Positions 1 to 64,000 of a stretch of DNA of 64,000 nt are shown here, piece after piece. The notes under the pieces were generated by a model. It made no database searches. It was not told the DNA's origin and saw only the letters and a program-made list of their open reading frames with translations. How positions within the stretch are numbered: the stretch's first letter is position 1; the number at the start of each line of letters is the position of its first letter. This DNA comes from Candidatus Poribacteria bacterium (GTDB lineage Bacteria > Abyssobacteria > SURF-5): NCBI GenBank assembly GCA_016215705.1, contig JACRIR010000209.1, positions 16,530 through 80,529 on the forward strand, in the 5' to 3' direction. Position numbers and translations under genes: made by a program.

Positions 1-201
1 CCGTATGAGTTTATCATAAACCGAAAGAAACAGTTCTTCCTTATTCCGGAAATAGTAATGGATGACACCTTTGCTCACGCCGGCCGAGTCGGCGATGTCC
101 TGCATCGTGATGTTACTGTAACCTTTGAGCGCAATGCAGAAAAAAGTGGCCTCGATGATTTCGGCTCTTCTCTTTGGGGCGACGCCGACTTTGGGTGACA
201 T
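1..201 (-). CDS. TetR/AcrR-family transcriptional regulator, N-terminal HTH only; runs off the window start
   Basis: Reverse-strand translation from the ATG at 199-201 gives MSPKVGVAPKRRAEIIEATFFCIALKGYSNITMQDIADSAGVSKGVIHYYFRNKEELF, a typical TetR HTH signature. Confidence 0.7.
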   Translation of the reverse strand, partial: MSPKVGVAPKRRAEIIEATFFCIALKGYSNITMQDIADSAGVSKGVIHYYFRNKEELFLSVYDKLIR

Positions 202-521
202 GGGGGTGACCGGTTTTCCGTTTTTTTAGATTGGCCAGCCAGTTAATAAAGCAACTCTACCAAACCCCCGCGCGCTTTGTCAAGTGTGCGCACAAACAAG
301 ACAACAGGCGAAAAGGCAAAGACGTGATGGAAAGAGGTTTACGGTTCACGCTTCACGGTCATCAGTCATAATCACGTACCCGCCACAATGAGGTAAGACG
401 CAGACTTTTCATCTCAGACATTTGAATTATAGCTTATTGCAGATGCTACCAACCGGTCTGAACAGTTTTCCAAGAAAATTGTTGACATCTTTGGCCATAA
501 TGCCATATAATTATTTCCGTT

Positions 522-596
<75 letters not shown>

Positions 597-805
597 AATT
601 TTCTTGATTAGGCCAGGCGAGAGTATAAGATTGGTCTGACAGTTGACCATGTGGGCCGGGTCGTGTAGGCGCGAATTCATTCGCATAGGGTCTCAGGATA
701 ATTTTCGCGCAGTATGTGCGAACAAACTTGAGCCTACAGAGTTGTCGGACAGATGAAATATTCCTCCTGATGCCTCGCGGCTCTTCGGATATCCCGATTC
801 CCTCT

Positions 806-880
806 GCGCCCGTAGCTCAGCCTGGATAGAGCATCGGACTTCGAATCCGCAGGTCGAGGGTTCGAATCCCTCCGGGCGCT
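806..880 (+). tRNA. tRNA-Arg (anticodon TCG)
   Basis: GCGCCCGTAGCTCAGCCTGGATAGAGC start typical of Arg tRNAs; anticodon loop CTTCGAA; acceptor 3' strand CGGGCGC; CCA not encoded. Confidence 0.8.
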
Positions 881-989
881 CAAAATAAGCCGGACCGATG
901 CGCCACTCGCTCCATGCGCGTGGCATTTTTACTGCCTGCTATCTTGACTTGCAGGCGTGAATTTGTTATCGTCTTATTGTATAGCTACG

Positions 990-1026
990 AATTCGGGGAC
1001 ACCATGCAGCATGGTGTCCCCGAATT
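990..1026. repeat. REP-like 37-bp perfect palindrome (family GGGGACAC-SATG-NCG-CATS-GTGTCCCC) between tRNA-Arg and tRNA-Lys
   Basis: aattcggggacaccatgc-a-gcatggtgtccccgaatt; related copies at 4628, 10728, 31622, 41716 and 47503. Confidence 0.85.
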
Positions 1027-1037
1027 AGCCCATCACC

Positions 1038-1112
1038 GGGCCGCTAGCTCAACTGGTAGAGCAAGTGACTCTTAATCACTAGGTTTGGGGTTCGAGTCCC
1101 CGGCGGCTCACC
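1038..1112 (+). tRNA. tRNA-Lys (anticodon CTT)
   Basis: Acceptor GGGCCGC/GCGGCTC with one G-U pair; anticodon stem-loop AGTGA-CTCTTAA-TCACT; T-loop GGGGTTCGAGTCCCC. Confidence 0.85.
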
Positions 1113-1148
1113 TGTTTGTAGATCGGTCGGAGGCTCCCGACCGTGCGG

Positions 1149-1234
1149 GGGCGGGTGGCGGAATCTGGCAGACGCGCATGACTTAGGATCATGTGCCATT
1201 CGGCGTGCGGGTTCAATTCCCGCCCCGCCCACCA
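1149..1234 (+). tRNA. tRNA-Leu (anticodon TAG), class II with long variable arm, CCA encoded
   Basis: Acceptor GGGCGGG/CCCGCCC; D-arm TGGCGGAATCTGGCAGACGC; anticodon stem-loop CATGA-CTTAGGA-TCATG; variable arm TGCCATTCGGCGTG; ends ACCA. Confidence 0.85.
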
Positions 1235-1437
1235 TCTCGCCTTGCCAAATCGTTGAAGCCATTAGGAGCGCGTGACCACGCCCGCGGCGTGGCTAATTGC
1301 GATAGAGACAGCGTGCCCATTACAGTCATTGCGAGCGGAGGGCCGCAGGCCCGAGCGAGGCAATCTCTCTTTTTTTGGCTTTCTCCCTTTCGCCTTGCTC
1401 CTTTCGCTTTACGCCTTTTCTTGGGAGGTAATCCATA

Positions 1438-2772
1438 TTGAAAGTCAACGTCGAAACTGTGTCCACTTACCAGAAAGTTCTCACCATAGAAATTCCATCT
1501 GAGACCGTTAATGCGGAGATAGAGAATATCTATTCCACGCTGTCCAAAACGGCCATTCATCCCGGCTTCCGCAAGGGAAAAGTTCCGCGCAAGATACTGG
1601 AAAAGAAATACAATAAATCCGTGCGGAACGAAGCGATTGAGAACACTGTGACCTCCTCGCTCAAGAGCGCACTCGCTGATCAGAAGATTGTCCCGCTGGT
1701 CGAGCCTTCAATTGACGAAGTGAAATTCGACGACGGCGCTCCGCTCTCCTTTAAAGTCACGATCGAGGTCGAGCCCACGATCGAACTCGCCGAGTACAAG
1801 GGTATCGAGTTGAAGCGCCCCAAAATTCCCATCACTGACGAAGGCGTTAACCGGGTGGTCGAAAGGCTTCGGCTATCCCACGCCACTTACATACCCGTGG
1901 AGAGGGCGGTCGAAAAGGGTGATTTCATCGTAATTGATTTCGCCGGGTCCGAAGGCGGCAAACCGGTGGAAGGCTTGAAGGCCGAGAATTTCCCCGTCGA
2001 GGTCGGCGCCGGAGTCTTTGCCGGAGGCTTCGAGGACCAGCTCATAGGCATGCAGAAGAATGAGGCAAGGGACGTCTCAGTCAAGTATCCGGAAGATTTT
2101 CGCACCAAGGAACTCGCCGGCAAGGACGTAACGTACCATGTGACCCTGAAGGACGTGAAACTCCGGAGGCTTCCCGACGTTGACGACGCCTTTGCCAAGG
2201 ACCTCGGCGAGTACAATACTCTCGAAGACCTCAAGAAAAACGTGCGTGAGGGGCTCGAGAAGGATATGCAGAGACGCATCGAGCATCTCATGCGCGAGCA
2301 AGGGATCTCCAAGGTCGTTTCCGAATCGAAACTCGAGATTCCGCCCAAGCTGAAAGCTAGGGTGGCGGCCTCCATATTCGAGGAACAAGTAAGGTCATTG
2401 GCCAGTCGCGGTGTGGACCGCGAGACTATAACCGTTCAGCGCGATAAGATAGCCGAACAGGCGGCTGTCGATGCCGAACGTCAGTTGAAAGCCAGGTTTG
2501 TAGCCGACGAGATAGCCCGGCGCGAAAACATCACCGTCACGACTGAGGAGTTGAATCAAAGACTCGAGGAAATGATTGCATCGTCGGAGGACCAGACTCA
2601 GGCTAGAACCTACTTCAACAGCGAGCGTGTTCGCGAAAGCTCCCGTGACCAGATGCTGGCCCAGAAGATATTGGATTTTGTGGTAAACAATGCTAGAATA
2701 ATAGAAGTGGAATCGCCGCAAAGCGGGTCAGAATTACAGCCCGAACCAGATGAACAAGAAGGAGAAAGCTGA
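1438..2772 (+). CDS. tig: Trigger factor (ribosome-associated chaperone / PPIase)
   Basis: 444 aa with TTG start; conserved tig-clpP-clpX synteny; GGGAGG Shine-Dalgarno at 1421-1426. Confidence 0.9.
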
Positions 2773-2774
2773 AC

Positions 2775-3362
2775 ATGCCTCTCATAATACCAAGGATTGT
2801 GGAACAAGATGCCCGCGGTGAGAAGGGATGGGACATCATTTCTCGCCTGCTGAAAGATCGCATCATATTTATCGGCGAAGCGATTGACGAGTGGGTTTCA
2901 CAGTTAATCATCGCTCAGCTTCTGTATCTCGAAGCGGAAGACCCCGAGAAGGATATATATCTGTACATCAACAGCCCGGGCGGTTACGTCACCGCCGGCC
3001 TTGCGATATATGACACCATGCAGTACATCCGCGCCAATATCTCGACTATTTGCCTTGGACAGGCCGCCAGCATGGGCGCGCTCCTCTTGTGCGCAGGCAC
3101 GAAAGGGAAACGTTTTGCCCTTCCATATGCTCGGATTCTAATCCACCAGCCGCTCGGCGGAGCCCGCGGCCAGGCTACCGATATTGAGATTCAGGCCAAG
3201 GAAATCCTGAAAGTGCGCGAGATAATAAACGAGATACTCGTAAAACACACGAGCCAGAAGGCGGAGAAAGTCCGCCAGGACACCGAGCGCGACTACTATA
3301 TGTCGGCCCAGGAAGCGAAGGATTACGGCATCGTGGACGAAGTGCTCATCAAGAACAAATAG
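2775..3362 (+). CDS. clpP: ATP-dependent Clp protease proteolytic subunit
   Basis: 195 aa; catalytic-Ser motif [11 protein letters not shown], also [18 protein letters not shown]. Confidence 0.95.
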
Positions 3363-3374
3363 GCGGGAAAACAC

Positions 3375-4625
3375 ATGGTATTTAACAGCGGAGAAGGAAG
3401 CGACGTGCCCACGTGCTCGTTCTGCGGAAAGAGGCAGGATGAGGTAAGGAAGCTGATCGCGGGGCCGATGGTGTATATCTGCGACGAATGCGTCGAGCTT
3501 TGCGGCGATATGCTCGAGGGCGAAACCCGCCCTGCAGCCGCTCCCGAGCGGCCAAAGGTTCCAAAACCGAAAGATATAAAGAAGATTCTCGACGAGTATG
3601 TGATTGGCCAGGAGCGCGCAAAGAAAATTCTCTCCGTTGCGGTTCATAACCATTACAAACGCATCGAGTTCGAGTTGGACGACGACGAAGTCGAGCTCCA
3701 AAAGAGCAACGTCCTGCTCGTCGGTCCGACGGGCTCCGGCAAGACCCTCCTCGCACAAACGCTGGCCCGCATCATCGATGTCCCGTTCGCCATCGCGGAC
3801 GCAACGACTCTCACCGAGGCCGGCTACGTCGGTGAAGATGTCGAGAACGTAATTCTGAAGCTTCTCCAGAACGCCGACTATGACCCTGAACAGGCGGAAG
3901 TCGGGATCGTCTATATCGATGAGATCGACAAGATAGCGCGCAAGAGCGAAAACGTTTCCATCACGCGTGACGTCTCCGGAGAAGGCGTTCAGCAGGCCCT
4001 CCTGAAAATATTGGAAGGCACGGTCGCCAACGTTCCCCCACAAGGCGGCCGCAAGCATCCTCAGCAGGAATACATCCAGGTGGATACAACAAACATCCTG
4101 TTCATTTGTGGCGGCGCCTTCGTTGGAATCGAGAAGATAATTGAATCGCGTCTGGGCAAGAACGTCATCGGCTTTGGCTCCGAGGCCAAACCGCGTGAGA
4201 AGAGGAAGGTTGGCGAGATTATCAAGCACATTCAACCGGAGGACCTGCTCAAGTATGGGATGATACCCGAGTTTGTCGGGCGTCTTCCCATCATCGCAAC
4301 TTTCGATGAGCTTTCCGAGGCCGACCTGATCCGTATCCTGCAAGAGCCGAAGAACGCGCTCGTGAAACAATACAAGAAGTTCTTCGACATCGAGAACGTC
4401 AAGCTGACTTTCACCGAAGAAGCCCTTGCTGAAATCTCGCACCAGGCTATAGCCCGAAAGAGCGGGGCCCGTGGCCTGCGCGCCATCATGGAGGAGGTCA
4501 TGCTCGACATCATGTATGAGACTCCCTCCAAGAGCGACGTGCGCGAATGCGTGATCACTGACGCTGTCGTGCGAAAGCAGGAAGAACCAAAGCTTGTGCA
4601 CGTGACCCGAAAGCGTTCTGCCTGA
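3375..4625 (+). CDS. clpX: ATP-dependent Clp protease ATP-binding subunit ClpX
   Basis: 416 aa; N-terminal Zn finger CSFCGK...CDEC; Walker A GPTGSGKT; follows clpP. Confidence 0.95.
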
Positions 4626-4627
4626 CC

Positions 4628-4674
4628 GAGCATATTCGGGGACACGATGCCGCATCGTGTCCCCGAATATGCTC
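4628..4674. repeat. REP-like 47-bp palindrome 3 bp after the clpX stop; probable bidirectional terminator
   Basis: gagcatattcggggacacgatg-ccg-catcgtgtccccgaatatgctc. Confidence 0.85.
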
Positions 4675-4699
4675 GCTCTTCCACAAGTACAAAGCAAGC

Positions 4700-4726
4700 G
4701 TCATTCTGAGCGAAGCGAAGAATCTC
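4700..4726. repeat. Solo copy of the 27-bp 'GTCATTCTGAGCGAAGCGAAGAATCTC' repeat core
   Basis: Exact core also present at 9226-9252, inverted at 9557-9583, 30223-30249 and 30280-30307, and degenerate at 56208-56235. Confidence 0.8.
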
Positions 4727-4751
4727 TCCTGCATATTCTTGAGGCTCACCG

Positions 4752-5330
4752 ATGAAAATAACGTCCGCCGAATACATCATCAGCGCTTTCGACAAGACCC
4801 AGTTCCCCCAGAATCGCCTCCCCGAGGTCGCCTTCGCCGGAAGGTCCAACGTCGGTAAGTCGTCGCTGCTGAACCGCCTGGCCGGCAAGGATATCGCAAG
4901 AATCAGCCGTACCCCCGGCAAGACCCGAGCGGTCAACTTCTTCCTTATGAATAACAAGTTCTATTTTGTTGACCTGCCCGGCTATGGGTTTGCCCGCGTC
5001 TCAAAGAGCATGCGCCGCGGCTGGCACGAGTTGATAGAGGGATACATCAGTGGCAGGCCGAATCTGGCCGCCGTCATCGTCCTTATTGACAGTCGCAGAG
5101 AAGAGATTCCCGACGCCGATCTGCAAATGATCGACTACCTGTGTCACATCCGGATTTCGAGTATTCCCGTATTTACGAAGATAGACAAGCTCAATCGGTC
5201 GGAACTAGCGCGCCTTAAGCAAGCTGCAATCCGAAAGCTTCCGGAGAGTTCCGAATCCATCTTCTTCTCCGCGGTCACATGCGAAGGTGTAGCGGATTTG
5301 TTGAACCGAATCGACGGATGTCTCCATTGA
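4752..5330 (+). CDS. engB: Ribosome-biogenesis GTPase EngB/YihA
   Basis: 192 aa; G1 motif [12 protein letters not shown] and DLPGYG. Confidence 0.9.
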
Positions 5331-5555
5331 CTCTCTGTTATTCAACATGGAGATTGCGGAAAATACCAATCCACCGATTTCGCAAATTCCTGCTGATTAT
5401 TTCAGACTTGTGTGCGCGCAGCAGGCTGCGTTCCATTCTACCGCAAAGCCTCGGTCGCGACCGCAAGTCTGGCGGCAGCATCGCAGGGCGTCGGAAGACA
5501 CTCTGATCATCGTCGCCGAAGCCGTGAGAAGGTTTGGTAAAGGGGGAGGGACCAC

Positions 5556-6887
5556 ATGATGAAGCCAGTCGTCTCGTTGGTTCGATACAAAGACGTGAGT
5601 TCAGTCAGCGAGGCAATTCGCCTTTGCGATGGATTTGACAAACTCAAATCGACTCATCGGGTCCTTCTCAAGCCTAATATCTGCACGGCAGGCGGAGGTT
5701 TTATTCCGCCTTATGGAACTGTCACGACCACCGCCGTTGTGGAGGGAACGGTTCGCGCCTTGAAGGACGCGGGCGTGAACGACATTTCCATAGGAGAAGG
5801 GACTGTCACCGACGAGCTTGGCACGAACACGACTAAAGGATACAAGTGGATTCAACTGGACCGCCTGGCAACACGCTACGGAGTCAAGTTGATCGATTTC
5901 AATGCGGGCCCGCACAAGAAAGTCATGGTCGAGGACGTGCCCATGAACATCGCCGAAGCGGCGCTGGACACTGATTTCTTTGTTAACCTGCCCGTCCTAA
6001 AGACTCATCAAGATGCGAGAGTCTCGCTCTCCGGCAAGAACCTCAAAGGCTGCATGAGCCTGGCATCGAAGCGGTTCTTCCATGGCGAACACGGTACGAT
6101 TCATTATCGCATCTCCCGCCTGATGGAGGCGGTTCCCCAGCACCTTGTCATAATCGACGGCATTTACGCGATGGAAAAAGGTCCCGACGCCACTATCGGT
6201 ACGGGGCGTCCAAAAGGTATCCTGGCGGCATCCACGGATTTCTTGGCTGCCGACGCCGTGGGTGTGCGCCTATTGGGCGCCGAACCGGCAGAAGCCCGGC
6301 ATCTAAGTCTCTATGCCGAGCGCCATGGCAGATTGGACGTGCTTCAGACTCCGGACACTATAGAGGTTCGCGGCGAGCGCATCGAGGATCATGCCGAATA
6401 CCTCGAATGGCGTTCCATAGCCGCTGAGGATATGCCGGCTTCCGGACACACCGGCTATGAGGTCCGCGCATTCACCGACGCCGCGTGCTCACAGTGTTTC
6501 GCCAATTTGTCCGGGTCCTCACTGCTTCTTGCCGCGCTCAGCCGCAACAAGGATTTCAACGACCTCGTGATCGTCTTCGGAAAAAGTTACAAGGAAGAGC
6601 GCAACTCGCCACGCACGCTCCTGTTCGGCAACTGCGCCATCAAAGCGAACAAAAGCCTTGATAAGGCCATGAAACTTGAAGGATGTCCCCCAAAGTTTTG
6701 GACTTCTTTCCTGTTCCTTACCGGACAAATGAAGAGTGTGCCGGGCAGAGCGGCGTTCTATGCCCGCACTGCGTTGTGCCTTGCCAAAGGCGCCGCTGGA
6801 GTCGGTCTGCTTCCCTTGCCGAGGTTCGATGTCTACAAGAACAAATCGGCATATGATATCAATCACTATAGGCTGTCAAGGAGTTGA
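5556..6887 (+). CDS. DUF362-domain protein, Cys-rich, possibly Fe-S; function unknown
   Basis: 443 aa; N-terminus VSLVRYKDV...VLLKPNICTAGG matches DUF362; several C-terminal cysteines. Confidence 0.6.
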   Translation: MMKPVVSLVRYKDVSSVSEAIRLCDGFDKLKSTHRVLLKPNICTAGGGFIPPYGTVTTTAVVEGTVRALKDAGVNDISIGEGTVTDELGTNTTKGYKWIQLDRLATRYGVKLIDFNAGPHKKVMVEDVPMNIAEAALDTDFFVNLPVLKTHQDARVSLSGKNLKGCMSLASKRFFHGEHGTIHYRISRLMEAVPQHLVIIDGIYAMEKGPDATIGTGRPKGILAASTDFLAADAVGVRLLGAEPAEARHLSLYAERHGRLDVLQTPDTIEVRGERIEDHAEYLEWRSIAAEDMPASGHTGYEVRAFTDAACSQCFANLSGSSLLLAALSRNKDFNDLVIVFGKSYKEERNSPRTLLFGNCAIKANKSLDKAMKLEGCPPKFWTSFLFLTGQMKSVPGRAAFYARTALCLAKGAAGVGLLPLPRFDVYKNKSAYDINHYRLSRS

Positions 6888-7071
6888 GAAAAGATCGGAA
6901 CACGAATGGCGCTGGGCACGATGTTGGTCGCTATGGCGACTCGTTTGCTGGAAGGCGTCCCAGGGATTTGGAGTTGCTTGCCGAAAAGGGTACTGAGGTT
7001 CAGCATTTTGGCGCACACGGAAGGCCGTCGGTCCGGGGAGACTCTCAAGAGAATGACACGATCCGGGATGC

Positions 7072-9171
7072 TCATGGATTTCCGGCGGGCACATCGTAAA
7101 TAAAAATGGAATAGCCGAGAACTTTCCTGGGTTTCAGCTTCTTGAGCCAGTCGTGGCAGTGTGGGTTGGCGAGATAGAGATTCTGGAGATAGGTGGCGCT
7201 TACAGCCCAGACGCCGGCAGAAGGCTCGCAACCATTGAGGTCGGCGTTGCTAAGGCCATAATACTCGAGCACGCCCCGGGGACCGAAATACTTTATCTTC
7301 ACGTCCCGGATTCTGTTTTCCTGCAAGTAGTTCATGAGATCGTTCAGATTCTGTCCCCAGTCGAGATTTGAATCCACAAGATATTTGTATCCTTTACTCG
7401 GCCCGCCGATCATCTCATTGAAGTATGCAAGATAGTGTGGGTATATCCACGCCGCTGAGCCCGCGTACCAAACACACAGAATCGCGAGCGCTCGTTTCCA
7501 TCGTTTGGATTCAAAGGAGGCAACCTTCCCGGCAAAAATGCAAAGGAGTGGAATCAATGGAAGGATGTATCGGATGCCTATGTTTATCCGAGATGGCAGG
7601 GAGAAGAAACCGATCATGATCAGGATTGAAAACAAGAGGAAACGTTCGTCAAATGTCCCCTTCCCCCCTTTGCCAAAGGGGGACGAAATGGAGTTCTCCT
7701 TTACAGAAGGATGAATAGTCGACTCCCTCTTTGCAGAGGGGGGAACAGTCGAGTCGCTATTTACAAAGCAACGAATGGCCGGGCTGCTCTTTACAGAGGG
7801 AGGAATAGTGGAGCCCTGCTCTGCAGAAGAGGGGACAACCTTGTCTTGTGGGCAGCCTTCTTGACTCCCCTTATGCAAAGGGGGGGAGGGGGGATTTGGA
7901 GAACAGGCTCTCTTTCCTCCTTTTTCAAGAGAGAATAATTTGCTGAGTGGTCGGCTCGATTTCAGGCTCGCCCCGGCAGCCGCAACCAGGCATATGATAA
8001 ACGGAATCGGAGTCTTGATGAGAAAAGCCACCCAGTAGAAGTACCACCAGCCCGTTCGCGAGATTTCTCCAAACAGGAAATTGTCTTTCCACCCTTTTGC
8101 TGCCGCGAGCTGTGTATAAATTCCAAGGATGTATGAATATGCGGGAATGCGAATGCCACGCAAGGCCAGCGCATCGACTGCCTGCCAAAAAGGTTTTTCG
8201 GCGACCAGCCTCTCTGCCTGCGGTTTCAGCCATTGCGGCATGAAGGGGGTTCCAAACTGGAAGCCGTAACCAGCCCAGACAACACAGGAAGCTATAAGTA
8301 AGATCAGCAGGAGGCATAGTAAATCCCCCCTCCCCCCCTTTGCAAAGGGGGGTAATGAAAACCTGATTCGGAGGGGGATTGCCTTTTCCACTCTCTTCAA
8401 AGGTGTCCCTGTTTCCTCTCCTCGCAAAGGTTCCCCTGTTTCTCCCCTTTGCAAAGGGGGGGAGGGGGGATTTACCAGCCGGAACAAGATAACTTCCAAC
8501 AACAGAATCGGAATCAGAATGAGTCCCGTGAACTTCGACAAAAGCGCGAGACCCAACGCCATGCCCGTAAGAACCATTCGCACGGCTGAAGGCGCTTGGA
8601 GGTATTTGTGAAATGAGTACAGCGCCAGCGTCATGGTGAACGCAAGCAGCATATCAGGCGTGGCAAGCTTACAGTGTGCGAGGATCGCCGGGCAAAGGGA
8701 ATATAAAAACAGGGAAACCAGCGCTGCGCCGGAACCATAAATCTCTCTTCCCCAACGATACACCAGGAGCCCCAGCAGCGCCGAGAGAAAGACGAACGGA
8801 ATGCGCGTAAGGAACATCATCAGGCGGGGAGATTGGCCGGATTCGAATATGAGCGATGGGCCTATATAGCGGCGGTAGACGTATTCCTTGTCCTCGAATC
8901 TGTCGGGATCGAGTTTCAACGGCAGGAGAAGAAGGCTGTTGACGTAATAGGGAAGCGGCGGATGCAATTGGAGCGCCACAATCTCCCAGTTCCTGGTTTC
9001 CAGCAACTGCCGGCCAATACCGATATAACTGGGCTCATCCCACGTGAGCGACGCGCGCCGCATGCTGCCCACCGCAAGCGCGAGGTGAATTGCCAGTAGC
9101 GCGGCAACTGCGAGGCGGGTTCTCATGTCATTCCGGGACCATTTGGTGTCATTCTGAGTCCTCGGTGTCAC
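7072..9171 (-). CDS. GT39/ArnT-like (PMT_2) membrane glycosyltransferase with two in-frame repeat/homopolymer insertions
   Basis: 699 aa, multi-TM; N-terminal DEPSYIGIGRQLLE...HPPLPYY resembles ArnT/PMT_2; ORF is continuous through repeat regions 7640-7905 and 8327-8480. Confidence 0.75.
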   Translation of the reverse strand: MTPRTQNDTKWSRNDMRTRLAVAALLAIHLALAVGSMRRASLTWDEPSYIGIGRQLLETRNWEIVALQLHPPLPYYVNSLLLLPLKLDPDRFEDKEYVYRRYIGPSLIFESGQSPRLMMFLTRIPFVFLSALLGLLVYRWGREIYGSGAALVSLFLYSLCPAILAHCKLATPDMLLAFTMTLALYSFHKYLQAPSAVRMVLTGMALGLALLSKFTGLILIPILLLEVILFRLVNPPSPPLQRGETGEPLRGEETGTPLKRVEKAIPLRIRFSLPPFAKGGRGDLLCLLLILLIASCVVWAGYGFQFGTPFMPQWLKPQAERLVAEKPFWQAVDALALRGIRIPAYSYILGIYTQLAAAKGWKDNFLFGEISRTGWWYFYWVAFLIKTPIPFIICLVAAAGASLKSSRPLSKLFSLEKGGKRACSPNPPSPPLHKGSQEGCPQDKVVPSSAEQGSTIPPSVKSSPAIRCFVNSDSTVPPSAKRESTIHPSVKENSISSPFGKGGKGTFDERFLLFSILIMIGFFSLPSRINIGIRYILPLIPLLCIFAGKVASFESKRWKRALAILCVWYAGSAAWIYPHYLAYFNEMIGGPSKGYKYLVDSNLDWGQNLNDLMNYLQENRIRDVKIKYFGPRGVLEYYGLSNADLNGCEPSAGVWAVSATYLQNLYLANPHCHDWLKKLKPRKVLGYSIFIYDVPAGNP
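7640..7905. repeat. Intragenic block of about five ~30-bp tandem units (CTCTTTACAGAGGGRGG...), flanked by C7/G5 and G7-A-G6 homopolymer tracts
   Basis: Encodes ~10-aa repeats STIPPSVKSS/STVPPSAKRE/STIHPSVKEN; palindromic motif ccctttgcaaaggg at both edges. Confidence 0.8.
8327..8480. repeat. Intragenic ~25-bp repeats bounded by inverted 'aaatcccccctccccccctttgcaaagggggg' ends (C6-T-C7 ... G7-A-G6); MITE-like, but in frame
   Basis: 8327-8364 is the reverse complement of 8454-8483; homopolymer runs of 6-7 nt lie inside the ORF. Confidence 0.8.
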
Positions 9172-9252
9172 ATTCTGAGCCCTTTGGTGTCATTCTAGCC
9201 CTCGGCGTCACATTCTGAGCCCTTCGGTGTCATTCTGAGCGAAGCGAAGAAT
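9144..9252. repeat. Five tandem ~21-bp units GGTGTCA(C)ATTCTGAGCCCTY ending in the 27-bp core gtcattctgagcgaagcgaagaatctc
   Basis: Read directly from the sequence; the core supplies the last 8 codons and the stop of the GIY-YIG ORF. Confidence 0.85.
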
Positions 9253-9544
9253 CTCCTTTCTCACACCAGCCATTGCTTAGGTCTTCCCATCGGGGGTTGA
9301 CCGCTTCGATCAAGGCCATCTTCTTTGCTCGCAGCCAGCCTTTGATTTGTTTTTCACGCGCGATAGCTGCCTGAACGTCATCGGTTTCTTCGAAGAATAC
9401 GAGGCGGGTGATATTGTATTTCTTTGTAAAACCGGGCACGAGTCTTTCCTTGTGCTCGTTCACTCTTCTAACCAAATCACCAGTTACGCCCGTGTACAGA
9501 CACCGTGATTTGTTGGTCATTATGTAAACATAATAACGCTTCAT
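9230..9544 (-). CDS. Small GIY-YIG nuclease-superfamily protein
   Basis: 104 aa; MKRYYVYIMTNKSRCLYTGVTGDLVRRVNEHK is a GIY-YIG motif; C-terminal ...GDSSLRSE* is encoded by the repeat core. Confidence 0.8.
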   Translation of the reverse strand: MKRYYVYIMTNKSRCLYTGVTGDLVRRVNEHKERLVPGFTKKYNITRLVFFEETDDVQAAIAREKQIKGWLRAKKMALIEAVNPRWEDLSNGWCEKGDSSLRSE

Positions 9545-9556
9545 TGGAGTGCAAGA

Positions 9557-9645
9557 AGAGATTCTTCGCTTCGCTCAGAATGACACCAGAGGGTTCAGAA
9601 TGATATTTTGCGCTCAGAATGGCACATTACGCCCGCGATAACATA
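9557..9645. repeat. Inverted copy of the 27-bp core plus two degenerate 21-bp units immediately upstream of the GIY-YIG start
   Basis: gagattcttcgcttcgctcagaatgacacc-agagggttcagaatgata-ttgcgctcagaatggcac. Confidence 0.8.
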
Positions 9646-9698
9646 GATTTGTGTCTTGTTGCCAATCCAAAATCTAGAATCCAAAATCGAAAATAAGG

Positions 9699-10691
9699 TC
9701 ACTTCTCCTGCAGCGTCTCTTCTATTTTCATTCCGAAATGCCGGCCGCCTGCCTCGAGATGTACGAGCGTCTCCGTGCCCCTCTGCAGTGACGCTACAGA
9801 GACGGATTTGCCGCCGGGTTGGACGAGTCGAATGGTTTCGGCGTTTTGCAGGATTGTCGACACGCGCTTGTCGCCAACCTCCGCGACCACGAGCACGAGA
9901 GGGCGTCTCTCGATCTTGCAGCGGCCGACGCTGGCAATCTGGGTGCTGCCCTTGTGGTCGACCACCATAACCTCGTCTCCGGTTGCCAGCTCTGAGAGAT
10001 ACCGCGTCTTGCCGTCAGGATTGAGTATATAGGCGTGGACCGGCCCGGCGTTCACGCGGAACGGCCGAGCGGCCACGTAGGGATTCTCCTCGGATTCCGA
10101 TTGCACGAGAAAGAAGGCGTCGCTCGCGTTTCCGATAAGCATCCCCTGGCCAGGATTCATCTGGCTGCACGTGTCGATGCACACCCTGTCACCCATGCCA
10201 AGCAGCTTCGTCTCGACGACCGTCGCAGTTTCTATTCTAAGTGTAGGCATGATGCCGTGGATAATGTCGACAGTCTTGCCCACTTCGTTTGCGTCCTCGG
10301 TGAAAAGGACGACGCCGTCAACTCCCTTTTCCAGTATATTTACCGCAGTTCGGGCCGTCTTCGAGTCCTTGACTTCGACAAACAGGCCTCCACGCTGCGC
10401 GATAAGGTTTTCAAGCGGTATGATCGTCCAGTCCTTCATCCGCAAAATCAGAAGCTTGTCTTTAGGCGAACGGGCGGCCCGGACCTCGTCGTCCTTCCCG
10501 TTGACCTCGATGGACAAGACGTCTTTTCCGGGCTTTATATCGCCGTCCTCGGCTACCGTGGAAATCAGCCCGAGCTCTTTCACCCTGGCGGTGCATCCCC
10601 TCGGGACCACGACCGCGTCAGCCCCGCATTCGAGCGCGCGTATGACGATATCCTTGTTCCATGGGTCGGCGTTCACCCAGATTCTCTTCAT
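9699..10691 (-). CDS. 3-dehydroquinate synthase II (archaeal-type, AroB')
   Basis: 330 aa; resemblance to archaeal DHQ synthase II (PF01959-like) judged from memory of the family, no database search run. N-terminus MKRIWVNADPWNKD and C-terminal motifs of that family. Confidence 0.7.
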   Translation of the reverse strand: MKRIWVNADPWNKDIVIRALECGADAVVVPRGCTARVKELGLISTVAEDGDIKPGKDVLSIEVNGKDDEVRAARSPKDKLLILRMKDWTIIPLENLIAQRGGLFVEVKDSKTARTAVNILEKGVDGVVLFTEDANEVGKTVDIIHGIMPTLRIETATVVETKLLGMGDRVCIDTCSQMNPGQGMLIGNASDAFFLVQSESEENPYVAARPFRVNAGPVHAYILNPDGKTRYLSELATGDEVMVVDHKGSTQIASVGRCKIERRPLVLVVAEVGDKRVSTILQNAETIRLVQPGGKSVSVASLQRGTETLVHLEAGGRHFGMKIEETLQEK

Positions 10692-10727
10692 CGGCTACTT
10701 CTCCGGGAATTCCTTGCTCCTCTTTTC

Positions 10728-10768
10728 GTTATTCGGGGACACGATGTCGCATCGTGTCCCCGAATAAC
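10728..10768. repeat. REP-like 41-bp palindrome between the ADH synthase stop and the DHQS-II start
   Basis: gttattcggggacacgatg-tcg-catcgtgtccccgaataac. Confidence 0.85.
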
Positions 10769-10770
10769 AG

Positions 10771-11565
10771 TTACTTCTCCAGGACCAGCTTTGCCTGCTT
10801 GGCGGTTGCTCCGTCGTGCACGATCTTGCCGATCGCCTCGACAATCTTCTCCGGATTCCTGTGCTGGAAAGCGTTCCGGCCTATTGAAACACCGGCCGCG
10901 CCCGCTCTAAGCGCATTCTCGACCATGATGAAAAGCTGCGCATCAGTCTCGACCTTCTCGCCACCCGCTATGACGACTGGAACGGGGCAGCCCTTAACAA
11001 CCTCCTGGAACGACTCGACGCTGCCCGTATAATTGCACTTGACGATGTCCGCCCCAAGCTCTGCGCCTACCCGCGCCGCATGCTTCACATATTTCACATC
11101 GTATTCGCTTTCGATCTTCTTACCCCTCGTATACAGCATGGCAAGGAGCGGCATCCCCCACTGGAAACATGTCGTGGACACTTGCCCGAAGTATTCCAGC
11201 ATCTGTGTATCCTTCTCCGCCCCCAGGTTGATGTGGATGCTCACGGCGTCGGCGCCCAGCCTGACTGCTTCCTCCACCGTGCATACGGGAACCTTAGTGT
11301 TCGGGTCGGGGCTCATTGAAGTGCTGGCTGAGAGGTGAATGATGAGACCGACGTCTTTGCCACTGCCCCTGTGGCCGACTGCAACGATTCCTTTGTGAAT
11401 TATGATCGCGTTGGCGCCGCCTTCGACCACCTTATCTATGGTTGTCGGCATATCGACCAGGCCCGCAATTGGTCCCATCGTCGTCCCGTGGTCCATGGGC
11501 ACAATCACTGTCCGGTGCGAATTCCTGTCCAAAATCCTCTCGAGTCTTATCTTCTTGCCAATCAT
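10771..11565 (-). CDS. 2-amino-3,7-dideoxy-D-threo-hept-6-ulosonate (ADH) synthase, AroA' (class I aldolase, DhnA/LacD family)
   Basis: Best start at internal Met ([27 protein letters not shown]); the 412-aa ORF 10771-12009 is likely an artefactual N-extension; adjacent to DHQS-II. Confidence 0.65.
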
Positions 11566-11709
11566 AGCGATTCCTTTCACAAAGATTTTATGATTATATA
11601 CGCTCTCAATAGTTCTCAAAAGCTCAATGAACGAACGATATTCTACTCCATACCTGTCCGAAAAAGCAAAGAAACTCCTCAAATTCGGCCAATTTGCTAT
11701 AATGTTTTC

Positions 11710-12672
11710 ATGCCCTATTCTCCTTACGGCTATTACCTTTGGGATTTCTGGCTCATCCACGAACCACCCGACTATCATCTCTTCCATCTGCAAGCGCCCC
11801 GCAACCTGCCGGATCCCGAGTTGCGTCACAACGCGGCCACAATCGGTCACGCGACCTCTTCCGATTTGCTCCACTGGACTGACAAAGGCGAAGTCATTGT
11901 TCCCGGCAAACCCGGCGAATGGGACGACCTGTCCGTATGGACCGGCAGCGTCATCAAGAGCGAGGGTCTCTATCATATGCTCTATACAGGTCGCTGTCAC
12001 GCGGATCAAGGGGCAATTCAGCGAATCGGCCTGGCCCGCTCAGGGGACCTTTTCAATTGGGAGAAACATCAAGGCAACCCCATCATGGAGGCGGACACGA
12101 AGCATTACGAGAAGTTTGGCTCGTGCGGCTACTACTGGGAATCGTGGCGCGATCCATACCTGCTCCATGACCCGGTCGGCCACTGCCATTACGCATTCAT
12201 TACCGCGCGCACAAATCAGGGCGAGCTTGATGAGAGAGGCTGCATCGCTGCAGCCAAATCGACAGACTTGTTTCATTGGGAAATCCTCCCACCGCTTTTC
12301 AGTCCCGGAAAGTTCACTGAGATGGAGGTCCCGCAAATTCTCGAATACGGAGGGAGAAATTATCTGCTCTTTTCAACTAACCCGTTCTGGTATGCGGCCA
12401 GCTATCTGAAGCGGACAGACCTCGTTCCGTGGGAGGGAGATCATTATGCTGTAGCTGATTCTTTTCTCGCTGAATATCGCATGGTCGGCGACGGCGTCCT
12501 CTCGCGCTCAAACGAACACGCATACGCCTCGAAGATCGTCATCGCTCCTTCAGGCGCGCTTGTCCTTTTGTCATGGCTTTCGAGATTGTCCGGCAGCGAC
12601 GAGTTCGCAGGAGCGCTTTCGCGTCCGAAACCCATCCGCTTCAGTGCCGACGGAACGCCGCACATCGATTAA
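11710..12672 (+). CDS. GH32/GH68-like (clan GH-J) five-bladed beta-propeller glycoside-hydrolase-family protein
   Basis: Start moved to Met at 11710; N-terminus MPYSPYGYYLWDFWLIHEP resembles the WDSWP/WMNDPNG nucleophile region. Confidence 0.5.
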   Translation: MPYSPYGYYLWDFWLIHEPPDYHLFHLQAPRNLPDPELRHNAATIGHATSSDLLHWTDKGEVIVPGKPGEWDDLSVWTGSVIKSEGLYHMLYTGRCHADQGAIQRIGLARSGDLFNWEKHQGNPIMEADTKHYEKFGSCGYYWESWRDPYLLHDPVGHCHYAFITARTNQGELDERGCIAAAKSTDLFHWEILPPLFSPGKFTEMEVPQILEYGGRNYLLFSTNPFWYAASYLKRTDLVPWEGDHYAVADSFLAEYRMVGDGVLSRSNEHAYASKIVIAPSGALVLLSWLSRLSGSDEFAGALSRPKPIRFSADGTPHID

Positions 12673-12776
12673 TCGAAAGGCGATAGGTGCAAGGCGAAAG
12701 GGTACGAGTCCAAAGAGAAAAGGGCGAAAGGGGAAAGAGCGAAAGGGAAACAAACAAGGTTCTCTCTTTCACCTCT

Positions 12777-15395
12777 TCAAACAGGCAGTATGATCTCCAC
12801 CGTGGTTCCTTCGTTGATCTTGCTTCTTATGTTCATGCTTCCATTATGCGCTTCCACGATCTTCTTGCAGATAGAAAGGCCCAGTCCTGTGCCCTTTGTC
12901 TTGGTCGTGAAGAAGGGCTGTTGGGCGTGCTCCAGATTCTCTTCACTTATTCCGCAGCCGCTGTCGGTGATAGAAACACTCAAGGTTCGCGTACCGGCGC
13001 ATTCCTTGAAACCTGAACGTATCCAGATGTCGCCCCCTTGGCTCATCGCTTCTGTCGCATTAGAAAGGAGGTTTGCCAGAACCTGGACAATCTTTCCGGC
13101 GTCGACAACTATCTCCGCTCCTTCCTGATCCAGTTCGAGATGAACGGCAAAGCCTTGAATCTTACTGGTCACCGTAGTCAAAGCCTGTTTCACAATGTCA
13201 CGGAGCGGCCAACGCAAACGTTCAAGCGCAACCGGCCTTGAATGTTCCAACAAATCCTCGATGATACGGTTCAGCGAGGTAATACCATAATCAATTTCGT
13301 TCAAAATCTCCTGCCTGCTTTTGTTCTCATTCAGTTCTTTCCGGATAGTGTCAACTCCCATGCGAATATTCTGCAGGGGATTCCTGATTTCGTGAGCCAC
13401 GACTGACACCATTCGGCCAATCGATGCAAGGCTTTCGGCTTGCTGGAGCTCCGCCACTTTTTTGCGGACTGTCGCATCGAGACTCTCCGAAAGGAGTCGG
13501 TAGCGTTCTTCAGACCCGCTCAATGCTCTCAGATACAGGCTGTTTCGCATGGCAATAGCGGCATGGTCGGCAAAAGCCGCTGCCAGCCGGGCGTCGTCAA
13601 CGGTGAACCCCCCGGGCTTGTTCGCAAGCCCTATGATACCGACGGTGTTTCCGTCCAGAAGAAGCGGGGCGAAAAGAACGTTTTCCAGCTTTGCGTGGCC
13701 GGGTGGCAGAAATGTTGTCCATGTGGACTCTGGGAAATTGTTTTCATACACGGTTTTCCCCGAGCTATATGCTTGGCCGCGCAATCCTCGGATCGGCATC
13801 GGGGCGGAAGGGTCAACATTGCATGGCATTCCTCCTGCCTCCAGGAACACAACCTCGTTTTGCGTTCCATCCTCGCTCAGGAGGCCAATATATCCGCCGG
13901 TTGCTCCAACCAGGCTCCTGCAGGACTCGAATATCGCCCTTGCGGCTTTCTCAAAATCCTGGTGTTCGAGGATAGAGTGAGAACTTCGGAGTAACGCCGA
14001 AGCCTCTTCGCTGTGTTTGCGCGATTCCTCAAGGGCTTTTCGAATTGTCTCTTCTGCCAAGTTGCGGTCGGTCGTATCGCGGACGACAGCGAGACCCCCC
14101 ACGATTTCACCCAACACATTGAAGAGCGGAGAATAATGCGCTGCAAAGAATCCTTGCCGACCTGTCTCCGGCACGAGGTACGGCCTGTCAGATGTAAGGT
14201 TCGTCTCGCCTGCAAGCGTTTTGGCGAAGTATTTGTCTTCCTCTGTCTCCTTCAAGAACGGGAAGACATCGAAAGCGCATCTGCCGAGGGCCTTTTCCTT
14301 GCTGACTCCGCTGATACGTTCCATTCCGGGATTCCATACGGTGTATCGGAATTCACGGTCAAAGGCGAGGATGCCGTCAACGCTGCTGTTGATCAGATGT
14401 TCGGAGAATTCCTTTTCGGCTCGCAGTTGCTCTTGAGCCTTCTTGCGTTCGGTAATGTCATCAATGGCGAGGAGAATCGTGCCGGCGCCTACGCTTTTTC
14501 GATAAATCTGGCGGCCATTAAGTACCATCACTCTGCGACCGATGCCCGTGAATGTGTTTTCTACCTCGAAGTCTTCGAAATGAGTTCTGTTTGACAAGAT
14601 ATCTTTCAACAATTCCTGCAGTTTGGGAATGTTCCACTGACCGCTTCCAAGATCGGAGACAAGCCTATTAATTGTTTCTTCTTCTGAAACCCTGAATGTC
14701 TTATAGAAAGCCCGATTAGCCGAAACGACTCGCAGGTCAGCATTAAGAACAAGGAGAGGTTCTCGCACAGTTTCTACAATGCTCTCGGCGTAGGCTCGTG
14801 CCTGCTTCGCTTCATCTTCCGCCTTCTTGCGCTTGCTGATATCTCGAATCAGCCATCGCACGCCCGTCAATACGCCCTGTTGGTCTCCAATAGCGGTTGC
14901 GGTTATTGCAGCATAGAAGACAGCCCCTCTTCTCGGCTGCATGCGCACTTCCCAATTCTCCACTCGATCAACCTGCGCGTGCCGGGAAAGACGAGCGAGA
15001 AAAGATTTTCGCTCCCCTTTGGCCAGAAAGAGAACCAACGGTTTGCCGATAAGAAATTTCTGCGTGACGTTCAGCAAGGCCGAGGCGCCACGATTGGCCT
15101 CTAGGATGATGTGGGCGGCATTGGTTACTAAGTAGCCGTCCGGAGCAAACTCGAACAACTCCTGATAGCGATGCCGTTCTGCCTCGGCGGTCTGGCGGGC
15201 AGCGGCAAGTTCCTCATTTTGCTGGCGAAGTTCCTCGTCCGCGACCTCTAATTCTTCCAGAGTGTTCATCAATTCTTCGATGACTTCCGGCAAGACATCG
15301 TCCCTTCGAATCTCCGCGCCAGTGCTGCGACTACTCAGTTCCGTGACCCGTCGTCGCAACTCTCCTATCTTGCGATCAAATTCGGAATATTCCAT
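12777..15395 (-). CDS. Multi-PAS/GAF sensor histidine kinase (no receiver domain) with N-terminal EEL-rich coiled coil
   Basis: 872 aa; N-terminus ELMNTLEELEVADEELRQQNEELAAAR; PAS x3, GAF, HisKA (VAHEIRNPL), HATPase_c. Confidence 0.85.
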   Translation of the reverse strand: MEYSEFDRKIGELRRRVTELSSRSTGAEIRRDDVLPEVIEELMNTLEELEVADEELRQQNEELAAARQTAEAERHRYQELFEFAPDGYLVTNAAHIILEANRGASALLNVTQKFLIGKPLVLFLAKGERKSFLARLSRHAQVDRVENWEVRMQPRRGAVFYAAITATAIGDQQGVLTGVRWLIRDISKRKKAEDEAKQARAYAESIVETVREPLLVLNADLRVVSANRAFYKTFRVSEEETINRLVSDLGSGQWNIPKLQELLKDILSNRTHFEDFEVENTFTGIGRRVMVLNGRQIYRKSVGAGTILLAIDDITERKKAQEQLRAEKEFSEHLINSSVDGILAFDREFRYTVWNPGMERISGVSKEKALGRCAFDVFPFLKETEEDKYFAKTLAGETNLTSDRPYLVPETGRQGFFAAHYSPLFNVLGEIVGGLAVVRDTTDRNLAEETIRKALEESRKHSEEASALLRSSHSILEHQDFEKAARAIFESCRSLVGATGGYIGLLSEDGTQNEVVFLEAGGMPCNVDPSAPMPIRGLRGQAYSSGKTVYENNFPESTWTTFLPPGHAKLENVLFAPLLLDGNTVGIIGLANKPGGFTVDDARLAAAFADHAAIAMRNSLYLRALSGSEERYRLLSESLDATVRKKVAELQQAESLASIGRMVSVVAHEIRNPLQNIRMGVDTIRKELNENKSRQEILNEIDYGITSLNRIIEDLLEHSRPVALERLRWPLRDIVKQALTTVTSKIQGFAVHLELDQEGAEIVVDAGKIVQVLANLLSNATEAMSQGGDIWIRSGFKECAGTRTLSVSITDSGCGISEENLEHAQQPFFTTKTKGTGLGLSICKKIVEAHNGSMNIRSKINEGTTVEIILPV

Positions 15396-15452
15396 GTCTA
15401 CAACCTAACCGGTATTGGATGCTCCATTCATTTGCCGACAAGAGAAAGAGAA

Positions 15453-15474
15453 CAACTCAACTCAACTCAACTCA
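15453..15474. repeat. Pentamer SSR (CAACT)x4 upstream of the histidine-kinase gene
   Basis: caactcaactcaactcaactc. Confidence 0.8.
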
Positions 15475-15609
15475 GGCTGGTGTAACATTAATATAACAAT
15501 ATTGAGTCTTGCATCATCCTTGTCCGGAAGCAAGTAAGACGTTACTCGCCATGGTGAGCCCTTTTCCCTCCAATCCTTCAGTCCCTTTTGGCCTCCGCCT
15601 CTTTTAACC

Positions 15610-15636
15610 GGAACCATGAACTCGGAACCATGAACC
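15610..15636. repeat. Two tandem 'GGAACCATGAAC' units (same GTTCATGG motif as the heptamer array at 60437-60503)
   Basis: ggaaccatgaactcggaaccatgaacc. Confidence 0.7.
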
Positions 15637-15640
15637 CTCC

Positions 15641-17509
15641 TTAATGTGTCTCCCCCTCCTCCATCAATATGATGACGCCTTCGATTTCCTTCGTGGCGCC
15701 GATCAAAGGCGAGCTGGTCACATGGCATTGTATCGCCTTGCCACGACGGCTTATGGCGTCCACGGTCGCTTCGTGAATGTCGGTTTCTCCGGCAAGCACT
15801 GCGCGAATGAGTCCTTTCAGTTGCTCGACCGGCAGCCCGATATCCAGATTCAGGAGGAACTGGTCCTTCACCTCATCGGCCCGCAGTCCCCACAAGTCTT
15901 CCGCCTTCTTGTTCCAATTGGTGACTTTGAGGTTTCGGTCCACGACAACTACTCCCATGCGTACCCCGCCAATAATGGATTCGAGGAAAGCGTTCATCTG
16001 ATTCAGCATATCGGTGCGCTCGCGCAGCTCGTCATTGATCGTGTTCAGTTCCTCGTTGGTGGCTTGCAGTTCCTCGTTCATGGTTTCCATTTCCTCGCTG
16101 GAGGACTGGAGTTCCTCATTTGTGGTCTCGAGTTCTTCGACGGTAGACTGCAATTCCTCGTTTGTAGTCTCGAGTTCCTCGCTCGAGGATTGGAGTTCCT
16201 CATAGGCGCTCTCAAGTTCGTTCGTGGACTGTTCGCACTCGCGCTCCAACTGATTATAACGAGTTACGTCGGTGAATGTCATGCTCACGCCAAGGGAGAT
16301 TCCGCTGCTGTCAAACAGAGGCACTAGATAGATATCCAAATACTGAGGTTCCCTTTCGGGGAAAGTTCGTTCCACGTTTGTGATGTAGACCGATCTCATC
16401 TCCGAATAAGCCTGTTTGATACGCGAACGGAGTTCCAACGGCCGATACGAAACTTCCAGTTCGTGAAAGGGTCGGCCCACATCCCTGATGTCCAGTCCGA
16501 ACAGAGACAATGCTTCGGCATTCGCCATCGTCAGGTTCTCATTTTGGTCCACGACCATCTGCGCCGATGGAGCTCTCTCGAAGACAGCTTCCTGCAGTTG
16601 GGGGTACGGAGCCTGAAGCTCACGCGCCGCGGCGCAGCCGGCTTCGACCACGACTGGCGCGCGTCCTTGCAGACGGATAGCGCCGGGTGTCTTCTTGAAA
16701 ATGCGGTATTTCAGGTTTGTCGGCACAAAGAGATTCGTGTGCGTGAGTATCATTTCCGCCTTACCCAGAAAGAGGAACCCGTCGTCATTGAGGGCGAAGT
16801 GCAGGCGGCTTAGTATCTTATTCTGAGTCTCGGAGTTGAAATACATAAGGGTATTGCGGCAAACGAGCAGGTCGATGCGCGAGATAGGAGAGTCCTTCAT
16901 AACGTCATGAGCCCCGAAAATAGCAGAACGGCGAAATTCAGGCGAGAAGGCGTGACGGTCTTGTGCTCGGGTGAAGTATTTGTCTTTGAATTCGGCGGGG
17001 AACCCCTCCATTTGCGCGTCGCTGTAAAGCGCATGGCGCGCTTCATTCAAGGCGTTTTCGTCTATATCCGTGGCATATATCTTAACTCGTTTCTTGAACT
17101 GCTCCGCCCCCAAAGCTTCCGCAAACACGATGGCAAGGCTGTAAGCTTCCTCGCCCGAGGCGCAGCCCACACTCCACACTCGGATGGGCTCCCCTTCCGG
17201 TTTTCCCTCGATTATCTGCGGGACAACTTCATGCGCAATGTATTCCCATGCGGGCGCATCCCGGAAAAAACTGGTCACGTTTATCAGAATCGTATTGAAC
17301 AGATGGGCGAACTCGTCGGGGTGTACCTCGAGGTAATCCATGTAATCGCCGTAGTCTTGTTTGTTCACCGTCTGCATTCTCTTGTTGACACGGCGCATCA
17401 GGCTCGTTCGCTTGTAACCGGTGAAGTCGAACCCGCGCTCCCTTTTTATGAATTCAAGGAGAGCTTCAAATTTGGGGTCGTGCGCAGGGTCCTTCTTCTG
17501 GTCGGTCAT
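15641..17509 (-). CDS. CheR-type MCP methyltransferase fused to a PAS domain and a long EELQxxNEEL heptad-repeat coiled coil
   Basis: 622 aa; CheR SAM-binding region VWSVGCASGEEAYSLAIV; tandem repeats ELESAYEELQSSSEELETTNEELQSTVEELETTNEELQSSSEEMETMNEELQATNEEL; C-terminal PAS. Confidence 0.85.
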   Translation of the reverse strand: MTDQKKDPAHDPKFEALLEFIKRERGFDFTGYKRTSLMRRVNKRMQTVNKQDYGDYMDYLEVHPDEFAHLFNTILINVTSFFRDAPAWEYIAHEVVPQIIEGKPEGEPIRVWSVGCASGEEAYSLAIVFAEALGAEQFKKRVKIYATDIDENALNEARHALYSDAQMEGFPAEFKDKYFTRAQDRHAFSPEFRRSAIFGAHDVMKDSPISRIDLLVCRNTLMYFNSETQNKILSRLHFALNDDGFLFLGKAEMILTHTNLFVPTNLKYRIFKKTPGAIRLQGRAPVVVEAGCAAARELQAPYPQLQEAVFERAPSAQMVVDQNENLTMANAEALSLFGLDIRDVGRPFHELEVSYRPLELRSRIKQAYSEMRSVYITNVERTFPEREPQYLDIYLVPLFDSSGISLGVSMTFTDVTRYNQLERECEQSTNELESAYEELQSSSEELETTNEELQSTVEELETTNEELQSSSEEMETMNEELQATNEELNTINDELRERTDMLNQMNAFLESIIGGVRMGVVVVDRNLKVTNWNKKAEDLWGLRADEVKDQFLLNLDIGLPVEQLKGLIRAVLAGETDIHEATVDAISRRGKAIQCHVTSSPLIGATKEIEGVIILMEEGETH

Positions 17510-18138
17510 GTGGCGTCACCTCTCATCACGAGAGTCACAATGGCTGACGAAATTTCGGGCAGTGGCAATACGAAGTCCACGTCTCCCGTCTGAATGGCTG
17601 CGGCCGGCATGCCGAAAAATTCCGAGGTTTCCTCATCCTGCGCAATCACGGTTCCCCCCATCTTCTTTATAGCACGCACGCCCATCGAGCCGTCACTGCC
17701 TGTGCCTGTTAAGACTATGGCGATCGCACGCTCCTTGTGACTGGCGGCTACCGATTCGAATAGCAGGTCGGCCGAAGGCCGAACGAAATGGACCAACTCC
17801 GACTCGGTGAGTGAGAGGGAACCATCGGTGTTCACGAGGAGATGCCGGTTTGGGGGCGCAATATAGACGGTGCCGGCCGTCAATACATCGTCTTTCTCCG
17901 CCTGTTTGACTCGCAAAGGCGTGTGCCGGGATAATATGTCGGCCATCAGGCTGCGGTGTCTCGGATCAAGGTGTTGGACCACAACAATAGCGGCCGCAAA
18001 ATCCATGGGCAACCCGCGTAGAACATCCTCGAGCGCCCTCAGCCCCCCCGCTGATGCAGCTATGGCCACGATGTCAAAACCTGCGCCCGAGAAAAAAGAT
18101 ACCTTCTCTGCTTTGCCTGTTTTCTCACGCTTCATCAT
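17506..18138 (-). CDS. CheB-type methylesterase (catalytic domain only, no REC domain)
   Basis: 210 aa; IVAIAASAGGLRALEDVL and VVVQHLDP methylesterase motifs; 4-bp ATGA overlap with the cheR-like gene. Confidence 0.85.
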   Translation of the reverse strand: MMKREKTGKAEKVSFFSGAGFDIVAIAASAGGLRALEDVLRGLPMDFAAAIVVVQHLDPRHRSLMADILSRHTPLRVKQAEKDDVLTAGTVYIAPPNRHLLVNTDGSLSLTESELVHFVRPSADLLFESVAASHKERAIAIVLTGTGSDGSMGVRAIKKMGGTVIAQDEETSEFFGMPAAAIQTGDVDFVLPLPEISSAIVTLVMRGDAT

Positions 18139-18283
18139 TTATGCGCCTTGAGAGCCTCTAATTCAGATCAGCCGGACGGCACCGCGCGGAGAATTGGAAA
18201 CTGTAGCGACTACCCTCACCTCACTTTTTGTTATTCTATCACAGATCTTGTCAAGAATAAACTGTCCGGGACTGTTCGCCAAT

Positions 18284-18312
18284 TTGCAAACGGTGTCGAA
18301 CGGTGCTAAAAT
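18284..18312 (+). promoter_or_regulatory. Sigma70-like promoter TTGCAA-N17-TAAAAT upstream of the tat operon leader
   Basis: Hexamers and spacing read from the sequence. Confidence 0.45.
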
Positions 18313-18337
18313 GGAAATGTTGGAACGTTGTGAAAGG

Positions 18338-18367
18338 CGCCTGACGCCGAACGTGTCAGGCGTTTTT
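18338..18367 (+). terminator. Terminator-like hairpin (8-bp stem cgcctgac/gtcaggcg, 9-nt loop) followed by T5, inside the tatA 5' leader
   Basis: Lies ~25 nt after the predicted TSS and ~50 nt before the tatA TTG start; candidate attenuator or small RNA. Confidence 0.4.
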
Positions 18368-18417
18368 CACCAAAAAGGGTGCAAGAAATGAAATCTGAGA
18401 GTAGGGAGGTGAGTTGA

Positions 18418-18621
18418 TTGCTCGGCAATATCGGCCCGACAGAACTGATTCTCATACTGCTTATCGTCATGCTTATTTTTGGGACAAGCAGAATCACCGG
18501 CATCGGTAAATCGCTCGGTACTGCGATACGCGATTTCAGAGATAGCATGAAGGGCGAGCCTCCGCAAAAAGAAAAGTCGCCGGAACAGAGCCCCAAGGAA
18601 ACTGGCAAGTCTAATGAATGA
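18418..18621 (+). CDS. tatA: Sec-independent translocase TatA/E
   Basis: 67 aa; TELILILLIVMLIFGTSRI TM helix plus amphipathic helix; SD AGGGAGG at 18399-18405; TTG start. Confidence 0.85.
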   Translation: MLGNIGPTELILILLIVMLIFGTSRITGIGKSLGTAIRDFRDSMKGEPPQKEKSPEQSPKETGKSNE

Positions 18622-19330
18622 CGTGAAGATGACCTTCATCGAGCACCTTGCGGAGCTCAGAATAAGGTTGATGAAGGGGCTTGGCGCGATCGCAGTCTTC
18701 TCGGTTCTTGGATATCTTTTCCGCGGACAAATCCTGGCAGTAATCAAGAAACCGCTCGGCGAGGCGATTCAGCTTCATGCGTTCGACCTTTTTGAGCAGT
18801 TCTACGCGTCGTTGAAGCTTGCGTTCTATACCGGCCTTTTCTTCGGATTGCCTTTTTTCGTCTACCAGATTCTCATGTTTTGTCTGCCTGCCCTGAGACC
18901 GAGCGAAAGACGAATGGTCGTTGGCGGGCTCATCTCCGGCGTTGTACTCCTCTATGGCGGGATAATCTTCTCATATATCCTGATACTGCCGCAGCTCATG
19001 GCCCAGCTCTCCCGTTTTTTCTCGACAGGCGTCGAGCAGACCTTTTCTTTGACCATGTACGTTGACAAGGTTTTCCATTTTGTTATCGCGTTTGGCCTGG
19101 GATTCCAAATGCCCATAGTGCTTGTGGTGCTCGTGCGTGTCGGCGTGATCTCCGTGGAGACACTGCGGAAAAACAGGAAATATATGATAGTCCTGATCTT
19201 CGTCGTTGCGGCTGTTCTCACTCCGCCCGACGTGATATCACAAATGCTGTTGGCAATTCCTCTCATGTTCCTCTACGAGGTGAGCATCTGGGTCTCCATT
19301 TTGCTCGGAAGGGGTGAGCGCTCGGCATGA
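18614..19330 (+). CDS. tatC: Sec-independent translocase TatC
   Basis: 238 aa, six TM segments; MTFIEHLAELRIRLM TatC N-terminal motif. Confidence 0.9.
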   Translation: MNDVKMTFIEHLAELRIRLMKGLGAIAVFSVLGYLFRGQILAVIKKPLGEAIQLHAFDLFEQFYASLKLAFYTGLFFGLPFFVYQILMFCLPALRPSERRMVVGGLISGVVLLYGGIIFSYILILPQLMAQLSRFFSTGVEQTFSLTMYVDKVFHFVIAFGLGFQMPIVLVVLVRVGVISVETLRKNRKYMIVLIFVVAAVLTPPDVISQMLLAIPLMFLYEVSIWVSILLGRGERSA

Positions 19331-19692
19331 TGGGTATCGGACCGATGGAGATAGTGGTTATCCTCGTGGTGACCCTCCTCGTGGTTGGCCCGGAGAAAAT
19401 GCCGGAATTAGCCCGCTCTCTCGCAAGGCTGATGCGCGACGTCCGCAGAATGATGGATGATGCGCGCGGCCAGATCGAAGAGATCACTCGCGAGGAACTC
19501 TTAAACAAGAAAGATGTCGACTCGTACTATCGCGATGTCGTTGACACCGTGAAAAAGTCGATCGATGCGCCCGATATCGATACTATCGGCCAGGAGATCA
19601 ACAAGGAGATGGAAAAGGCCATCCAACAATTGGAAAAAGAACCCGAGGAACCGCCAAAACCGGAAAACCCGCCCGCGCAACCCTCGCCGTAA
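19327..19692 (+). CDS. tatB: TatA/TatB-family protein (TatB-like, long charged tail)
   Basis: 121 aa; N-terminal TM plus amphipathic helix (MMGIGPMEIVVILVVTLLVVGPEKMPEL); overlaps the tatC stop. Confidence 0.75.
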   Translation: MMGIGPMEIVVILVVTLLVVGPEKMPELARSLARLMRDVRRMMDDARGQIEEITREELLNKKDVDSYYRDVVDTVKKSIDAPDIDTIGQEINKEMEKAIQQLEKEPEEPPKPENPPAQPSP

Positions 19693-19731
19693 AGAGGCGA
19701 AAGGGGAAAAAGAAGGAAGGAAGAAAAACTC

Positions 19732-20400
19732 CTAACCCCGGGTGCCCACGCCCGCCGCGCCTTGTTTGGGCCGCAGGGTGAAGGCATAGAAGTTATACGG
19801 ATAACTGTAATCGACGTGGTGGACGTCAACAAAATTAAAATCGACCCGCAGCGCATCCTCAAATGTCCTACGGTCTTTGATGCATTTCCCTCTATCAAGC
19901 TTACATATTATTCGGGCGGGAATATCCAGAACGTTTTCGGGCAACATGCAATCCACAATCACCACGATAGCCTCGCTTTTGCAGACACTGGCGATTTCCT
20001 TGAGGGCCTTTTTCATGCTCTCCATGTCAATATGATGAAAGATAACAATGCTGAATACGAAGTCGAAAGTTTCTCTCTTAAAGGGTAAAAGGGTAACGTC
20101 TCCACAAACGAATTGCAGCCGCTTTTGCGACTTGCCTGCGAGATACTTCGGATTGATATCGAGCGCGTAGTAGTTGCTCTCGAACAAATGAGCGTACCTC
20201 CCTGTGCCGCACCCGACGTCAAGGATTCTTCCCCGCGCGTTCTCAGCAAGAAGCCTTTCAATATGCTTCAACGCTCTTTTCCTGCCAATCGAAAAGATTT
20301 CTTGGGAAAGATCATATATAAACGGAATCTCAAGGACTTGGTATATCTTCCGAGACAGCCTCTGGATCAGTCCCTGGTCAGGTTTTCTTTCGGATGCCAA
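19732..20400 (-). CDS. Class I SAM-dependent methyltransferase
   Basis: 222 aa; SAM-binding motif ILDVGCGTGRYA. Confidence 0.8.
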   Translation of the reverse strand: MASERKPDQGLIQRLSRKIYQVLEIPFIYDLSQEIFSIGRKRALKHIERLLAENARGRILDVGCGTGRYAHLFESNYYALDINPKYLAGKSQKRLQFVCGDVTLLPFKRETFDFVFSIVIFHHIDMESMKKALKEIASVCKSEAIVVIVDCMLPENVLDIPARIICKLDRGKCIKDRRTFEDALRVDFNFVDVHHVDYSYPYNFYAFTLRPKQGAAGVGTRG

Positions 20401-20464
20401 CGCAAGAGTCCTCCCTGTTTCAACCTGGTCTGGCGAGGTCGGATTTGGGCTTCTTCACACAGGT

Positions 20465-23386
20465 TCAATGTGGCGCTAATTTTATCCGGCACTCGCGCAT
20501 CGATGTATCTATTCTCACGGGCACAATGTCGAACCTGTCCGATGACCCTGCCATGAAAACGAGTTTGTTATACACCGGCTTCATGCGACCGTCGGGAACA
20601 AGCTGCAGGAATCTGAAGCTGTGGTCTCCTTTCGCAAGCTTGAGAATCGCCTGCGCTTCCCATCGATCATTCTCCGGTGGGGGAGATTCGGAAGCCGTAT
20701 TGAATACCCTGACCGTGAATTCATTGTCAACAAAGAGTTGATATGCCTGGGGCGGGAACTCCATCAGCAGATCATAGATTCCATCTTCTTCCAAATGAAT
20801 CTTCGTCTCAAGGAGTTGAGGCGTCTGGAAATTCGTCTTTCCTTCTGTGCCTTCCACGGTTTGCGGATTATAGGGTGTAATTGGCTCAAAGGGCCGGCGA
20901 AATCCTTCGACGTGCTTGCTCGATGCCAACGGCGCGTAACAGAAGACCAGAATCAGAACCAGCGCAACGCCTTCGCGATATTTCCGATCTGAGAGGAGAA
21001 TTCCAAAAACAGAAAGCAGTCCCATGATACTGAGAGCTAACCCGAGATAGAATGCGCGCGGCTGATAAGAGAAGGTTACCGTGTGTTTTCCGGCCGGAAC
21101 GGGAACGCCGCGGAAGACGTAGTTTGTCCGGTATATTCTCACCGGTTCTTCATCGACGCTTGCTTTCCATCCCGGGAAGAAGACCTCGCTCGAGAAAAGG
21201 AAACCCGGACGCGGAATGTCAATTTCCACCCTGACAAACTCGTTTCGGGATTCAATCATCCTGGCTTCATTCTTGATCTGCAATAATCTGTCCGTTTCGT
21301 TGACGGCCCTCTCCGTTCTCCCACTCCTCAATGCGGAAAACTCATGCGGCAGGTCTTCCTCGATGTAGTTCCTGTTCAAGGGGTCAAACTCGGGGGAAAG
21401 CATTCTCTCAATGATGTCGGCGCGCGGGAGTTTCTCCACCCCGTAGACAACGAAATGCCTCGGGAGGAAAAACTCCACCCCGAATCTGGTGTTCAACAAA
21501 CTCCTGACTCGCCTGCTTTCCCGCGTTTTCAAGAAGAAATAATTCGTGTCAAACAGGCTCCCTTCATAACCAGTCATGGAATAGGGGGGATTGTAACTGG
21601 GCAGCGTGCTGTTGACGCAGAGGAAAGGCTGGATCATGAGACTGTCGATCCTGCCTATTCTCTCCAACTCCGGCGCCGGAATGTGGTAGTAGTTCGCGTT
21701 GAGACGATTGGTTAGTTGAGACCTCGCATCCTTGATCCCGGGGTCGGTCTTGCTGTAGTAAGCGAAACCGACCCGCGGGCCGGCTTCCTTGCGAAAAGTG
21801 GAATGCGACAAGTCTGCGACCACTATTGCCACCGCGAGCCAGGGAAAGATGCGGCTTTGCCTTCCCCTCCGGAAACCGGATAATAGAACAATCAGCGCCA
21901 GGAATGAGACGATGGCCCACACGGTATAATCGTGGCGGTAGAGTCGGCTTTGCATGTAAGGCGCGAGCCCGGGAAAGAGCCAAATAATCGCACAGATTGT
22001 CAAGAGCGCTGCGACTGCGCTCATTACGGCCAATTTGACATTATTCGGAACCGTCCCCTTCCCTGTCAGCGTGTCCATCCCATAGCCTGAGAGCGCTGCG
22101 ACGCAAAACATGTTTAATATTAGAGTTCTTCCCGGATTCGTGAGCCCCTTGAACAAAGGAACGTAATCGTACACAAATCTCTGAAGCGGAAGACTGAACG
22201 CGGATTTTGTCGAGTACACGGCTGTTATCAGAATGGCGAAGACAAAAAACTTCTTATGCTTGTATCGCTTGTCTTGGGATATAACTCCAACGAACGCGAG
22301 AATGAGCGACAGCAGTCCCACATAATGATCTCTCTCCGTATATGCGATGGAAGGCAAAATGTAGCCCAAGACAGTTTGTGCGGGTGTGCATCCGTAAATC
22401 AGCGTTTCGGCCAGGTCGAACCCACCCTGCCTGTTATAGTGCGAAATATACTCCAGGCCGGGCAGCAACTGAACGGAGACAAGACAGATTGCCAGAGCGA
22501 TTGCCACGCCAAAGTATAGAAGGGCCAGGGCATATTTCTTTCTGTCAAAGTAGGAATGATGAATCTGTTCCGCAATTGCGTTGGTGCGTAGGGCCGCTGT
22601 GTGCGCGGATTTGTTCTCAGAGGACTCCCGGCCTGTGTCGGACTTTGGCCCGCGAACAAGGCGCCCACACAATTGTGCGACGGAGTCATGCTTCTCGACG
22701 AGGGCGAAAGCAAGAATGAGGGCAATGAATCCCACGGAATAAATGAAATTCGCCGGGTAGTTTGCGAAGTATGACATGGCAAATAGCAGGGAAAGACATG
22801 CGATATGTCTCCTGCGGGGCTGTTGAAGCAGCCTGAATGCGAATAGAACCAGCAACGGGAGCCACATGATACTGTGCGCCGCGCCCGCAGTCCTCATTAT
22901 ATCTTCCAGCCGCAGATTGAATCCCCATACAATAGCGCCCACCAGAGCGCCCCATCTGTTGATCTTCAGGTCCCTCATGAGAAAGTAGAAAAAGCAGCCG
23001 GTCAGTCCCTTCGCCGCAAAAAGATAGACGATGAATCTGCAAAACGGCAGTATGTGGTCAGGGTTATTGAACTTGGACAAGGCAATGGTGAGTGGATAAA
23101 GGACGCCCGAGAGGGGAGAGGCAAAATATGGCGCCCCAAACCCCCAGTTCGGGAGCCATAGCCCGAGTTCTCCGTTGAGCAAGAGGCCGGTGCTCGCGGC
23201 AAGGATATTGTACGTCTGGACGAAGTCGTTCCCGAAAGGGTAAATCTTCGGAAACGGTCCAAAGGCAAAGAAGACGTTCCAATTGACGAGGAGAGGGAGG
23301 AAGAGTATCAACGCCACGGGGGCGAGATCAAACTTATATTCTCCGATGGCCTGGCTTATCCGCGTTTTCAACGAGAACTCCTGCAA
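20465..23386 (-). CDS. YfhO-family large membrane glycosyltransferase-like protein (GT-C fold)
   Basis: 973 aa, >10 TM segments in the N-terminal half, large C-terminal extracytoplasmic domain ending in the YfhO-like segment ...FFPGWKASVDEEPVRIYRTNYVFRGV... Confidence 0.65.
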   Translation of the reverse strand: MQEFSLKTRISQAIGEYKFDLAPVALILFLPLLVNWNVFFAFGPFPKIYPFGNDFVQTYNILAASTGLLLNGELGLWLPNWGFGAPYFASPLSGVLYPLTIALSKFNNPDHILPFCRFIVYLFAAKGLTGCFFYFLMRDLKINRWGALVGAIVWGFNLRLEDIMRTAGAAHSIMWLPLLVLFAFRLLQQPRRRHIACLSLLFAMSYFANYPANFIYSVGFIALILAFALVEKHDSVAQLCGRLVRGPKSDTGRESSENKSAHTAALRTNAIAEQIHHSYFDRKKYALALLYFGVAIALAICLVSVQLLPGLEYISHYNRQGGFDLAETLIYGCTPAQTVLGYILPSIAYTERDHYVGLLSLILAFVGVISQDKRYKHKKFFVFAILITAVYSTKSAFSLPLQRFVYDYVPLFKGLTNPGRTLILNMFCVAALSGYGMDTLTGKGTVPNNVKLAVMSAVAALLTICAIIWLFPGLAPYMQSRLYRHDYTVWAIVSFLALIVLLSGFRRGRQSRIFPWLAVAIVVADLSHSTFRKEAGPRVGFAYYSKTDPGIKDARSQLTNRLNANYYHIPAPELERIGRIDSLMIQPFLCVNSTLPSYNPPYSMTGYEGSLFDTNYFFLKTRESRRVRSLLNTRFGVEFFLPRHFVVYGVEKLPRADIIERMLSPEFDPLNRNYIEEDLPHEFSALRSGRTERAVNETDRLLQIKNEARMIESRNEFVRVEIDIPRPGFLFSSEVFFPGWKASVDEEPVRIYRTNYVFRGVPVPAGKHTVTFSYQPRAFYLGLALSIMGLLSVFGILLSDRKYREGVALVLILVFCYAPLASSKHVEGFRRPFEPITPYNPQTVEGTEGKTNFQTPQLLETKIHLEEDGIYDLLMEFPPQAYQLFVDNEFTVRVFNTASESPPPENDRWEAQAILKLAKGDHSFRFLQLVPDGRMKPVYNKLVFMAGSSDRFDIVPVRIDTSMRECRIKLAPH

Positions 23387-23484
23387 GTCTTCCGATACTG
23401 ATTTCCGGGTCGGTTATTCAACAACTGTGCCGGTGCGAATTTCTGCGCATATTATTCTCGCTCATAATTGCTGGATAGATTCGG

Positions 23485-25650
23485 CTATACATGTCTTCTC
23501 TTCTGTGAAGTCCATGAGATGAGAAAAAAGGCTGCCATAAGCCCAAGGCCGGCAGCGGACATCCAGGCTCCGACAAGCAGACTTCTCGGTCGAAAAGAAA
23601 ACTCTACATCGTGCCTTCCCGCGTCAACGACACAACCCATGAAATCCCCATAGACTCGCACTACCGGCCTCTCCCTTCCATCCACGCTTGCTTGCCAGCC
23701 TTTATGATAACTTTCGGACAGAATCAGGAGTTGTTTTGTTTCGGCCAGAGTCGCGACTCGAATCTTGCCAGGATGATCATGCGTGATGGTCGCCTTGCCC
23801 GGCGTACCCTCCTGCAGCGCAACCGACGAGGGAACGAGCGCCGTAGTTTCGACATCGATAGTATCGATGTCACTCTTGGGGTCAGAACCGACGAGCGCCT
23901 GTGCAACCAGTCTTGCCCTTGGAAGCGGAGCAGGCACTTCCGCTCCATAGACGCTTCCACTCAACGCATACAGCCCTTGCTTGTGTTTCTCCCAAACCCA
24001 ATGCACGTTTGCCACCCGCAAACGTGCGAGACTCATAGGTTCAAGTTGTTGCCTGGGCGGTATGCAGACAAACCCGCCCGCAATTCGGACCCCTTTCATG
24101 AGCCAGACGTTGTCGTCCGACATGAGACGGTACCGCGAGACGTCGGGAGGCGTTGGCGCAAAACCGTAGAAGCCTTCGAGCTTTGTTCCCGGCTCATTAT
24201 CCCGGATATAAGTCAACCCGTAGATACCCTGATCCGCGACGGCGAACAGAATCATCCCTGCGAAGGCCCATCGTTTTCCGCGCGCCGCCATAATAATAAT
24301 TGCGCCCGCCAGGATCATGAGAAGCGGATCGGAGAGGATAAGGTTTCTCGATGCGACACCCGAAGCAAAGTGTTGAGCCAATGTCGGGGTCTTTTCGGCC
24401 TTGGCAAGGAGAAAGAGTACGGCGAGCGATATGCTTGCGAGGGGGGCCAGCCCCAGCGGCCAAAGCTTCCTCCATGCGAGTCGGCCGCAAGATTGCACAA
24501 TCCTTGAGATGTCCGTATAGGCAATGGATGCCCCAATGGCCAAGGCAAGTTGAAACAGCAGGATATACCGGCAGGGCGCGCGAAATGCTCCAATAACCGG
24601 CACGAGAGTCTGGAGCCGATACAGATAGCCGTGCTGCCCCAGGGAAAGAATTCCCGACAAGGTGGCCAACCCGATGACTCCCGTCGCAAGTGTCCGCAAA
24701 GCCCCCAACTCCTTTCTACGGACTATGAGCAGGGCCAATAATATCACTGGAAGTGTCCCTATATATATCTTTAGTTCATATGGGATTCCACGAAACGCAA
24801 AGTCGTTGAATGAATATGGCGACAACAATTGCAATATGTGAATCGGGCGCAGACTGGGCCAGTAACGAGACCATGCTGGGTCAGTCCGACTAGTAATAGA
24901 AAGGGCGTCCCATGACGGTATAAGTTGAATGCCGCCCGCCAACACGCCGAGCAACTTGGCGATTCCAAGCGCCGAAAGCCGCCCCCAACACCGAAGCGAG
25001 AGAAGCAGGAGGAGTGTATACAAGGCTTCGGCCGACGATGAAATCCAGAAGACCTGGGGATGACCCAGAAGCAGTTGGGATGCTGTGAACAGTCCCACGC
25101 CTAACTTGGCAAATGCCACTTGGCGCCCATCGATCCCCCGCAACGCAACATCGATTGAAAACAAAAGCCAGGGAATATGCGCAGCGACGGAAACGGCATT
25201 ATAATGCACATAGTGCAACAGGTTAAACCCCGAGAATGTAAATACGAGTGCCCCAAATACACTCGCGTCGCGCGGAATCTGCCAGCGTCGCAAGAATAAG
25301 AACATGCCAGCCATCATGAAAGGATAATTGAGAAGCATCTCAAGGTTGAATGCTGCTCCGAACGGAAATATGCTGTAGAGAATCAGATGAAGGGGGTGGA
25401 GCATGCCCGCTCCACCGTCGCCATGGAGGTAGAATCCACATAGGACACTTGGAAGCCACAGGAAGCTGTCGCCTGACGCCAGACTCTGCGCATAGAAAAA
25501 GCGCATGGGGAGATGGTATCTGCTAAGGTCATCGTGTTTGTAGACTTGACCCTTGAACAAGGGCAGTCCGAGCAGACAAAGAATGATTAAACCCGCCGCC
25601 AGCCCCAGCCAAAAAGAACGGTTCTCTGTTCTGCGTTCATCCATATTCAT
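23485..25650 (-). CDS. YfhO-like membrane protein, paralog of the upstream gene
   Basis: 721 aa; C-terminal ...YHKGWQASVDGRERPVVRVYGDFMGCVV... parallels the C-terminus of the 973-aa protein. Confidence 0.65.
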   Translation of the reverse strand: MNMDERRTENRSFWLGLAAGLIILCLLGLPLFKGQVYKHDDLSRYHLPMRFFYAQSLASGDSFLWLPSVLCGFYLHGDGGAGMLHPLHLILYSIFPFGAAFNLEMLLNYPFMMAGMFLFLRRWQIPRDASVFGALVFTFSGFNLLHYVHYNAVSVAAHIPWLLFSIDVALRGIDGRQVAFAKLGVGLFTASQLLLGHPQVFWISSSAEALYTLLLLLSLRCWGRLSALGIAKLLGVLAGGIQLIPSWDALSITSRTDPAWSRYWPSLRPIHILQLLSPYSFNDFAFRGIPYELKIYIGTLPVILLALLIVRRKELGALRTLATGVIGLATLSGILSLGQHGYLYRLQTLVPVIGAFRAPCRYILLFQLALAIGASIAYTDISRIVQSCGRLAWRKLWPLGLAPLASISLAVLFLLAKAEKTPTLAQHFASGVASRNLILSDPLLMILAGAIIIMAARGKRWAFAGMILFAVADQGIYGLTYIRDNEPGTKLEGFYGFAPTPPDVSRYRLMSDDNVWLMKGVRIAGGFVCIPPRQQLEPMSLARLRVANVHWVWEKHKQGLYALSGSVYGAEVPAPLPRARLVAQALVGSDPKSDIDTIDVETTALVPSSVALQEGTPGKATITHDHPGKIRVATLAETKQLLILSESYHKGWQASVDGRERPVVRVYGDFMGCVVDAGRHDVEFSFRPRSLLVGAWMSAAGLGLMAAFFLISWTSQKRRHV

Positions 25651-26022
25651 CTGTACTACTCATTTTCAAAATCACAAATTCTTGTCGTGATTTCTTGCAC
25701 GAACCTAACGCATATTAGTCACACGGGCGCAATGAATTGCGCCCCTACAGACACGAATCAAGATGCTCCGTAGGGGCGCGATTCATCGCGCCCGATTCGT
25801 GCTGTTTGGTTGCGGCTATGCTGCGCTGTACTACTCACGTTCGAAATCATGAATTCGTGTCGCAATTTCCTCTTCTTCTTTTTCGTAAAATCCGTGTCCA
25901 TCCGTGTGCATCTGTGGCTAAGATGCCTCTTTTTCTTCTTCTCCCCAAATCCGTGGAATCCGTGAAATCCGTGGTTCCCTTTGTTTCTTCTTTTGTTTGG
26001 TTGCGGCTCTGCCGCGCTATGT
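25651..26022. repeat. Repeat-rich 372-bp leader/promoter region with ~45-bp direct repeats (~80% identical), GGGCGC..GCGCCC hairpins and TCCGTG microrepeats
   Basis: 25651-25695 vs 25825-25872; tttggttgcggct at 25816 and 25999; hairpins at 25725-25745 and 25773-25792. Confidence 0.7.
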
Positions 26023-27591
26023 TCATCTGCGGTTAATATCACTGTTTCGGCTTATCGCGTAGATGCGAATCGCCGGGCCGCGCGATCTGCCGGCTTCGCT
26101 CGGCCATTCACGCAAAAGCGGAAACTTGAACAACGGATCGTAGGAGCGAAAGCCAAACGCGCGATACCTCGGCCACTGCATTTCGCTTATGACGACGTAG
26201 TCATAGTTCAGAACTATTTCCTCGAATGGAATTCGACTGATCGTCCACGCCCATCCCGTCCTGAACTTTCCGGCGAAATACAGTTGCGGACAGTATGCCT
26301 CGTACAATATGCGCGAGCCCGCAGGAACAGCCGCAGTTATCCATTCGTATGCCAGCGTTCGATTGTCCGGCCGTCTCATCTCTTGCCATGTCGCGCGTGT
26401 CCTTTGAAACAGAATCCAACCGGCGAGAACGAAAACGATAATCAAGGGTAACTTGGCGCGGACCGCTGTTCGTTTCCTCTCCAAAGCTGACAACGATGTC
26501 CCGAAGGCGCCCCACACTCCTACTGCGGTCAGGCAACAGAGAGCCGGAAGCGATGGGAGAAGATGACGCGGGAAATATACCTTGGCAGTGCTGACCATTC
26601 CCAGAAATAAGATTGACGCAGCGCCGGCCAGAGCGAGCGGCTTCCTGGTAGTTATCTCTCGAGCCGCAAGCGGAGAGAGCAAGGCGAATAAGACAAGAAA
26701 TGAATGCTGATTGAGAAGGCTATTGATTGCCTTAAAAAGGCTTACCCCTTGATCTGCGCCGGGATGACCGGATGAATAGTGCACGAAGTCATAGGGCATT
26801 CCTACAGCGGGGTCGAGAAAAGTCTTGATGTCCAGAATGGAGTATGGCGTGGTTACGACGAAAACGGCAATAGACAGCAGTACGGCAAGCGTGAGCCTGC
26901 TCAGGACCCAACGAAACGGTTTCCTGACAAGCCATATGGCCAGAGGAACAGCAAAAAGAACCGCTGCGCCGTTGTATTTGGAGCCCGCGGCCAGTCCGCC
27001 AAATATCACGGCGCTCCAGAGATGGCGCTCTCTGCATTGCCCTCGCTCTGCCGAATCTGTAAAGGCTACCAGTTGCATCAATGACGCAGTGACGAAAAAG
27101 GCCATAGGCATTTCCAGTGTCACATAAGCTGCGCTTTCACGAACAAGGTTGCTCCCGATGAATGTGAGCCCTGCCAGTGAAGCTAAGAGGGGTGAAGTCA
27201 TACGCGACGTAAGCCGCAGAATCAGATAGAGCGTGCCTAAGGAGAAGCAAACCGTCGCAATGCGCGCGGTGTGGTAAATATCGAACACTTCGGGATTTAC
27301 CCCGCGCACGCTCAGGGGCAGACACAACGGGAGAGGAGCGTCGAAAAGAAACTGGAGAAGCTTCAGGATGCCCGCATGCGCGTAGATGACTAGCGACGGG
27401 TAATGGAACCAATGTGGATTCAAATCTCCCGTCAGCGCCATCCGCGCCGCTCGACTGATCACATCGGGCTCATCCGCATGATAGATGAATGGGGCGTTGA
27501 TGTTCGAGTAGCTCCCCCAGTACACTGCTGCAAACGCAAGCAACGCTACATGCGTCGCGAACGAGGAGTAATCACGCCGGGCGGTTATCAA
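26023..27591 (-). CDS. GT39/ArnT-like (PMT_2) membrane glycosyltransferase
   Basis: 522 aa, multi-TM; N-terminus ...YHADEPDVISRAARMALTGDLNPHWFHYPSLVIY. Confidence 0.7.
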   Translation of the reverse strand: MITARRDYSSFATHVALLAFAAVYWGSYSNINAPFIYHADEPDVISRAARMALTGDLNPHWFHYPSLVIYAHAGILKLLQFLFDAPLPLCLPLSVRGVNPEVFDIYHTARIATVCFSLGTLYLILRLTSRMTSPLLASLAGLTFIGSNLVRESAAYVTLEMPMAFFVTASLMQLVAFTDSAERGQCRERHLWSAVIFGGLAAGSKYNGAAVLFAVPLAIWLVRKPFRWVLSRLTLAVLLSIAVFVVTTPYSILDIKTFLDPAVGMPYDFVHYSSGHPGADQGVSLFKAINSLLNQHSFLVLFALLSPLAAREITTRKPLALAGAASILFLGMVSTAKVYFPRHLLPSLPALCCLTAVGVWGAFGTSLSALERKRTAVRAKLPLIIVFVLAGWILFQRTRATWQEMRRPDNRTLAYEWITAAVPAGSRILYEAYCPQLYFAGKFRTGWAWTISRIPFEEIVLNYDYVVISEMQWPRYRAFGFRSYDPLFKFPLLREWPSEAGRSRGPAIRIYAISRNSDINRR

Positions 27592-27607
27592 AGCAGTCTC
27601 TTAATAC

Positions 27608-28549
27608 CTATCGGATTCTCTCAAATAGCGCTTCTATATCCGACACAAGCAGATTGTCTAGACATGTGGTCTTGCTCTTGAAGCATGAAGGGAATCTGGC
27701 AATCAAATCCATATGCAAGGGATTGTACGTTTCGCGATATCTCACCTTTCTCAGTTTGTGGGAGTACCGGTTCCACAGTCCGCGATAGTCTTCCACTGAC
27801 CATTTGTTCAGTTCGTTCAAAGTGACCGGCGACAATCCTCTCGTGCGTGTGAAGTCCTCGAGTAACTCTTTGGGAAAAAGCAACTGGTGGTAGGGAACAG
27901 TGATTGATCTATAGCCATGTGAGCCTTTCGGAGACATATACAAAGGTCCAAAGACGAGATAAATATATCCACCCTTCCTGACCACACGTACGGCTTCCTG
28001 CAGGACCAACTCAGGCTCAGGAAAGTGCTCGAATGCGTTATAGGAAAAAACGAAATCGAACGTTTCATCATCAAACCGCAGATGCGCGGCATCCATTTGC
28101 AGAAACTTGGCGCCTTCACTGGCCGCTCTCTCATCGAATCCGTCGGCTCTGATGTCGATGGCGGTCGCCATTTTGCCGTGCCGCTTCAGAAAGTAACTCG
28201 TCATTCCATCCCAACACCCAAGCTCCAGAAAAGAATTCATGGTATCCGCTCTGTCTTTTACCAGTCTCAAGATTTCCCCCGCCCTGTCTCTTCCTCTCTT
28301 TTCTTGGCTTTGGGGATCGCGACCGTAGCTCGTGGAAAAGGGATATTCATCTTGCAGCGATTTCAAGACGTCCAGCCCCAGCCATGCGGGTGTCACCGTC
28401 GATTGATCAAGAATACTCCTGATTCCCCGCGTCCTCAGTTTTGTGAAGAGAAGTATTAATTTGTCAAAAACTCTCTTGGGAATGAATTTCAGGAGGAGGG
28501 GCCGCAGTATTGGCGAAGAGGCCATCCTCTGAAGAATCGTTTGAATCAT
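27608..28549 (-). CDS. Class I SAM-dependent methyltransferase
   Basis: 313 aa; SAM-binding motif FLELGCWDGMTSYF. Confidence 0.8.
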   Translation of the reverse strand: MIQTILQRMASSPILRPLLLKFIPKRVFDKLILLFTKLRTRGIRSILDQSTVTPAWLGLDVLKSLQDEYPFSTSYGRDPQSQEKRGRDRAGEILRLVKDRADTMNSFLELGCWDGMTSYFLKRHGKMATAIDIRADGFDERAASEGAKFLQMDAAHLRFDDETFDFVFSYNAFEHFPEPELVLQEAVRVVRKGGYIYLVFGPLYMSPKGSHGYRSITVPYHQLLFPKELLEDFTRTRGLSPVTLNELNKWSVEDYRGLWNRYSHKLRKVRYRETYNPLHMDLIARFPSCFKSKTTCLDNLLVSDIEALFERIR

Positions 28550-28737
28550 CCTGCGGTCCTTCTTATTCGCTAAATCCGGAGGCTGCCGCCCGCAAACATA
28601 CGGCCTTCTCTTGCGCCTCTTCCGTGATCAATAACATCACGCATGTCCTTGACCTTACTAAGATTAGCCTAACCTAACTTGCAAAGTCAAGCGCCGATCG
28701 GCGCAAATCCGGTGGTTGCGGGATTGCGGGTGCATGC

Positions 28738-28772
28738 TTGACAAATCGTGTCTTATACTCTATTTTGAGATT
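28738..28772 (+). promoter_or_regulatory. Possible sigma70 promoter TTGACA-N17-TATTTT for the divergent methyltransferase gene
   Basis: Hexamers read from the sequence; the ORF-track TTG start coincides with the -35 box, so the true start is probably downstream. Confidence 0.3.
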
Positions 28773-28899
28773 GCCGCACACCAAGTGGATTCCCGCTTTC
28801 AGGGGAGTGACACAGAAACAAACATGCGGATCGCTTCAGGTTCCTTTGAGAATCACGACGGAGATTCCAGGAATCGGGAAAAACAGTACAGAATCATGC

Positions 28900-29781
28900 G
28901 TGAGGCCCATAGTGAAACTCTGTCTTGAATGTGGATGCCGCCACACAGCCGATGACTGGAAGTGCCCGGCTTGCGGACACACGCCGGAATTCAACCACGG
29001 ATACCCTGTTTTCGCGCCCCATATGATCGAGGACACGAACGGCTTCAAAGCAGAGCTTTTTGCTCCCTGCGCCCAACTCGAGACGGGACATTTCTGGTTC
29101 GAGGCGCGGAATGCTTTGCTTATTTGGGTTTTGCACAAGTATTTCCCCGGTTTCAAGAGCTTCTTGGACATAGGCTGCGGCACCGGCTTTATCTTGTCAA
29201 GAATCCAGAAGGAGTTTCCGCTCGCGCGTCTTGTAGGAAGTGACATATACACCGAATCGCTTGCCCGCGCGAAATCTCGCGTTCCAGACGGCGCATTCTT
29301 CCAAATGGATGCGCGCCATATTCCCTTTGAGAATGAATTTGACATAGTTGCCGCCCTTGATGTGCTTGAGCACATCGAAAGAGACGAATCTGTCCTCATC
29401 CAAATGTTTCAGGCGACCGCGCCGGGCGGAGGGATCATAGTCGCCGTTCCGCAGCACCGATTCCTTTGGAGCCCCATCGACGATTACAGTTGTCACAAGC
29501 GCAGATATTCGCGCAATGAGTTGGTCGAAAAAGTGTCGAATGCCGGATTTGAGGTAACGCGCGTGACAAGCTTCGTCTCGCTTCTTCTTCCAATGATGAT
29601 GTTGGTCCGTATAAAGAAATCGAAGAATCCGCATATCCACGACCCTCTTGAAGAATTGAGAATAAGAGGGTTCCTGAATACTTCGCTGACCACGATAATG
29701 ACCCTTGAACGATTCCTTATCAAGGGAGGGCTTTCCTTTCCAGCCGGTGGCTCTTTGCTTATGGTCGCAAGACATCCGTGA
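28900..29781 (+). CDS. SAM-dependent methyltransferase with N-terminal Cys4 zinc ribbon
   Basis: CLECGC...CPACGH ribbon, then LDIGCGTGFILSRI; start uncertain (GTG at 28900 or 28912; the 28738 ORF start is likely too long). Confidence 0.7.
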   Translation: MRPIVKLCLECGCRHTADDWKCPACGHTPEFNHGYPVFAPHMIEDTNGFKAELFAPCAQLETGHFWFEARNALLIWVLHKYFPGFKSFLDIGCGTGFILSRIQKEFPLARLVGSDIYTESLARAKSRVPDGAFFQMDARHIPFENEFDIVAALDVLEHIERDESVLIQMFQATAPGGGIIVAVPQHRFLWSPIDDYSCHKRRYSRNELVEKVSNAGFEVTRVTSFVSLLLPMMMLVRIKKSKNPHIHDPLEELRIRGFLNTSLTTIMTLERFLIKGGLSFPAGGSLLMVARHP

Positions 29782-30222
29782 AGCATTCAGACACACGGAT
29801 TCAAGCGGGCAAGCGATGGGAGTTGCCACCCCCTTCAAGTTGTCTTCTTTGAGCCTCGACGATGAATAAACGGCATGTCTCTGCGAACATCAGACCATCA
29901 CGACTTTCGATGGAATGTTTGACCCATACTAGTGCCTTCGGTAAAATCACACTGTAAGGACAGCCCTGCTGCGGCTACTCGGTTTCTCATAATGGCCGTG
30001 CTCACAAGGTTAAGTGGGAATCTCTTACTGGGTTACGGAATCGCAGGCCTCCGCTCCAGCGATTCCTTGACATCGGAATTTTTGGTGTGATAACATCAGG
30101 CTTCAGAACGCAACGGCGGTGGCGCGGAGGTGCGCTCCTCGCCCCGCCGATTACTTTTGGTGGAGTTAGTTGGCGACTGTGGTATCAATGTCGTCGTGCG
30201 GGATGTTTGCCGTACCAAGGTT

Positions 30223-30307
30223 GTCATTCTGAGCAAAGCGAAGAATCTCGGGGGAAATCGTTCAATATGCTCCTCAAAGAGGATTCTTCGCTTCGCTCAG
30301 GATGGCG
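30223..30307. repeat. Inverted pair of the 27-bp repeat core forming a ~27-bp-stem hairpin with a 30-nt spacer
   Basis: gtcattctgagcaaagcgaagaatctc ... gaggattcttcgcttcgctcaggatggc; lies in the intergenic region before the UDP-sugar dehydrogenase gene. Confidence 0.85.
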
Positions 30308-30359
30308 GTGAGGACGTTGGTCTCGCATATCCCAATAGTCTAGGATACAGGCAAAACAA

Positions 30360-31619
30360 ATGACGAAGAAAGTTTGTGTTCTCGGCCTTGGCTACGTAGG
30401 TCTGCCCACAGCGTGCATGTTTGCCGTACAGGGCTACCACGTTGTCGGTGTCGACGTAAAGCGCGAAGTTGTTGAAACCATCTCGAAGGGCTCGATCCAC
30501 ATAGAAGAAGCCGGCCTGAAAACGATGCTTCAGGCCGCAATAAACAGCCGGAATCTGGTTGCCCGAAACGAAGTCGAACCCGCAGACGTATTCATCATCG
30601 CAGTCCCGACTCCGCTTGCGCCGGACAAACGCGCCGATGTCAGCTTCGTGGAAAGCGCCGCCCGTTCGATTGTTCCTGTGCTGGCGCGCGGCAATCTCGT
30701 GGTCCTGGAGTCCACAGTCCCTCCCGGGACAACCAACGGTCTACTTTGCCGAATCCTTTCTGAGACGGGTCTGAATCCGGGTGTCGATTTCCATGTTGCG
30801 CACTCCCCGGAACGCGTGCTTCCGGGCAACGTTTTTAGCGAACTGGTGTCAAACGACCGCGTCATAGGTGGAATCACTCCCGAATCGGCCCAATTGGCGC
30901 GTGATCTGTACATGAGCTTTGTCGAAGGAGAGATACTCCTGACCGATTCGACTACGGCCGAGATGGTGAAACTCACCGAGAACACTTTTCGCGATGTGAA
31001 TATTGCCCTCGCCAATGAACTTGCCTTGATAGCAGCGGAATATGGTGTGGACATATTCAGCGTCGTCGCTCTTGCTAATCGGCACTCGCGTGTCAATGTT
31101 CATCAGCCTGGGCCGGGAGTCGGCGGCCATTGCATCCCGGTTGATCCGTGGTTCATCGTCGAGAATTCTAATGAGGCGGGAAAACTCATCAGACGCGCGC
31201 GAGAACTTAATGATTCGATGCCGGAGCGTATTGTGCAACTCGTCGAACATGTCGTCGGGCCGGCTCAAGACGCCAAGATCAGCGTCTGGGGCGTCGCCTA
31301 CAAGGGAAACGTGGATGACACCCGCGAGACGCCGGCGGCGCCTATAGTTCATCTGCTGAGAAAGCGAAACTATAAGATTAGCATATTCGATTTTCATGTC
31401 AGGAATTTCGAGTGCGAGATTGACAGCCTCGAGAGCGCGGTCAATGCGTCCGACGCTATTCTGCTGTTGGCGGACCATAAAGAATTCAAGTACCTCGATC
31501 CTCACGTGATCGGACAGAAAATGCGGCGCAGAATCGTCATAGATACGCGCAACTGTCTCGATCCCGCGAAATGGAAGGGCGCCGGCTTCGATTTCCATCT
31601 TCTGTGGAAGAAACTGTAG
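30360..31619 (+). CDS. Nucleotide-sugar 6-dehydrogenase (UDP-ManNAc/UDP-GlcNAc dehydrogenase family, WecC/WbpA-like)
   Basis: 419 aa; N-terminal Rossmann KVCVLGLGYVGLPTA; catalytic-Cys region GGHCIPVDP. Confidence 0.85.
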   Translation: MTKKVCVLGLGYVGLPTACMFAVQGYHVVGVDVKREVVETISKGSIHIEEAGLKTMLQAAINSRNLVARNEVEPADVFIIAVPTPLAPDKRADVSFVESAARSIVPVLARGNLVVLESTVPPGTTNGLLCRILSETGLNPGVDFHVAHSPERVLPGNVFSELVSNDRVIGGITPESAQLARDLYMSFVEGEILLTDSTTAEMVKLTENTFRDVNIALANELALIAAEYGVDIFSVVALANRHSRVNVHQPGPGVGGHCIPVDPWFIVENSNEAGKLIRRARELNDSMPERIVQLVEHVVGPAQDAKISVWGVAYKGNVDDTRETPAAPIVHLLRKRNYKISIFDFHVRNFECEIDSLESAVNASDAILLLADHKEFKYLDPHVIGQKMRRRIVIDTRNCLDPAKWKGAGFDFHLLWKKL

Positions 31620-31621
31620 GG

Positions 31622-31664
31622 GGAAAATTGGGGACACCATGCCGCATGGTGTCCCCGATTTTCC
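31622..31664. repeat. REP-like 43-bp palindrome 3 bp after the stop codon
   Basis: ggaaaattggggacaccatg-ccg-catggtgtccccgattttcc (one mismatch). Confidence 0.85.
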
Positions 31665-31708
31665 AAGTCGCCTGCGCGGGATTGATGAAAACGACAGACC
31701 TATAAGCC

Positions 31709-32683
31709 ATGAAGAATTCGGACGAAATCTACTGCACCGTCGTTTCTCCTATGTTCAATGAGGAGGCCAACATCGCTTCTACGGTAGCTGCCATCGAAAA
31801 GGTGATGGCCCGTATCGGCAAGCCGTGGGAACTCATTCTCGTCAATGACGGCAGCACCGATCACACACAGGCCGCCGCCGAAAAAATTTGCCGCGAGAAA
31901 CCGTTCGCGCGCTTGCTCTCATACATGCCCAACAGAGGAAGGGGCAAAGCGCTCCGGACCGGTTTCTCAGAGGCAAAAGGGCGATTCATCATAACAATAG
32001 AATCAGACTTGAGTTGGGACGCATCGCTCATGCCCGAGATGCTGCGGATTCTGGAGGCGGGCGAATTCGACCTGGTTTTGGCGTCACCGTATACTCAAGG
32101 GGGCGCAGTCGAGGGGGTGCCCCCAGCCCGCCTGATGATCAGTCGCATCGGCAACACGATTCTCAGTATGGTGGTTCCGGGCAATTTCAGGATGGTCACG
32201 CAGATGTTCCGTGCATATCGGCGTGAAGTTCTCGATTCGCTTGAACTCGAATCGGACGACAAGGAAATCCATTTGGAAATCCTGTCAAAAGCGCTCGCGC
32301 TGGGATACCGCGCCCGGGAGATACCCGCGGTTCTTCGCTCTAGAAGAGCGGGCAGGTCCAAGTTCAATTTCGGCAAGACGGCTGCGTCGCACCTTGCCTT
32401 TTCATATTTTGAGAAGCCCATTCTGTTGTTCGGTCTCACCGGTTTCGGTTTCCTGGCGCTCGCTCTCATTATCGGTCTGTATCTCGTGATCGAGTTCTCA
32501 CGAGGAAGGCTCAACCCTGACCGGCCACTGATGACGTTGCTCGTCATACTCATTGTCGGGGGACTCCAATTCGTATCGCTGGGCCTTGTCGGGACCCAGA
32601 TAGTTCAGCTTCGCAAGGAGGTCTACCGCATCCAGATGGAGAATCGAAGGCTGGAAAGGCAGATCACTCGTGAAAGAGGCTGA
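31709..32683 (+). CDS. GT2 polyprenyl-phosphate glycosyltransferase (DPM1/GtrB/ArnC-like) with C-terminal TM helices
   Basis: 324 aa; GT-A motifs VVSPMFNEE...ILVNDGSTD; two C-terminal TM segments. Confidence 0.8.
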   Translation: MKNSDEIYCTVVSPMFNEEANIASTVAAIEKVMARIGKPWELILVNDGSTDHTQAAAEKICREKPFARLLSYMPNRGRGKALRTGFSEAKGRFIITIESDLSWDASLMPEMLRILEAGEFDLVLASPYTQGGAVEGVPPARLMISRIGNTILSMVVPGNFRMVTQMFRAYRREVLDSLELESDDKEIHLEILSKALALGYRAREIPAVLRSRRAGRSKFNFGKTAASHLAFSYFEKPILLFGLTGFGFLALALIIGLYLVIEFSRGRLNPDRPLMTLLVILIVGGLQFVSLGLVGTQIVQLRKEVYRIQMENRRLERQITRERG

Positions 32684-33869
32684 GGTGGCAATGCCCGGGC
32701 CGATGCGCCATTCAGTCTGTCTGCTTACCAACGCCTATCCCGATTTCCCTGACTCCAACCGGGTGGTATTCCTTCGGAACCTCGCACAGTTGCTCGCACG
32801 GAAAGACTGGTCGGTCACAGTCGTTGCCCCCCGCATATTCTCCGCGAGCCGCCCCTTTGATGCGGAAGGTGAAATCGAAATTCACAGGTTTTCCTCTTTC
32901 ATGGGCGGCAGACTGCTGGTCGAATACCCGCGTACGCCGGCTTTCCGGCTGATTGGATACATGGCGGCAGGACTCTTATCCGCCGTCCGTTCCGTTCACG
33001 CAAGAAAATGTGACGTAATCCACGCGCACTGGGTTATCCCGGCGGGAGTGATAGCCCTAATGGCGGGATGGCTCTGCAGAAAGCCTGTCATCGTGACCGC
33101 CCACGGCTCCGATATCCTTCTTGTCTCTCAAAGGAATCCGATCATGAAGTGGTTCTCCGGCTTCGTGCTGAAACATGCTGACGCGGTCACCTCGGTTGCG
33201 AAACACCTGACAGACGTCATTGTCGCAATGGGGATCCCGCGCGAGAAAATCCTGACGTTCCCGATGAGTGTAGTAACAGAAGCATTCACTGATAATGGCC
33301 CCGTGCACCAGGGCTGGATTGGTGAGATGGTGATTTTCAGCAATAGGAGCCTGTATCCTGTTTATGATGTTGAGACACTGGTGGAAGCCACTCCCGCCAT
33401 CCTCGAGAAATTTCCCCACGCGCGGATTGCCATCGCGGGCGAAGGCCCGGAGTCTCAAAGAATCGCATCTGTCGCCGGAGATTCAGGCGTTGGCGATCGA
33501 GTCCGGTTCATGGGGAGCATAGCTCACGAACACATGCCCGAATATCTTCGGGCCGCATCAGTTTATGTTTCGACTGCATTGTCCGACGGCGCATCGGTAT
33601 CGCTGCTCGAAGCTATGGCATGTGGAACGTTTCCCGTCGTCGCCGACATCCCGGCCAACCGGGAATGGATCAAGGACGGAGAAAACGGTTTCCTGTTTGC
33701 CCCGGGCGATGCTAAGGCGCTCGCCCGCAAGATCGAGGACTGCCTCGGCCGGCCCGCGCTTAGAGAACGGGCGCGTGAAACAAATGCACGAATCATCAAT
33801 CAGAGGGCTCAATGGAATTTGAACGTAGAGAAGCTGCTCGCGCTATACGAGAAAGCTACGATTCGATAA
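32670..33869 (+). CDS. GT4-family glycosyltransferase
   Basis: 399 aa; GT-B C-terminal E-x7-E region SLLEAMACGTFPV. Confidence 0.8.
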   Translation: MKEAEVAMPGPMRHSVCLLTNAYPDFPDSNRVVFLRNLAQLLARKDWSVTVVAPRIFSASRPFDAEGEIEIHRFSSFMGGRLLVEYPRTPAFRLIGYMAAGLLSAVRSVHARKCDVIHAHWVIPAGVIALMAGWLCRKPVIVTAHGSDILLVSQRNPIMKWFSGFVLKHADAVTSVAKHLTDVIVAMGIPREKILTFPMSVVTEAFTDNGPVHQGWIGEMVIFSNRSLYPVYDVETLVEATPAILEKFPHARIAIAGEGPESQRIASVAGDSGVGDRVRFMGSIAHEHMPEYLRAASVYVSTALSDGASVSLLEAMACGTFPVVADIPANREWIKDGENGFLFAPGDAKALARKIEDCLGRPALRERARETNARIINQRAQWNLNVEKLLALYEKATIR

Positions 33870-35095
33870 TCAAGGCGGACAAGGGAAACGGCCTGCGCAT
33901 TTTGTTCCTCGCGCTGACCGTGGACGTCGGCGCCTATCAGGGTGACAGCACCCACGTCATCGAGTTGATCTCGAATCTGCGACAGATGGGACATCGCATC
34001 CGCTGGATCGCGCGACAAAGCCGCAACCGTGAGACGTGGCCCGACCCGCTTTTCCACTGCGTCAGTCGCGCACCCAAGCCGAACAGCGACTTGCTTCGAT
34101 TGATTCAACTCTTGTTCTCAATGGCGCGGGGCGCATACTACATATTTCGTCATACACGCAGTTGTGACCTCATGTACTCGCGCGACCGGTTCTCCCTCTT
34201 GCTCGCGCTGATTCCCTCGCGAATCTTTCACAAACCGCTGGTTTACGAAGTCAACGGCTTGACCAGCGAGCAACGCAAAATGCATGGCGGCCATTTTCTC
34301 AATAGACTGTATGTCCGGTTGTTGGAAACACTCGATGAGGTCGCTTTCAAAAATGCTGTCTCCGTTGTCTGCGTGACCGATGCCATCAGGGACTTCTATT
34401 GCGCGCGTCACCATGATTATGCCGACAAATTCCGGACCGTAAACAACGGCGTCAACACGAAACTTTTCCGTCCGCTGCCGATTGGCGGTGAGGTCACCGA
34501 GTTGAGAAAATATCTCGGATTCGATGAGGGAGATGAGGTTGTCGCCTACGTCGGGAACCTCGCGCTATGGCAGGGCGTCGAATACCTTGTGCGAAGCGCC
34601 CCCATAGTCCTCAAAGAGAACCTCGCAGTCAAATTCATGATCGTGGGAAATGGTCCCACATATTCTCAATGCCTGGCTCTGGCTGATGAGCTAGGGGTCG
34701 GTGACAAATTCAAATTTGTTGGAAAGGTCGGCTACACTTCGTTGGGACACTATGTCAACGTGGCCGATGTATGTGTCGCCCCTTACACTCGAGAGATTCC
34801 AAACTGCCCCATCAAAATCTATGAGTATCTCGCGTGCGGGAAACCCGTTGTCTGTTCGGATATTCCGGGAGTCAATAACCTCAAGAGAGCCGACGTTCTT
34901 GTTTTTGTCGAGCCCGAAAACCCACAAGCTCTGGCCTCGGCCCTCCTGAAAGTCCTTGCAAACCTGAATCTCAGGACTGCTCAGCGAGAGCTTGGGCCAA
35001 AGGCGGTGGCTGGCTATTCTTGGGTGGACACCGCAAGCAAAGTGGCTGCGATTTGCAGCGAAGCCGTGAGGAAAACCCTTGCAACACCAGCCTGA
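33812..35095 (+). CDS. GT4-family glycosyltransferase
   Basis: 427 aa; GT-B C-terminal region KIYEYLACGKPVVCSDIPG; start may be later than 33812 (58-bp overlap with the upstream gene). Confidence 0.75.
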   Translation: MEFERREAARAIRESYDSIIKADKGNGLRILFLALTVDVGAYQGDSTHVIELISNLRQMGHRIRWIARQSRNRETWPDPLFHCVSRAPKPNSDLLRLIQLLFSMARGAYYIFRHTRSCDLMYSRDRFSLLLALIPSRIFHKPLVYEVNGLTSEQRKMHGGHFLNRLYVRLLETLDEVAFKNAVSVVCVTDAIRDFYCARHHDYADKFRTVNNGVNTKLFRPLPIGGEVTELRKYLGFDEGDEVVAYVGNLALWQGVEYLVRSAPIVLKENLAVKFMIVGNGPTYSQCLALADELGVGDKFKFVGKVGYTSLGHYVNVADVCVAPYTREIPNCPIKIYEYLACGKPVVCSDIPGVNNLKRADVLVFVEPENPQALASALLKVLANLNLRTAQRELGPKAVAGYSWVDTASKVAAICSEAVRKTLATPA

Positions 35096-36602
35096 CGGTT
35101 CCGAAAGAAGTCTTCACGATAAGACTGTGTCGGGTCTCCTTTGGAGCGCCTTGAGCCGGGTCGGACAACAGGCAGTGCAGTTTGCCATTGCGATTTTGCT
35201 GGCGCGCATGCTCACCCCTGAAGAGTTCGGTCTGATAGCCATGATTACCGTATTCACCGGCTTCGCAGCCTTCTTTAGCGAAATGGGATTCGGCGCGGCA
35301 ATCATACAGAGACAGGACATCGAGCAGAGACACCTAAGCTCCATTTTCTGGCTCAATGTTGCGGCAGGATTGATTCTCACCGCTATCGTCATGGCTCTTG
35401 CTCCTTTTATAGGCTACTTCTATGGAAATCCGATTCTTATCCCTCTCACATTGGCAATCTCGCTGAACTTTGCCATCGGCTCGCTCAAGGTCGTTCAAAA
35501 TGCTCTGATAACCAAGAATCTGGACTTCAAGCGCATGACCACAATCGAAATCCTCGCCATCTCGGTGGCGGGCGCCATTGCCGCGGGGATGGCTATTAAG
35601 GGATTCGGTCCTTGGAGTCTCGTGGCGAATTCTTTGTCCGCAACAATCGTGTCGGTAGCCGCCATATGGTACGTATCCGATTGGAGGCCGCAGTTCGTGT
35701 GGGATTGGCGGGCGATAAAGGAACTGCTCGGATTCAGCGCAAACCTGACGGGTGGGAGAGTCATAAACTATTGGACCCAGAACATCGATAATATGCTCAT
35801 CGGCAGATACCTTGGCGCCATCCCGTTGGGTGCTTATGACCGTGCGTTCGGTTTGATGATGCGGCCGCAATACGAAGTTGCAGCCGTGTTGTCAAATGTG
35901 ATGTTTCCCGCATTATCAATCATTCAGAACGACAAAAGGAGAATCAAAGAAATCGTCCTCAAAGCCGGCCGGGCGATTGCGCTCGTTACTTTCCCCATGA
36001 TGATGGGGCTGCTGGTGGTGGCGAGGCCCTTTGTCCTCACTTTATATGGAGAAAAATGGGAGGGAGCAATCCTTATCCTTCAGATTTTCTGTCTCGATGG
36101 TATGGGGAGGTCTCTCTGGTCTACGGCAGGGTGGATTTATCTCACCCAGGCTCGGACTGACCTTTTGTTCCGATGGTTGCTTCTGGCAGGCGTTGTCAAA
36201 ATAGCGAGCATTATCATCGGTCTGCATTGGGGCGCTGTAGGCGTGGCTGCCGCCATAGTTCTCAGCGGCTACATTATTCTCTGGTATCCATCGTGGGCGA
36301 TTCCGGGCCGCCTCATCGACTTGACGTTCCGCGAGGTGTTGAGGAACGTTGCTCCAATCTTCTCCTGTTCCGCCGCAATGGCGTTGGCCGTGGCGCTTGT
36401 CGGACTCCTCTTGCCGACAATGTGGCCGCCGTGGGCAAGGCTCGCGGCTCAAGTTCCACTCGGGATGGCTCTTTACACTATTCTGTTGCGCTCCTTCAGA
36501 ATACAGGCATATAGTGAGGCCAAGAAGCTGGCAATTGAACAATGGAATATGCGCTACAAAGCTCGAGGCGTCGCAGTCATTGAACAAGATCAAATACACT
36601 GA
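35079..36602 (+). CDS. Wzx-like polysaccharide/oligosaccharide flippase (MOP superfamily)
   Basis: 507 aa, ~14 TM segments; N-terminus ...VSGLLWSALSRVGQQAVQFAIAILLARML typical of PST flippases. Confidence 0.8.
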   Translation: MQHQPDGSERSLHDKTVSGLLWSALSRVGQQAVQFAIAILLARMLTPEEFGLIAMITVFTGFAAFFSEMGFGAAIIQRQDIEQRHLSSIFWLNVAAGLILTAIVMALAPFIGYFYGNPILIPLTLAISLNFAIGSLKVVQNALITKNLDFKRMTTIEILAISVAGAIAAGMAIKGFGPWSLVANSLSATIVSVAAIWYVSDWRPQFVWDWRAIKELLGFSANLTGGRVINYWTQNIDNMLIGRYLGAIPLGAYDRAFGLMMRPQYEVAAVLSNVMFPALSIIQNDKRRIKEIVLKAGRAIALVTFPMMMGLLVVARPFVLTLYGEKWEGAILILQIFCLDGMGRSLWSTAGWIYLTQARTDLLFRWLLLAGVVKIASIIIGLHWGAVGVAAAIVLSGYIILWYPSWAIPGRLIDLTFREVLRNVAPIFSCSAAMALAVALVGLLLPTMWPPWARLAAQVPLGMALYTILLRSFRIQAYSEAKKLAIEQWNMRYKARGVAVIEQDQIH

Positions 36603-36693
36603 GGTCAAGCTCTATAAGCTTCCTGTCTTGCCCCCGGTCGCCTTGGTGAAAGCAGAATTCCAAAAGATACACCCGGGCGCCGGACTAGGACTG

Positions 36694-37224
36694 ATGCGGG
36701 AGTCAGACTACAGAAGACTCTCATACGTTTACTCCTGTATCAAGCATTTCGGTTCCGTGCTGGACATAGGCGTTGCCTCCGGACAGTTCATGAATATTCT
36801 CGCAATGTCCGGCAAATTCAAAAGGGTTTGTGGAATTGATATCGAGCAGCATTCGAAATATGCAAGGTTCACTGATTCCTACGAAATCCATACCGCCGGC
36901 GTTGACAATATGCCGTTCGGGGAAAAGGAATTTGACGTTGTTACTTGTATGGAGGTTCTGGAGCACTTGGATAGCGACACATTTCAGAAGGCCCTCGGCG
37001 AAATCCGCCGAATCTGCCGCTTGCAACTGATTGTGACAGTCCCCCTCAATGAGGACCCTTTGCCGCCGTATCATCGACTGAGGTTTACCGAGGAGGATGT
37101 CGCCCGTTACTTTCCTCATGCAGGCTATCGTTTGCTGATAAGACATCCGCCACGCAGATTATCGTGGTTGTTGAATAGGCCGCCACTTATGTCCTGGCTC
37201 CTGATCGAGGAGAACTACGCCTAG
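36694..37224 (+). CDS. Small class I SAM-dependent methyltransferase
   Basis: LDIGVASGQFM SAM-binding motif and VLEHL; start ambiguous (TTG 36643, GTG 36646 or ATG 36694) after the flippase stop. Confidence 0.6.
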   Translation: MRESDYRRLSYVYSCIKHFGSVLDIGVASGQFMNILAMSGKFKRVCGIDIEQHSKYARFTDSYEIHTAGVDNMPFGEKEFDVVTCMEVLEHLDSDTFQKALGEIRRICRLQLIVTVPLNEDPLPPYHRLRFTEEDVARYFPHAGYRLLIRHPPRRLSWLLNRPPLMSWLLIEENYA

Positions 37225-37231
37225 GATCAGC

Positions 37232-38443
37232 ATGAAAATCCTTCACGTTTTTTATGACATCGGCCGTCTGTCGGGCTATCAGATAAGAAGCAAATGCATC
37301 GTAGCCAATCAGCAAAAGCTGGGCCTGGACGTCAACGTCGCTTATCTTCCGAGGCGACCGGGCAATCGCGTCGAGACGGTTTTTGGCGGCGCACCCGCCT
37401 TCGGCCCTGACATTCCGCGAAATCTGAGGCGCTTGTTTGACTCAGAGACGCCCGTTCATATGCCGGAGGCGTTGCAGCGTTTTCTCACGCGGCGTTTGCT
37501 AAGGCTGCGGATAGGAGAGATTGCAGATACGACGCGACCGGATATCATCCATGCGCATTCATCCTGGATGTCTGCCGCCCAGGGTTTTGCTGTGGCGCGA
37601 AAGCTTGAGATTCCCTTTCTGTACGAAATGCGAGGTCTGTGGGAAGAAGATACAGCGCTGGAACAAAAAGGCAGCAAGTTGGGTTTCAGCTATCAGTATT
37701 TCAGAGCTCGCGAGAATCATCTTATTCGAAATTCTGACGCAGTAGTTGTTTTATCAGAAGGACTCAAGAAGGAGGTTGTTTTACGTGGCGCAAACCCTGA
37801 ATGGGTCGGCGTTGTGCCAAACGGGGTTGATACCGATGAGTTTGTGCCGAGACCGCGTGATTCGCAGTTGGCCGAATCCCTCGGTTGCGGCGCAAGAACA
37901 ATCGTCGGCTATGTCTCTTCTCTGCGGTTGCTCGAGGGGATACGGTACTTCATCGAGGCGCTGCCCAAAGTCGATAAGCAGGCATTCGCCCTCATAGTCG
38001 GCGATGGCCCTGAAAGAGATGCGCTCGAGAAACTCGTCAGCGACCTCGGCATCAATGACAGAATCAAGTTCACCGGCGCAGTTCCGCACGCGGAAATAAA
38101 GAGGTATTACTCGATCATAGATATCTTTGTTGTTCCGCGAATCAATGTAAAATCATGCCATATTGTCACTCCCCTGAAACCGCTCGAGGCAATGGCTATG
38201 GGCAAATGCGTCGTCATGAGCGACGTCGGAGGGCTGAGAGAGTTGGCAAATGGAGACGAGACGGCAGTCTTCTTCAAACCGGAAGACAGCAGCGACCTCG
38301 CTGAAAAGCTCAATATGCTCATCGCGGACCGGGGATATCGACAGAAGCTCGGTGAAAACGCGCGCCTGCATGTCGTCGAAAGAAAAGATTGGCGCAAGGT
38401 CGTAAAGGCATACCTCCCACTCTATGAGAAATTGGTCAGGTAA
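37232..38443 (+). CDS. GT4-family glycosyltransferase
   Basis: 403 aa; C-terminal GT-B region PLEAMAMGKCVVMSDVGG. Confidence 0.8.
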   Translation: MKILHVFYDIGRLSGYQIRSKCIVANQQKLGLDVNVAYLPRRPGNRVETVFGGAPAFGPDIPRNLRRLFDSETPVHMPEALQRFLTRRLLRLRIGEIADTTRPDIIHAHSSWMSAAQGFAVARKLEIPFLYEMRGLWEEDTALEQKGSKLGFSYQYFRARENHLIRNSDAVVVLSEGLKKEVVLRGANPEWVGVVPNGVDTDEFVPRPRDSQLAESLGCGARTIVGYVSSLRLLEGIRYFIEALPKVDKQAFALIVGDGPERDALEKLVSDLGINDRIKFTGAVPHAEIKRYYSIIDIFVVPRINVKSCHIVTPLKPLEAMAMGKCVVMSDVGGLRELANGDETAVFFKPEDSSDLAEKLNMLIADRGYRQKLGENARLHVVERKDWRKVVKAYLPLYEKLVR

Positions 38444-38504
38444 GCAGCGCCGGGAGCAGCCCGGGAATGCGCAAACTCGCAATGGCGATCATACGAGCGA
38501 TGTC

Positions 38505-39665
38505 ATGAACATCTGCATGTTGTTCCAGGAATATTATCCGTCTGACTTCCGCATTGAAAAGGAAGCGCGCACACTTATCGGAGCGGGCCATAAGGTATTT
38601 CTCATTTGCCAGCGCAGGAAATCCGAACCACCTTATGAGACGGTTGACGGCCTGCGCATATATCGAGTGGACGAATACCCCCTGCGAGGTGATCTGCTGT
38701 TCTTTCAAACTTTGTACTACAATCCGCGTCGGTTCCAAAGACTTTGCGAAATCATAGATTCTGAAAACATTCATGCGCTTCATGCGCACGACCTGCCGAC
38801 CGTCCTTACAGCGGCTCGAGCCGCGAAGAAATACGGTCTCCCGCTTGTTTTCGACATGCGTGAAAACTATCCGGTCGGTATCCTCTACTGGAAGAAGCGG
38901 CGACCCTGGCATCTTCTTGTGAGCAACGTCTGGCTCGCCAGGCTGGCCGAAAGAATCTGCATAAGACTGGCCGACCGCATTATTGTGGTAAGTGACGAAC
39001 AATGGGATCGCATGGTCTCCTTTGGAGCAGGCGATAAAACACGTATTATCATGAATACCGTTGATCTGTCATTCCTTCATGCCAACGTGTCCAAAACTAC
39101 GCCGAAACCGTTGCAGGGTTTTGTCGCCGTTTATACCGGCATGTTGAATCGTCACAGAGGACTTGATACTGTCATTTCGGCGATGCCCCTGGTTCGCAAA
39201 TCTGTTCCTTCGGCAAGATTGAAAGTGGTCGGTGACGGCAACACCAAACCGGAATTAGAAAGACTGACAGAGCAACTCCATCTCAACGACTATGTTGAAT
39301 TTCTCGGGTGGGCCGATATTCCAACAATGTACGGACACATACAAGAAAGCAGCGTCGGCGTCATACCACATCGAAAGAATCCGCATACGGATTCAACTAT
39401 CCCAAACAAATTGTTCGACTACATGGCCTTGGGAAAACCTGTCGTCGCGTCTGATCTCAAACCACTGCGGCGAATAATAACTGAAACTGATTGCGGTCGC
39501 ATATTCCAGCCGGACGATCCGAAATCATGTGCTCAAGCGCTTATCGAGTGCAGCGACTTATCGCGTGCAACGGCTTTTGGGAAAAACGGCCAGAGATTCG
39601 TGGCCACAAAGTACAATTGGCAGACGGCCGCAAACACTCTCCTGGACGTCTACAGATCTTTGTAA
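38505..39665 (+). CDS. GT4-family glycosyltransferase
   Basis: Start set at MNICMLFQEYYP; C-terminal region KLFDYMALGKPVVASD. Confidence 0.75.
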   Translation: MNICMLFQEYYPSDFRIEKEARTLIGAGHKVFLICQRRKSEPPYETVDGLRIYRVDEYPLRGDLLFFQTLYYNPRRFQRLCEIIDSENIHALHAHDLPTVLTAARAAKKYGLPLVFDMRENYPVGILYWKKRRPWHLLVSNVWLARLAERICIRLADRIIVVSDEQWDRMVSFGAGDKTRIIMNTVDLSFLHANVSKTTPKPLQGFVAVYTGMLNRHRGLDTVISAMPLVRKSVPSARLKVVGDGNTKPELERLTEQLHLNDYVEFLGWADIPTMYGHIQESSVGVIPHRKNPHTDSTIPNKLFDYMALGKPVVASDLKPLRRIITETDCGRIFQPDDPKSCAQALIECSDLSRATAFGKNGQRFVATKYNWQTAANTLLDVYRSL

Positions 39666-39676
39666 AGGCGCTTCAA

Positions 39677-41659
39677 TTGGCAAATAAACCCAAGAAAAGA
39701 AGAAGTTTTCCGCAACCGTCGAGCGTGCCGGCAAGCAGTAAACCCAAGTCCGGCCCGCGTCACAGCCTGCAAACTGCCATTGTGGCCCTAATCCTGCTTG
39801 CGAGCATATTCCCTTATCTCAACATCTTCAAGAACGATTTTGTCGGATACGATGATCAGAATCTGATTCAGAATAATAGGGAAATTCATAGCCTCACGCC
39901 GGAAAACGTCGCCCATATGTTTGTCCCGCGCACGCGAGGCAATTACCAACCGATCCGTACGCTCTCCTATGCGGTCGACTACGCTGTTTGGGGTGCGCGC
40001 CCCTTCGGATTTCACCTTGCAAATCTGCTTCTCCATGTCGTGACGGTCGTTGGAGTGTGGTTGCTGATTCGCCATTTGATGCCGGAACCCCTTCCCTTTC
40101 TTGCCGCATTGATTTTCGCGGTTCATCCCATTCATGTCGAGAGCGTGACGTGGATGTCGGCGCGCAAAGACGTGCTTTCGCTGGCTTTTTTCCTGCTTGC
40201 AATCCTCGCCTACGAGAAATCACAAGACAAACAAGGTTGCGAATACGCCACGCAACCGTTGCAAGATATGAAACGACCCCGCAGGGACATGGCTCGCCGT
40301 TCCCCGGCGAACGGAATCAACGATTCTCGGACCGCTTCCCTTCCCTTGTACCTGGCCTCGATTCTCTTTACCGGCCTGGCGCTCCTCTCGAAATTGACGG
40401 CGCTATCCCTGCCTCTTTGCATTTTGCTGCTCGAAATCTGCCGCGACGGCTGGCCGAAGGTCGGCGGATTCGCTCGAAAAGTCGTCCGCCTTGCGCCGCA
40501 CATTCTGCTGGCATGCGCCGTAGTCATATTGAACTTCATGCGCTTCGGAGTCGCATCATCACACGGCGATGCGCTCGCGGGTCTTGAGGGAACGTCCGGC
40601 GCATTAACGCACGACATAAGGCTGAGCATGCCGCTCGTCGTCTGCCGATATATCGGCCTCCTTATCTTGCCTTATGGTTTGGTCACTCACTATGATGTGG
40701 CTCAGATATCGCAAATCTCTGACTTGCGGGCTTTCATTCCCATTCTAGCGCTCGCCGCAATGATTGTGTTCGGCGCTCTTTGCTTCATCAGGGGCCGAAG
40801 AGCACAGGCCTTCGGTATTGGCTGGTTTGTCATTACCTTTCTGCCGACGTCCAACATCTTTCCAACGGCTTCAATGATGAACGACCGCTACATGCACATT
40901 CCGTCCGTTGGGTTCGCAACGCTGCTTGCAATGGCCTTGTCGTACCCGGCGATAGGGATGTCTAAGAATCGGATATCGACGATCAGGATGATCACGATCA
41001 TGCCCGCCGTCATCATCGTATTGCTGTTCTCCGTTCTCACGATTCGCCGTAATGCCGACTGGCGTGACACAACGGCTCTATTCACCCGTACTCTTCGCAT
41101 GAACCCCAGGAGCGTCCAGGCCCGTCTCACTCTCGGGGCAATGAGCGCCAAGTCTGGCGATTATGACTCCGCCATCAAGATGTATCGTGATGCGCTTGAA
41201 ATAGAGCCGGGTGATTATCGCGTTCTCTATAACCTCAGCATATCGTATCAGAAGGAGGGTCTGAATCTTTTGGCCGTCAAGGCCCTCGAGGAATCGCGTG
41301 AGTCAAACCCGGATTTTCTGCCAACGCGGTTCAACCTCGCTGTGGCCTATCATGAGCAAAGGCGCTATGAACAAGCCATCGCGGAGCACAAGGAAGTTCT
41401 TCGGCTTTCCCCCGTAAACGCCGCCTCCCACGGCGACCTCGGTCGCATCTACTCTGAACTCGGCGACATGCAAACAGCCCTTAAGGAACTGAACCTGGCC
41501 TTGAGCATAAAACCAGACCTGATACCCGCTCTCATCGACAGGGCGGATTTGCTTGTTCGGCAAGGTCGGCGTGAAGAGGCTGAGATGGACTTTCAGCGAC
41601 TTGAAGCTCTGGGGGTCAAAACCGGGGATTTGCGGCGTTCAATGCCAATGTCAAATTAA
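39677..41659 (+). CDS. TMTC/PMT-like multi-TM membrane domain fused to C-terminal TPR repeats (candidate GT-C O-glycosyltransferase)
   Basis: N-terminal motif ...FAVHPIHVESVTWMSARKDVL (DUF1736-like), ~9 TM segments, then TPR repeats; start inferred at TTG 39677 or GTG 39725. Confidence 0.6.
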   Translation: MANKPKKRRSFPQPSSVPASSKPKSGPRHSLQTAIVALILLASIFPYLNIFKNDFVGYDDQNLIQNNREIHSLTPENVAHMFVPRTRGNYQPIRTLSYAVDYAVWGARPFGFHLANLLLHVVTVVGVWLLIRHLMPEPLPFLAALIFAVHPIHVESVTWMSARKDVLSLAFFLLAILAYEKSQDKQGCEYATQPLQDMKRPRRDMARRSPANGINDSRTASLPLYLASILFTGLALLSKLTALSLPLCILLLEICRDGWPKVGGFARKVVRLAPHILLACAVVILNFMRFGVASSHGDALAGLEGTSGALTHDIRLSMPLVVCRYIGLLILPYGLVTHYDVAQISQISDLRAFIPILALAAMIVFGALCFIRGRRAQAFGIGWFVITFLPTSNIFPTASMMNDRYMHIPSVGFATLLAMALSYPAIGMSKNRISTIRMITIMPAVIIVLLFSVLTIRRNADWRDTTALFTRTLRMNPRSVQARLTLGAMSAKSGDYDSAIKMYRDALEIEPGDYRVLYNLSISYQKEGLNLLAVKALEESRESNPDFLPTRFNLAVAYHEQRRYEQAIAEHKEVLRLSPVNAASHGDLGRIYSELGDMQTALKELNLALSIKPDLIPALIDRADLLVRQGRREEAEMDFQRLEALGVKTGDLRRSMPMSN

Positions 41660-41715
41660 GAAAATCGGAAAAATGATGCGACATTAGGAAAGGTAGAGAA
41701 CGCGATGCGACACTG

Positions 41716-41760
41716 AGAAAAATCGGGGACACGATGCCGCATCGTGTCCCCGATTTTTCT
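41716..41760. repeat. REP-like 45-bp palindrome ~55 bp after the TPR protein stop
   Basis: agaaaaatcggggacacgatg-ccg-catcgtgtccccgatttttct. Confidence 0.85.
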
Positions 41761-41912
41761 TAATCCCGTACCGTCTTGCGGCTTTTCTCCATGCCGTACC
41801 GTCCTCCAAATCCTCTCGGTACGGCATCTCGTCCCCGATTCTCCACTTCAACACGATGTCCTCCGTAGGGGCACGGCGCGCCGTGCCCCTACAGCAATTA
41901 TCGGACAGATTC

Positions 41913-42845
41913 TCAGTTCCTTCCTGACAACGGCCGGCGACTCAACTCCTCCGGCGTCGAGTATATTGTTATCCCCTCCCGCATAAGCCTGACAAGGTGA
42001 TCGAAGAATCCGCGCGCCTGGGTTTGCCACGAGGATGCCGATCCGATCTTGCCGGTCGTCAGCAGGCCCGCCGCTCTGAATTCCTGCCAGAAGTAAGCGC
42101 GCAAGTCCTCGCGTTCCTTCTGGTCTATTCGTTGCTTGACGTAGTGTGGGTCTAACGGCCTGACGCGTACCACCACCAGATTTCCGCTCCAGTCGCGGCA
42201 TCTCAAGTCGTACGTGGCCTGCACTCTGACCGGCAACGGGAACTCATCTTTCATCGTATCTTCAAGAGCATGATAGTAGGCCACCGGCGCCAATGATACC
42301 CCGAGACCCAGAACCTTGCCGTTCAGTTTCAGTATCCGGTCCCAAGGAGAGTCAGGGCCGAAAGTGGAAGGGGCAAGATGGTGAGATTCCGTCACGTATT
42401 TTGCATGATGGCCTACGGCCGAAACAGAGTGTGTAGGATGAATGCTCCGTTGTATATTGGGAAACTTAAGAAAGGCTGACGGTATGGCGCCAAGATATGT
42501 CCCGTGACGGCGCGGGTCAAACATGTATTTGTCGGCTGCGAGACAAGTGTTGTAGCAGCTATGCTCCAACATGTGGTAGGTTGGAATGACGAGCGTCCCG
42601 CTCGGTGTCACGGTCTCGAAGAGCGCCTCCAGAACCGTTTGCGCTCCACCATCAACGTATCCGAGACTTTTCAGCGACGAGTGCACCAGGACAACGTTGT
42701 CCTTCACGATTCCCAATGCGTGCAAATCATCGATGAGCCGTCGTTTGGAGATAGCCGGCTGAGAATTCTTGATCTGACGGCGTCGGATGGGCTGTATAAG
42801 CCTATCCTTTGCTTCCTTGAGGCGCACCCGCAGTGCCCAGAGCAT
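41913..42845 (-). CDS. AAC(3)-family (Antibiotic_NAT) N-acetyltransferase-like protein
   Basis: 310 aa; VVLVHSSLKSLGYVDGGAQTVLEAL, the signature N-terminal region of aminoglycoside 3-N-acetyltransferases. Confidence 0.7.
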   Translation of the reverse strand: MLWALRVRLKEAKDRLIQPIRRRQIKNSQPAISKRRLIDDLHALGIVKDNVVLVHSSLKSLGYVDGGAQTVLEALFETVTPSGTLVIPTYHMLEHSCYNTCLAADKYMFDPRRHGTYLGAIPSAFLKFPNIQRSIHPTHSVSAVGHHAKYVTESHHLAPSTFGPDSPWDRILKLNGKVLGLGVSLAPVAYYHALEDTMKDEFPLPVRVQATYDLRCRDWSGNLVVVRVRPLDPHYVKQRIDQKEREDLRAYFWQEFRAAGLLTTGKIGSASSWQTQARGFFDHLVRLMREGITIYSTPEELSRRPLSGRN

Positions 42846-42849
42846 TTCC

Positions 42850-44085
42850 TCAAACCCCTTCTCTTTCCCTTACCGCTTTCTCCAACATGTTTGCGTCTAC
42901 AAAGAACTTGCAGGCCCAATTGGGAAACTCATACTTCAAATAACCGCCGTCCACAGGAAACGACCCCTTTATTGCGCCCCGCTTCTCGGACGAGCCTTCA
43001 CATATCATGCTTCGCCGGACATAACGGGTCAAGGCGTATGCGGCATCCCGGTATCGTTCATCTCCCACAAAATCGAATAGCATCAGAAAGCAGATGGCGA
43101 TTTGTACGCTTCCCGTCAGGCAAGCCCAGTTCGCCGCGCTTCTCCAATCAGGATAAAGCCTGCCTGGCAGGAAGCCATCCTCTCGCACAGCGCTGAGAAC
43201 ACCATCGGCCGTTTTGCGGGATGACTCTAACAGGACAGCGTCCCGGTTGAACCTGTAAAGCTCAAGAATACCCCTCAGCGCGTAACCCAACGTATGTGTC
43301 AACGGTCTTGTGGGATCGCCGGTGCAACACCTTTCAAACCAGCCATTGTCTCTTTGCAACTTCAGCGCCCACTTTACGTTTGCAGTCGCGGAATCAGCGT
43401 AAGGTTTGTCCTGCTCTAAACGCGCTGCCTCCAATATTGCCCATGCGACGTGCGTGTCGTACGCTTTCTCACCCCTAAAGCGAACCCCGGGCTGGTTCCT
43501 GCGCCAGGCCCCATCTTTATCTTGTGTCTTGACCAGCCAATCGGCCGCTCGAATCATTGGCTCGCGATATATGTCTCCGAATTCGCGGACACCGCTCGCC
43601 AGACCGAGCAGGATTTGGCCGGTGTCAAACGTCGCAGGGAGAGGCGGCGTCGCCCCGATGAGTCCTGCTTGGAAGCACCCGTCAGGAAATTGAATTGAGA
43701 CGAGCCAGTCAAGCATGCGTTGAGCCCGCTGGCGCGCCCACGTGTTGCCACTGAGTCCGGCGTACGCCAACATGGTCGGCACGATGTAGCCGGTTGTCTC
43801 AGGATACGATGCCGCCCAGCCTTCGATGAGGCTGTAACGCGCAGAAACCCCGCCGTCATGCGAAGTGGAACAGTCTTGAGCAAACCTGAGCCAATTCGCT
43901 CCGAGTTCGATCGCCTTTTCAATGCCGGGATCTTCTGAAGGAAGCCCGAGTCGGTCGCGGCGGGCTTCAAGCCTTGCATTCTCAGGCAATGTATATTTGA
44001 TCAGTTTTGCGGCAATCCAACGGAGAGATTCGCTGGTCTTTCTGAGCATAAGCGCAGCCTGAAATCGGCCCCCCCAACTGCACAA
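42850..44085 (-). CDS. Prenyltransferase/squalene-cyclase-like alpha/alpha-toroid repeat protein; function unknown
   Basis: 411 aa; repeated QW-like motifs VSIQFPDGCF, KTQDKDGAWR, KLQRDNGWFE. Confidence 0.5.
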   Translation of the reverse strand: MCSWGGRFQAALMLRKTSESLRWIAAKLIKYTLPENARLEARRDRLGLPSEDPGIEKAIELGANWLRFAQDCSTSHDGGVSARYSLIEGWAASYPETTGYIVPTMLAYAGLSGNTWARQRAQRMLDWLVSIQFPDGCFQAGLIGATPPLPATFDTGQILLGLASGVREFGDIYREPMIRAADWLVKTQDKDGAWRRNQPGVRFRGEKAYDTHVAWAILEAARLEQDKPYADSATANVKWALKLQRDNGWFERCCTGDPTRPLTHTLGYALRGILELYRFNRDAVLLESSRKTADGVLSAVREDGFLPGRLYPDWRSAANWACLTGSVQIAICFLMLFDFVGDERYRDAAYALTRYVRRSMICEGSSEKRGAIKGSFPVDGGYLKYEFPNWACKFFVDANMLEKAVREREGV

Positions 44086-44320
44086 TCGAGCAAATCAATC
44101 ACGAAACATTTGCAGTATACACGCGCAAGAAAAGCCATGTCAATGCCGGATTAAGGGATAAGTGCGCCAAATAAGAGGTGCTGAGTCTGCCCCGAGTTTG
44201 ACAGGCCAACATGGTTCGACTATAATTTCAAAAACAGGCGTTTGTGTTTGCCGTAGTTGCAACCAGCCGCTATCACGCAACAAAAACCTCGGATTTCAAG
44301 AACTTGCACAAACTATTCTG

Positions 44321-45709
44321 ATGCGTAAAATCCCCCGTTTCAAGATATTCCTTCTTCTCGCGCTGTCTGCAACCCTCCTGCAATGTGCTGACAGGCCACA
44401 AGTTTCAGTCAAGAACGAGATGAATGTTCTCCTTATTACAATCGATACTCTTCGCGCCGACCATCTCGGCTGCTACGGCTACACTCAGCACGTTTCGCCC
44501 TCTATTGACGCCTTGGCCCATAGGGGAGTTCTATTCAGCAACTGCATAAGCCAATGCCCCATGACCCCTACGTCGCACGCTTCCATACTCACTGGTCAGG
44601 ATCCCTACCGTCACGGCGTGCGTGAGTTCCTCAGCAAAAGACTCAAGCGAGATACTCCCACTCTGGCGACCCTTCTGAAGAATGCCGGCTATCAAACCGC
44701 TGCCTTCGTCAGCGCATACTCTCTTGAGAAACAAAAATATGGGCTGGACAACGGGTTCGATGTTTATGACCAGAGTTTCTGCGAGGAGCAAGACGCCGAA
44801 CACTTCGACCAGGAAAAACAAAGGGTTAATTCTCAGCGCCAACAGAACCCGGTGCAGAGAAGGGCCGACCTGACCGCGTCTCTTGCCGTGGACTGGTTGC
44901 GCCGGATTGACAAGCGCCCGTTCTTCCTGTGGGTCCACTACTTTGATCCTCATGAGACTGTCCTCGTGCCTCCAATCATTCCCGGTCTCTTCGAGTATTC
45001 GGTCAAGGGCCCACTGACTCCTGTTCATCTGCAAATGTATGATGTCGAGATAAGGTTCGTGGACTTGATACTTAATACTTTGACCAGCGAGCTCTTCAAA
45101 ATGGGATTGGGACAAAACACCTTGATTGTTCTGACTTCCGACCACGGGCAGGGGCTTGACAACCACAACTACGAGTACCATACTCGCGCTCTCTACCAGG
45201 AACAAATCCATATTCCCTTGATCCTTGCCGGCAAACCGATACCCGTCGGCGTGAAAGTGGATGCTCTCGCCAGGTCGACGGACATCCTTCCCACCGTGCT
45301 TGATATCCTCGGCTATCCGGATGATAAGATTCCCCTCAACTTTGACGGCAGGAGCCTGCGAACTTTCTGGGAAAACACAGGTCGCGAAAAACCCGCTGAA
45401 GTCACGGCATACAGCGAAACTTTGTATTCAAAACTCAGAAGCGGCGGCTCGCCTATGTATTCGATGATTGACGGCGACATGAAGCTGATCTATCACGCCG
45501 AAGCGCAATATAAGAACGAAATGTATGACCTCGCCCGCGATCCGCTCGAGATGAACAACATATTCACTCAGCAGCCGAAGCATGCGAAAAAACTGATCGG
45601 AGAAATCAATTCTCTGCTGAAAGGAACCACGATTTCCACTCAACGGGCAAAAGCCGGGCAGGACAAGGATTGGGAGAACAAGCTGAAATCTCTCGGATAT
45701 ATGAACTAG
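44321..45709 (+). CDS. Sulfatase-like alkaline-phosphatase-superfamily hydrolase/transferase, secreted; lacks the FGly C-x-P-x-R motif
   Basis: Start at MRKIPRFKIFLLLALSATLLQC signal peptide; metal-binding N-terminus LLITIDTLRADHLGCYG; CPMTPT in place of CxPxR. Confidence 0.75.
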   Translation: MRKIPRFKIFLLLALSATLLQCADRPQVSVKNEMNVLLITIDTLRADHLGCYGYTQHVSPSIDALAHRGVLFSNCISQCPMTPTSHASILTGQDPYRHGVREFLSKRLKRDTPTLATLLKNAGYQTAAFVSAYSLEKQKYGLDNGFDVYDQSFCEEQDAEHFDQEKQRVNSQRQQNPVQRRADLTASLAVDWLRRIDKRPFFLWVHYFDPHETVLVPPIIPGLFEYSVKGPLTPVHLQMYDVEIRFVDLILNTLTSELFKMGLGQNTLIVLTSDHGQGLDNHNYEYHTRALYQEQIHIPLILAGKPIPVGVKVDALARSTDILPTVLDILGYPDDKIPLNFDGRSLRTFWENTGREKPAEVTAYSETLYSKLRSGGSPMYSMIDGDMKLIYHAEAQYKNEMYDLARDPLEMNNIFTQQPKHAKKLIGEINSLLKGTTISTQRAKAGQDKDWENKLKSLGYMN

Positions 45710-47469
45710 TGTAAGGAGTATAAGTTCTCTAGCGCCTCTTTCAGCGCTTCCGGCCGACGCGGCGATACTTCGCCGCCCTCATAAACGAGAAACGGGGAAC
45801 CAACATATCTCTCCCAATCCCTCTGATATCGACTGTCCTTCCCGACTATCCCAAGTTGCTTCACCCTCCGCCAGCGCTCGGCGCAAACCTGATCCTGCAA
45901 CGAGCGCTCCGGAAAGTAAATATGCCCGCCCAGTGCGCCAATCTTGAAGTATGCTGATTTCCCATAGGACAGCGCCCCATAGGGTATCATCTCGACGGTT
46001 ACGATTCGGACGGCGTCGAGCGACTCGTCGCCATAGAACAGGCGCAGAGCGTACTTGAGATTGTCAAACCTGAAAACGAGCGCACCCTCAACGGAATCGG
46101 GAACATTAAGGAAGAAAAACGTCGTTCCGGATCCCGGGGCCGGGTAGATTTGCGTCGTCTGCTCAACGACGTCACCCGCAATGTCGGAAGCATGCTTCCA
46201 TATGGTCTGTCTTTGTTTGAGATAATAGCAGCTTGTGCCGGCAAAAGCGATCGCTAGGACGCATCCGAGAACAATTGAATATCTCCTCGATCTCGGGGCC
46301 GCCGACTCAGAAAGCCCGAACAAAGCGACCGAAATCAATATCGCCGCCGCACTCGATCCTAGAACCATGTGTCTCTCCGATGGCACCAGTCCCAGGCAGA
46401 GGACCGGCGCGGCGCTCACCATAATCCACCATAAAAGGAACGTTGCCCTGAATCTCTTCAGGATCAACGGAACGACTACAACTGCCAGGATGGTGACTCC
46501 TCCGACTACCGGAAAAACCACTCCATTTCCTGCAAGCCTGTCGAACCAGTTTAGCGCTAAAGCCCAGTCGATTGGGGACAGGGTCATAATGAGTGAGTAC
46601 CACAATCCGACTATCAGAATTCTCCAGTCGAAGGCGGTCAGCGCGGGCGGCAAGTGTACCTGCCGCATTACCACGTGTCGGACGGCCACAAAAAGGACGC
46701 CAAGCGCAATAAATGGCAGACAGCTTGTCGCGCTTCTCATTATTGCGTTTAGCAAGCGGGAATACACGTCCGCTGTCGTCGGACCAGGACTCTCGCTCTG
46801 GCAGGGATGACCTCGATGTTCTCGAATGACTTGTGTATTCCCTCCGGCTATTGCCCCATCTCTGACAGGGTTGCTCGCTCCCAGGAGCATGTCATAGATA
46901 AAGACAATTATCGGGAGAGAAATAGCTGATTCCTTTGTCAGCAACGCGCATGCGAATAAGACCAGTGAGCACGCATATGAGGGCGTAGAACGATCCTGCC
47001 GCCATCGAATGAAACATATGAGCGATGCCAACGTGAGAATATTTTCAACAGCCCCATTAATGCTCGATATCCAGAAAATAGCTTCGGCGTGCACGCTCGA
47101 GGTCAGGAATATGACTGCCGAGACGAGGCCCAACAGCCATCTGCCCGTGATACGCAATCCCAAAACGTAAACCTCAAAACACAGAACAGCAAAACAAATG
47201 AGGCTCATCATGTGGTAGCCACCCGACCACAAATGAAACACTCTTCCTAATAACTCGAAGAAGACTTTGATTCCTGGCCGATAGTAGAGGCCCCACGACG
47301 GCCTCAGAAATTCCGAAAGCCCTTCCCGCCAGCCGACACTTTCTTGATGGAGCGCATGATAGATCACGTTGTAATCATCGGAATTGAACCCATGCTTTAT
47401 CGTCCCACCTAAAAGAATGAAGACTAAAGTGAAAAGCAGGAAAAGGAAGACGGCTTTTTTCAGTCCCAC
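45706..47469 (-). CDS. TMTC/PMT-like multi-TM membrane protein (candidate GT-C glycosyltransferase)
   Basis: 587 aa; ...SSVHAEAIFWISSINGAVENIL parallels the HP(I/V)HxE(S/A)V region of the 39677 protein; >10 TM segments. Confidence 0.55.
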   Translation of the reverse strand: MGLKKAVFLFLLFTLVFILLGGTIKHGFNSDDYNVIYHALHQESVGWREGLSEFLRPSWGLYYRPGIKVFFELLGRVFHLWSGGYHMMSLICFAVLCFEVYVLGLRITGRWLLGLVSAVIFLTSSVHAEAIFWISSINGAVENILTLASLICFIRWRQDRSTPSYACSLVLFACALLTKESAISLPIIVFIYDMLLGASNPVRDGAIAGGNTQVIREHRGHPCQSESPGPTTADVYSRLLNAIMRSATSCLPFIALGVLFVAVRHVVMRQVHLPPALTAFDWRILIVGLWYSLIMTLSPIDWALALNWFDRLAGNGVVFPVVGGVTILAVVVVPLILKRFRATFLLWWIMVSAAPVLCLGLVPSERHMVLGSSAAAILISVALFGLSESAAPRSRRYSIVLGCVLAIAFAGTSCYYLKQRQTIWKHASDIAGDVVEQTTQIYPAPGSGTTFFFLNVPDSVEGALVFRFDNLKYALRLFYGDESLDAVRIVTVEMIPYGALSYGKSAYFKIGALGGHIYFPERSLQDQVCAERWRRVKQLGIVGKDSRYQRDWERYVGSPFLVYEGGEVSPRRPEALKEALENLYSLH

Positions 47470-47502
47470 GCGCGCCCTCTCAGAGAACTGCTGTTTGTTC
47501 CT

Positions 47503-47536
47503 TAATTGGGGACACTATGCCGCATCATGTCCCAAA
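47503..47536. repeat. Degenerate REP-like copy
   Basis: ttaattggggacactatg-ccg-catcatgtcccaaaacaa; arms only partly complementary. Confidence 0.6.
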
Positions 47537-47591
47537 ACAAGGATAGCCGTGTGTCTCGCAATAGACAAACCCGTGCATCGGGTTAGGGCTC

Positions 47592-48326
47592 CTAATGCTC
47601 TTTTGTCGCAAGCAAAAGCAACGAAAGCCCGAATGGCAAGTCACAGCGTCCCAGCAGCCAGCGCTCCATTCGCATCGCTCCCAACAGAAGCTGGTTCAGC
47701 AATCGCAGGTCTTCATGATATTTTATTCGATAGTTTGCCGAAGCCTTCCTGAGTCTTCCGAAGGTGAGCCTCGCAAGCGCAACCGGCCCAAAAAGAAGAG
47801 TATTGAAATAGCTGACGCGTTTTACCCTGAAGCCCGCAGACTCTACTTTCCCGAGCAGTTCCTTCTTCGAGTATCGTCGCTTGTGGTGGAGTGCGGCGTC
47901 ATGAGCGCTCCACAGACTCTCATACGCGGGAACGCTCACGAGCAGATTTCCTTTAGGCGCTGCGACTCTGAACACTTCGCGGAGCACGGCATTATCGTCC
48001 TCACAATGCTCGAGCAAGTCGGCCGCAATCAGCAATCCGAATGCGCCCGACTTGAAGGGAAGCGCCCCTGCGTCGGCCCGGCAGAGTCTCGAAATGCCCG
48101 TGCCGCGGCAGTAAGCGAGCGCGCCCATGTTGCAGTCCATCCCGAAGATGCGTCCTGCCGCCGTGAATCGTTTCATCATGAGACCGGAGCCGCATCCGAT
48201 GTCCAGGATCGGCCTGTCTTTCAACGAGTCGGTTTGTGCGCTGGAAAAGAGAATATCGCGTGTGCCGACAAACCACCAGTGATTCTCGCCCAGCCGGAAC
48301 AACTGAGCGTACTCCCCAGGATTCAT
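47592..48326 (-). CDS. Class I SAM-dependent methyltransferase
   Basis: 244 aa; SAM-binding motif ILDIGCGSGLMM. Confidence 0.8.
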   Translation of the reverse strand: MNPGEYAQLFRLGENHWWFVGTRDILFSSAQTDSLKDRPILDIGCGSGLMMKRFTAAGRIFGMDCNMGALAYCRGTGISRLCRADAGALPFKSGAFGLLIAADLLEHCEDDNAVLREVFRVAAPKGNLLVSVPAYESLWSAHDAALHHKRRYSKKELLGKVESAGFRVKRVSYFNTLLFGPVALARLTFGRLRKASANYRIKYHEDLRLLNQLLLGAMRMERWLLGRCDLPFGLSLLLLATKEH

Positions 48327-49240
48327 TCGACCTGCTCCATTCTTATGCCGTACACTAGCATAATGTCGAAAGGATTGATATATACCACGCGGTCACCCAG
48401 CCCAAGCGAGCGGGTCAGCCACCCCGCGACTCTCTCCACCGTTGAGCTATACAGCCCTGCTCTCTTTATGAAGAAATCCACGTCTATATATTTCCCCACG
48501 TGTTCCAGGCGAACGGTCTCAAATCGGGACTTGGCGAGCAGGCGCTTCAATGTTCCGGGAGTGAAATAGTACAGGTGTTCCCCCTGTTTGATCCCCATCC
48601 AACTTGAACGCCACACTCGAGCAGGGACACTTGCGATGTTCGGAGTAGTAAGCGCGAGGAGCCCACCGGGCCTCAGAAGGCTGTGTGCCTTTTTGAACTC
48701 CTCTGCCGGATCAGGGCAATGCTCGATATAGTCCCACATGGTGACAACGTCAAAGCTCGCTGGCTCCATGTCGGCATTGGCCAACAAGCCGCAGAACACG
48801 TCCACACCAAGGTTCTTGCGCGCAAAGTCGCATGCGAACTCCGATATCTCGACCCCCTGCGCGCGCCAGCCGAGCTCCCTTGCTACCTCGAGTGAGAAAC
48901 CGGTTGCGCAACCGATGTCCAACAACCTTCCCTTGCGATGGGTCCATCCCTCGATTTCCTTGAGACGTCTGTGGAACGTTCTCGAAATCTTTTCGCGGTC
49001 GGCGATGTAATCATCATAGCCCACGGCCCCCGAATCAGCGCTCCGGAAGTATGACTCAGAGTAAAGCTGCCCCATCTCCTGCGAGTCGGGGATATTGTCT
49101 GCTCTCACGAGTCCGCATCCATCGCACTTGAGTAGCCCGAGATTGGGATACACGTATCGGGCTGAACCGGACCCGCAGAGGTTGCACGGTTGGAAGTCAA
49201 TCACTTGACGGTGGGAGTTCATAGCGCTTCTTCCAGTCAT
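48323..49240 (-). CDS. SAM-dependent methyltransferase with N-terminal Cys4 zinc ribbon
   Basis: 305 aa; CNLCGS...CDGCG ribbon, then LLDIGCATGFSL; paralog of the 28900 protein. Confidence 0.8.
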   Translation of the reverse strand: MTGRSAMNSHRQVIDFQPCNLCGSGSARYVYPNLGLLKCDGCGLVRADNIPDSQEMGQLYSESYFRSADSGAVGYDDYIADREKISRTFHRRLKEIEGWTHRKGRLLDIGCATGFSLEVARELGWRAQGVEISEFACDFARKNLGVDVFCGLLANADMEPASFDVVTMWDYIEHCPDPAEEFKKAHSLLRPGGLLALTTPNIASVPARVWRSSWMGIKQGEHLYYFTPGTLKRLLAKSRFETVRLEHVGKYIDVDFFIKRAGLYSSTVERVAGWLTRSLGLGDRVVYINPFDIMLVYGIRMEQVE

Positions 49241-49946
49241 TGATGCGCACCCTTACGATCTCGCAGATCATCGGAAAAGTGTCTCGCAGGACGCTGACTC
49301 TTGTGAGAGGTGAGTTCTTCCAACTAACTGCGACCTCGCCAACGCGAAACCCGAACTTCCTGGCAAGGTAAAGAGCCTCCACGTCGAAACCAAAGCCGTT
49401 GGTGCGCGCAGCCGAAAAAATGGTTGTCGCTGACCCATTCTTGAAATACTTGAACCCGCATTGGGTGTCCAGAATGTCCGGTATCGCCAACAGGCGGACC
49501 AACCGGTTGAATACCTTGCCGCTCAATTCTCTGTACCAGGGACGCCAACCAATGATTGCCGATTCCGTCAGAGCCCTTGAGCCGACAACCACATCCAGCC
49601 CCCTTGAGGCATGCTCTTCGAGTGTCTCCAACTCCGCTATCGGGGTGGCAAGGTCCGCATCAGACAAAAGTACGCTATCAGACCGCGCTTTCAGCATGCC
49701 AGCGCGGACGGCAAAACCCTTTCCCCGATTCGGATGATAGCTGACAAGTCTTACTCCACCATCTTTCTCCGCGTATGCGCCCACGGCGCTATCAGTTGAG
49801 TCCGTGCTTCCATCGCTCACAACAATTATCTCATAGTTTAATCTGCGCTCTTTGAGGTAAGCGGATATGGCTTCAATCGTGGGGCCGATGCGTCCAGCTT
49901 CATTGAAAGCGGGAATCACTACGGAGAGGTCCAGCTTGTGGGTCAT
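49197..49946 (-). CDS. GT2 glycosyltransferase (dolichyl-phosphate beta-glucosyltransferase / polyprenyl-P sugar synthase-like)
   Basis: LSVVIPAFNE...IIVVSDGSTD GT-A motifs; start set at Met (MTHKLDL); the ORF track extends to 50051. Confidence 0.75.
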   Translation of the reverse strand: MTHKLDLSVVIPAFNEAGRIGPTIEAISAYLKERRLNYEIIVVSDGSTDSTDSAVGAYAEKDGGVRLVSYHPNRGKGFAVRAGMLKARSDSVLLSDADLATPIAELETLEEHASRGLDVVVGSRALTESAIIGWRPWYRELSGKVFNRLVRLLAIPDILDTQCGFKYFKNGSATTIFSAARTNGFGFDVEALYLARKFGFRVGEVAVSWKNSPLTRVSVLRDTFPMICEIVRVRINDWKKRYELPPSSD

Positions 49947-50273
49947 GGAAAGAAAACTCGCGCCATTGCATCTCTTATCAATGTGATCCTCTTCTTTCGA
50001 TTCTATGCAACAAACTGACATCATTATAATTGCGGCCTGAGATTGTGTCAAATAACGAGATTCTTAGCCTTCACTCCGCATCCATCATTCCTTGTCATTT
50101 CCCCGTTCCCTCTAATGTTGCTTCTTCTATTCTCCCTCTTTAGCCGACTTTCGACCTTCGACTTGTCTAATTCCCTTTCGTCCTGCTCCTTCTCATTCAT
50201 CATTCATCATTGCATGTCGCCCCCCTTCGCCTTTTCCCCCTCAGCTTTCGCCTCTTACCCCGTCACTTTATAT

Positions 50274-50302
50274 TTGACATATTTAAAGTCGTATGTTATA
50301 CT
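50274..50302 (+). promoter_or_regulatory. Sigma70-like promoter TTGACA-N17-TATACT upstream of the HU/IHF gene
   Basis: Hexamers and 17-bp spacer read from the sequence. Confidence 0.5.
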
Positions 50303-50431
50303 TATGCCGATTTGGACATTAGGCCGCTCGCCTGCTAAAATGCGTGATTACGCAATATAATATGGCCAAAATAAAAATTGTATGGGGGCACGGCGCTTTT
50401 GCGGTTGGGATAACGAAAGGAGTTCGGTCTC

Positions 50432-50731
50432 ATGACGAAAAGGGAGTTGGTAATTGAGGTCGCCAGGAAGCTCGGCTTCACCCAGAACGACGTAGGACGG
50501 GTGGTCCAAGAGGCCTTCGATGTAATTACCGAATCGCTTGCCCAGGGTAAACGCCTTGAAATCAGAAACTTCGGAGTATTCGAAGTTAAGACCCGCGACG
50601 CCCGTATTGGCCGTAATCCGAGAACAGGCGAAGAAGTGCCTATCCCGGAAAAGCGCGTTGCCACATTTAAGCCGGGCAAACTCATCAAAGAGAAAGTGGA
50701 GAATTCCCGCCCAGAACCGGCTGCGCAGTAG
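50432..50731 (+). CDS. HU/IHF-family nucleoid-associated DNA-binding protein
   Basis: 99 aa; ...GFGVFEVKTRDARIGRNPRTGEEVPIP beta-arm signature. Confidence 0.9.
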   Translation: MTKRELVIEVARKLGFTQNDVGRVVQEAFDVITESLAQGKRLEIRNFGVFEVKTRDARIGRNPRTGEEVPIPEKRVATFKPGKLIKEKVENSRPEPAAQ

Positions 50732-50779
50732 CACAAAGAGTCCCGCTTTGAACAGTAAGGCATTACAGCAGGATTATAC

Positions 50780-51451
50780 GTGTGTCCCGTTTCCAATACC
50801 CAAAACTCTTTCCCCTCACTTGAGTTATATGTAATAATCGATGAATGCCTTCTCTCGACGACTCGTGTCGAAGACGCTCTCGAAAAAGCGCTGATGGGGG
50901 GAGCTGACGCAATCCAATTCCGCGCAAAACGGCTTTCCAAGCGCGGCTACTATGAAATGGCGGTCAGACTTCTATCTCATGCTCGACACATGAGCAAACC
51001 GTTCTTCGTCAATGACCATCTCGATGTGGCGCTTGCCATTGGGGCTGATGGTGTGCATCTTGGACAGGATGACTTCCCGTGTCACGCCGCGCGACGATTG
51101 ACGCCGAAAGGAATGATGATCGGCGTGTCCTCTCACTGTGTCGAACAAGCGATTAGGGCTGCTGCTGACGGCGCCAACTACATTGCAGTTGGCCCTGTTT
51201 TCCCGACGACTACCAAGGATAAGCCCGAGCCTGTCGTGGGACTTGGAATGATTTCCAAGGTCAAGGCTCGCATAGGCGCTGTCCCCCTAGTCGCCATCGG
51301 GGGAATCAACAGAGACAACGTCTCGGAAGTGGTTCGGTCAGGAGCCGACGGCGTCGCTGTCGCCTCGGCTGTGGCGCTGGCGTATGATCCCGTCGCCGTG
51401 GCAATGGAACTAAAACACAGAATCCGTCTCGAACGAGAACGAGTCTGCTAG
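50780..51451 (+). CDS. thiE: Thiamine-phosphate synthase
   Basis: 223 aa; LYVIIDE N-terminus; ...AIGGIN...GADGVAV TIM-barrel motifs. Confidence 0.8.
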   Translation: MCPVSNTQNSFPSLELYVIIDECLLSTTRVEDALEKALMGGADAIQFRAKRLSKRGYYEMAVRLLSHARHMSKPFFVNDHLDVALAIGADGVHLGQDDFPCHAARRLTPKGMMIGVSSHCVEQAIRAAADGANYIAVGPVFPTTTKDKPEPVVGLGMISKVKARIGAVPLVAIGGINRDNVSEVVRSGADGVAVASAVALAYDPVAVAMELKHRIRLERERVC

Positions 51452-51640
51452 AATAGTCACATCTCGAAGCCTTCTTTTGCAGAACCGCCAGGAGCCTGGC
51501 AGCCGCTTTGTGGGTTGGTTGGGAAAGAAAGGTGAAGTCGGAAACCGGAAGTAAGTCTGTTTTCTTCTTTCCGGAGTTTCCCCTTCTCCTTGTTCCTTTC
51601 GTCTTTCGCCTATTCCTCAAAGGAGGGGAGATACCTGTCT

Positions 51641-52774
51641 ATGCCTTTGCCATGCAAAACTCTCACGCCTCTCATTGTTGCTTGCGCCTTATTCATAAGT
51701 GCGTGCGGCCGTAGTCCCGGGGCAGGAGAACTCGAGTTCAAAACGACAAAAGTGACACGGGGCGATATTGAACATCGTGTCATTGCAACGGGAAAGATCA
51801 AGCCCCTGTCGAAAGTGGAAATAAGATCGAAGGTCGACGGCATCATCAAGACGATCGCCGTTGATGAAGGCGACCACGTATCGAAAGGACAAATCATCCT
51901 CGAGCTTGACAAGGATATTCTCTCCTCAAGAGTCAAGGAGGCGCAAAGTTCTCTCGAAAGAGCCCAAGCAAGATATGAGCAGGCCCGGATCGAAGCCTCC
52001 ACAAGTGAAATGGACTCCGTTCAGAAGAGATACGATCGCCTGAAGAGGCTTTTTGAACAGGGTCTCGTGCCGGAACAGCAACTGGAAGATGCCGAAACCG
52101 CTCTTACGATTGCGACAGAGACCCATAAGGCAAGACGGACAGCTATCTCGATGGCGAAGGCGGAATTGTCCGCGGTCACGGCGGCGCTCGAGCGCGCGGA
52201 AAACGAACTGAGTTATGCGACAATCGTTTCGCCGGTCGATGGCATAGTTCTGAGTCGCGACGTAGACGTGGGAGGAGCCGTTGCATCGGTAGTTTCGACC
52301 ATGGGCACGTTGCTCATGACCCTTGGCGATGTCCGGGAAATGCATCTAGTTGGAGACGTTGATGAAAGCGACGTCGGCCTGGTTCGCGAGGGAATGCCGG
52401 CGCGGATTACCGTCGAATCATACCCCGGCAAGAAGTTTCAAGGCACTGTCAAGACGATATCGCCTCTCGGCGTCGAAAAAGACAAAATCATGAACTTCGA
52501 GGTCGAAGTAACCATCGAGGCGAATGACGTGCCGCTCAGGTCTAACATGACCGCAGATGCCGAGATTATCATTGAAGAACATAAGAATGTGCTGTTACTG
52601 CCGCAGAATGCCATCCGCTACAAGCGGGAACAAAGCTTTGTGGAAGTGCCCGACTCCAAAGCGGATACCCACAAGCGCGCTGTGGATGTTGCGCTCGGGA
52701 TTACCGGTACAAACTTCAGCGAAGTGCTCTCGGGCCTGAAAGAGGGCGATGAGGTCATCGTATCGGGCCAATGA
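51641..52774 (+). CDS. Efflux periplasmic adaptor (HlyD/MFP family, MacA-like), lipoprotein-type signal
   Basis: Start at [23 protein letters not shown], preceded by AGGAGGGG SD; coiled-coil and beta-barrel MFP regions. Confidence 0.8.
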
Positions 52775-53460
52775 ACAACTCTCTGATTTCACTCAAGAAC
52801 ATTACAAAAGTCTATAACTCCTCCGAGGTGGAGGTGCACGCCTTGCGCGGTGTTTCCATCGACATTCAAAAGGGTGAATTCGTTTCCATCATAGGGCCGT
52901 CCGGCTCCGGCAAGACTACTTTGATGGATATCATTGGCTGCCTGTCTCGACCCACTTCCGGAGAATACTATCTCGATGGCAACAATGTCAGCAATCTCGA
53001 CGACGACACTCTCGCCGAGTTGCGCAACAAGAAGATAGGATTCGTCTTTCAAACGTTCAACTTGTTGCCGCGACTGACTGCCCTTCAAAACGTCGAGCTT
53101 CCCCTCATCTACGGTGGCGTTACTTCAAAGGAACGAGTCCGGCGGGCCAGAGAACTTCTGGAGTCCGTTGGTCTCGCGGATCGTATTCACCACAAGCCCA
53201 GCGCCCTCTCCGGCGGCCAAATACAGCGTGTGGCCGTGGCGCGGGCGCTCGTCAACCGGCCCTCTCTCATCTTGGCCGACGAGCCCACCGGCAACCTTGA
53301 CAGTAAGTCCGAAGCTGAAGTGACAGCAATACTCAGAGAACTTCACGAAAAGGGAAACACTATTGTCATTGTAACCCATAACCCGGCCGTGGCCGAGCAG
53401 GCAAAAAGGATTGTCTCCGTCAAGGACGGCCAGATTATCTCGGACACGCCAAAACAATAA
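52771..53460 (+). CDS. ABC transporter ATP-binding protein (MacB/LolD type)
   Basis: 229 aa; Walker [10 protein letters not shown], signature [15 protein letters not shown], Walker [13 protein letters not shown]. Confidence 0.9.
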
Positions 53461-53461
53461 C

Positions 53462-53609
53462 CGACATGGGCCTAACCTGAAACCCGAAACTTGAAACCTG
53501 AAACGGCCGGCCGGAACCCGAAATCCCGGACATTCAACGCAACACGCAATACGTAATACGCAACACGAAAGCATGTTTTTTTGCAGAGCGGATCAGGTGC
53601 GTCTCTAAT
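53462..53609. repeat. Microrepeat-rich intergenic spacer (heptamers NNGAAAC x4, CGCAAYAC repeats)
   Basis: aacctgaaacccgaaacttgaaacctgaaac ... caacgcaacacgcaatacgtaatacgcaacacg. Confidence 0.6.
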
Positions 53610-54848
53610 ATGAATCTCCACAACATCATTGCTCAGGCATTTCAGAGTCTCGCCACAAACAGGTTGCGCTCTGCGCTCACCATGCTGGGAGTCATATGGG
53701 GTACCGCCTCGGTCGTCTTCTTGTTGGGATGGGGTAAAGGCTTCATCAACGTGATGGAAACCGAGACGCGCGCAGGCGGTGACGGTTACGTTGTGTTCTG
53801 GGCGAAACGGGCTCGTTCTGAGACCGCCGGGCGAAAGGGGGCGCGCCAACTTACCTTCGAACTGAAGGAAATTGATGTCGTTCGCAATCATTGCCCTTCA
53901 GTGAGATATGTTACTCCAACCAGGAGAGTGTTCGGTCTCACGAAGTATGAGAATAGGCTGAAAAGCGGACAAATCTGTGGTGTCAACGCGGACGCATTTA
54001 ATATTTACAACCTGAGTGTCGAGGAGGGCCGTTTCCTTCAGCCCGACGACGTAAAATATCAAAGAAGAGTCATTGTCCTTGGCGCTGATCTGAAAGAGGC
54101 TCTGTTCCCTCCAGGTCTCTCGGCGATAGGGCGTACAGTCAACATCATGGGCATCTCCCTCGAGGTAATCGGGACATTGAAGAAAAAAGGAGACGTATTG
54201 ATCATGATGTACGGACCCGATGATGAAAAGGCTTATGTGCCGATCACTTCCATGCTGCAATATGTTGCCGGCGCCAGAGACATAGGCCAGATTGATTTCC
54301 AGCCGAAAGACCCTTCTGCGAGCAAGGCATGCATCCGGGAGGTCAAAACAGCGCTCGCAAAAGAACTCAACTTCTCGCCCGATGACGACGAAGCGCTTGA
54401 AATATTCGACGTCACAGGCTTGATTAGCTCTTTGGACACAATGTCGCTCATTCTGGCTGTGTTTGTGACTATGGTCGGCGTGATTACTTTGTTCGTCGGC
54501 GCGGTAGGCGTCATGAATATCATGCTCATTAGTGTCACTGAAAGAACCCGCGAGATCGGGATATGCAAGGCCATCGGCGCAAAACGAAAGCATATCCTGA
54601 CGCAGTTTCTGGCGGAAGCTATGACGATAACAGTTGCCAGCGGCATTATCGGAATCTTGTTGGGATGCGCGGTCAGCCTCATATTCGCCGCTGTCCCACG
54701 GCCCAAGATTCTCGCGGCGCCGGAAATCTCGTTTCTTACGCTATTCATCAGTTTCATTGTAATGGTTTTTGTCGGATTGTTCGCGGGCGTTGTGCCCGCG
54801 CTCCGCGCTGCGAACATGGAGCCAGTCGAATCGTTGCGATACGAATGA
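53610..54848 (+). CDS. ABC transporter permease (FtsX/MacB-type)
   Basis: 412 aa; N-terminal TM, large periplasmic domain, three C-terminal TM segments. Confidence 0.85.
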   Translation: MNLHNIIAQAFQSLATNRLRSALTMLGVIWGTASVVFLLGWGKGFINVMETETRAGGDGYVVFWAKRARSETAGRKGARQLTFELKEIDVVRNHCPSVRYVTPTRRVFGLTKYENRLKSGQICGVNADAFNIYNLSVEEGRFLQPDDVKYQRRVIVLGADLKEALFPPGLSAIGRTVNIMGISLEVIGTLKKKGDVLIMMYGPDDEKAYVPITSMLQYVAGARDIGQIDFQPKDPSASKACIREVKTALAKELNFSPDDDEALEIFDVTGLISSLDTMSLILAVFVTMVGVITLFVGAVGVMNIMLISVTERTREIGICKAIGAKRKHILTQFLAEAMTITVASGIIGILLGCAVSLIFAAVPRPKILAAPEISFLTLFISFIVMVFVGLFAGVVPALRAANMEPVESLRYE

Positions 54849-54930
54849 ACATTTTCCTGAATATGTTCGTAGGCGCGAAATTCATTGCGCCCTTGTAGGT
54901 GCGAATTTATTCGCACAATTGAATTGATGT

Positions 54931-56172
54931 ATGTTCCTTCTTGAATCCATAAACCAGGCATGGCAGCTACTCAGGGCCCACAAGGTCCGAACCGGACTGA
55001 CTATGTTCGGAATCATATGGGGAATCGCCTCAATGATCATCCTTGTCGGCATGGGGAGATCGTCGCAGAGACTCTTCTACCACGAATTCCAAAAGATAGG
55101 CCAGAAAATGATCGTTGTCTGGGCCGGTCAATCCAGCAGCGGCCTCAGCGGGATCAAAGGAGGACGACCGATACGATTCACGATCGACGATGTCAAGGCC
55201 ATCAAAGAACACTGTCCCAGCGTGGAAGTAGTTAGTCCTCAGGTCGGGATCGGATATCTGGATGCCAAACTCGGCAACGAATCCGTGCCTTCTGATGTCT
55301 TTGGGGTCGACGATAACTCGCAAACCATTCGAAGTATGGATATCGCTCATGGAAGGTTTATCGGTCAGGATGACGTAGAACTTGGCCGTCGAGTCTGCGT
55401 ATTGGGCGCGAAGATCAAGAAAAAGCTTTTCGGTGACCAGCCGGCAGTAGGGGAATCCATCCGATTAGCCGGATTGAGCTTTAGCGTGGTCGGCGTGATG
55501 GCGGAAAAAGGGGATCAGTTAAGTCGCGCCAGCGCCAGTCTCGATGACGAACAAGTGTCGATTCCCTACACCACTGCCCAAAAACTGTTCACGGGATCGA
55601 AGTATTTCTACATGATATATTTCCAGCCATATTCGTTGACGCAAGACAAAGCAGCCCGTGAAGAGGTTCGTCAAACACTCAGCTTTCGGCACGGGTTTAC
55701 TCTCGATGACAAGGATGCCGTCCATATGTTCGGAACGGCGGATATGATTGAGAGAGTTTATGGTGTCACCGTTGGAATGCAAATTTTTCTCGGCGCTGCC
55801 AGCGTCGTTACCCTTTTGATCGGTGGAATCGGCGTCATGAACATCATGTTTGTCTCTATCAACGAACGCATCAGAGAGATCGGCATCATCAAGGCGGTTG
55901 GCGCCAAGAAACGGCAGGTCTTTTTGCAGTTCCTCGTCGAGTCGGTGTTCGTCACCTTTATCGCCGGCTCCATAGGCGTCCTCATTGGATGCTCGATTTG
56001 CTTCATTCTTGGCATGTTCAAGCTGCCACGCCTCGTCGCCGCGCCGGAAATTGATCCGCTTGTAATGGCAATCTCGTTTCTTACGATGACTCTCGTAGGA
56101 ATCATGTCAGGCATTCTTCCCGCGCTGAGAGCCTCCCGAATGCAAATCGTCGAGGCCCTCCGGTTTTATTAA
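54931..56172 (+). CDS. ABC transporter permease (FtsX/MacB-type), paralog
   Basis: 413 aa; same architecture as the 53610 protein. Confidence 0.85.
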   Translation: MFLLESINQAWQLLRAHKVRTGLTMFGIIWGIASMIILVGMGRSSQRLFYHEFQKIGQKMIVVWAGQSSSGLSGIKGGRPIRFTIDDVKAIKEHCPSVEVVSPQVGIGYLDAKLGNESVPSDVFGVDDNSQTIRSMDIAHGRFIGQDDVELGRRVCVLGAKIKKKLFGDQPAVGESIRLAGLSFSVVGVMAEKGDQLSRASASLDDEQVSIPYTTAQKLFTGSKYFYMIYFQPYSLTQDKAAREEVRQTLSFRHGFTLDDKDAVHMFGTADMIERVYGVTVGMQIFLGAASVVTLLIGGIGVMNIMFVSINERIREIGIIKAVGAKKRQVFLQFLVESVFVTFIAGSIGVLIGCSICFILGMFKLPRLVAAPEIDPLVMAISFLTMTLVGIMSGILPALRASRMQIVEALRFY

Positions 56173-56207
56173 TGTTCACCGATTCGCGCGCAAGCAATGT
56201 CCGAAAC

Positions 56208-56235
56208 GTCATTCTGAGCCAAACGAAGAATCTCC
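56208..56235. repeat. Degenerate solo copy of the 27-bp repeat core
   Basis: gtcattctgagccaaacgaagaatctcc. Confidence 0.7.
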
Positions 56236-56301
56236 TGTTTCGGGCACGGAGAATTCTAAGATGATGCTATTCGTGGTCTCCAACATCGGCCATACTGCAC
56301 T

Positions 56302-59013
56302 ATGAGTCCAAATAGAAAGAAGAGCGTCATTGTCTTCTCTGCCCTTGTCGTTTTCCTCGTAATTGTTCTCCTCATCTCGCGCATGTTTTCTCAAGAATGG
56401 CTCAACCATAAGCTCATGGCTTCGTTGCCCGAGGGAGTGACCGCCGACTCAATTCACGCAACCTTTTCCGGAAAGATTGTCGCAAAAGGGCTGCAAGCGC
56501 ACACAGCAGCGGGGAAGGAACCCTTGCTCTTTAGTGCGGATGAAGTGCGAATTCAACTGAATCGTCTTGCTCTAATCAAACAGGTGATTCTCCCACAGCA
56601 CGACCTCAAAACCTTTCCGCTGCGCCTGACCTCCACTCTCAATCAAGGGCAGATCGCAAGAGATGGATTCAGGCGGAAATACGAATCATTTGCTGAACTC
56701 TACAAGAATTTCCTCAACCTGCCTTGGCGCGAAATCAAGGTTGACCGGGGGCGTTTAACCGCTGGCGCACTCGAGGCGGAATCGCTCGTAGCCGGGCCTA
56801 TCGGTTTAATCGCTGACAGACAACTCGGTCGCTCGGCGAACATGAAATTGACAATTGACCGCGTGGCTTTCGACCAGGGCTCGGCAAATTCCCCCTTGGA
56901 AGGTTTGCGTGTCGTCGCCAGGCTGTCCGAAAATGGCATCGTCCTCGAGAACTTCCAACTCTTCTCAGGCTCGGCAAGACTTCGAGCCTCGGGAGAGATG
57001 TCAGACATCAAGAATCTCATCGGCCAACTGATCCTCGATTCGTCCACGGACGCCGGATTCCTTAAAGCCGTCCTCAACAGAGAGATGCCGTTTTTCTCAG
57101 CCCTCACAACGACTGCTAAACTGGACTTCCGGGAGAGTAAATGGCATCTTGCGGCAAAGATGACCCCCGAGACTCCCTCCTATCAGGCGTTGCGAAACCT
57201 TGAGATCGTTGCCGATGGCCAGGTCGGCGACACGATCAGCGCTCAGAACGTGACCATCCGGAATGACTTGCTGCAAATCTCTTGCAGGGGGAATCTGCTC
57301 GATCAGCGCAGTTTGAACATTGCTCTTCAGTTGAGAACCGTTCCGCTGGCTCTGCTCAATCCAACATCAACAATCAACGTCGCCCGGAGCGCTTGGCTTG
57401 TTAATGGGAATCTATCTGGCAGTCTTGCAACACCAATTTTTCGAGGAGCCTTCGTTTCTCAGCCCGGCCCCGCAACTGCAGGCGACAGCGCAAAGGGCAG
57501 CATGGAGTACGAGAATGGGAATCTTACCTTCAGAAACCTCGACATTCGGACCGTCTCGGGAAGGCTTCAGGGCGAAGCGACCATTGAGTTCGGAAGGGAG
57601 AAGCCAATCAAGGGCAGACTCGCGCTGACGGACCTTGCACTGGAGGATTGTTGCAGGCGATCCGGAATCGCAGCGTCTGTCAAGGGAACAGCGGGCGGAA
57701 GACTCGAAATCAGTGGCAACCTCAAACACCCGCTTGTGAATGGCTGGATCAAATCAGAAAACGTCAGCGTTGGAGGAACGCTCGTCGCGCCCGTCGAAGT
57801 TGATTTTGCTCCCAACCTGAACAGTATCGACATCTCCGGGAAGGCGCTTAATGAATTGGTCAGCTTTACGGCGCAAACCTCTCCCGAAAACGTCAGTCAA
57901 GTCGGCGGCAAGATCGTCTTCAAGGAAATCAACTCGAAAGACCTCACTCGCGTTCTGGGAAAAGACCTCTTTTATGGCGCGACGTTTTCGTGCGTTGGCA
58001 GCAGCAAATTCTCGTTGGACATCAATGAGCCGCGCCACGCGAGGCTCAACTTGACGTTGAACAAGCTTAAGATCGAACACGACGGCGCCAGGTTCGTCAG
58101 TAGTGAGGCGGTCGTCGCGCGTATCAGTGATTCCACAATCAAAATTGAGAAAATGAACCTAAAAGCTGCACCTGGGGGCATGGTCGATATTTCGGGCGCA
58201 GTGGAACTAATCCCTAATGCTAAACCGCTCCTTAACCTTCACGCTCGAGCAGTCGGGTTTCCCCTCTCCTATGCGGGAAAATATCATGAACTGCTGAAAT
58301 CGGCGCAGGGCAACGGCGACGCCGAGATAAACATAGGCGGCGACGCGGGCAAGCCCATCTTTTCCGGCAGGCTCATGACCTCAAACTCGACTGTCAAGCT
58401 GCCATTTTTCCAATCACCGTCAGCAGTTCAGCATGCGACGATTGAGTTTAGTGAGAACAATTTAGTTGGGAAACCGGTAAGACTCAAGGTTGGCGACGGT
58501 TCGATATCAGGCTCCTTCTCTTATCGCAACCCCATGCTTGCGGTCAACGCCGATTTCGTGAATCTGAAAGGTTTGGAACTAAGCAGACTGTTGCCGGCGC
58601 AATTCCTGACCACTCTGGATTCACGATGGGATGGAACAGTCACTCTGTCCGCGGATACTCGAACTCCGCAGACTCTGACAGGAGCAGTAGCGCTTGGTAA
58701 AATCGAAGCCCTCGTTGCAGACCATACTTTCGCGCTCGGGCGGCGTGGCAATATCCGCCTGTCGCAAGGGGTTCTCGAGTTTCCGGATTTGGCTTTTGTC
58801 GACACCCTCACGGGTGGTGTCTTTTCTGTTTCGGGAAGAATGGAACTTTTCGGAAAACGGAACGTGGACATCCGATTGCTGGCTTCAAACGCAGACCTGT
58901 CGCTCTTCAAGGCTCTGTCAAAGGTTGACAATCTTCCCGGCAAGGCGAATGTGGAATTGACCATGCGCGGTCCCGCAGACCATCCGCAGATTACCGTTAC
59001 CGTGCGGAGGTAA
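56302..59013 (+). CDS. AsmA/TamB-like large envelope-assembly protein
   Basis: 903 aa; N-terminal TM anchor, then a long beta-rich periplasmic domain. Confidence 0.55.
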   Translation: MSPNRKKSVIVFSALVVFLVIVLLISRMFSQEWLNHKLMASLPEGVTADSIHATFSGKIVAKGLQAHTAAGKEPLLFSADEVRIQLNRLALIKQVILPQHDLKTFPLRLTSTLNQGQIARDGFRRKYESFAELYKNFLNLPWREIKVDRGRLTAGALEAESLVAGPIGLIADRQLGRSANMKLTIDRVAFDQGSANSPLEGLRVVARLSENGIVLENFQLFSGSARLRASGEMSDIKNLIGQLILDSSTDAGFLKAVLNREMPFFSALTTTAKLDFRESKWHLAAKMTPETPSYQALRNLEIVADGQVGDTISAQNVTIRNDLLQISCRGNLLDQRSLNIALQLRTVPLALLNPTSTINVARSAWLVNGNLSGSLATPIFRGAFVSQPGPATAGDSAKGSMEYENGNLTFRNLDIRTVSGRLQGEATIEFGREKPIKGRLALTDLALEDCCRRSGIAASVKGTAGGRLEISGNLKHPLVNGWIKSENVSVGGTLVAPVEVDFAPNLNSIDISGKALNELVSFTAQTSPENVSQVGGKIVFKEINSKDLTRVLGKDLFYGATFSCVGSSKFSLDINEPRHARLNLTLNKLKIEHDGARFVSSEAVVARISDSTIKIEKMNLKAAPGGMVDISGAVELIPNAKPLLNLHARAVGFPLSYAGKYHELLKSAQGNGDAEINIGGDAGKPIFSGRLMTSNSTVKLPFFQSPSAVQHATIEFSENNLVGKPVRLKVGDGSISGSFSYRNPMLAVNADFVNLKGLELSRLLPAQFLTTLDSRWDGTVTLSADTRTPQTLTGAVALGKIEALVADHTFALGRRGNIRLSQGVLEFPDLAFVDTLTGGVFSVSGRMELFGKRNVDIRLLASNADLSLFKALSKVDNLPGKANVELTMRGPADHPQITVTVRR

Positions 59014-59046
59014 ACTCAATGAATGGAACCACACCCTCCCACATCC

Positions 59047-60414
59047 TCACGTGGTTCCCTTACCCTTCGGCACGTATCCCAGCGGTGCGCCCGGTGGTAT
59101 GAGTGGCTCCTTTTGGACGCTCTCATTGAATTCGATGAGAAGCAGACCCATGTGGAACGCCACCCACGAATGGAGATGCGGATAATTGAGCCGTTTTCTC
59201 TCCTTCGGATCTACGATAAGGTTTACAAGATTCGGGTTGGGGATCGGCAAAGCAGGATCTGTATAGTATCGCTGCTCCATTAGCTTCACCTTGAAATTAC
59301 GCCACTTCGCGCCGTAGAGGGTGGGGCCGTTCCAAAAAAGAAACCCCTCACGGTTGGAATTCTCCTGCCCGCCTTCAAAGAACGCCCGCTGATCCACCCC
59401 GTCAATCACCCGGTCCGTCGGCGGCTCACAGCCCGCCCATCTGAGCAGAGTCGCGAACATATCGGTGATGTGAACGACTTCGTTGCTCTGCCGGCCAGCA
59501 GGCACCCTGCCCGGATAGCGAATCAAACACGGCGTTCGCAGCGAGCCTTCCATCCCCGTGAAATACGAGCCCTCGAAGAACCCGGCAGTGCCTCGCCAGG
59601 GCTCTTTCTCCTCGGGACCATTGTCGCCGGAGAACACCACAATCGTGTTGTCGGCGACTCCGAGTTCATCCAGGTAGTCGAGCAGCACGCCAAAATCCGA
59701 GTCGAGCTCGAGCATGGAATCGGCGAAGTTGTCATTGCCCGTCTTCCCTTTGAATTCGTCGCGCGGGACCGTCGGGAAATGCAGCATCGAGTGGCAGAAG
59801 TAGAGAAAGAAGGGTTTGTCCGCGTTGACGCTCTGCTTAAGGAAGGCCTTGGCGCGCTTCATGTACTCGACGTCGATATTGCGGCGAGCCTCGATGGTCA
59901 GTTGCTCGACCGCCCGTATGTCTTCTCCTTTGCGGCCTTCGAGAACGTATGAAATAGGGTCGCGCTTCGGGTCATACCACGGGTCATCCGGCCAGAGAGA
60001 CTCGTCGTAGCTGCGCGGTATGCCGTACCATTCGTCGAAACCATGCTCAATCGGCCACCGCCCTTTCTCTGCGCCGATGTGCCATTTGCCATAAAGCGCC
60101 GTGGCGTAACCCGCCTCGGACAAAATGTCGCCCATTGTTCGCTCCCACGCAACAATGCCTCCGCTCGTGCCCGCGAGTGCTACCGTATGTGTGCCCGAGC
60201 GAATGGAATAGCGGCCTGTCATTAACGCCGAGCGGGTGGGCGTGCACTGCGCCTCTGGCGCAAAGTTGAGAAGCTTGATCCCTTCGGTGGCGAATTGATC
60301 GAGGCGGCGTGTCTCAACTCCTCGCAAAATCCCGCCCCCGTAGCAACCCAGTTCGCCGAATCCGAGGTTGTCGCACAAGAAATAGACAATGTTCGGACGT
60401 TTGGGATGTTCCAT
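59047..60414 (-). CDS. Formylglycine-dependent sulfatase (arylsulfatase family)
   Basis: 455 aa; NIVYFLCDNLG and C-T-P-T-R FGly motif (AQCTPTRSALMTGRY). Confidence 0.9.
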   Translation of the reverse strand: MEHPKRPNIVYFLCDNLGFGELGCYGGGILRGVETRRLDQFATEGIKLLNFAPEAQCTPTRSALMTGRYSIRSGTHTVALAGTSGGIVAWERTMGDILSEAGYATALYGKWHIGAEKGRWPIEHGFDEWYGIPRSYDESLWPDDPWYDPKRDPISYVLEGRKGEDIRAVEQLTIEARRNIDVEYMKRAKAFLKQSVNADKPFFLYFCHSMLHFPTVPRDEFKGKTGNDNFADSMLELDSDFGVLLDYLDELGVADNTIVVFSGDNGPEEKEPWRGTAGFFEGSYFTGMEGSLRTPCLIRYPGRVPAGRQSNEVVHITDMFATLLRWAGCEPPTDRVIDGVDQRAFFEGGQENSNREGFLFWNGPTLYGAKWRNFKVKLMEQRYYTDPALPIPNPNLVNLIVDPKERKRLNYPHLHSWVAFHMGLLLIEFNESVQKEPLIPPGAPLGYVPKGKGTT

Positions 60415-60436
60415 GGTTTCTCTCCCGTCTCTCGAC

Positions 60437-60503
60437 TAACCATGAACCACTAACCACTAACCACTAACCACTAACCATAAACCATGAACCATGAACCATG
60501 AAC
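60437..60503. repeat. Heptamer SSR array (CTAACCA x5, then TGAACCA x3) directly upstream of the sulfatase gene
   Basis: ctaaccatgaaccactaaccactaaccactaaccactaaccataaaccatgaaccatgaaccatgaact. Confidence 0.85.
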
Positions 60504-60545
60504 TCCGCGCGCTCCGCGCGGCTTCCTTTCGTCTTTCGCCTTCTA

Positions 60546-61919
60546 TTATCCGTGACAGCGCTTGAACTTAAGTCCGCTGCCGCATGGGCAAGGGTCGTTT
60601 CGGCCTGCTTTCGCGAGCTTTGCCTTCAGTCGGGCATCTTCCACTGCAAGCATTTGCATGACTTCTGCTGGCGCGCGCCGTTGCTTCAAGAGTTCTGCCA
60701 TGAGCTTCATCGGGCGGGCGATGTGCGTAAAGAATGCTTTCAAACCGGCGCATAAGTAATTGAGTCCGGTGGCGCCGTCCGGTGTTTCGCAAAACCGGTT
60801 TTTCGGGCACTCCCCATTGCAGGCAAACAACACGACACATTCACGGCAACAGCGGGGGAGAGCGTCTCGTTTGTCCAGCCCGAACCTGTGCTGCTTGTCT
60901 GAAGCTGCAAGCTCAATCAGCGGCTGCTCCATGATGTTGCCAAGGTAATGCTTCGGTTCCACAAAATGATCGCAGGAATAAAGGTCGCCGTTATGTTCCA
61001 AAACCATAGCGAACCCGCAGGTCGAAGCCGTTGTGCATATGGCGGACGGCGCTCCTGCCCACGACGCAAGCGCTGCGTCAAAATGGTTCACGAAAATACG
61101 ACCTACGTCCTTTTGGATCCATTCGTCAAAGATTGCGCATAGAAAACGGCCGTACTGCTCAGGCCCGACCGACCGTTCCGTGACCGTGTTACCCTCCACG
61201 AATCCCGTCTCATTGTCTCGCTCGACAATTGGAATGAACTGGATAAAGCGTGCGCCGACCTCATCACGAAAGAACTTGTAGACTTCCACCGAATGATCGG
61301 CATTAGCCGCATTGACTGTGGCCAGGATATTGAATTCCACTTTGTGCTGATGCATCACCTGAACGGCTCGCATCACTTTGTCGAATACCGGCCTCCCTGT
61401 TTTGTCCATCCTGTAGGCGTCATGCAGTTCCCTCGGTCCATCGAGGCTGAGGCCGACTAGAAACTGGTGCTCATGGAAGAAGCGAAGCCATTCCTCGTCG
61501 AGAAGGACGCCGTTCGTCTGAATGGTGTTCTGAATGGCAACGCCGGACTTTAGATGTTTTCTTTCGTACTCGATGGACTTGCGGAAGAAATCGAGTCCCA
61601 TCAACGTCGGCTCGCCACCCTGCCACGCAATAGTGACGGACTGCTCGCCGCAAGCCTCTATCACCTGGCGGATATAGCTCTCAAGTACCGCGTCGCCCAT
61701 CCGGAAATTGCTCCCCGGGTACAGATTCTCCTTCTTCAAGAAAAAGCAATACTGGCATCCCAGGTTGCAGACTGCGCCCGTAGGCTTCGCCATGATGTGA
61801 AAAGGAGTGTCAGCCACAGAGTCCACCGGGACAACCGAGTTCTTAATCGAAATTGCGCATATGAATTCCCGCCCGCATATCCGCGGTTGCTGCACAACCG
61901 AAGAGATTGGATAATCCAA
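60546..61919 (-). CDS. Anaerobic sulfatase-maturating enzyme (radical SAM/SPASM, anSME)
   Basis: 457 aa; FHIMAKPTGAVCNLGCQYCFF radical-SAM CxxxCxxC; C-terminal SPASM cysteines; lies between two sulfatase genes. Confidence 0.85.
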   Translation of the reverse strand: MDYPISSVVQQPRICGREFICAISIKNSVVPVDSVADTPFHIMAKPTGAVCNLGCQYCFFLKKENLYPGSNFRMGDAVLESYIRQVIEACGEQSVTIAWQGGEPTLMGLDFFRKSIEYERKHLKSGVAIQNTIQTNGVLLDEEWLRFFHEHQFLVGLSLDGPRELHDAYRMDKTGRPVFDKVMRAVQVMHQHKVEFNILATVNAANADHSVEVYKFFRDEVGARFIQFIPIVERDNETGFVEGNTVTERSVGPEQYGRFLCAIFDEWIQKDVGRIFVNHFDAALASWAGAPSAICTTASTCGFAMVLEHNGDLYSCDHFVEPKHYLGNIMEQPLIELAASDKQHRFGLDKRDALPRCCRECVVLFACNGECPKNRFCETPDGATGLNYLCAGLKAFFTHIARPMKLMAELLKQRRAPAEVMQMLAVEDARLKAKLAKAGRNDPCPCGSGLKFKRCHG

Positions 61920-61940
61920 AATCTAAAATCCAGGACGGAC

Positions 61941-63578
61941 TTATGTCTTCCATCCCCTCGGATTCTTGAGGAATTCGTTTTCCCACCGTTTCATCAGTTC
62001 CAGCATCTGTCTTCCGACGTCCGGATACTTCTTAATAAGATTATAACTTTCTCCGGAGTCCATCTCCAAATTATATAGCAACGGCCACGAGCCGAGCGCG
62101 GGGACCGAAATATCCGTTCCTTTTGGCCTATACTCGTACCCGCCCGCTATGCCGCCAAATGTGGTGTGAGGTTTGTCCAGTGGAACCGGCCACACGTACG
62201 AATTGATGTATCGGAAATACTTCCATTTCCCCGCCCTCACACCCTCGAGCTCGTTGTAATGGAAAAAGAACAGAGCCTCATGAGGCGACTCTGTCTCGGC
62301 GCCTGTAAGAAGGTCCCAGATGTTCTTCCCGTCAATTTCGCGGTCAGTCGGCAGTTCCAGTCCGGCCAGAGACATAAACGTCGGATAGAAATCTATATTC
62401 ATTGAAGGCGCTCCGCAAGTACTCCCTGCCGCGATTCTTCCCGGCCACCTGGCTATGAGCGGAACCCGATAGCCTCCCTCGAAACTCTGGCCCTTTCTTC
62501 CCCTCAAGCTGCCGGGACTGCCGGCATACCACGGGCCGTTGTCGCTGGTGAAAAGGACAAGTGTGTCCTCCTCCAACCCGTTTCTCTGCAGGCAATTCAT
62601 GATCTCGCCGACGCTCCAGTCAACCTCTTCAATCGTGTCTCCAAGTCGGCCTCCCTCAGATTTGTCCTGAAATCTCTCGGACGGGATGCAAGGCTGGTGC
62701 GGGTCCTTATGGCACAAATACAGAAAGAAAGGCTTATCCTTGGAACGCTCTATGAATTGTATCGCCTCGTCGGTAAAAACGCCGGTGTATTGCCCCTGCT
62801 CGATGCCGACATCCTTCACGACTTCTTTCTCGTTTCGCCAGAAAGCAACCGGCCATTCGTCGTTCGCACTATTGAAGCCGGTGTAGTAATCGAACCCGTG
62901 TTTGCTCGGCAAATACTCCGGGCGCTCAGTGAAATCTCCTAGATGCCACTTCCCGATGCATGCGGTTTGGTACCCGACAATCTTCAGCGCTTCGGCAATC
63001 GTGATCTCGGACGCCGGAAGACCGCTCACAAGACTCTCTGCTCCCTGCAAATCCAAAGCGCCCAGTGAGCCAAACGCGGTTCCCGCGCCCCTCCGCAATT
63101 TTCTGAGAAATGTATCCCTTCCCGGATGAATCGGGAACGTCACGCCGGTCCGGTGCGGATACCGGCCGGTCAGAAGTCCCGCGCGCGAAGGCGAACACAA
63201 AGCGTTTGATGAATAAAAGTCCGTGAAGCGCATTCCATCATTCGACATTTGGTCGATGTGCGGCGTCTTGAGGACCTTGCCGCCATAGCACCCCAGATCG
63301 CCGTACCCCAAGTCATCGGTCAGAATCACAATGATATTCGGCCTTTTGCCGCTGAATCCCTGAACCTCTTTGATCACGTTGCCGACCGGCAGCGCGTCTC
63401 TTTGAGGATCGATATAAGTATCCGGACCGAAAGCAAACCGTGCTCCAGGATTCTTCTTTCTTGAGGAGTTACAGTATAAACCAAGCCCCCCGAGCCCGAC
63501 CGCCGCTGCGCCCACTGCCCCAAGCTTCAATAACCGCCTTCTGCTCACCGGTTTTTTCCCCATGGATTCGTCTGACAC
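61941..63578 (-). CDS. Tat-exported formylglycine-dependent sulfatase
   Basis: 545 aa; twin-arginine signal SRRRLLKLGAVGAAAV; C-S-P-S-R motif (ALCSPSRAGLLTGRY). Confidence 0.9.
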   Translation of the reverse strand: MSDESMGKKPVSRRRLLKLGAVGAAAVGLGGLGLYCNSSRKKNPGARFAFGPDTYIDPQRDALPVGNVIKEVQGFSGKRPNIIVILTDDLGYGDLGCYGGKVLKTPHIDQMSNDGMRFTDFYSSNALCSPSRAGLLTGRYPHRTGVTFPIHPGRDTFLRKLRRGAGTAFGSLGALDLQGAESLVSGLPASEITIAEALKIVGYQTACIGKWHLGDFTERPEYLPSKHGFDYYTGFNSANDEWPVAFWRNEKEVVKDVGIEQGQYTGVFTDEAIQFIERSKDKPFFLYLCHKDPHQPCIPSERFQDKSEGGRLGDTIEEVDWSVGEIMNCLQRNGLEEDTLVLFTSDNGPWYAGSPGSLRGRKGQSFEGGYRVPLIARWPGRIAAGSTCGAPSMNIDFYPTFMSLAGLELPTDREIDGKNIWDLLTGAETESPHEALFFFHYNELEGVRAGKWKYFRYINSYVWPVPLDKPHTTFGGIAGGYEYRPKGTDISVPALGSWPLLYNLEMDSGESYNLIKKYPDVGRQMLELMKRWENEFLKNPRGWKT

Positions 63579-63673
63579 GAGAACCTCCTCTCTGAACCTC
63601 TTCTCCTTTCAGGCACAAACAAACTACACTATATCACATCGTCGTAAAGCAATAGAAGAAGACTGAAAAACAA

Positions 63674-63723
63674 GGGTGTGCGACATAAGAATTGGTCAAG
63701 ACCGCCTTTTATGTCGCACACCC
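63674..63723. promoter_or_regulatory. 15-bp perfect inverted repeat (gggtgtgcgacataa / ttatgtcgcacaccc) ~100-145 bp upstream of the sulfatase operon start; candidate operator
   Basis: Read directly from the sequence; 20-nt spacer between arms. Confidence 0.4.
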
Positions 63724-64000
63724 GAAGAACAAATGGAAACGAATCAGCAGAATTATTCGATCACTGAGCTTGACTCAAACCTTCCAGATGCGGTAATATG
63801 GTTATACATGGAAAACAATATTGTCTCACCTTATCAATTGCGAAATTAGCCTGTAGCATATTTGGAGAAATGAAGTCAAACCTGTTTAAGCCTTCTCAAG
63901 GAGGCGTTTTCCTTGCCGAAGGCCGGTCAGGATGACTTCCAAAAAGAACATGTTTCATATTGATTCAATGAACCTTGGCCGCTTCTTGCACAAAAGGACG

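Follow-up and report, generated by a model that had tools for sequence, protein, structure and literature searches.

What the short, near-perfect palindromes are that recur across the window (the whole 64-kb stretch of DNA analysed here), and how they are kept symmetric, is the question raised by this locus. The initial annotation described six of them as a lineage-specific REP/terminator family that could serve as a taxonomic marker or as the target of a RAYT-type transposase. We compared the window with related genomes, with other phyla and with metagenomes; all data come from metagenome-assembled genomes (MAGs) and metagenome contigs.

Results

The six palindromes of the window

The proposed count of six copies proved correct. 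A scan with the pattern GGGGACAC-N(8-30)-GTGTCCCC gave five matches in the window and none across 100 shuffles; five of the copies are exact GGGGACAC-N11-GTGTCCCC palindromes, and the sixth is degenerate. The 8-mer GGGGACAC occurs 11 times, against 1.6 expected, and all 11 occurrences lie within the six elements. With their flanks the five exact palindromes span 37–49 bp, and the palindromes are the longest short-range inverted repeats of the window. A profile HMM trained on 95 family members recovered the six copies and no seventh in the window at E < 1. All six are intergenic in our gene calls, as annotated initially, and none was assigned a strand.

Copy 1 (990–1026, core 995–1021) is a 37-bp perfect palindrome of the C-ATG variant, with centre base A and arms AATTC/GAATT. 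It is the copy that had been placed between two tRNA genes, here identified as tRNA-Arg (806–881) and tRNA-Lys (1038–1112); within the tRNA-Lys leader it follows a conserved promoter-like site (944–972) and precedes the tRNA-Lys and tRNA-Leu genes. Its RNA hairpin has a folding energy of -30.3 kcal/mol (z -7.5). Copy 2 (4627–4675, core 4638–4664) is a 49-bp perfect palindrome of the G-ATG variant with centre base C and arms CGAGCATATTC; it starts 1 nt past the clpX stop codon and its hairpin reaches -45.4 kcal/mol. Copy 3 (10728–10768, core 10735–10761), a 41-bp palindrome of the G-ATG variant, lies 2 nt past the stop codon of a DeoC-family aldolase gene (minus strand) and upstream of a DHQS-II gene. 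Copy 4 (31622–31664, core 31630–31656), a 43-bp palindrome of the C-ATG variant with one T.G pair and arms GGAAAATT/GATTTTCC, lies 2 nt past the stop codon of a UDP-glucose dehydrogenase gene. Copy 5 (41716–41760, core 41725–41751), a 45-bp perfect palindrome with arms AGAAAAATC/GATTTTTCT, is situated between convergent genes about 56 nt past a stop codon, and its arms and core (39–43 bp) are identical at three loci of the relative CAYVDS (L012, L040 and L059). Copy 6 (47500–47537, core 47508–47534; nhmmer E = 3.9e-10) is degenerate, with three mismatches to the consensus and a weak hairpin (-15 to -19 kcal/mol). It lies between the start of the 45706–47469 gene and the stop of the 47592–48326 gene (both minus strand), about 55 nt downstream of the latter.

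Apart from this family, the window holds GTAG-headed REP-type repeats at 25725–25793 and 41865–41892. In a search of the window against Rfam 15 the palindromes stayed below the gathering score and four tRNAs alone passed; relaxed thresholds added only unspecific hairpin resemblances to eukaryotic miRNA precursors, with scores far short of gathering.

Architecture and symmetry

The conserved unit is a 27-bp palindrome in which two 13-bp half-sites (GGGGACAC-S-W-TGC) flank a single unpaired base at the centre. The lineage of the window adds A/T-rich arms of about 8 bp, which are variable but mirror each other, so that either DNA strand, or either transcript, can fold into a 17–23-bp hairpin. Each of the arm offsets 14–21, like core offsets 4 and 5, shows 2–4 Watson-Crick pair types, with pairing of 73–99% versus 29–81% expected under independent columns; past offset 23 pairing is at chance level. 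About 30 arm sequences were seen once each and are nonetheless mirrored; core variants and arm classes occur in free combination. The wobble-compatible transition mismatches show no transcribed-strand bias (17 on the sense strand, 18 on the antisense strand). Neighbouring copies share the same centre base (C or G) in 28 cases and differ in 8 (permutation p = 0.0005), which points to a strand-specific process; this agreement in orientation was unrelated to GC skew over 8 kb, and its association with gene strand was weak and not significant. The family also leaves debris: half copies and small tandem duplications adjoin full copies, hybrid long variants exist, and isolated half-sites outside the window are mostly such debris within 120 bp of full copies.

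Distribution around genes and across phyla

The family is abundant well outside the window, its exact core being present at no fewer than 77 genome loci and on at least 120 metagenome contigs; about 0.02 chance matches are expected in 596 Gb, an estimate based on the 23 bases that the pattern specifies. The 27-bp core is letter-for-letter the same in Abyssobacteria-like, Elusimicrobia and Syntrophales MAGs, which represent three unrelated phyla, and in metagenome contigs of 44–69% GC. This distribution supports neither the lineage specificity nor the use as a taxonomic marker proposed initially. The core is invariant and its surroundings depend on the lineage, each lineage having its own arms. 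The first of the three lineages can also be called Hydrogenedentota/Abyssobacteria-like.

Of 74 copies in the related genomes, 69 are intergenic and 5 fall within ORF calls, in a background of 81% coding sequence. Copies are enriched in convergent and depleted in divergent spacers (p = 0.0017), the upstream stop codon is the nearer neighbour in 31 of 46 co-directional spacers, and for 28 of 70 copies a stop codon is no more than 20 nt away. The hairpin repeats thus persist almost only in spacers, mostly just past stop codons and between convergent genes, which bears out the initial description of a REP-like, dispersed extragenic hairpin repeat enriched at 3' ends. The calls around the 5 of 74 copies inside ORFs look spurious or start-extended.

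Turnover between relatives and insertion into genes

Orthologous spacers differ in their copies even between close relatives. The copy between the tRNA genes is present in the window and absent from the same spacer in L079, L080 and L081. In the clpX-engB spacer the window and L079 carry different subfamilies: the copies of the window and CAYVDS, whose ClpX proteins are 94% identical, differ at 6 of 10 outer-arm positions, at two core positions and at the centre base, and each of the eight arm and core changes is mirrored on the opposite arm. Past clpX, the place of the palindrome in the window and L079 is taken in L080 and L081 by ordinary terminators (GC stem and T-run). In the spacer of copy 3, an assembly gap follows a degenerate copy in L079, and in L081 the flanking genes overlap. 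The spacer between the UDP-glucose dehydrogenase and GT2 genes holds one copy in the window and two in CAYVDS; L079 has an orthologue of copy 4 with a mirrored arm change as well as a second copy, and L081 has none. More distant relatives have no copies at the compared spacers. These comparisons, which are between diverged sequences, show that copies are gained, lost and replaced over short evolutionary time, and that their sequence changes are almost always mirrored between the arms.

One filled and empty site was resolved at the nucleotide level. The hybrid cluster protein gene hcp of an Elusimicrobia genome (L060) has 24 extra bp in frame, encoding GDTMRHGV, which are absent from 13 orthologues (81–96% identical in the alignment; the closest, L082, 94% by BLASTP). 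In Elusimicrobia HypF the core lies in an inter-domain linker. The peptide in both proteins is GDTM(R/P/Q)HGVP, of nine residues, and the GDTMxHGVP frame is used by 13 of the 25 copies spanned by coding-like frames. Such in-frame insertions into unrelated genes occur in Elusimicrobia loci and not in the window; in the window's own lineage, where the A/T-rich arms often carry stop codons, we saw no well-supported coding insertion. Neither a target-site duplication nor a target consensus was seen: the filled and empty hcp sites differ without a duplication, and the flanks of the palindromes are inverted, not direct, repeats.

Discussion

From these comparisons we conclude that the six palindromes are probably copies of a mobile DNA repeat that is non-autonomous, forms hairpins and is REP-like in behaviour. 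Abundance, turnover, mirrored variation, the insertion in hcp, the debris and the strand polarity all argue for this reading, as does the position of copies 1 and 3, where termination would be harmful. A trans-acting enzyme may recognise the hairpin or the symmetric duplex and copy the element, which would explain why only symmetric copies propagate. The constraint would act on DNA rather than on mRNA, in keeping with the even split of wobble-compatible mismatches between the strands, an inserted copy would be mostly neutral, and the element or its enzyme may have moved between phyla. Since neither a transposase nor any other recurrent neighbouring gene was found near about 270 copies in 1.31 Mb, the mobilising activity is purely inferred. 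A more specific proposal, which we regard as speculative and rather doubtful, is that the core forms a hairpin module, minimal and self-contained, which undescribed non-RAYT machinery copies and which crosses phyla and lands either in spacers or, as a bare 24–27-bp unit, in frame in essential genes. A single-strand DNA hairpin-specific nuclease or integrase could be a candidate for such machinery, and templated fold-back, mirroring one arm onto the other, could be another.

The bias towards stop codons and convergent spacers, and the palindrome taking the place of ordinary terminators at the clpX 3' end, also fit a function at transcript ends and stand against the mobile repeat. The palindromes could alternatively be intrinsic, largely bidirectional terminators, or hairpins stabilising mRNA 3' ends, that are kept by selection; they would then be a counterpart of the pneumococcal SPRITE repeat or of paired uptake sequences with a second role as terminators. 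As RNA, the hairpins would be very stable (-30 to -45 kcal/mol), copies 2–4 follow stop codons directly, copy 5 alone combines a clear A-run, GC stem and T-run on either strand, and the ordinary terminators of L080 and L081 stand exactly at the clpX 3' position of the palindrome. However, a T-run after the GC stem is clear in copy 5 and weak in copy 4, and is found in no other copy; most arm classes (TTAATTC, TTATTC and CATATTC) give none, and a terminator scan flagged copy 3 only, on the strand antisense to the local genes. Copy 1 stands between a conserved promoter-like site and the tRNA-Lys and tRNA-Leu genes, and copy 3 lies within a two-gene unit. The mismatches that would be compatible with G.U pairing show no sense-strand bias, the same core occurs in frame within Elusimicrobia genes, and selection for termination leaves an identical 27-bp stem across three phyla unexplained. 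SPRITE-like repeated terminators are likewise dispersed, with a hairpin at gene ends and, as in copy 5, the look of a terminator, but most of the palindromes have no T-run, some lie where termination would be harmful, and distant phyla share the sequence. We therefore consider a terminator family, as proposed initially, unlikely; some copies of the mobile repeat, such as copy 5, may double as bidirectional terminators or 3'-end stabilising hairpins.

We judge it still less likely that the palindromes form a canonical REP/REPIN family, copied in each genome by a RAYT (TnpA-REP, an HUH/Y1 transposase) whose single gene lies elsewhere. The resemblance to the REPs and REPINs of Enterobacteria and Pseudomonas is considerable: these are short, GC-rich, extragenic hairpins in many copies per genome, located mostly at gene 3' ends and in convergent spacers, with gain and loss at orthologous spacers and with mirrored variation, the compensatory changes of REPINs as outlined in PMC3116915 and PMC3337134. 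The strand polarity of the copies would also suit a single-strand DNA mechanism. The E. coli RAYT, however, depends both on the GTAG tetranucleotide and on a bulge of mismatched bases in an imperfect hairpin (PMC3479197), whereas the stems described here are perfect and have no conserved 5' GTAG guide-like tetranucleotide at their foot; the 4 nt preceding the core are ATTC, AATC, ATTG, AATT or TTAT, and positions past the arms are variable. The palindromes are built in one piece, not as imperfect stems or as two spaced REPs. [quoted passage not shown] The present core is common to three phyla, where REPs are specific to species or genera, and in one phylum it occurs in frame within genes. The GTAG-headed repeats of the window would suit a RAYT better as substrate. 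The term REP-like holds; with no RAYT/IS200 gene in the searched 1.31 Mb and no GTAG head, a lineage-specific RAYT target is not supported, although a more distant RAYT gene may exist.

The core could alternatively be the binding site of a dimeric protein (nucleoid-associated, partition-like or a recombinase), whose conservation would explain the identity across phyla, with dispersal being secondary. It has perfect two-fold symmetry, with 13-bp half-sites around a single base, and dimer or recombinase core sites are typically of this size; the symmetry is kept on both strands without an RNA-strand bias, and the core is invariant while its surroundings differ between lineages. Yet divergent spacers, which contain promoters, are depleted of copies; the family counts hundreds of copies, with presence/absence turnover; a bare copy is inserted in hcp; no recurrent neighbouring gene was found; and half-sites never stand alone, except as debris beside full copies. 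We hold this explanation to be improbable. That the half-sites are DNA uptake sequences in inverted pairs, as in Neisseria, is very improbable: such sequences are over-represented, frequently form terminator-like hairpins as pairs and are found also within genes in tolerated reading frames, which resembles GDTMxHGVP in Elusimicrobia, but their motif occurs mostly singly, at very high density and on both strands, and this reading is largely refuted by the lack of solitary half-sites (none among the 11 half-site 8-mers of the window, and mostly debris elsewhere), hcp shows a clean 24-bp insertion instead of gradual convergence, and known uptake sequences are far denser than the roughly 1 per 10 kb of this family.

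Two further known systems resemble the mobile repeat that we favour. Rickettsia palindromic elements are also palindromic and occur both in spacers and in frame in unrelated housekeeping genes, with the peptide in tolerated loops, but they measure about 100–150 bp and are confined to Rickettsia (PMC10969869), whereas the present core has 27 bp (a net insertion of 24 bp in hcp) and occurs in several phyla. MITEs are small, non-autonomous inverted-repeat elements with subfamilies and insertion polymorphism. Unlike these, the palindromes have a single base between their arms and no internal segment, show no target-site duplication, are with 27–49 bp several-fold smaller than typical MITEs, and had no parent insertion sequence with matching ends among the sequences analysed.

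REP-type repeats are usually seen as lineage-specific, vertically inherited taxon markers that are tied to one domesticated transposase. The palindrome described here should not serve as a taxon marker. It is also of practical concern, as it disrupts assemblies (in one relative a scaffold gap falls at a copy) and its GGGGA...ATG motif seeds spurious ORF starts. If the core is indeed a self-contained hairpin module copied by non-RAYT machinery, it would be among the smallest mobile DNA units known in bacteria. Finding the mobilising activity would provide a tractable case for the horizontal spread of tiny hairpin repeats and for the upkeep of their symmetry.

The palindrome family in the window

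The six palindromes described in the initial annotation constitute a real family. A pattern scan of the window for GGGGACAC-N11-GTGTCCCC gave five matches, starting at 995, 4638, 10735, 31630 and 41725, and 0 matches in 100 shuffles of the window; a sixth, degenerate copy (core from 47508) has three mismatches. A profile HMM of 95 family members retrieved these six elements and nothing further at E<1, and they are the longest short-range inverted repeats of the window. A/T-rich arms, copy-specific yet mutually mirrored, prolong each palindrome past the 27-bp core. The 8-mer GGGGACAC occurs 11 times in the window (1.6 expected), each time within the six elements; because solitary half-sites are absent, a reading as uptake sequences was rejected.

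Genes in the window were called by ranking ORFs with a codon-usage-trained model, and those flanking the copies were annotated with Pfam, which revealed no transposase among them. Copy 1 (full palindrome 990-1026) lies between tRNA-Arg and tRNA-Lys. Copy 2 (4627-4675) lies 1 nt past the clpX stop codon, ahead of an EngB-like GTPase gene, and copy 3 (10728-10768) 2 nt past the stop codon of an aldolase gene (DeoC family), ahead of the gene for type II 3-dehydroquinate synthase (DHQS), both genes being on the minus strand. Copy 4 (31622-31664, with one T.G pair) is found 2 nt past the UDP-glucose dehydrogenase stop, ahead of a GT2 glycosyltransferase gene; copy 5 (41716-41760) separates a TPR protein gene from an acetyltransferase gene that converges on it; and copy 6 (47508) is flanked on one side by the start of a 587-aa gene lacking annotation and on the other by a methyltransferase stop codon. 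RNA folding of the five good copies gave −30 to −45 kcal/mol (z-scores −7 to −11), and of the degenerate copy only −15 to −19 kcal/mol. No Rfam family matched the window palindromes at its gathering score, and relaxed thresholds yielded generic hairpin matches only.

Mirrored variation and strand polarity

Variation was analysed in 95 copies from the window's lineage. Counted outward from the unpaired centre base, core positions 4 and 5 vary: at position 4, 83 copies have A-T and 11 have T-A, and at position 5, 46 have G-C and 44 have C-G, with 95-99% of the pairs at both positions being Watson-Crick. Arm offsets 14-21 have two to four pair types each and are 73-95% Watson-Crick, compared with 29-81% expected for independently varying columns; past offset 23, pairing is at chance level. 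The arms are highly diverse: the class CTTAATTC has 15 members, about 30 arm sequences are unique yet mirrored, and arm classes and core variants occur in free combination. Full copies are adjoined by half copies and small tandem duplications, and longer hybrid copies have a second apical hairpin, GGTCCCGCC...GGCGGGAT. Stems maintained for an mRNA function would be expected to have transition mismatches that are mostly G.U-compatible on the transcribed strand; the observed split is 17 to 18 between sense and antisense strands, and selection at the RNA level was therefore rejected.

The centre base also reveals the orientation of a copy. At multi-copy loci, neighbouring copies with a C or G centre agree in orientation in 28 cases and disagree in 8 (permutation p=0.0005), an indication that some strand-specific process operates on a scale of kilobases. 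Examples are the fetched loci L007, L018, L044 and L068 and the window itself, where all five copies with a C or G centre have C on the plus strand. The agreement showed no association with the GC skew of 8-kb pieces, and weak, non-significant trends with gene strand. It may reflect replication-strand polarity.

Distribution across taxa

When one genome of each GTDB species was scanned, the exact core (23 specified bases) was found at no fewer than 77 loci, where we estimate about 0.02 chance matches in 596 Gb. The matches listed form three groups, namely the MAGs CAYVDS, CAYVQZ and CAZEBC (53-57% GC), five Elusimicrobia MAGs (60-68% GC) and six Syntrophales/Syntrophaceae MAGs, and at least 120 metagenome contigs (44-69% GC) carry the core as well. 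The ClpX proteins of CAYVDS and CAYVQZ are 94% and 86% identical to that of the window, and these MAGs thus belong to its lineage. Since the core is present in Abyssobacteria-like, Elusimicrobia and Syntrophales MAGs and in metagenomes, the original designation of the family as lineage-specific is wrong for the core. It is the sequence dressing the core that is lineage-specific. In Abyssobacteria-like copies pairing runs eight positions past it (offsets 14-21), in Elusimicrobia it ends exactly at the core edge, and Syntrophales-type copies have short arms (AT-core-AT).

MBI5118338.1, a protein under the NCBI label 'Candidatus Poribacteria bacterium', has the same sequence as the window ClpX (3375-4625). 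After it, the closest named relatives (85-87% identity) come from MAGs of Candidatus Abyssobacteria, a class that NCBI places in Hydrogenedentota, and the 'Poribacteria' label of the source MAG may therefore be a misassignment.

A phage origin was rejected, as a single contig among 2.9 million viral ones has the core, which lies there in intergenic DNA flanked by tail genes. This contig (L078, IMGVR_UViG_3300046652_000019) is a tail-gene fragment with PHROGs matches to tail completion, minor tail and major tail proteins; its palindromes are the core (4652-4678), a related GGGGACAGATTTGAAATCTGTCCCC (1362-1388) and a long variant whose apex is a CCCGCC/GGCGGG hairpin (1816-1862). It could be a vehicle of horizontal spread, or merely a prophage of a carrier host. 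A literature search with the palindrome sequence returned unrelated primers only, and we found no paper on repeats of this kind in Elusimicrobia or Abyssobacteria.

Insertions in Elusimicrobia genes

In Elusimicrobia the bare core, which lacks stop codons in all six frames, occurs within strongly coding ORFs, usually in the frame GDTM(R/P/Q)HGVP. The hybrid cluster protein (Hcp) of MAG WOVA01 (L060) aligns over its full length with known Hcp structures and has eight additional residues, GDTMRHGV, that are absent in 13 of the 13 closest orthologs (81-96% identical to it in the alignment; the closest 94% by BLASTP). At the nucleotide level, GAGGC/GCCCGAG in the closest ortholog (L082, JAVVFK01) corresponds to GAGGC-CGGGGACACCATGCGGCATGGTGT-CCCCAGT in L060, a net insertion of 24 bp with no duplication and a CCC overlap of 3-4 nt at most. 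In HypF, the GDTM(R/P/Q)HGVP peptide lies in the linker from the acylphosphatase domain to the zinc-finger domain. A model in which the arms derive from target-site duplication or a palindromic target was rejected, because mirroring of the arms extends well past what a duplication could cover, and no duplication is present at the hcp site.

Many Elusimicrobia copies have an asymmetric extension, GCSGCATYRGCG-core-GTWCC, which encodes AASA-GDTMxHGVP-VP and whose left part repeats the core's own centre (GCSGCATC). Such copies occur at L164 (377 and 568), L130 (9407 and 9598), L014, L019, L053, L029 and L062, and are sometimes doubled, about 190 bp apart, in Pro/Ala-rich ORFs. On both strands the core reads GGGGA....ATG, a Shine-Dalgarno-like motif plus start codon; with stops also absent, ORF finders begin or lengthen spurious ORFs there. 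Core-derived peptides such as MRHHVPELRE and RGHHAAWCPR (L018 254, L064 2814, L049 7425 and similar) are of this spurious kind.

Turnover between syntenic spacers

For evidence of mobility, syntenic loci of CAYVDS (L079), CAYVQZ (L081) and a SURF Abyssobacteria contig (L080) were compared with the window spacer by spacer. The tRNA-Arg/tRNA-Lys spacer holds a copy in the window only. In the clpX/engB spacer, the window and L079 have copies of different subfamilies, which differ at six outer-arm and two core positions, each change mirrored, and in the centre base; with ClpX 94% identical, this divergence is far above what shared descent predicts. The same spacer holds ordinary terminators, a GC-stem plus T-run, in L080 and L081. 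Between the aldolase and DHQS genes there is a copy in the window and a degenerate one in L079 that runs into an assembly gap; L081 has no spacer here, its two genes overlapping. The UDP-glucose dehydrogenase/GT2 spacer has one copy in the window and none in L081, and in L079 the ortholog of the window copy, with one mirrored arm change, is joined by a second, chimeric copy. The N run (scaffold gap) in L079 (7880-7900, CAYVDS010000046.1) starts within the degenerate palindrome, and short-read assemblies appear to be broken by these palindromes.

Position relative to genes

Against a background of 81% coding sequence, the related genomes have 69 copies in intergenic DNA and 5 within called ORFs. 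Spacers between convergent genes are enriched, with 18 copies where 10.8 are expected, and those between divergent genes are depleted, with 5 where 16.1 are expected (p=0.0017). In co-directional spacers the upstream stop is the nearer end for 31 of 46 copies, and a stop codon lies within 20 nt of 28 of 70 copies. The enrichment at 3' ends for which the initial annotation had proposed a check was thus confirmed, and the distribution fits that of 3'-end elements. REPs are distributed alike, so that this bias cannot separate a REP from a terminator reading.

A terminator family, as first suggested, is not supported by the individual copies. A proper T-run is present, on both strands, in copy 5 only, and a weak one in copy 4; the common arm classes TTAATTC and TTATTC have none, and a terminator consensus scan of the window flagged copy 3 alone, on the antisense strand. 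Most copies lack a T-run, and two lie where termination would be harmful. A promoter-like TTGACT-17-TATCGT (944-972), conserved in L079 and L080, precedes tRNA-Lys, and copy 1, about 18 nt downstream, consequently lies within the tRNA-Lys/tRNA-Leu leader; copy 3 separates two genes of the shikimate pathway whose counterparts in a relative overlap. At the clpX 3' end and in the tRNA leader, the palindrome's place is taken in more distant relatives by a GC hairpin of unrelated sequence followed by a T-rich tail: either the element lands preferentially in existing hairpins and replaces them, or it supplies a required one. The leader hairpin at the place of copy 1 in L080 and L081 is TCGGGCG-GATA-CGCCCGA TTCTTTCT.

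Search for a mobilising enzyme, and other repeats

The palindromes had also been proposed as targets of a RAYT-type transposase. The E. coli RAYT requires a 5' GTAG beside an imperfect hairpin, and REPs are described as flanking their RAYT genes in every case (PMC3479197). In contrast, this family lacks the GTAG head and its stems are perfect; as these two defining features fail, membership in the REP-RAYT system is not established. In 1.31 Mb around about 270 copies, neither tblastn with an IS200 TnpA query (validated as Y1_Tnp) nor a regular expression for the RAYT C-terminal motif gave a match, a weak negative, given that only about three matches are expected by our estimate for a RAYT lying between two of some 200 copies per genome. 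No recurrent gene family was found beside the copies: clustering of all flanking ORFs brought up nothing beyond large families of housekeeping genes and orthologous neighbours, apart from two 'unknown' clusters that proved to be antisense shadow ORFs, and the genes between closely spaced copies are ordinary ones.

The window contains separate GTAG-headed, REP-type repeats. At 25725-25793, in a region about 80% identical to CAYVDS loci, two inverted units GTAGGGGCGC(A/G)ATTCAT(T/C)GCGCCC face each other about 21 bp apart, a REPIN-like arrangement, and some 100 bp away from copy 5 the stretch 41865-41892 forms the perfect palindrome GTAGGGGCACGGCGCCGTGCCCCTAC. These repeats fit the published description of a RAYT substrate much better than the GGGGACAC elements. 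A third dispersed repeat, GTCATTCTGAGCGAAGCGAAGAAT, has seven matches in the window (0.2 expected), among them 4700-4723, 9229-9252, 9561-9584 (minus strand) and 30223-30246, with a variant at 1325-1348; one lies about 25 nt downstream of copy 2 and another directly after tRNA-Leu. The 25870-25990 spacer has short direct repeats of the (A/G)ATCCGTG type, aaatccgtgtccatccgtgtgcatctgtgg ... aaatccgtggaatccgtgaaatccgtgg, and similar motifs occur upstream of tig in L081.

'REP-like' remains a fair description of the family's behaviour. On the best reading, which we consider somewhat more likely than not, the family is a hairpin-dependent, non-autonomous mobile palindrome that is occasionally co-opted as a transcript-end hairpin. 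What is unusual about it is that three phyla share an identical core and that some copies are inserted in-frame.

Follow-up and report, generated by a model that had tools for sequence, protein, structure and literature searches.

The window analysed here is the whole 64-kb stretch of DNA, from a Candidatus Poribacteria metagenome-assembled genome (MAG). It contains, at 7072..9171 on the minus strand, a GT39/PMT_2 glycosyltransferase gene of the GT-C fold. Its open reading frame (ORF) of 699 aa carries two inserted repeat blocks, block A (~7651-7941) and block B (8321-8473), and is uninterrupted by stop codons across both of them. The ORF starts with GTG at 9171, and NCBI annotates the start at the ATG of 9126, which gives a protein of 684 aa (NCBI MBI5118341.1; P0001). 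This NCBI entry from Candidatus Poribacteria, named GT39 family protein, is a 100% match to the gene product.

Pfam PMT_2 matched at 4.1e-14 (53.5 bits against a cut-off of 26.1), ending at residue 229, immediately ahead of block B, and Pfam PMT matched at 1.2e-9 (38.6 bits against 22.7). The acidic motif W44-D45-E46, which follows TM1 in the first extracytoplasmic loop, was invariant in 15 sequences. The AlphaFold2 model was only moderate (mean pLDDT 63.6); Foldseek returned Pmt1-Pmt2 (6p25_B, 2e-4), ArnT (5f15, 2.1e-4) and Pmt4, and a sequence-profile search of the PDB with the glycosyltransferase gave no match. Judged by profile and by modelled fold, the product is a GT39/ArnT-like GT-C glycosyltransferase, as a preliminary description of this DNA had proposed.

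Architecture of the two blocks

Both blocks are bounded by inverted arms of 37-38 nt with the consensus AAATCCCCCCTCCCCCCCTTTGCAAAGGGG, and small hairpin modules recur within them at a spacing of 27 or 30 nt. The blocks are built on a basic hairpin of 44 nt, AAAT-C6-T-C6/7-[TTTGCAAA]-G6/7-A-G6-ATTT, which is free of stop codons in all six reading frames. The palindrome CCCTTTGCAAAGGG had five matches at two mismatches or fewer, compared with 0.22 expected, and every one of them lay in this gene.

Element B is a palindromic insertion of 153 nt, or 51 codons (8321..8473, minus strand; residues ~233-284, NPPSPPLQRGE...PPFAKGGRGD), in the loop that joins helices 213-233 and 280-305. Its arms, 8319-8355 and 8439-8475, are 37 nt long, 95% complementary and 83 nt apart, and the outer stem holds three inner hairpin copies. 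The inner tandem units of 27 nt (nine codons; 8385..8457, minus strand) each consist of a degenerate CCTTTGCAAAGG hairpin and a spacer. In a repeat search, the inner copies 8385-8411 and 8412-8438 were 74% identical. TRF placed the array at 8398-8457 (period 27, 2.2 copies, 82% matches), and autocorrelation reached 0.52 at lag 27 compared with a shuffle maximum of 0.47. Tandem units within inverted ends had been described correctly, but the unit length given earlier, ~25 bp, was measured by TRF and autocorrelation as 27 nt. Block B is open in three of six frames and its RNA fold has a predicted energy of -95.8 kcal/mol (z -7.7).

Element A has a core of 247 nt made up of inverted arms and seven small hairpins (7651..7897, minus strand; NPPSPPLHKG...SPFGKGGKGTF), and helices 389-405 and 504-524 flank the loop that contains it. 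The arms of block A, 7644-7681 and 7867-7904, are 38 nt long, 82% complementary and 185 nt apart. Inside the element, tandem hairpin units of 30 nt or ten codons (7699..7837, minus strand) encode GSTIPPSVKS, SPAIRCFVNS, DSTVPPSAKR and ESTIHPSVKE. The repeat search found four copies in register, spaced by 30 nt and 67-78% identical, and the autocorrelation peak at lag 30 was 0.55 compared with a maximum of 0.40 in 500 shuffles. By eye, six hairpin loops are spaced 30 nt apart between 7672 and 7822, with a seventh at 7875. Block A is open in two of six frames and its predicted RNA fold is -106.8 kcal/mol (z -5.7).

Upstream of element A in the mRNA sense lies a degenerate second hairpin module, AAATTATTCTCTCTTGAAAAAGGAGGAAAGAGAGCC (7905..7941, minus strand), which counts as insertion when compared with the orthologues. 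An independent metagenome contig, L001, has TTCCCCCTTAAAAAAAGAGGAAAGAGAGCC at this site. A hairpin of the type CCCCCTT(T/A)AAAAAGGGGG followed by the main arm is also the order at five extragenic loci (L007, L008, L012, L016 and L017). This resemblance is suggestive.

The long G/C tracts fall within these arms. C6-T-C7 at 8325..8338 and G7-A-G6 at 8456..8469 are the outer-stem halves of the two arms of element B. G7-A-G6 at 7880..7893 is the outer-stem half of an element A arm and lies within the 30-nt arm common to the extragenic copies. The tract positions given earlier stand for 7880-7893, and the other two, 8337-8350 and 8467-8480, are corrected to 8325-8338 and 8456-8469. Runs of seven occur in the gene at 7880-7886, 8332-8338 and 8456-8462, together with six runs of six. 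In the window, 9 of 20 G/C runs of at least six fall in 7663-8469, and the total compares with 23.8 expected from a first-order Markov model, so the runs are clustered without being in excess. These homopolymer runs of G or C simply form the stems of the repeat element and are not a separate feature.

At the protein level, the inserted peptides are rich in Pro, Gly, Ser and Lys, lie between transmembrane helices and are predicted to be disordered. Residues 238-278 (block B) and 408-504 (block A) were modelled with pLDDT <50 and no secondary structure, flanked by confident transmembrane helices. Helix counting from the loop with the WDE motif, together with the K/R-rich native loops of orthologues, places both sites on the cytoplasmic side, which suggests that the two loops face away from the catalytic periplasmic face. 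The periplasmic location raised in the preliminary description is not borne out.

Orthologues and related copies elsewhere

Comparison with orthologues identifies both blocks as insertions. Neither is present in 13 orthologues of 56-71% identity, and the loop at site B has 53 aa here compared with 15-17 aa in these 13. An orthologue with 75% identity from an independent JGI metagenome (P0002; contig L001) carries an insertion at each of these two sites, matched to the codon, one of them shorter and one decayed. The frame is kept in two lineages, and the earlier claim that the blocks are MITE-like, bounded by inverted repeats and in frame is upheld by the arms and by this comparison.

The inner modules also differ, as had been anticipated: seven hairpins are found here and three in the orthologue L001, which is without about four of the 30-nt units of element A. 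The inner units are 22-33% diverged from one another, which indicates that the change in copy number is old and not ongoing. Where this gene has C6-T-C7, the orthologue has C6-TT-C6, a substitution that keeps the frame. One arm set has been lost in L001, where the gene is still intact, and a genuine GTAG-type palindrome is nested within its site B. At both sites, the native loop differs from one orthologue to another.

Identity between the window and L001 at four-fold sites was 0.55, 0.66 and 0.905 along the mosaic genes, with 55% in the N-terminal part adjoining the insertion. In block B, each of the two arms is an exact match to the 30-mer found across phyla. From these sequences, the block B insertion appears to predate the split from L001. 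Neutral decay alone would not predict such perfect arms, and gene conversion, re-insertion or a constraint on the hairpin may be involved.

Copies of the arm were found in other bacteria. In GTDB genomes, six loci carry the exact 25-mer of the arm (Geobacter, two deltaproteobacterial MAGs and Gallionellaceae), and by our own arithmetic about 0.001 chance matches to a 25-mer are expected in 596 Gb. The exact 30-mer occurs at 12 metagenome loci. All 18 loci are extragenic, and most are simple hairpins, such as AAATCCCCCCTCCCCCCCTTTGCAAAGGGGGGTTGGGGGGGATTT, or half-copies. L015 has two inner hairpins within an outer stem, which is the architecture of the blocks in the window. In L008, L012 and L017, the hairpins lie inside an element of ~140 nt with inverted ends of its own (AGAGCTTATCC...GGATAAGCTCT). 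Further variant hairpins lie within a few kb of the loci elsewhere, and one deltaproteobacterial MAG has copies on three contigs. By contrast, neither the 64-kb window outside this gene nor the orthologue locus with empty sites (L020) showed any variant hairpin.

No copy of the arm was found in viral contigs. A literature string search for the palindrome returned no paper, and one on repeats in Poribacteria yielded nothing of relevance. Rfam called only four tRNAs at the gathering threshold, with chance-level miRNA matches (E about 2) in 7400-9400. An exhaustive phmmer search with the block B peptide against 1.84 billion representatives gave four weak matches and no real homologue with the insert; P0106, P0107 and P0109 are repeat-rich proteins that were judged unrelated. 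A word-index search with the block A peptide returned nothing, not even its source protein P0001, which reflects a limit of the index and not absence.

Comparison with known repeat systems

Rickettsia palindromic elements (RPEs) were reportedly described by Ogata et al. in 2000. They are palindromes of ~100-250 bp that lie in frame in unrelated housekeeping genes, where the ORF stays intact and the added peptide is tolerated (PMC10969869). The blocks resemble them as palindromic elements in frame in the coding sequence of a conserved protein with the ORF kept. However, no sequence relation is apparent by inspection, and the likeness is one of analogy and not of membership. In addition, the host here is a Poribacteria MAG with one gene affected in 64 kb, the hairpins are built from C/G tracts with a variable number of inner modules, and the related copies retrieved are all extragenic. 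In-frame insertion of repeat elements is established in Rickettsia and elsewhere (PMC10969869, PMC3184786); an in-frame MITE-like insertion is uncommon, as had been noted, but not unprecedented.

An intergenic 'conserved sequence' of G. bemidjiensis, AAGTCCCCCTTTGCGAAGGGGGATTAGGGGGATTTC, is catalogued as an uncharacterised repeat in six copies (Aklujkar et al. 2010, PMC2996986 Table S6). It shares the A-rich lead, C5-6, TTTGCnAA loop, G5-6, short linker and G5-6ATTT, and this multicopy repeat closely resembles the hairpins adjoining the main arm in L008 and L016. One of the exact-arm matches lies in a Geobacter MAG. The repeat differs in being a single hairpin without the double C6-T-C7 stem or inner arrays, and it is not reported in genes (PMC2996986).

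Bacterial MITEs (Chunjie of Geobacter uraniireducens, Correia and Nezha) are likewise short; they are non-coding, end in inverted repeats and are predicted to form strong hairpins, and the 153 and 247 nt of the two elements, both with terminal inverted repeats, fall within the MITE range of about 50-500 bp. In contrast to MITEs, neither block shows a target-site duplication (the flanks read ...CATA|GTAAAT...ATTTAC|CAGC and ...CGTTCGTC|AAAT...ATTT|GGAGAAC). No matching insertion sequence was seen in the 64-kb window, nor any copy outside this gene, and no transposase or RAYT was found in a Pfam scan of 40 window ORFs outside 61-64 kb. The lack of a duplication, and of further copies and a transposase in the DNA covered, counts against reading the blocks as a mobile repeat.

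REP/BIME elements comprise GTAG- or CGTC-tagged REPs mobilised by RAYT transposases (PMC3733652), which are for the most part extragenic and often arranged in tandem mosaics. The blocks share with these the short, imperfect, G+C-rich palindromes in tandem mosaics. They differ in their AAAT...ATTT ends without a GTAG/CGTC tag and in the absence of a Y1 transposase domain from the scanned ORFs; both window copies, moreover, lie inside the ORF. Glycosyltransferase genes with phase-variable homopolymeric tracts are found in Campylobacter, Neisseria, Haemophilus and Helicobacter. Here, too, G/C runs of seven lie in the ORF of an enzyme of the envelope-glycosylation type, but the tracts sit in a palindromic repeat with complementary partner tracts, at the low end of slippage-prone lengths.

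Interpretation of the insertions

We consider it probable (roughly 0.78) that a REP/MITE-like palindromic repeat inserted in frame at both blocks and was tolerated, in analogy to the Rickettsia palindromic elements. A small palindromic repeat would have landed twice inside the sequence coding for a membrane glycosyltransferase of the GT39 type, and its outer stem would have come to enclose three (block B) or seven (block A) inner hairpins. These would have multiplied by steps of 27 or 30 nt, that is, by whole codons, and the inserts would be translated as disordered extensions of two inter-helix loops. Both insertions would then have been kept because neither disrupts the protein. That copies lie outside genes in other phyla suggests a mobile element that was acquired horizontally.

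The preliminary description had seen the runs of seven as a classic substrate for slipped-strand phase variation. In a contingency locus of this kind, mispairing at G7/C7 would toggle the glycosyltransferase between on and off, and the tracts would be maintained to that end. The ORF does hold slippage-prone homopolymers, three of seven and six of six, and G/C runs of at least seven are the lower bound used when candidate phase-variable genes are catalogued; the gene family also modifies envelope structures. However, a run of seven is short for efficient slippage, and the tracts are part of a repeat that occurs, identical in sequence, outside genes in unrelated bacteria. The tract change in the orthologue is a substitution that leaves the frame as it was, the number of runs in the window is not above expectation, and the gene is known from one contig with one cluster member. 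These results make the contingency locus quite unlikely. It is still less likely that the blocks are native low-complexity loops, extended in situ by tandem repeats under protein-level selection and similar to extragenic hairpins by coincidence. Inner periods of whole codons, a frame kept in two lineages and loops variable at both sites among orthologues speak for this reading. But long inverted symmetry is meaningless at the protein level, the peptide is predicted to be disordered and is without a real homologue among 1.84 billion representatives, and both block B arms have an exact 30 nt in common with extragenic copies of other phyla.

A regulatory role is very improbable. In one form, near-perfect RNA duplexes of 34 bp would act on the mRNA, for instance as a target of RNase III or as a roadblock that depends on translation; in another, the 31-nt inverted arms 7867-7897 and 8321-8351 would invert a 423-nt segment and turn the gene off. 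The very stable folds given above are consistent with the former, and the block B arms appear better preserved than nearby neutral sites. For the latter, arms from the two different blocks show 94% complementarity across 423 nt, and a simulated inversion added eight stop codons, a would-be OFF state; the simulated inversion and the deletion between the blocks show the consequence of such events, not their occurrence. Against both, the terminator scan called no terminator-like site at the blocks, Rfam held no family, the scanned ORFs showed neither a recombinase nor an invertase, no contig in the alternative orientation was found, and L001 is without one arm set although its gene is intact. A bidirectional terminator was rejected, as the terminator scan was negative at both blocks. 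Homopolymers and palindromes are hard for assemblers, but an assembly artefact or chimeric join at low-complexity sequence is extremely unlikely: ~440 nt of inserted sequence leave the frame intact and are flanked on either side by conserved protein, and L001, an independent contig, has insertions at the same two codon positions.

If the blocks are tolerated insertions of a palindromic repeat, the gene offers a clean, datable case outside Rickettsia of selfish palindromic DNA persisting in an essential-looking membrane enzyme, with an insertion common to two lineages, one copy decayed and a different REP nested within. The insertions may be tolerable in that the repeat is stop-free in every frame and landed in inter-helix loops already variable among orthologues. 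A bolder and unlikely version is that the C/G-tract hairpin is an unnamed, horizontally spreading, stop-free repeat family of Desulfuromonadota-type deltaproteobacteria, Gallionellaceae and Poribacteria that colonises coding sequence. Both copies here would be functional, with near-perfect arms kept by selection or conversion, and would switch the glycosyltransferase via the 423-nt inversion, G7/C7 slippage or RNase III cleavage of the 34-bp duplex.

For annotation, the gene is a warning that intragenic G/C homopolymers can be by-products of repeat elements and not contingency tracts. It also suggests that 'PPLxKGGxGG'-type peptides, where predicted proteins contain them, often derive from such hairpins. 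One of the weak phmmer matches to the block B peptide, P0108, looks by our reading as if an array of these hairpins had been translated, and would be the single example here.

Repeat blocks in a glycosyltransferase gene

The glycosyltransferase ORF (7072-9171, minus strand, 699 aa, GTG start) was the sole long ORF of its region. NCBI lists it as MBI5118341.1, 'glycosyltransferase family 39 protein [Candidatus Poribacteria bacterium]' (684 aa, ATG start at 9126, minus strand). Pfam matched PMT_2 (4e-14) and PMT (1e-9), ending at residue 229 immediately ahead of block B, and Foldseek with the AlphaFold2 model returned yeast Pmt1-Pmt2, ArnT and Pmt4. The long ORF holding two repeat blocks, as claimed in the preliminary description, was borne out, and inverted-repeat and tandem-unit analysis confirmed the positions of both blocks. 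Block A has 38-nt arms (7644-7681 and 7867-7904, 82% complementary, 185 nt between) and 30-nt inner units with 67-78% identity; its autocorrelation at lag 30 was far beyond that of shuffles. Block B, exactly 153 nt long, has 37-nt arms (8319-8355 and 8439-8475, 95% complementary, 83 nt between) and a 27-nt inner unit. All five window matches to the palindrome CCCTTTGCAAAGGG were inside this gene (0.22 expected). RNA folds of the blocks were very stable (-95.8 kcal/mol for block B and -106.8 kcal/mol for block A), and no terminator-like site was called at either.

The protein was aligned with 14 homologues. Thirteen (56-71% identical, 547-588 aa) lacked both blocks; their native loops were short and K/R-rich, 15-17 aa long at site B and a few residues long at site A. 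The other, P0002 (75% identical), encoded on an independent JGI metagenome contig, L001, carried an insertion at each site, at the very same codon position. The element at its site A matched that of the window in its arms, AAATCCCCCCTTCCCCCCTTTGCAAAAGGGGGG ... CCCCCCCTTGTAAAGGGGGGAGAGCGGGGATTT, and in its first spacer, but had three hairpins versus seven. At its site B, a decayed left arm, AAATCCCTCCTCCCCCGCATTCGTGAAGGAGG, was all that was left of the element. Beside this arm, at 1205-1285, a GTAG/CTAC-tagged REP-like palindrome unrelated to the C/G-tract element was nested in-frame (tgtaggtgcgaatttattcgc ... gcgaataaatccgcacctaca, also given as tGTAGgtgcgaatttattcgc ... gcgaataaatccgcaCCTACa), so the same loop took up two different palindromic repeats. 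The block-free homologues and the same-site insertions in L001 indicate that both blocks are real insertions and rule out an assembly artefact. Judged from these sequences, the insertions predate the split of the window and L001 lineages, with the frame kept throughout. The inverted arms, the orthologues without blocks and the open frame also support the earlier MITE-like, in-frame insertion reading.

Copies of the repeat and the homopolymer tracts

The arm sequence was used as a query against GTDB species-representative genomes and metagenomes. The exact 25-mer was found at six GTDB loci, in a Geobacter MAG, two deltaproteobacterial MAGs (one holding it on three contigs) and a Gallionellaceae MAG, and the exact 30-mer at 12 metagenome loci. 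By our own arithmetic, chance expectation for the 25-mer in 596 Gb is ~0.001. Both block B arms matched the cross-phylum 30-mer exactly. None of the 18 outside copies was inside a credible coding sequence. Several were plain hairpins, AAATCCCCCCTCCCCCCCTTTGCAAAGGGGGGTTGGGGGGGATTT, others were half-copies, and some formed pairs with a second, AAATCCCCCTTTGAAAAGGGGGACATAGGGGGATTT-type hairpin. An extragenic locus, L015, had two inner hairpins within an outer AAAATC6...G6ATTTT stem, the architecture of the window blocks. Several outside loci had more variant hairpins within a few kb; none was found in the 64-kb window outside the glycosyltransferase gene or at the empty-site orthologue locus L020. 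A 'conserved sequence' of the G. bemidjiensis genome, AAGTCCCCCTTTGCGAAGGGGGATTAGGGGGATTTC, which Table S6 of PMC2996986 lists as intergenic, in six copies and without an assigned function, is closely related to the C/G-tract hairpin. Rfam had no family matching the blocks, and a full-text literature search turned up no paper with the palindrome. The hairpin family behind the in-frame insertion has barely been described so far.

The window has 20 G/C runs of at least 6, nine of them within 7663-8469; since the window total was not above Markov expectation, the runs are clustered rather than enriched. Two tract positions listed in the preliminary description were 11-12 nt too high and are corrected to 8325-8338 and 8456-8469. 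As the arm sequence is found in extragenic hairpins of other phyla, comparison identifies the homopolymer runs as stems of a cross-phylum hairpin repeat. Phase variation of the glycosyltransferase at these tracts had been proposed, and three runs of 7 do occur inside the ORF. However, the tracts are intrinsic to the palindromic element, and the L001 tract differs by substitution (C6-TT-C6 vs C6-T-C7) with the frame intact. Phase variation at the tracts, whose lengths in the window gene come from one contig, is possible in principle but not supported. An inversion between the blocks could also switch the gene: a block A arm (7867-7897) and a block B arm (8321-8351) are inverted repeats, 94% complementary and 423 nt apart, and simulated inversion between block arms put eight stop codons into the ORF. 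Such a switch is hypothetical.

Tolerance and origin of the insertions

All six reading frames of the basic 44-nt palindrome were free of stop codons (translations KSPLPPFAKGGRGD, NPPSPPLQRGGGGI and IPPPPLCKGGEGGF), and the inner units repeat in whole-codon steps of 27 and 30 nt. In the AlphaFold2 model, residues 238-278 and 408-504 had no secondary structure (pLDDT <50) and were flanked by confident transmembrane helices (213-233/280-305 and 389-405/504-524). The invariant W44-D45-E46 loop, which we take from established GT-C topology to be the extracytoplasmic catalytic loop of the fold, was the starting point for helix counting. The helix count, the K/R excess of the orthologues' native loops and the extracytoplasmic C-terminal domain point to a cytoplasmic location of both insertion sites, instead of the periplasmic loops suggested earlier. 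In an exhaustive phmmer search, the block B peptide was seen in no other real protein; the only related match, P0108, reads as translation through a hairpin array.

The best-supported reading is that the blocks come from a REP/MITE-like palindromic repeat whose in-frame insertion was tolerated. Repeats fused in-frame with genes, including Rickettsia palindromic elements, were already known (PMC10969869, PMC3184786); the window blocks resemble the latter as in-frame palindromic insertions and add an example. A palindromic repeat would have inserted in-frame into the glycosyltransferase gene and been tolerated, after which the inner hairpin would have been duplicated in tandem and filtered for frame preservation. 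Cross-phylum identity and the extragenic copies suggest that the element is mobile. On the other hand, the blocks had no target-site duplication, the 64-kb window had no further element copy outside this gene, and a scan of 40 window ORFs gave no transposase.

Four-fold-site identity between window 7072-9171 and L001 447-2468 was 0.55 (aa 20-232), 0.66 (285-405) and 0.905 (508-695), a mosaic that suggests recombination with a putative breakpoint near element A and complicates comparison of arm conservation. The block B arms are exact although the adjacent N-terminal four-fold sites are 55% identical to L001, whose site B copy decayed. Possible explanations are gene conversion by other copies, a renewed insertion into this site, or constraint on the hairpin.

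Other repeats in the window

A different family of palindromic repeats, CGGGGACAC(G/C)ATGC-N-GCAT(C/G)GTGTCCCCG, is native to the genome of the window, with five near-perfect copies in 64 kb (994-1022, 4637-4665, 10734-10762, 31629-31657 and 41724-41752; none expected) and a partial copy near 41817-41840. By coordinates, copies are at gene ends or between ORFs, as in the DHQS II-aldolase gap. A 23-nt repeat, CATTCTGAGCGAAGCGAAGAATC, brackets as an inverted pair (9231-9253, plus; 9560-9582, minus) a small GIY-YIG nuclease ORF (9230-9544, minus strand, Pfam 9e-15), which looks like a small mobile cassette. The 23-nt repeat also occurs at 4702, 30225/30282 and 56210, including an empty inverted pair at 30225-30304. 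In L001, the called glycosyltransferase ORF opens at 447-520 (the P0002 N-terminus) with HSEHKEKLVPGFTRKYNITRLV, a GIY-YIG protein fragment that reads VNEHKERLVPGFTKKYNITRLV in the window; the L001 gene thus carries a fused GIY-YIG remnant at its 5' end. In the window, a tandem array of ~5.7 degenerate 21-nt copies (9126-9240) overlaps the 5' end of the glycosyltransferase ORF.

Three genes without repeat insertions, two for YfhO-like membrane proteins (20465-23386; 23485-25650) and one for a second PMT-like glycosyltransferase (26023-27591), are upstream of a polysaccharide-synthesis cluster (~27.6-39.7 kb; GT1/GT2/GT4 enzymes, flippase, methyltransferases). Between the YfhO-like and PMT-like genes is a REP-like inverted pair, CGGGCGCAATGAATTGCGCCCCTACAGA / TCCGTAGGGGCGCGATTCATCGCGCCCG (25724-25794; 28 nt, 89% complementary, GTAG/CTAC tags). 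A 21/42/84-nt tandem repeat, CAGTTCCTCGTTGGTGGATTG-like (16046-16224, 7.4 copies), in a CheR-PAS ORF (15641-17509, minus strand) coincides by coordinates with weak ATG17-like and Rootletin (coiled-coil-type) Pfam matches.

Follow-up and report, generated by a model that had tools for sequence, protein, structure and literature searches.

Ssn proteins are single-domain GIY-YIG nucleases of ~94 aa (Chenal et al., Nat Commun 2025, PMC11893778), and the Ssn system itself is already known from that 2025 publication. Their target is a hairpin repeat of the form GTCATTC...GAATC (NTS/SRM), which is bound as ssDNA and cut just upstream. Four Ssn homologues bind only ssDNA and cleave upstream of the repeat, and split half-sites can also be cleaved. 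N. meningitidis SsnA does not bind RNA and the tested family members leave duplex DNA uncut (PMC11893778). Site-specific ssDNA cleavage beside the hairpin is the only tested activity, with a measured effect on transformation in Neisseria. The ssn genes are typically flanked by the NTS/SRM repeat; 71% of homologues have flanking SRMs, and NTS corresponds to the long, oriented form of dRS3. The CDD model for the family is cd10448 (GIY-YIG_unchar_3). Mobility is a hypothesis in the discussion only, where the authors draw an analogy to REP/RAYT (PMC11893778). No follow-up literature on Ssn, cd10448 or COG2827 was found beyond the 2025 paper.

Other described systems share features with the locus analyzed here. 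Like REP/REPIN with RAYT (TnpA_REP) and the enterobacterial BIMEs, it has a short dispersed intergenic hairpin repeat that also forms inverted doublets, and as for RAYT a single-copy gene for a presumed hairpin-recognizing ssDNA enzyme is flanked by its own repeats. Unlike RAYT (HUH/Y1), the protein has a GIY-YIG fold, which has no known strand-transfer chemistry, and the repeat sequence is unrelated to REP. The HUH/Y1 transposase domain of REPIN/RAYT and IS200/IS605 is absent, GIY-YIG being the only domain. Clusters that combine full and partial repeats are also known from Neisseria dRS3 and intergenic mosaic elements, but dRS3 has another stem sequence and belongs to another phylum, and its phage-integration or antigen-diversity roles are not transferable. 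The UPF0213/YhbQ-type proteins are likewise small stand-alone GIY-YIG domains, but distant in sequence; a PDB search returned one of them (1ZG2, BH0048; E=3e-4) as the only solved relative and no Ssn structure.

The ssn gene and its product

The window is the whole 64-kb stretch of DNA that was analyzed. Unlike the Neisseria host of SsnA, the host here is an uncultured Poribacteria MAG. The locus at 9230-9544 is very probably an Ssn-family nuclease gene with its cognate hairpin repeat (Ssn-related motif, SRM). The features of the window are:

9230..9544 (-), ssn gene, single-domain GIY-YIG nuclease, 104 aa (ORF list and Pfam)
9229..9255 (+), complete SRM-type core that runs antisense to the gene and overlaps the ORF 3' end (exact 27-mer)
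9558..9584 (-), complete SRM-type core in the same sense as the gene, whose end lies 13 nt upstream of the ATG (exact 27-mer)
9127..9228 (+), five tandem 5'-half units GTCA(CA)TTCTGAG with 8-9 nt spacers, directly 5' of the full core (TRF, sequence)
9585..9625 (-), pair of degenerate 5'-half units on the gene strand, located 5' of the upstream core (sequence)
4700..4726 (+), solo full core, intergenic (exact match)
30223..30249 (+), left core in a REPIN-like inverted doublet that contains no gene (1 mismatch)
30279..30306 (-), diverged right-hand core in that doublet, GCCATCCTGAGCGAAGCGAAGAATCCTC, separated from the left core by 29 nt (sequence, fold)
56208..56234 (+), solo core, intergenic, 2 substitutions in the apical mini-hairpin (core match)
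1325..1365 (+), candidate second SRM subtype, GTC-ATTGC-GA-GC...GC-GA-G-GCAAT-C (sequence, fold)

The 104-aa GIY-YIG gene had already been recognized from the sequence, and the Pfam match (PF01541, E=9e-15, residues 4-75) is the sole domain detected in the protein. The window protein shares 48% identity over 85 residues (5-89 of 94) with the N. gonorrhoeae SsnA orthologue (94 aa), with E values of 3e-18 (tblastn, 7.3 Gb), 5e-28 (pairwise) and 1.5e-23 (vs window). With this orthologue standing in for N. meningitidis SsnA (CAX49033.1), the window protein surpasses the family thresholds of E<1e-10 and ≥75% cover. It is also a single domain of <150 aa with the catalytic Tyr/Tyr/Arg/Glu set, and alignment with the Neisseria protein shows no change at Y7, Y17, R27 or E64. 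The residues that were mutated in PMC11893778 (Y6, Y17, E64) are present in the N. gonorrhoeae orthologue and conserved in the window protein. An NCBI protein from a Candidatus Poribacteria MAG is 100% identical to the window protein, which has no match in NCBIfam or PADLOC. The Ssn/SRM system includes this locus and thousands of similar ones whose annotation reads only 'GIY-YIG nuclease family protein'.

The 3' end of the ORF is supplied by the downstream repeat core, which encodes the final 8 codons plus the TGA stop, as had been noted; the tail reads DSSLRSE. The same C-terminus is found in 21 of the 120 best homologues. A protein tail encoded by a repeat is a warning for gene calling.

Repeat copies in the window

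The 27-mer core GTCATTCTGAGCGAAGCGAAGAATCTC is exact at 4700(+), 9229(+) and 9558-9584(-), has 1 mismatch at 30223(+) and 2 at 56208(+), and has an expected count of 0 in shuffles. All cores in the window are intergenic or at gene ends. A full-text literature search for the core sequence returned unrelated primer or plasmid matches only, and Rfam finds four tRNAs in the whole window and nothing at the locus.

The ORF is bracketed by inverted arms (9211-9268 and 9545-9602; 58 nt, 86% complementary), each containing the core and tandem copies of its 5' half. The tandem array on the GT39 side (9126-9240 in TRF) has a period of 20-21 nt, a higher order of 40 nt and 91% matches. Its half units at 9127-9228 comprise four good ones and one degenerate one, which is the first and adjoins the GT39 start codon. 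On the other side, the heads of the two degenerate units are TCATTCTGAA (9594-9603) and CCATTCTGAG (9613-9622) on the minus strand. The sequence-only reading, which described five tandem units plus a core on one side and an inverted core plus two degenerate units on the other, was confirmed, and its solo cores at 4700 and 56208 were found as an exact copy and a copy with 2 mismatches. The 'perfect' hairpin that it placed at 30223-30307 is less regular, since the second arm GCCATCCTGAGCGAAGCGAAGAATCC has 3 substitutions and an offset relative to the first. As ssDNA the doublet at 30223-30306 folds with -19.3 kcal/mol (z=-4.6).

The arrays lie in the interval that separates the nuclease stop from the GT39 gene, whose true ATG at 9126 is backed by the orthologue in a relative (L083). 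They had been proposed as the promoter region of GT39, which is unsupported since promoter prediction gives no sigma-70-like site in the arrays on the minus strand. No terminator-like site is predicted either, and no T-run follows the cores.

Structure of the repeat

The core hairpin at the locus can be written as GTC-ATTCT-GA-GC-GAA-GC-GA-AGAAT-C. A general form, GTC-ATNCT-GA-GC-GNA-GC-GA-AGN'AT-C, is backed by covariation among 211 cores. In 87% of these the variable triplet and its partner are complementary, with 10 Watson-Crick-complementary combinations; the apical GC-GNA-GC stem covaries and CTGA/GAAG is invariant. A T at -1 and a TC after the core are conserved as well. A single core gives a weak ssDNA fold (-1.9 kcal/mol, z=0.3) compared with the Neisseria NTS (-10.6, z=-5). 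Whether a single core or the arrays are folded, nearest-neighbour ssDNA predictions are no better than for shuffles, under parameters that give no credit to tandem G.A pairs or GNA triloops; therefore, the support for the core structure rests on covariation.

The core and NTS (CGTCATTCCCGCGMAVGCGGGAATCYRG) have the frame GTCATTC...GAATC in common. Like SsnA/NTS, the locus combines a single domain of ~94-104 aa that keeps the catalytic residues with an oriented hairpin repeat on both sides of the gene. Extra copies are scattered in intergenic DNA, and a 5' half followed by a full repeat is also found beside the N. gonorrhoeae gene. Unlike NTS, which has a fully paired ATTCCCGC/GCGGGAAT stem, the window stem has invariant tandem G.A mismatches and a GC-GNA-GC apical mini-hairpin. 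The locus also differs from published Ssn loci in that the core overlaps the ORF end, supplying tail and stop, and in its arrays of up to five 5'-half units.

The published SRM pattern is HGTCWYN(0-2)YYVSBRHN(0-5)WNVSBRGN(0-2)RNCYNB. None of the cores in the window matches it literally because the stem has G.A at the S/B/R positions, so in the literal form the gene has no flanking SRM. Despite this mismatch, the cores have the GTCATTC...GAATC frame, the orientation and the hairpin, and they flank both sides of the gene. The one literal match in the window, at 28785-28812, was dropped as an SRM candidate, being at chance level (0.46 expected). Judged against the article text of PMC11893778, which is accompanied by supplementary tables with 29 curated examples, the repeat represents a variant SRM sequence that had not been described. 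The G.A-mismatch subtype, the polar 5'-half arrays and the repeat-encoded DSSLRSE plus stop are absent from that text. The published pattern overlooks a large, phylum-spanning repeat subtype; therefore, the published counts of repeat-flanked homologues are probably too low. The invariant G.A mismatches and the GNA triloop are a distinct recognition structure, which could yield a new cleavage specificity for ssDNA tools.

Related loci across phyla

Repeats of the GTCATNCTGAG type lie within 400 bp of the gene in 79/80 homologous loci from >15 phyla. The commonest layout is a convergent pair of cores, + upstream and - downstream in gene orientation (26/75 loci). In at least 9 related loci a core starts 4 nt after the protein match, as at the 3' end in the window. 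Half units followed by a full core ([half]n-[full core]) are found in 21/81 related loci and also beside N. gonorrhoeae ssnA, and a full core terminates 25/31 arrays. Adjacent 5' heads are ~5x as frequent as adjacent 3' tails (33 vs 6 pairs). The N. gonorrhoeae orthologue is flanked by canonical NTS repeats, with the gene-proximal cores oriented opposite to those in the window; because of this reversal the layout is not strictly conserved. A CRISPR-like 'repeat plus spacer' arrangement was ruled out for the arrays, as the within-array spacers are near-identical duplications.

Some loci differ in the presence of the gene or its repeats. The relative L083 shares the aroA'-DHQS-GT39 synteny, with protein identities of 82% and 73%, and its DHQS-GT39 spacer contains neither the ssn gene nor the repeat. 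Directly after the ssn stop, Planktothrix agardhii carries a 253-nt doublet with arrays that P. paucivesiculata lacks. In both cases insertion and deletion are indistinguishable and a target duplication is not seen. The ssn genes of MAGs assigned to Izemoplasmatales and Dehalococcoidales have 96% DNA identity, which stops ≤2 nt from the outer end of the downstream core; a binning error may explain this identity between phyla. One MAG has two ssn paralogues that are just 75% identical. The 64-kb window holds no further ssn copy, and no target-site duplication, clean junction or second identical copy was found.

Possible function and origin of the locus

When a core becomes single-stranded, in replication, repair or incoming DNA, it would fold into a small hairpin. 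By analogy with the tested homologues, the 12-kDa protein would bind this hairpin together with the unpaired GTC head and the trailing C, and would cut the same strand a few nt 5' of GTC while sparing duplex DNA and RNA. The same enzyme would also target the cores at 4700, 30223/30279 and 56208. The gene sits within a convergent pair of cores, the commonest layout of the family, and the tandem 5'-half units lie exactly on the expected cleavage side. The simplest reading of the half-unit arrays is that they arose as side products when this site was repeatedly cleaved and repaired or underwent slippage; alternatively, they may provide extra 5' arms that pair with a single 3' arm. The putative cellular role is probably control of the recombination or uptake of repeat-bearing ssDNA, possibly combined with a REP/RAYT-like spread of the repeat.

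Two explanations would assign the locus a different role altogether. The repeats could be ordinary REP-like hairpins that act in RNA, as terminators, as mRNA stabilizers or by closing the ssn mRNA through a 5'-3' stem, and be functionally unlinked to the nuclease. The position of all cores between genes or at gene ends is consistent with this, and in a transcript the arms on either side of the ORF could base-pair. It is nevertheless very unlikely, given the missing terminator-like sites and T-runs, the weak single hairpin, the lack of an Rfam family match and the near-universal co-location with ssn homologues across phyla. Conservation of the unpaired GTC head, of T at -1 and of the TC tail points to recognition by a protein rather than to a plain stem, and RNA is not bound by N. 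meningitidis SsnA (PMC11893778). It is still less plausible, to the point of being extremely improbable, that the protein is a homing-type endonuclease which cuts duplex DNA and inserts copies of itself into empty alleles. GIY-YIG homing endonucleases exist, and the cassette is missing from the orthologous site of the relative. The window protein, however, is a single 104-aa domain with no additional DNA-binding module, and its gene is intergenic rather than in an intron, intein or conserved target gene. Duplex DNA is also left uncut by the tested family members (PMC11893778).

A third explanation, an autonomous mobile element, is compatible with the Ssn assignment. The GIY-YIG protein would excise and re-insert the cassette and the doublets in a RAYT/REPIN- or IS200/IS605-like manner, and the solo cores would be footprints. 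The convergent inverted cores around the gene, here and in 26/75 related loci, fit such an element, as do the gene-less doublet at 30223-30306, the spacer of the syntenic relative, the Planktothrix doublet and the identity between phyla that ends at the downstream core. The Ssn authors raised the analogy too (PMC11893778). Mobility is still unlikely, since neither a target-site duplication nor a clean junction was found, the window has a single ssn copy, the two paralogues in one MAG are so divergent and the identity between phyla could reflect a binning error. The paired hairpins lie on opposite strands, unlike IS200/IS605 ends. Only hydrolytic ssDNA cleavage has been seen for Ssn (PMC11893778). 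The nuclease-driven selfish element proposed in the sequence-only reading thus stands in part: the link of the gene to repeats, solo copies and doublets is general, in the 79/80 loci as in the published Ssn/SRM association, but mobility that leaves footprints is undemonstrated, here or in the literature. DNA joining is not known for any GIY-YIG enzyme.

The 5'-sided half-repeat arrays offer a testable handle on whether and where the enzyme cuts in vivo. A further proposal is that the polar arrays are physical traces of repeated Ssn cutting and repair in vivo, and that the gene nested between convergent cores and the gene-less doublets together propagate themselves as a REPIN-like system, with a GIY-YIG ssDNA nuclease as the driver. 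This is doubtful and seems quite unlikely, but if true it would represent a transposition-like mechanism with a catalytic fold that is not known to mobilize bacterial DNA.

The repeat at 1325-1365 is tentatively a probable second SRM subtype. It has a nested apical GGGCC-GCA-GGCCC hairpin, and the same modular apical insertions occur in related loci.

Identity of the nuclease

The GIY-YIG gene (ssn) of the window and its repeats are an Ssn/SRM system, a type of single-stranded DNA nuclease and Ssn-related motif that has already been described (PMC11893778). Ssn proteins have a single GIY-YIG domain, as in the 94-aa SsnA of N. meningitidis (CDD cd10448). The 104-aa window protein has a Pfam GIY-YIG match (E=9e-15, residues 4-75), and Pfam found no second domain. 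It has a counterpart of 100% identity among NCBI entries, from a Candidatus Poribacteria MAG (86-kb contig). In a tblastn search of a plasmid collection it matched a N. gonorrhoeae chromosome (E=3e-18). The ORF found there is 94 aa long, is flanked by canonical copies of NTS, the Neisseria repeat, and has Y6, Y17 and E64, the SsnA residues mutated by Chenal et al. (PMC11893778). The two proteins are 48% identical over 85 residues (pairwise E=5e-28) with no change at the four catalytic residues (Tyr, Tyr, Arg, Glu) in the alignment, and through this orthologue the window protein falls within the family threshold of E<1e-10 and 75% cover (PMC11893778). The gonococcal record (L001, NZ_CP119140.1) is a 2.17-Mb chromosome filed in PLSDB as a 'plasmid' and is nearly unannotated.

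The target of SsnA is the oriented hairpin repeat NTS, CGTCATTCCCGCGMAVGCGGGAATCYRG, which is bound only as single-stranded DNA, with cleavage a few nucleotides to its 5' side; duplex DNA, RNA and the reverse strand give no activity (PMC11893778). Cutting depends on the nucleotides preceding the palindrome, binding depends on the C following it, and half-sites split over two oligonucleotides can be cut. SRMs occur near 71% of Ssn homologues and on both sides in 42%. The authors remark on the resemblance of NTS-ssnA-NTS to an insertion sequence and draw a parallel with REP/RAYT; tandem or partial repeats are unmentioned in that paper (PMC11893778).

Repeats around the gene and in the window

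The 104-aa gene lies between inverted repeat arrays as the sequence-only reading described, with the ORF, the cores, and five plus two half units all present.

Repeat features of the window
9230-9544, minus: ssn ORF, 104 aa, GIY-YIG domain
9127-9228, plus: five tandem 5'-half units, each GTCA(CA)TTCTGAG plus 8-9 nt, the first degenerate
9229, plus: core GTCATTCTGAGCGAAGCGAAGAATCTC, exact 27-mer, at the 3' end of the ORF
9558-9584, minus: exact core, upstream of the ORF
4700, plus: exact core, solo
30223, plus: core with one mismatch, part of a doublet
30223-30306: inverted doublet without a gene, 29-nt spacer, second arm diverged
56208, plus: core with two mismatches
1325-1365: probable second SRM subtype

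The core 27-mer does not occur in shuffled sequence. Inverted arms of 58 nt each (9211-9268 and 9545-9602, 86% complementary) bracket the ORF; the right arm begins directly 5' of the ATG and the left overlaps the final 39 nt of the ORF. The half-unit array has a period of 20-21 nt and a higher-order period of 40 nt, and continues directly into a full core. On the gene strand the upstream core is preceded by two degenerate half units, giving [2 halves -> core ->] ATG...ORF [<- core <- 5 halves]. The cores claimed at 4700 and 56208 are confirmed, but the hairpin at 30223-30307 is not perfect as had been stated; the doublet is predicted to fold as single-stranded DNA (-19.3 kcal/mol, z=-4.6). The probable second SRM subtype follows a cluster of four tRNA genes (522-1231) at less than 100 nt.

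A distinct repeat subtype

The window core and NTS have the frame GTCATTC...GAATC in common. The published SRM pattern, taken literally, does not match the core, and its sole match in the window (28785) is at chance level. In 79 of 80 homologous loci (more than 15 phyla, 64-77% protein identity), GTCATNCTGAG-type heads lie less than 400 bp from the gene. Of 211 cores, 87% have a variable triplet (ATT, ATC, ACC, ACT, ATG, GTG, GTC, ATA, GCT or GTT) that complements the 3' partner; the apical stem also covaries (GC-GNA-GC, AC-GNA-GT, GT-GAA-AC, GCC-GCA-GGC), and CTGA...GAAG is invariant. The flanks are kept as well, with T at -1 (92%) and TC following the core. Because of this covariation and these flanks, the predicted core structure is T-GTC-ATNCT-GA-GC-GNA-GC-GA-AGN'AT-C-TC, with tandem G.A mismatches and a GNA triloop. 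The window repeat is a distinct SRM subtype, missed by the published search pattern.

A single core has a predicted energy of only -1.9 kcal/mol (z=0.3); NTS reaches -10.6. In DNA, both d(GCGNAGC) mini-hairpins and sheared tandem G.A pairs have an unusual stability for which standard energy parameters give no credit, which may explain the weak value.

The commonest layout is a convergent core pair around the gene (plus upstream, minus downstream; 26/75 loci). One to four 5'-half units stand directly 5' of a full core at 21/81 loci, on the Ssn cutting side, and a full core terminates 25/31 arrays. Adjacent pairs number 33 for 5' heads versus 6 for 3' tails, with similar totals. A Planktothrix agardhii plasmid homologue has the array layout at both gene sides, and N. 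gonorrhoeae ssnA adjoins a half unit plus a full NTS. The arrays may be scars left by repair or slippage, or they may function as alternative 5' arms.

The core does encode the C-terminal residues and stop of the nuclease, as had been proposed: the DSSLRSE tail is the core read on the reverse strand, and the invariant TCA of the head supplies the TGA. The tail is therefore a side effect of having the repeat directly adjoin the gene. DSSLRSE closes 21 of the best 120 homologues and DPSLRSG closes 7; the remaining ends include stops at about residue 93-96. Details worth recording are the repeat subtype with G.A mismatches, the polar arrays of 5'-half units and the tail that the repeat encodes.

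The plasmid homologue (L002, NZ_LR882964.1, 1-3270; 76% identical) has a type IIL MmeI-like restriction-modification gene on one side and DISARM drmA on the other, a defence-gene neighbourhood. The annotation of a Chloroflexota homologue (P0057, 166 aa) includes an N-terminal extension of 70 aa, made of a duplicated SDPAMRNRLSGLLFSLSLRVTDG segment; the start was probably called too early, so that the ORF runs through repeats upstream of the gene.

Gain, loss and mobility

The sequence-only reading proposed searching related strains for an empty site, and an orthologous spacer without the cassette exists. A metagenomic relative keeps the aroA'-DHQS-GT39 order (identity: DHQS 82%, aroA' 77%, GT39 73%), and its DHQS-GT39 spacer of about 190 nt has neither ssn nor repeat. 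In P. agardhii a 253-nt doublet with arrays directly follows the ssn stop; this doublet is missing from P. paucivesiculata, whose flanking sequence matches at 94-98% identity. At the DNA level, Izemoplasmatales- and Dehalococcoidales-assigned MAGs (L067:1273-1628, L072:1-357) are 96% identical across the ssn gene alone, and the match stops no more than 2 nt from where the downstream core ends on its outer side; either the gene crossed between phyla recently or the binning is wrong. These comparisons are indirect signs that the cassette and the doublets have been gained or lost.

Such changes could be read as transposition, with the gene and repeats mobilised by the nuclease. However, no target duplication was found, the window has no second ssn copy, and paralogues within one MAG are only 75% identical. 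The interpretation proposed earlier is right in part: nuclease and repeat belong together. What the family has been shown to do is cut ssDNA, not transpose, and transposition driven by the nuclease is a less likely reading.

GT39 spacer and other repeats

Going by its orthologue, GT39 most probably begins with the ATG at 9126; the array would therefore occupy all 103 nt that separate the two co-directional genes. It had been taken as the GT39 promoter region, but no sigma-70-like promoter is predicted on its minus strand.

The GT39 ORF (7072-9126, minus) contains copies of a G/C-rich palindromic element, CCCCTTTGCAAAGGGGGGGAGGGGGGATTT, at 7644-7904 and 8319-8475. They pair inverted (up to 95% complementary) while the frame stays open, encode PPL.KGG.GD-like stretches of the protein, and recall in-frame palindromic-element insertions.

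A second palindromic family, ...ATTCGGGGACACGATG-CCGC-CATCGTGTCCCCGAAT..., is unrelated to the core; its arm has seven matches in the window versus 0.01 expected. One copy directly precedes the solo core at 4700 and one lies between aroA' and DHQS.

Other repeats of the window
4630-4672, 10727-10769, 41717-41759; partial 1010-1029: second palindromic family, in intergenic gaps
9664-9694: heptamer array AATCCAA x4, just after the DHQS stop
61913-61932: heptamer array AATCCAA
60435-60503: heptamer array AACCATG x9

Follow-up and report, generated by a model that had tools for sequence, protein, structure and literature searches.

An aroA′-aroB′ operon of an Abyssobacteria-like bacterium as an ordinary, probably vertically inherited member of a widespread bacterial family

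Introduction

Entry into the shikimate pathway from L-aspartate semialdehyde (ASA) was first described in archaea (PMC4162585). In Methanocaldococcus jannaschii the two proteins concerned are the aldolase MJ0400 and the 3-dehydroquinate (DHQ) synthase II MJ1249. Asp33 of MJ0400 is the proton acceptor and Lys184 the lysine that forms the Schiff base (Gulko et al., PMC4162585). [quoted passage not shown] The donor substrate is uncertain even in archaea, since the H. salinarum homologue OE1472F displays fructose-1,6-bisphosphate (FBP) aldolase activity with no detectable ASA+DKFP transaldolase activity (PMC4162585) and many archaea with the pathway lack DKFP synthase (PMC9012536); FBP was proposed as an alternative donor by the authors of the OE1472F work (PMC4162585).

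MJ0400 and MJ1249 belong to the same two protein families as the gene pair described here. GriI/GriH-type enzymes are homologous members of these families and likewise act on aspartate semialdehyde; the GriI/GriH and BagB/BagC 3-amino-4-hydroxybenzoate (3,4-AHBA) synthases of Streptomyces share homologous aldolase and DHQS-II-like folds with the pair. The literature searched contained no biochemical study of DHQ synthase II proteins of the bacterial 330-aa subfamily. Neither Price 2018 nor the GapMind papers explicitly discuss AroA′/AroB′, and shikimate is not mentioned in the Abyssubacteria paper.

Here, we report the analysis of such a pair in a 64-kb stretch of DNA, hereafter the window, for which an earlier reading of the bare sequence (the original prediction) had proposed an archaeal-type shikimate entry, possibly acquired by horizontal transfer. 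The locus turns out to be unremarkable: it is already annotated and belongs to a widespread family of bacterial aroA′-aroB′ operons. We consider it highly likely that the pair forms a functional operon for ASA-route shikimate entry, and that it is a vertically inherited housekeeping locus and not a recent archaeal import. For metabolic reconstruction this means that the bacterium would be mistaken for an auxotroph by tools restricted to DAHP synthase and AroB; beyond correct annotation, the locus matters little.

Protein family assignment

The two genes lie next to each other on the minus strand, and the original prediction named both correctly. aroB′ (9699..10691, minus strand) encodes a 330-aa 3-dehydroquinate synthase II (DHQS II), and aroA′ (10771..11565, minus strand) encodes a 264-aa 2-amino-3,7-dideoxy-D-threo-hept-6-ulosonate (ADH) synthase, a class I (Schiff-base) aldolase/transaldolase. 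AroB′ matched Pfam PF01959 DHQS with 408 bits (cut-off 22.2; residues 2-330 on model positions 1-344 of 344) and the NCBIfam equivalog NF002627 ‘3-dehydroquinate synthase II’ from end to end (457.6 bits, cut-off 392; 1-330 on 1-330). AroA′ likewise exceeded the cut-offs of TIGR01949 ADH_synth (363.4 bits against 299.45) and NF005556 (401.8 bits against 241), and matched Pfam PF01791 DeoC/LacD in the profile search.

Translation of aroA′ starts at the ATG at 11565, with AGGA located 7 nt 5′ of it, and the ATG of aroB′ is preceded by GGAG at 9 nt. A 412-aa, TTG-initiated version of the aroA′ ORF is a spurious over-extension, because the homologues measure 264-267 aa. A predicted sigma-70-like promoter (11590..11619, minus strand; TTGAGA-18-AATCAT, a consensus match at 9/12 positions) lies 5′ of aroA′, inside the 144-nt divergent intergenic region shared with a GH32N-like gene.

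The top PDB match of AroA′ is M. jannaschii MJ0400 (2QJG, E 9e-101), with an identity of roughly 60% when counted by hand on the printed alignment. Asp33, Tyr153 and Lys184 of MJ0400, of which we take the tyrosine to be catalytic as well, align with identical residues in AroA′ (D25, Y145 and K176), and the segments PMDHG, MLY and DIVK are common to both proteins. For AroB′, an alignment of 159 bacterial and archaeal DHQS II family members was used, including proteins from Methanotorris, Methanobacterium, Haloquadratum and Bathyarchaeia; AroB′ bears the consensus residue at 42 of the 42 columns conserved at ≥93%, and thus keeps all the family-invariant residues while being 47-48% identical to the methanogen enzymes. 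That the two proteins might belong to unrelated families, or the genes be decayed, is countered by rival family models that remain below their cut-offs and by the retention of the catalytic and invariant residues; neither gene appears degenerate.

AroB′ is 100% identical to GenBank entry MBI5118343.1, named ‘3-dehydroquinate synthase II [Candidatus Poribacteria bacterium]’, and is already known and annotated in that database. Its next relatives are 78-89% identical and include metagenome-assembled genomes of Candidatus Abyssobacteria/Abyssubacteria, a class of Hydrogenedentota, which makes an Abyssobacteria-like organism probable despite the name on the GenBank entry. A sequence search against the PDB returned no solved structure of any DHQS II family member. 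The AlphaFold2 model of AroB′ has a mean pLDDT of 79.8, and a Foldseek search with this model gave only weak, generic TIM-barrel matches (PRAI, PcrB, transaldolase) and no mechanistic insight.

Occurrence in bacterial genomes

The distribution of the pair was surveyed in one genome per GTDB species using two peptide patterns, which yielded at least 599 candidate stretches; relatives of AroB′ are encoded in at least 597 GTDB species genomes. On a broader scale, the DHQS II family forms 1,394 clusters at 50% identity in a library of 1.8 billion proteins. The best 80 of the at least 597 loci, with 53-89% identity, are almost all bacterial and come from Nitrospirota, NPL-UPA2, Verrucomicrobiota, Kiritimatiellia, Lentisphaerae, Armatimonadota, Hebobacteria, Clostridia, many Desulfobacterota, and the Planctomycetota groups Brocadiia, Sedimentisphaerales, Pirellulales and Phycisphaerales. 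The description of the pair as archaeal-type is fair as a historical label, but the 330-aa subfamily is spread over many bacterial phyla.

Among the 74 informative loci, i.e. those of the best 80 with enough upstream DNA, aroA′ lies directly 5′ of aroB′ on the same strand in 63, with a median spacer of 6 nt in these 63 other genomes as against 79 nt in the window. It is found within 3.3 kb of aroB′ in nine more, and two have no aroA′ in the flank. Neighbouring ORFs of the best 80 loci were clustered and their family assignments confirmed with NCBIfam. Genes of aromatic biosynthesis recur among them, encoding EPSP synthase (23 of the 80 loci), shikimate dehydrogenase (20), chorismate mutase/prephenate dehydratase (17), type I dehydroquinase (aroD; 12), shikimate kinase (9), prephenate dehydrogenase (8) and chorismate synthase (7), nearly all just 3′ of the pair and on the same strand. 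In Desulfobacterota-like genomes, pheA, aroD, aroE, aroA, aroK and aroC come after the pair, joined in some loci by tyrA. Because these aro, pheA and tyrA genes sit just downstream, the subfamily is tied to aromatic amino acid synthesis, and the gene context provides strong evidence that it feeds the shikimate pathway in bacteria. Other neighbours in the 80 loci are lineage-specific, namely MgtC in Planctomycetota, an FGGY kinase in four PVC loci, queC/queE, tadA and an aminotransferase. ORF clustering revealed no candidate for a DKFP-forming enzyme, either in the window or beside the pair in the best 80 bacterial loci, and neither an aldolase nor a methylglyoxal synthase appeared among the clustered neighbours in those 80 loci.

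The window pair shares its subfamily (53-72% identity), gene order and orientation with the operons of Desulfobacterota, Nitrospirota, Planctomycetota, Verrucomicrobiota and others. Unlike them, it stands alone, without downstream pheA, aroD, aroE, aroA, aroK, aroC or tyrA, and its spacer carries a 41-nt REP-like palindrome. Within the 64-kb window we found no other aro gene, no DAHP synthase and no classical aroB.

Origin of the locus

All or part of the gene order of the window is kept in relatives at 89%, 81%, 80% and 79% identity, among which is Ca. Abyssobacteria SURF_17. The conserved order reads tig-clpP-clpX-GTPase-(PMT_2-like GT)-aroB′-aroA′-(GH32N)-tatA/C/B-UDP-glucose dehydrogenase-GT2. 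Compared with these relatives, the window has insertions consisting of a GIY-YIG gene, a DUF362 gene, a PAS/GAF histidine kinase-CheR-CheB block and extra glycosylation genes. The GC content is flat along the window (0.51-0.56) and amounts to 0.55 for the aro pair, whose GC3 values (0.73 and 0.71) are the highest in the window; clpX and one sulfatase gene (both 0.70) come next, then the GTPase gene (0.69).

A comparison with archaeal homologues, suggested along with the original prediction, was carried out for DHQS II. In a rough neighbour-joining tree without support values, the window protein groups with the Abyssobacteria-like sequences in a compact clade, placed among sequences of PVC, Armatimonadota, Nitrospirota and Desulfobacterota, and the Methanotorris, Methanobacterium, Haloquadratum and Bathyarchaeia proteins occupy distant branches, so that AroB′ groups with bacteria. 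AroB′ shares 43-48% identity with four labelled archaeal DHQS II proteins; with 361-399 aa they are longer than the 330-aa bacterial subfamily represented by NF002627 and differ from it in a longer N-terminal region, the HMMER alignments between AroB′ and archaeal DHQS II beginning at AroB′ residue 53-80. The window pair also differs from the archaeal one in its bacterial host and in the joining of the two genes in one operon.

In light of the conserved synteny, the GC3 values, the tree position and the presence of a lone palindrome inside the operon, we argue that the pair was inherited vertically in the Abyssobacteria-like (Hydrogenedentota) lineage, with no recent horizontal transfer. The region does not look like a genomic island: its composition is typical, its synteny is kept and its place in the tree is bacterial. 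The suggestion of possible horizontal acquisition therefore does not hold up against the synteny in the 79-89% relatives, the core-like GC3 and the bacterial tree position. A recent acquisition from archaea, or as a mobile cassette, would agree with the archaeal setting in which the pathway was first described (PMC4162585), with the ~60% identity of the ADH synthase to the M. jannaschii enzyme, with the REP-like palindrome in the spacer and with a GIY-YIG mini-element bearing 45-nt inverted repeats directly 3′ of the pair. The chromosomal position and neighbours are, however, the same in the 79-89% relatives, the pair shows no compositional deviation and has a core-gene-like GC3, the nearest homologues listed (53-89%) are all bacterial, and the labelled archaeal proteins are more distant, longer and different at the N-terminus. 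As for the mobile element, its GIY-YIG gene (9230-9544, minus strand; 104 aa, PF01541, E 9e-15) is specific to the window and a compositional outlier (GC 0.47, GC3 0.52); because it is absent from the relatives and differs in GC, the element is a separate, later insertion. Recent transfer from archaea or on a cassette is accordingly very improbable.

Proposed chemistry and donor substrate

Two further alternatives concern function. Significant E-values were obtained with the NCBIfam BagB_FevI and BagC_FevH models (NF041223 and NF041224), as would be expected if the pair were a GriI/GriH (BagB/BagC)-type 3-amino-4-hydroxybenzoate synthase of secondary metabolism, but the scores fall far below the cut-offs of these exception models (223.3 bits against 500 for AroA′ with the BagB/FevI aldolase model, and 176 bits against 750), whereas the cut-offs for ADH synthase and DHQS II are exceeded. 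The window contains no secondary-metabolite genes and hence none of the biosynthetic cluster context of the Streptomyces enzymes, and the same subfamily occurs elsewhere in operons with aroD, aroE, aroK, aroA, aroC, pheA and tyrA, which leaves this reading with next to no probability. A better case, though still an unlikely one, can be made for an enzyme whose main or additional activity is that of a class I fructose-1,6-bisphosphate aldolase, or whose donor for DHQ synthesis is FBP instead of DKFP: OE1472F is active on FBP with ASA+DKFP activity undetectable (PMC4162585), MJ0400 was crystallised with F1,6P (PMC4162585; title of PDB 2QJG), and no DKFP synthase candidate lies near the pair in the best 80 bacterial loci. 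Against it, AroA′ scores 207.5 bits with the archaeal class I FBP aldolase model, below its cut-off of 430, and a primary role in DHQ synthesis is favoured by the tight link with aroB′ seen in 63 of 74 loci; one study cited in PMC4162585 gives less than 0.1 mU/mg FBP aldolase activity for recombinant MJ0400. The LsrF thiolase model was missed as well (178.4 bits, cut-off 297), and identities of the pair as FBP aldolase, LsrF or 3,4-AHBA synthase were rejected on these cut-offs.

Returning to the ASA route, the pair would supply 3-dehydroquinate to the shikimate pathway in two steps. AroA′ would form a Schiff base via the lysine equivalent to Lys184 of MJ0400 and transfer a C3 fragment from a ketose-1-phosphate donor to L-aspartate semialdehyde, giving ADH. 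AroB′ would then oxidatively deaminate ADH with NAD+ and cyclise it to 3-dehydroquinate, from which the canonical pathway would proceed. We infer this chemistry from archaeal enzymology, and the donor substrate and any effect of the spacer hairpin are likewise proposals. The profile scores, the conserved catalytic residues and the genomic context support the predicted DKFP/ASA route, which bypasses DAHP synthase and AroB. This is probably how the uncultured Hydrogenedentota/Abyssobacteria-like bacterium makes its aromatic amino acids.

A bolder version is that the lineage depends wholly on the ASA route and, like most bacteria with the pair, has no recognisable DKFP synthase, a combination that we regard as doubtful. 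If true, the pair would use another donor, FBP or a different ketose phosphate, or the bacterium would possess an undiscovered DKFP-forming enzyme. For the question of where a DKFP-like donor comes from in bacteria, this locus is no more tractable than hundreds of others.

Spacer palindrome and neighbouring genes

The 79-nt spacer between aroA′ and aroB′ contains a perfect REP-like palindrome (10728..10768) with 19-nt arms and a 3-nt loop, which begins 2 nt past the aroA′ stop. The palindrome family, whose core is ATTCGGGGACACGATGNCGCATCGTGTCCCCGAAT, is represented in the window by four full copies (992-1024, 4635-4667, 10732-10764 and 41722-41754) and ten half-sites against 1.4 expected. All four full copies are intergenic: the first lies between tRNA genes, the second follows clpX at 4 nt, the third is the one in the aroA′-aroB′ spacer, and the fourth comes after a TPR gene. 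In copy 1 both arms are altered in a way that preserves pairing, and each copy lengthens its stem with its own flanking bases. These palindromes resemble the REP elements of Proteobacteria in being short, perfect, G+C-rich and repeated at several intergenic sites, most of them immediately 3′ of a gene; they differ in being unrelated in sequence and in the four copies counted, in 64 kb. No RAYT gene was seen in the 64-kb window. The pair had been described as bracketed by REP palindromes: one palindrome is indeed close by, but it is located between the genes, and there is none 5′ of aroA′ (11566-11709).

As RNA from the transcribed strand, the spacer palindrome has a folding energy of -38.9 kcal/mol (z = -6.6). 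It was rejected as an intrinsic terminator of the classical type because no U-tract follows the hairpin on the transcribed (minus) strand. Intercistronic REPs of E. coli offer an analogy for the stabilisation of upstream message, and by this analogy the spacer hairpin could stabilise the upstream aroA′ message; that it sets the AroA′:AroB′ ratio is a smaller possibility. In our proposed scheme, a species-level REP-like hairpin would have been inserted between the cistrons and would at most adjust how stable the aroA′ message is relative to that of aroB′. In the 89% relative the corresponding position coincides with an assembly gap, after which comes ‘gatgtcctcgaataac’, a diverged arm; this suggests that the palindrome predates the split between the two species.

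A second repeat, GTCATTCTGAGC(GAAGCGAAGAATC), is present in 8 copies against 0.38 expected; it flanks the GIY-YIG gene and belongs there, not to the aro pair. A general association of the GTCATTCTGAGC repeat with GIY-YIG genes was rejected, since of 80 metagenome loci that contain the exact 25-mer only 3 carry such a gene.

The placement of the pair between a GIY-YIG gene and a GH-J-like hydrolase was correctly predicted, both neighbours being matched by Pfam. The hydrolase gene, of GH32N type and clan GH-J-like (plus strand, likely start 11710; Glyco_hydro_32N, E 2.6e-20), was considered and rejected as a functional partner: it adjoins the pair only in the window's own lineage (loci L002/L005, L003 and L007), and its adjacency therefore reflects synteny, not linkage. 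Candidate catalytic motifs of the GH32N-like protein, LWDFW, WRDP and EVP, were read directly off its translation.

Repeat families in the window

A GIY-YIG gene (9230-9544, minus strand; 104-aa product) adjoins the 3-dehydroquinate synthase II (DHQS II) gene aroB' and is bracketed by 45-nt inverted repeats at 9211-9255 and 9558-9602, which are 93% identical, the whole unit spanning 9211-9602. The repeat itself encodes the last codons of the gene (..DSSLRSE*), whose GC content of 0.47 is the lowest in the window, and the relatives whose DHQS II is 79-89% identical lack it at this site. Further repeats of the GTCATTCTGAGCGAAGCGAAGAATC type lie at 4700-4727, 30222-30300, 56208-56236 and 9126-9240; the 25-28-nt core GTCATTCTGAGCGAAGCGAAGAATC is also found alone, as an inverted pair devoid of a gene, and as degenerate tandem copies of ~21 nt.

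At least 120 metagenome contigs, drawn from many habitats, contain the exact 25-mer of this core. A GIY-YIG homologue was found in only three of the 80 metagenome loci examined that have the exact 25-mer, and in two of these three the motif overlaps the 3' end of the GIY-YIG gene, as it does in the window. The association of gene and repeat resembles that of REP sequences with RAYT, but the partner here is a GIY-YIG nuclease, and none of the papers in the library searched ties GIY-YIG to REP or REPIN.

The window also contains a family of REP-like palindromes following the pattern TTCGGGGACACGATG-N3-CATCGTGTCCCCGAA, with copies at 992-1024, 4635-4667, 10732-10764 and 41722-41754 and a half-site at 31649-31659. 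Every copy is intergenic, mostly lying directly 3' of genes, and one is altered on both arms with pairing kept. Among 83 related loci from other contigs, none carried an exact copy, the sole trace being a diverged arm beside an N-gap in the 89% relative.

Gene content relative to related genomes

The PMT_2-like glycosyltransferase gene (7072-9126, minus strand) encodes 684 aa, whereas its homologue in L008, the locus of a relative, has 561 aa at 57-63% identity. Relative to that homologue, the window protein displays two in-frame insertions, of ~36 aa (within residues 219-266) and ~104 aa (residues 390-493), both consisting of low-complexity, repeat-like sequence (PPSPPLQRGE, PFAKGGRGD, PFGKGGKG); the gene also contains a 27-nt tandem repeat (8398-8457). 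The true start is probably 9126, because the mechanically called ORF start at 9171 extends the gene into GTCATTCTGAGC repeats.

While in the relatives tatABC and the UDP-glucose dehydrogenase gene directly follow the GH-J-like gene GH32N or aroA', the window harbors two additional blocks (12777-18138 and 19732-30300). A PAS/GAF histidine kinase-CheR(PAS)-CheB set makes up one of them; the other, of ~10 kb between tatC and the UDP-glucose dehydrogenase gene, features methyltransferase, YfhO and PMT-like genes.

DHQS II and its genomic neighbors

Using the 9699-10691 protein as query, no solved structure for the DHQS II family was detectable by sequence in a 2026 copy of the PDB. In the AF2 model, an N-terminal α/β (TIM-like) part appears to precede a β-rich C-terminal domain; the model's fold matches (PRAI, PcrB, transaldolase and pyruvate kinase) were weak throughout.

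In four genomes of Verrucomicrobiota, Kiritimatiellae and Lentisphaerae, a divergent ORF of ~549 aa lies directly upstream of the ADH synthase gene aroA' (L013, 3376-5046; L014, 3273-4901; L017, 3441-5069; L039, 3379-5241; all on the minus strand). By eye, it resembles a sugar kinase of the FGGY family (xylulokinase-like). Since FGGY kinases include 6-deoxy-ketohexose 1-kinases (rhamnulokinase, fuculokinase), it could be linked to supply of the donor 6-deoxy-5-ketofructose-1-phosphate, though its position may equally reflect plain synteny among related genomes.

Four loci (L038, L043, L050 and L052) from MAGs labelled Candidatus Nanohalarchaeota or Aenigmatarchaeota encode the bacterial 330-aa DHQS II. 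The three included in the tree (L038, L050 and L052) group among Desulfobacterota sequences, and L038 and L050 also carry complete bacterial-style aro operons; mis-binning or mislabelling is therefore more probable than an archaeal origin.

Sulfatase genes

Three sulfatase genes occupy the regions 44162-45709 and 59047-63578. Two of them are adjoined by a gene (60546-61919) whose product resembles a radical-SAM/SPASM maturase and bears a SEC-C motif at its C terminus; this arrangement plausibly represents an anaerobic sulfatase-maturation pair.
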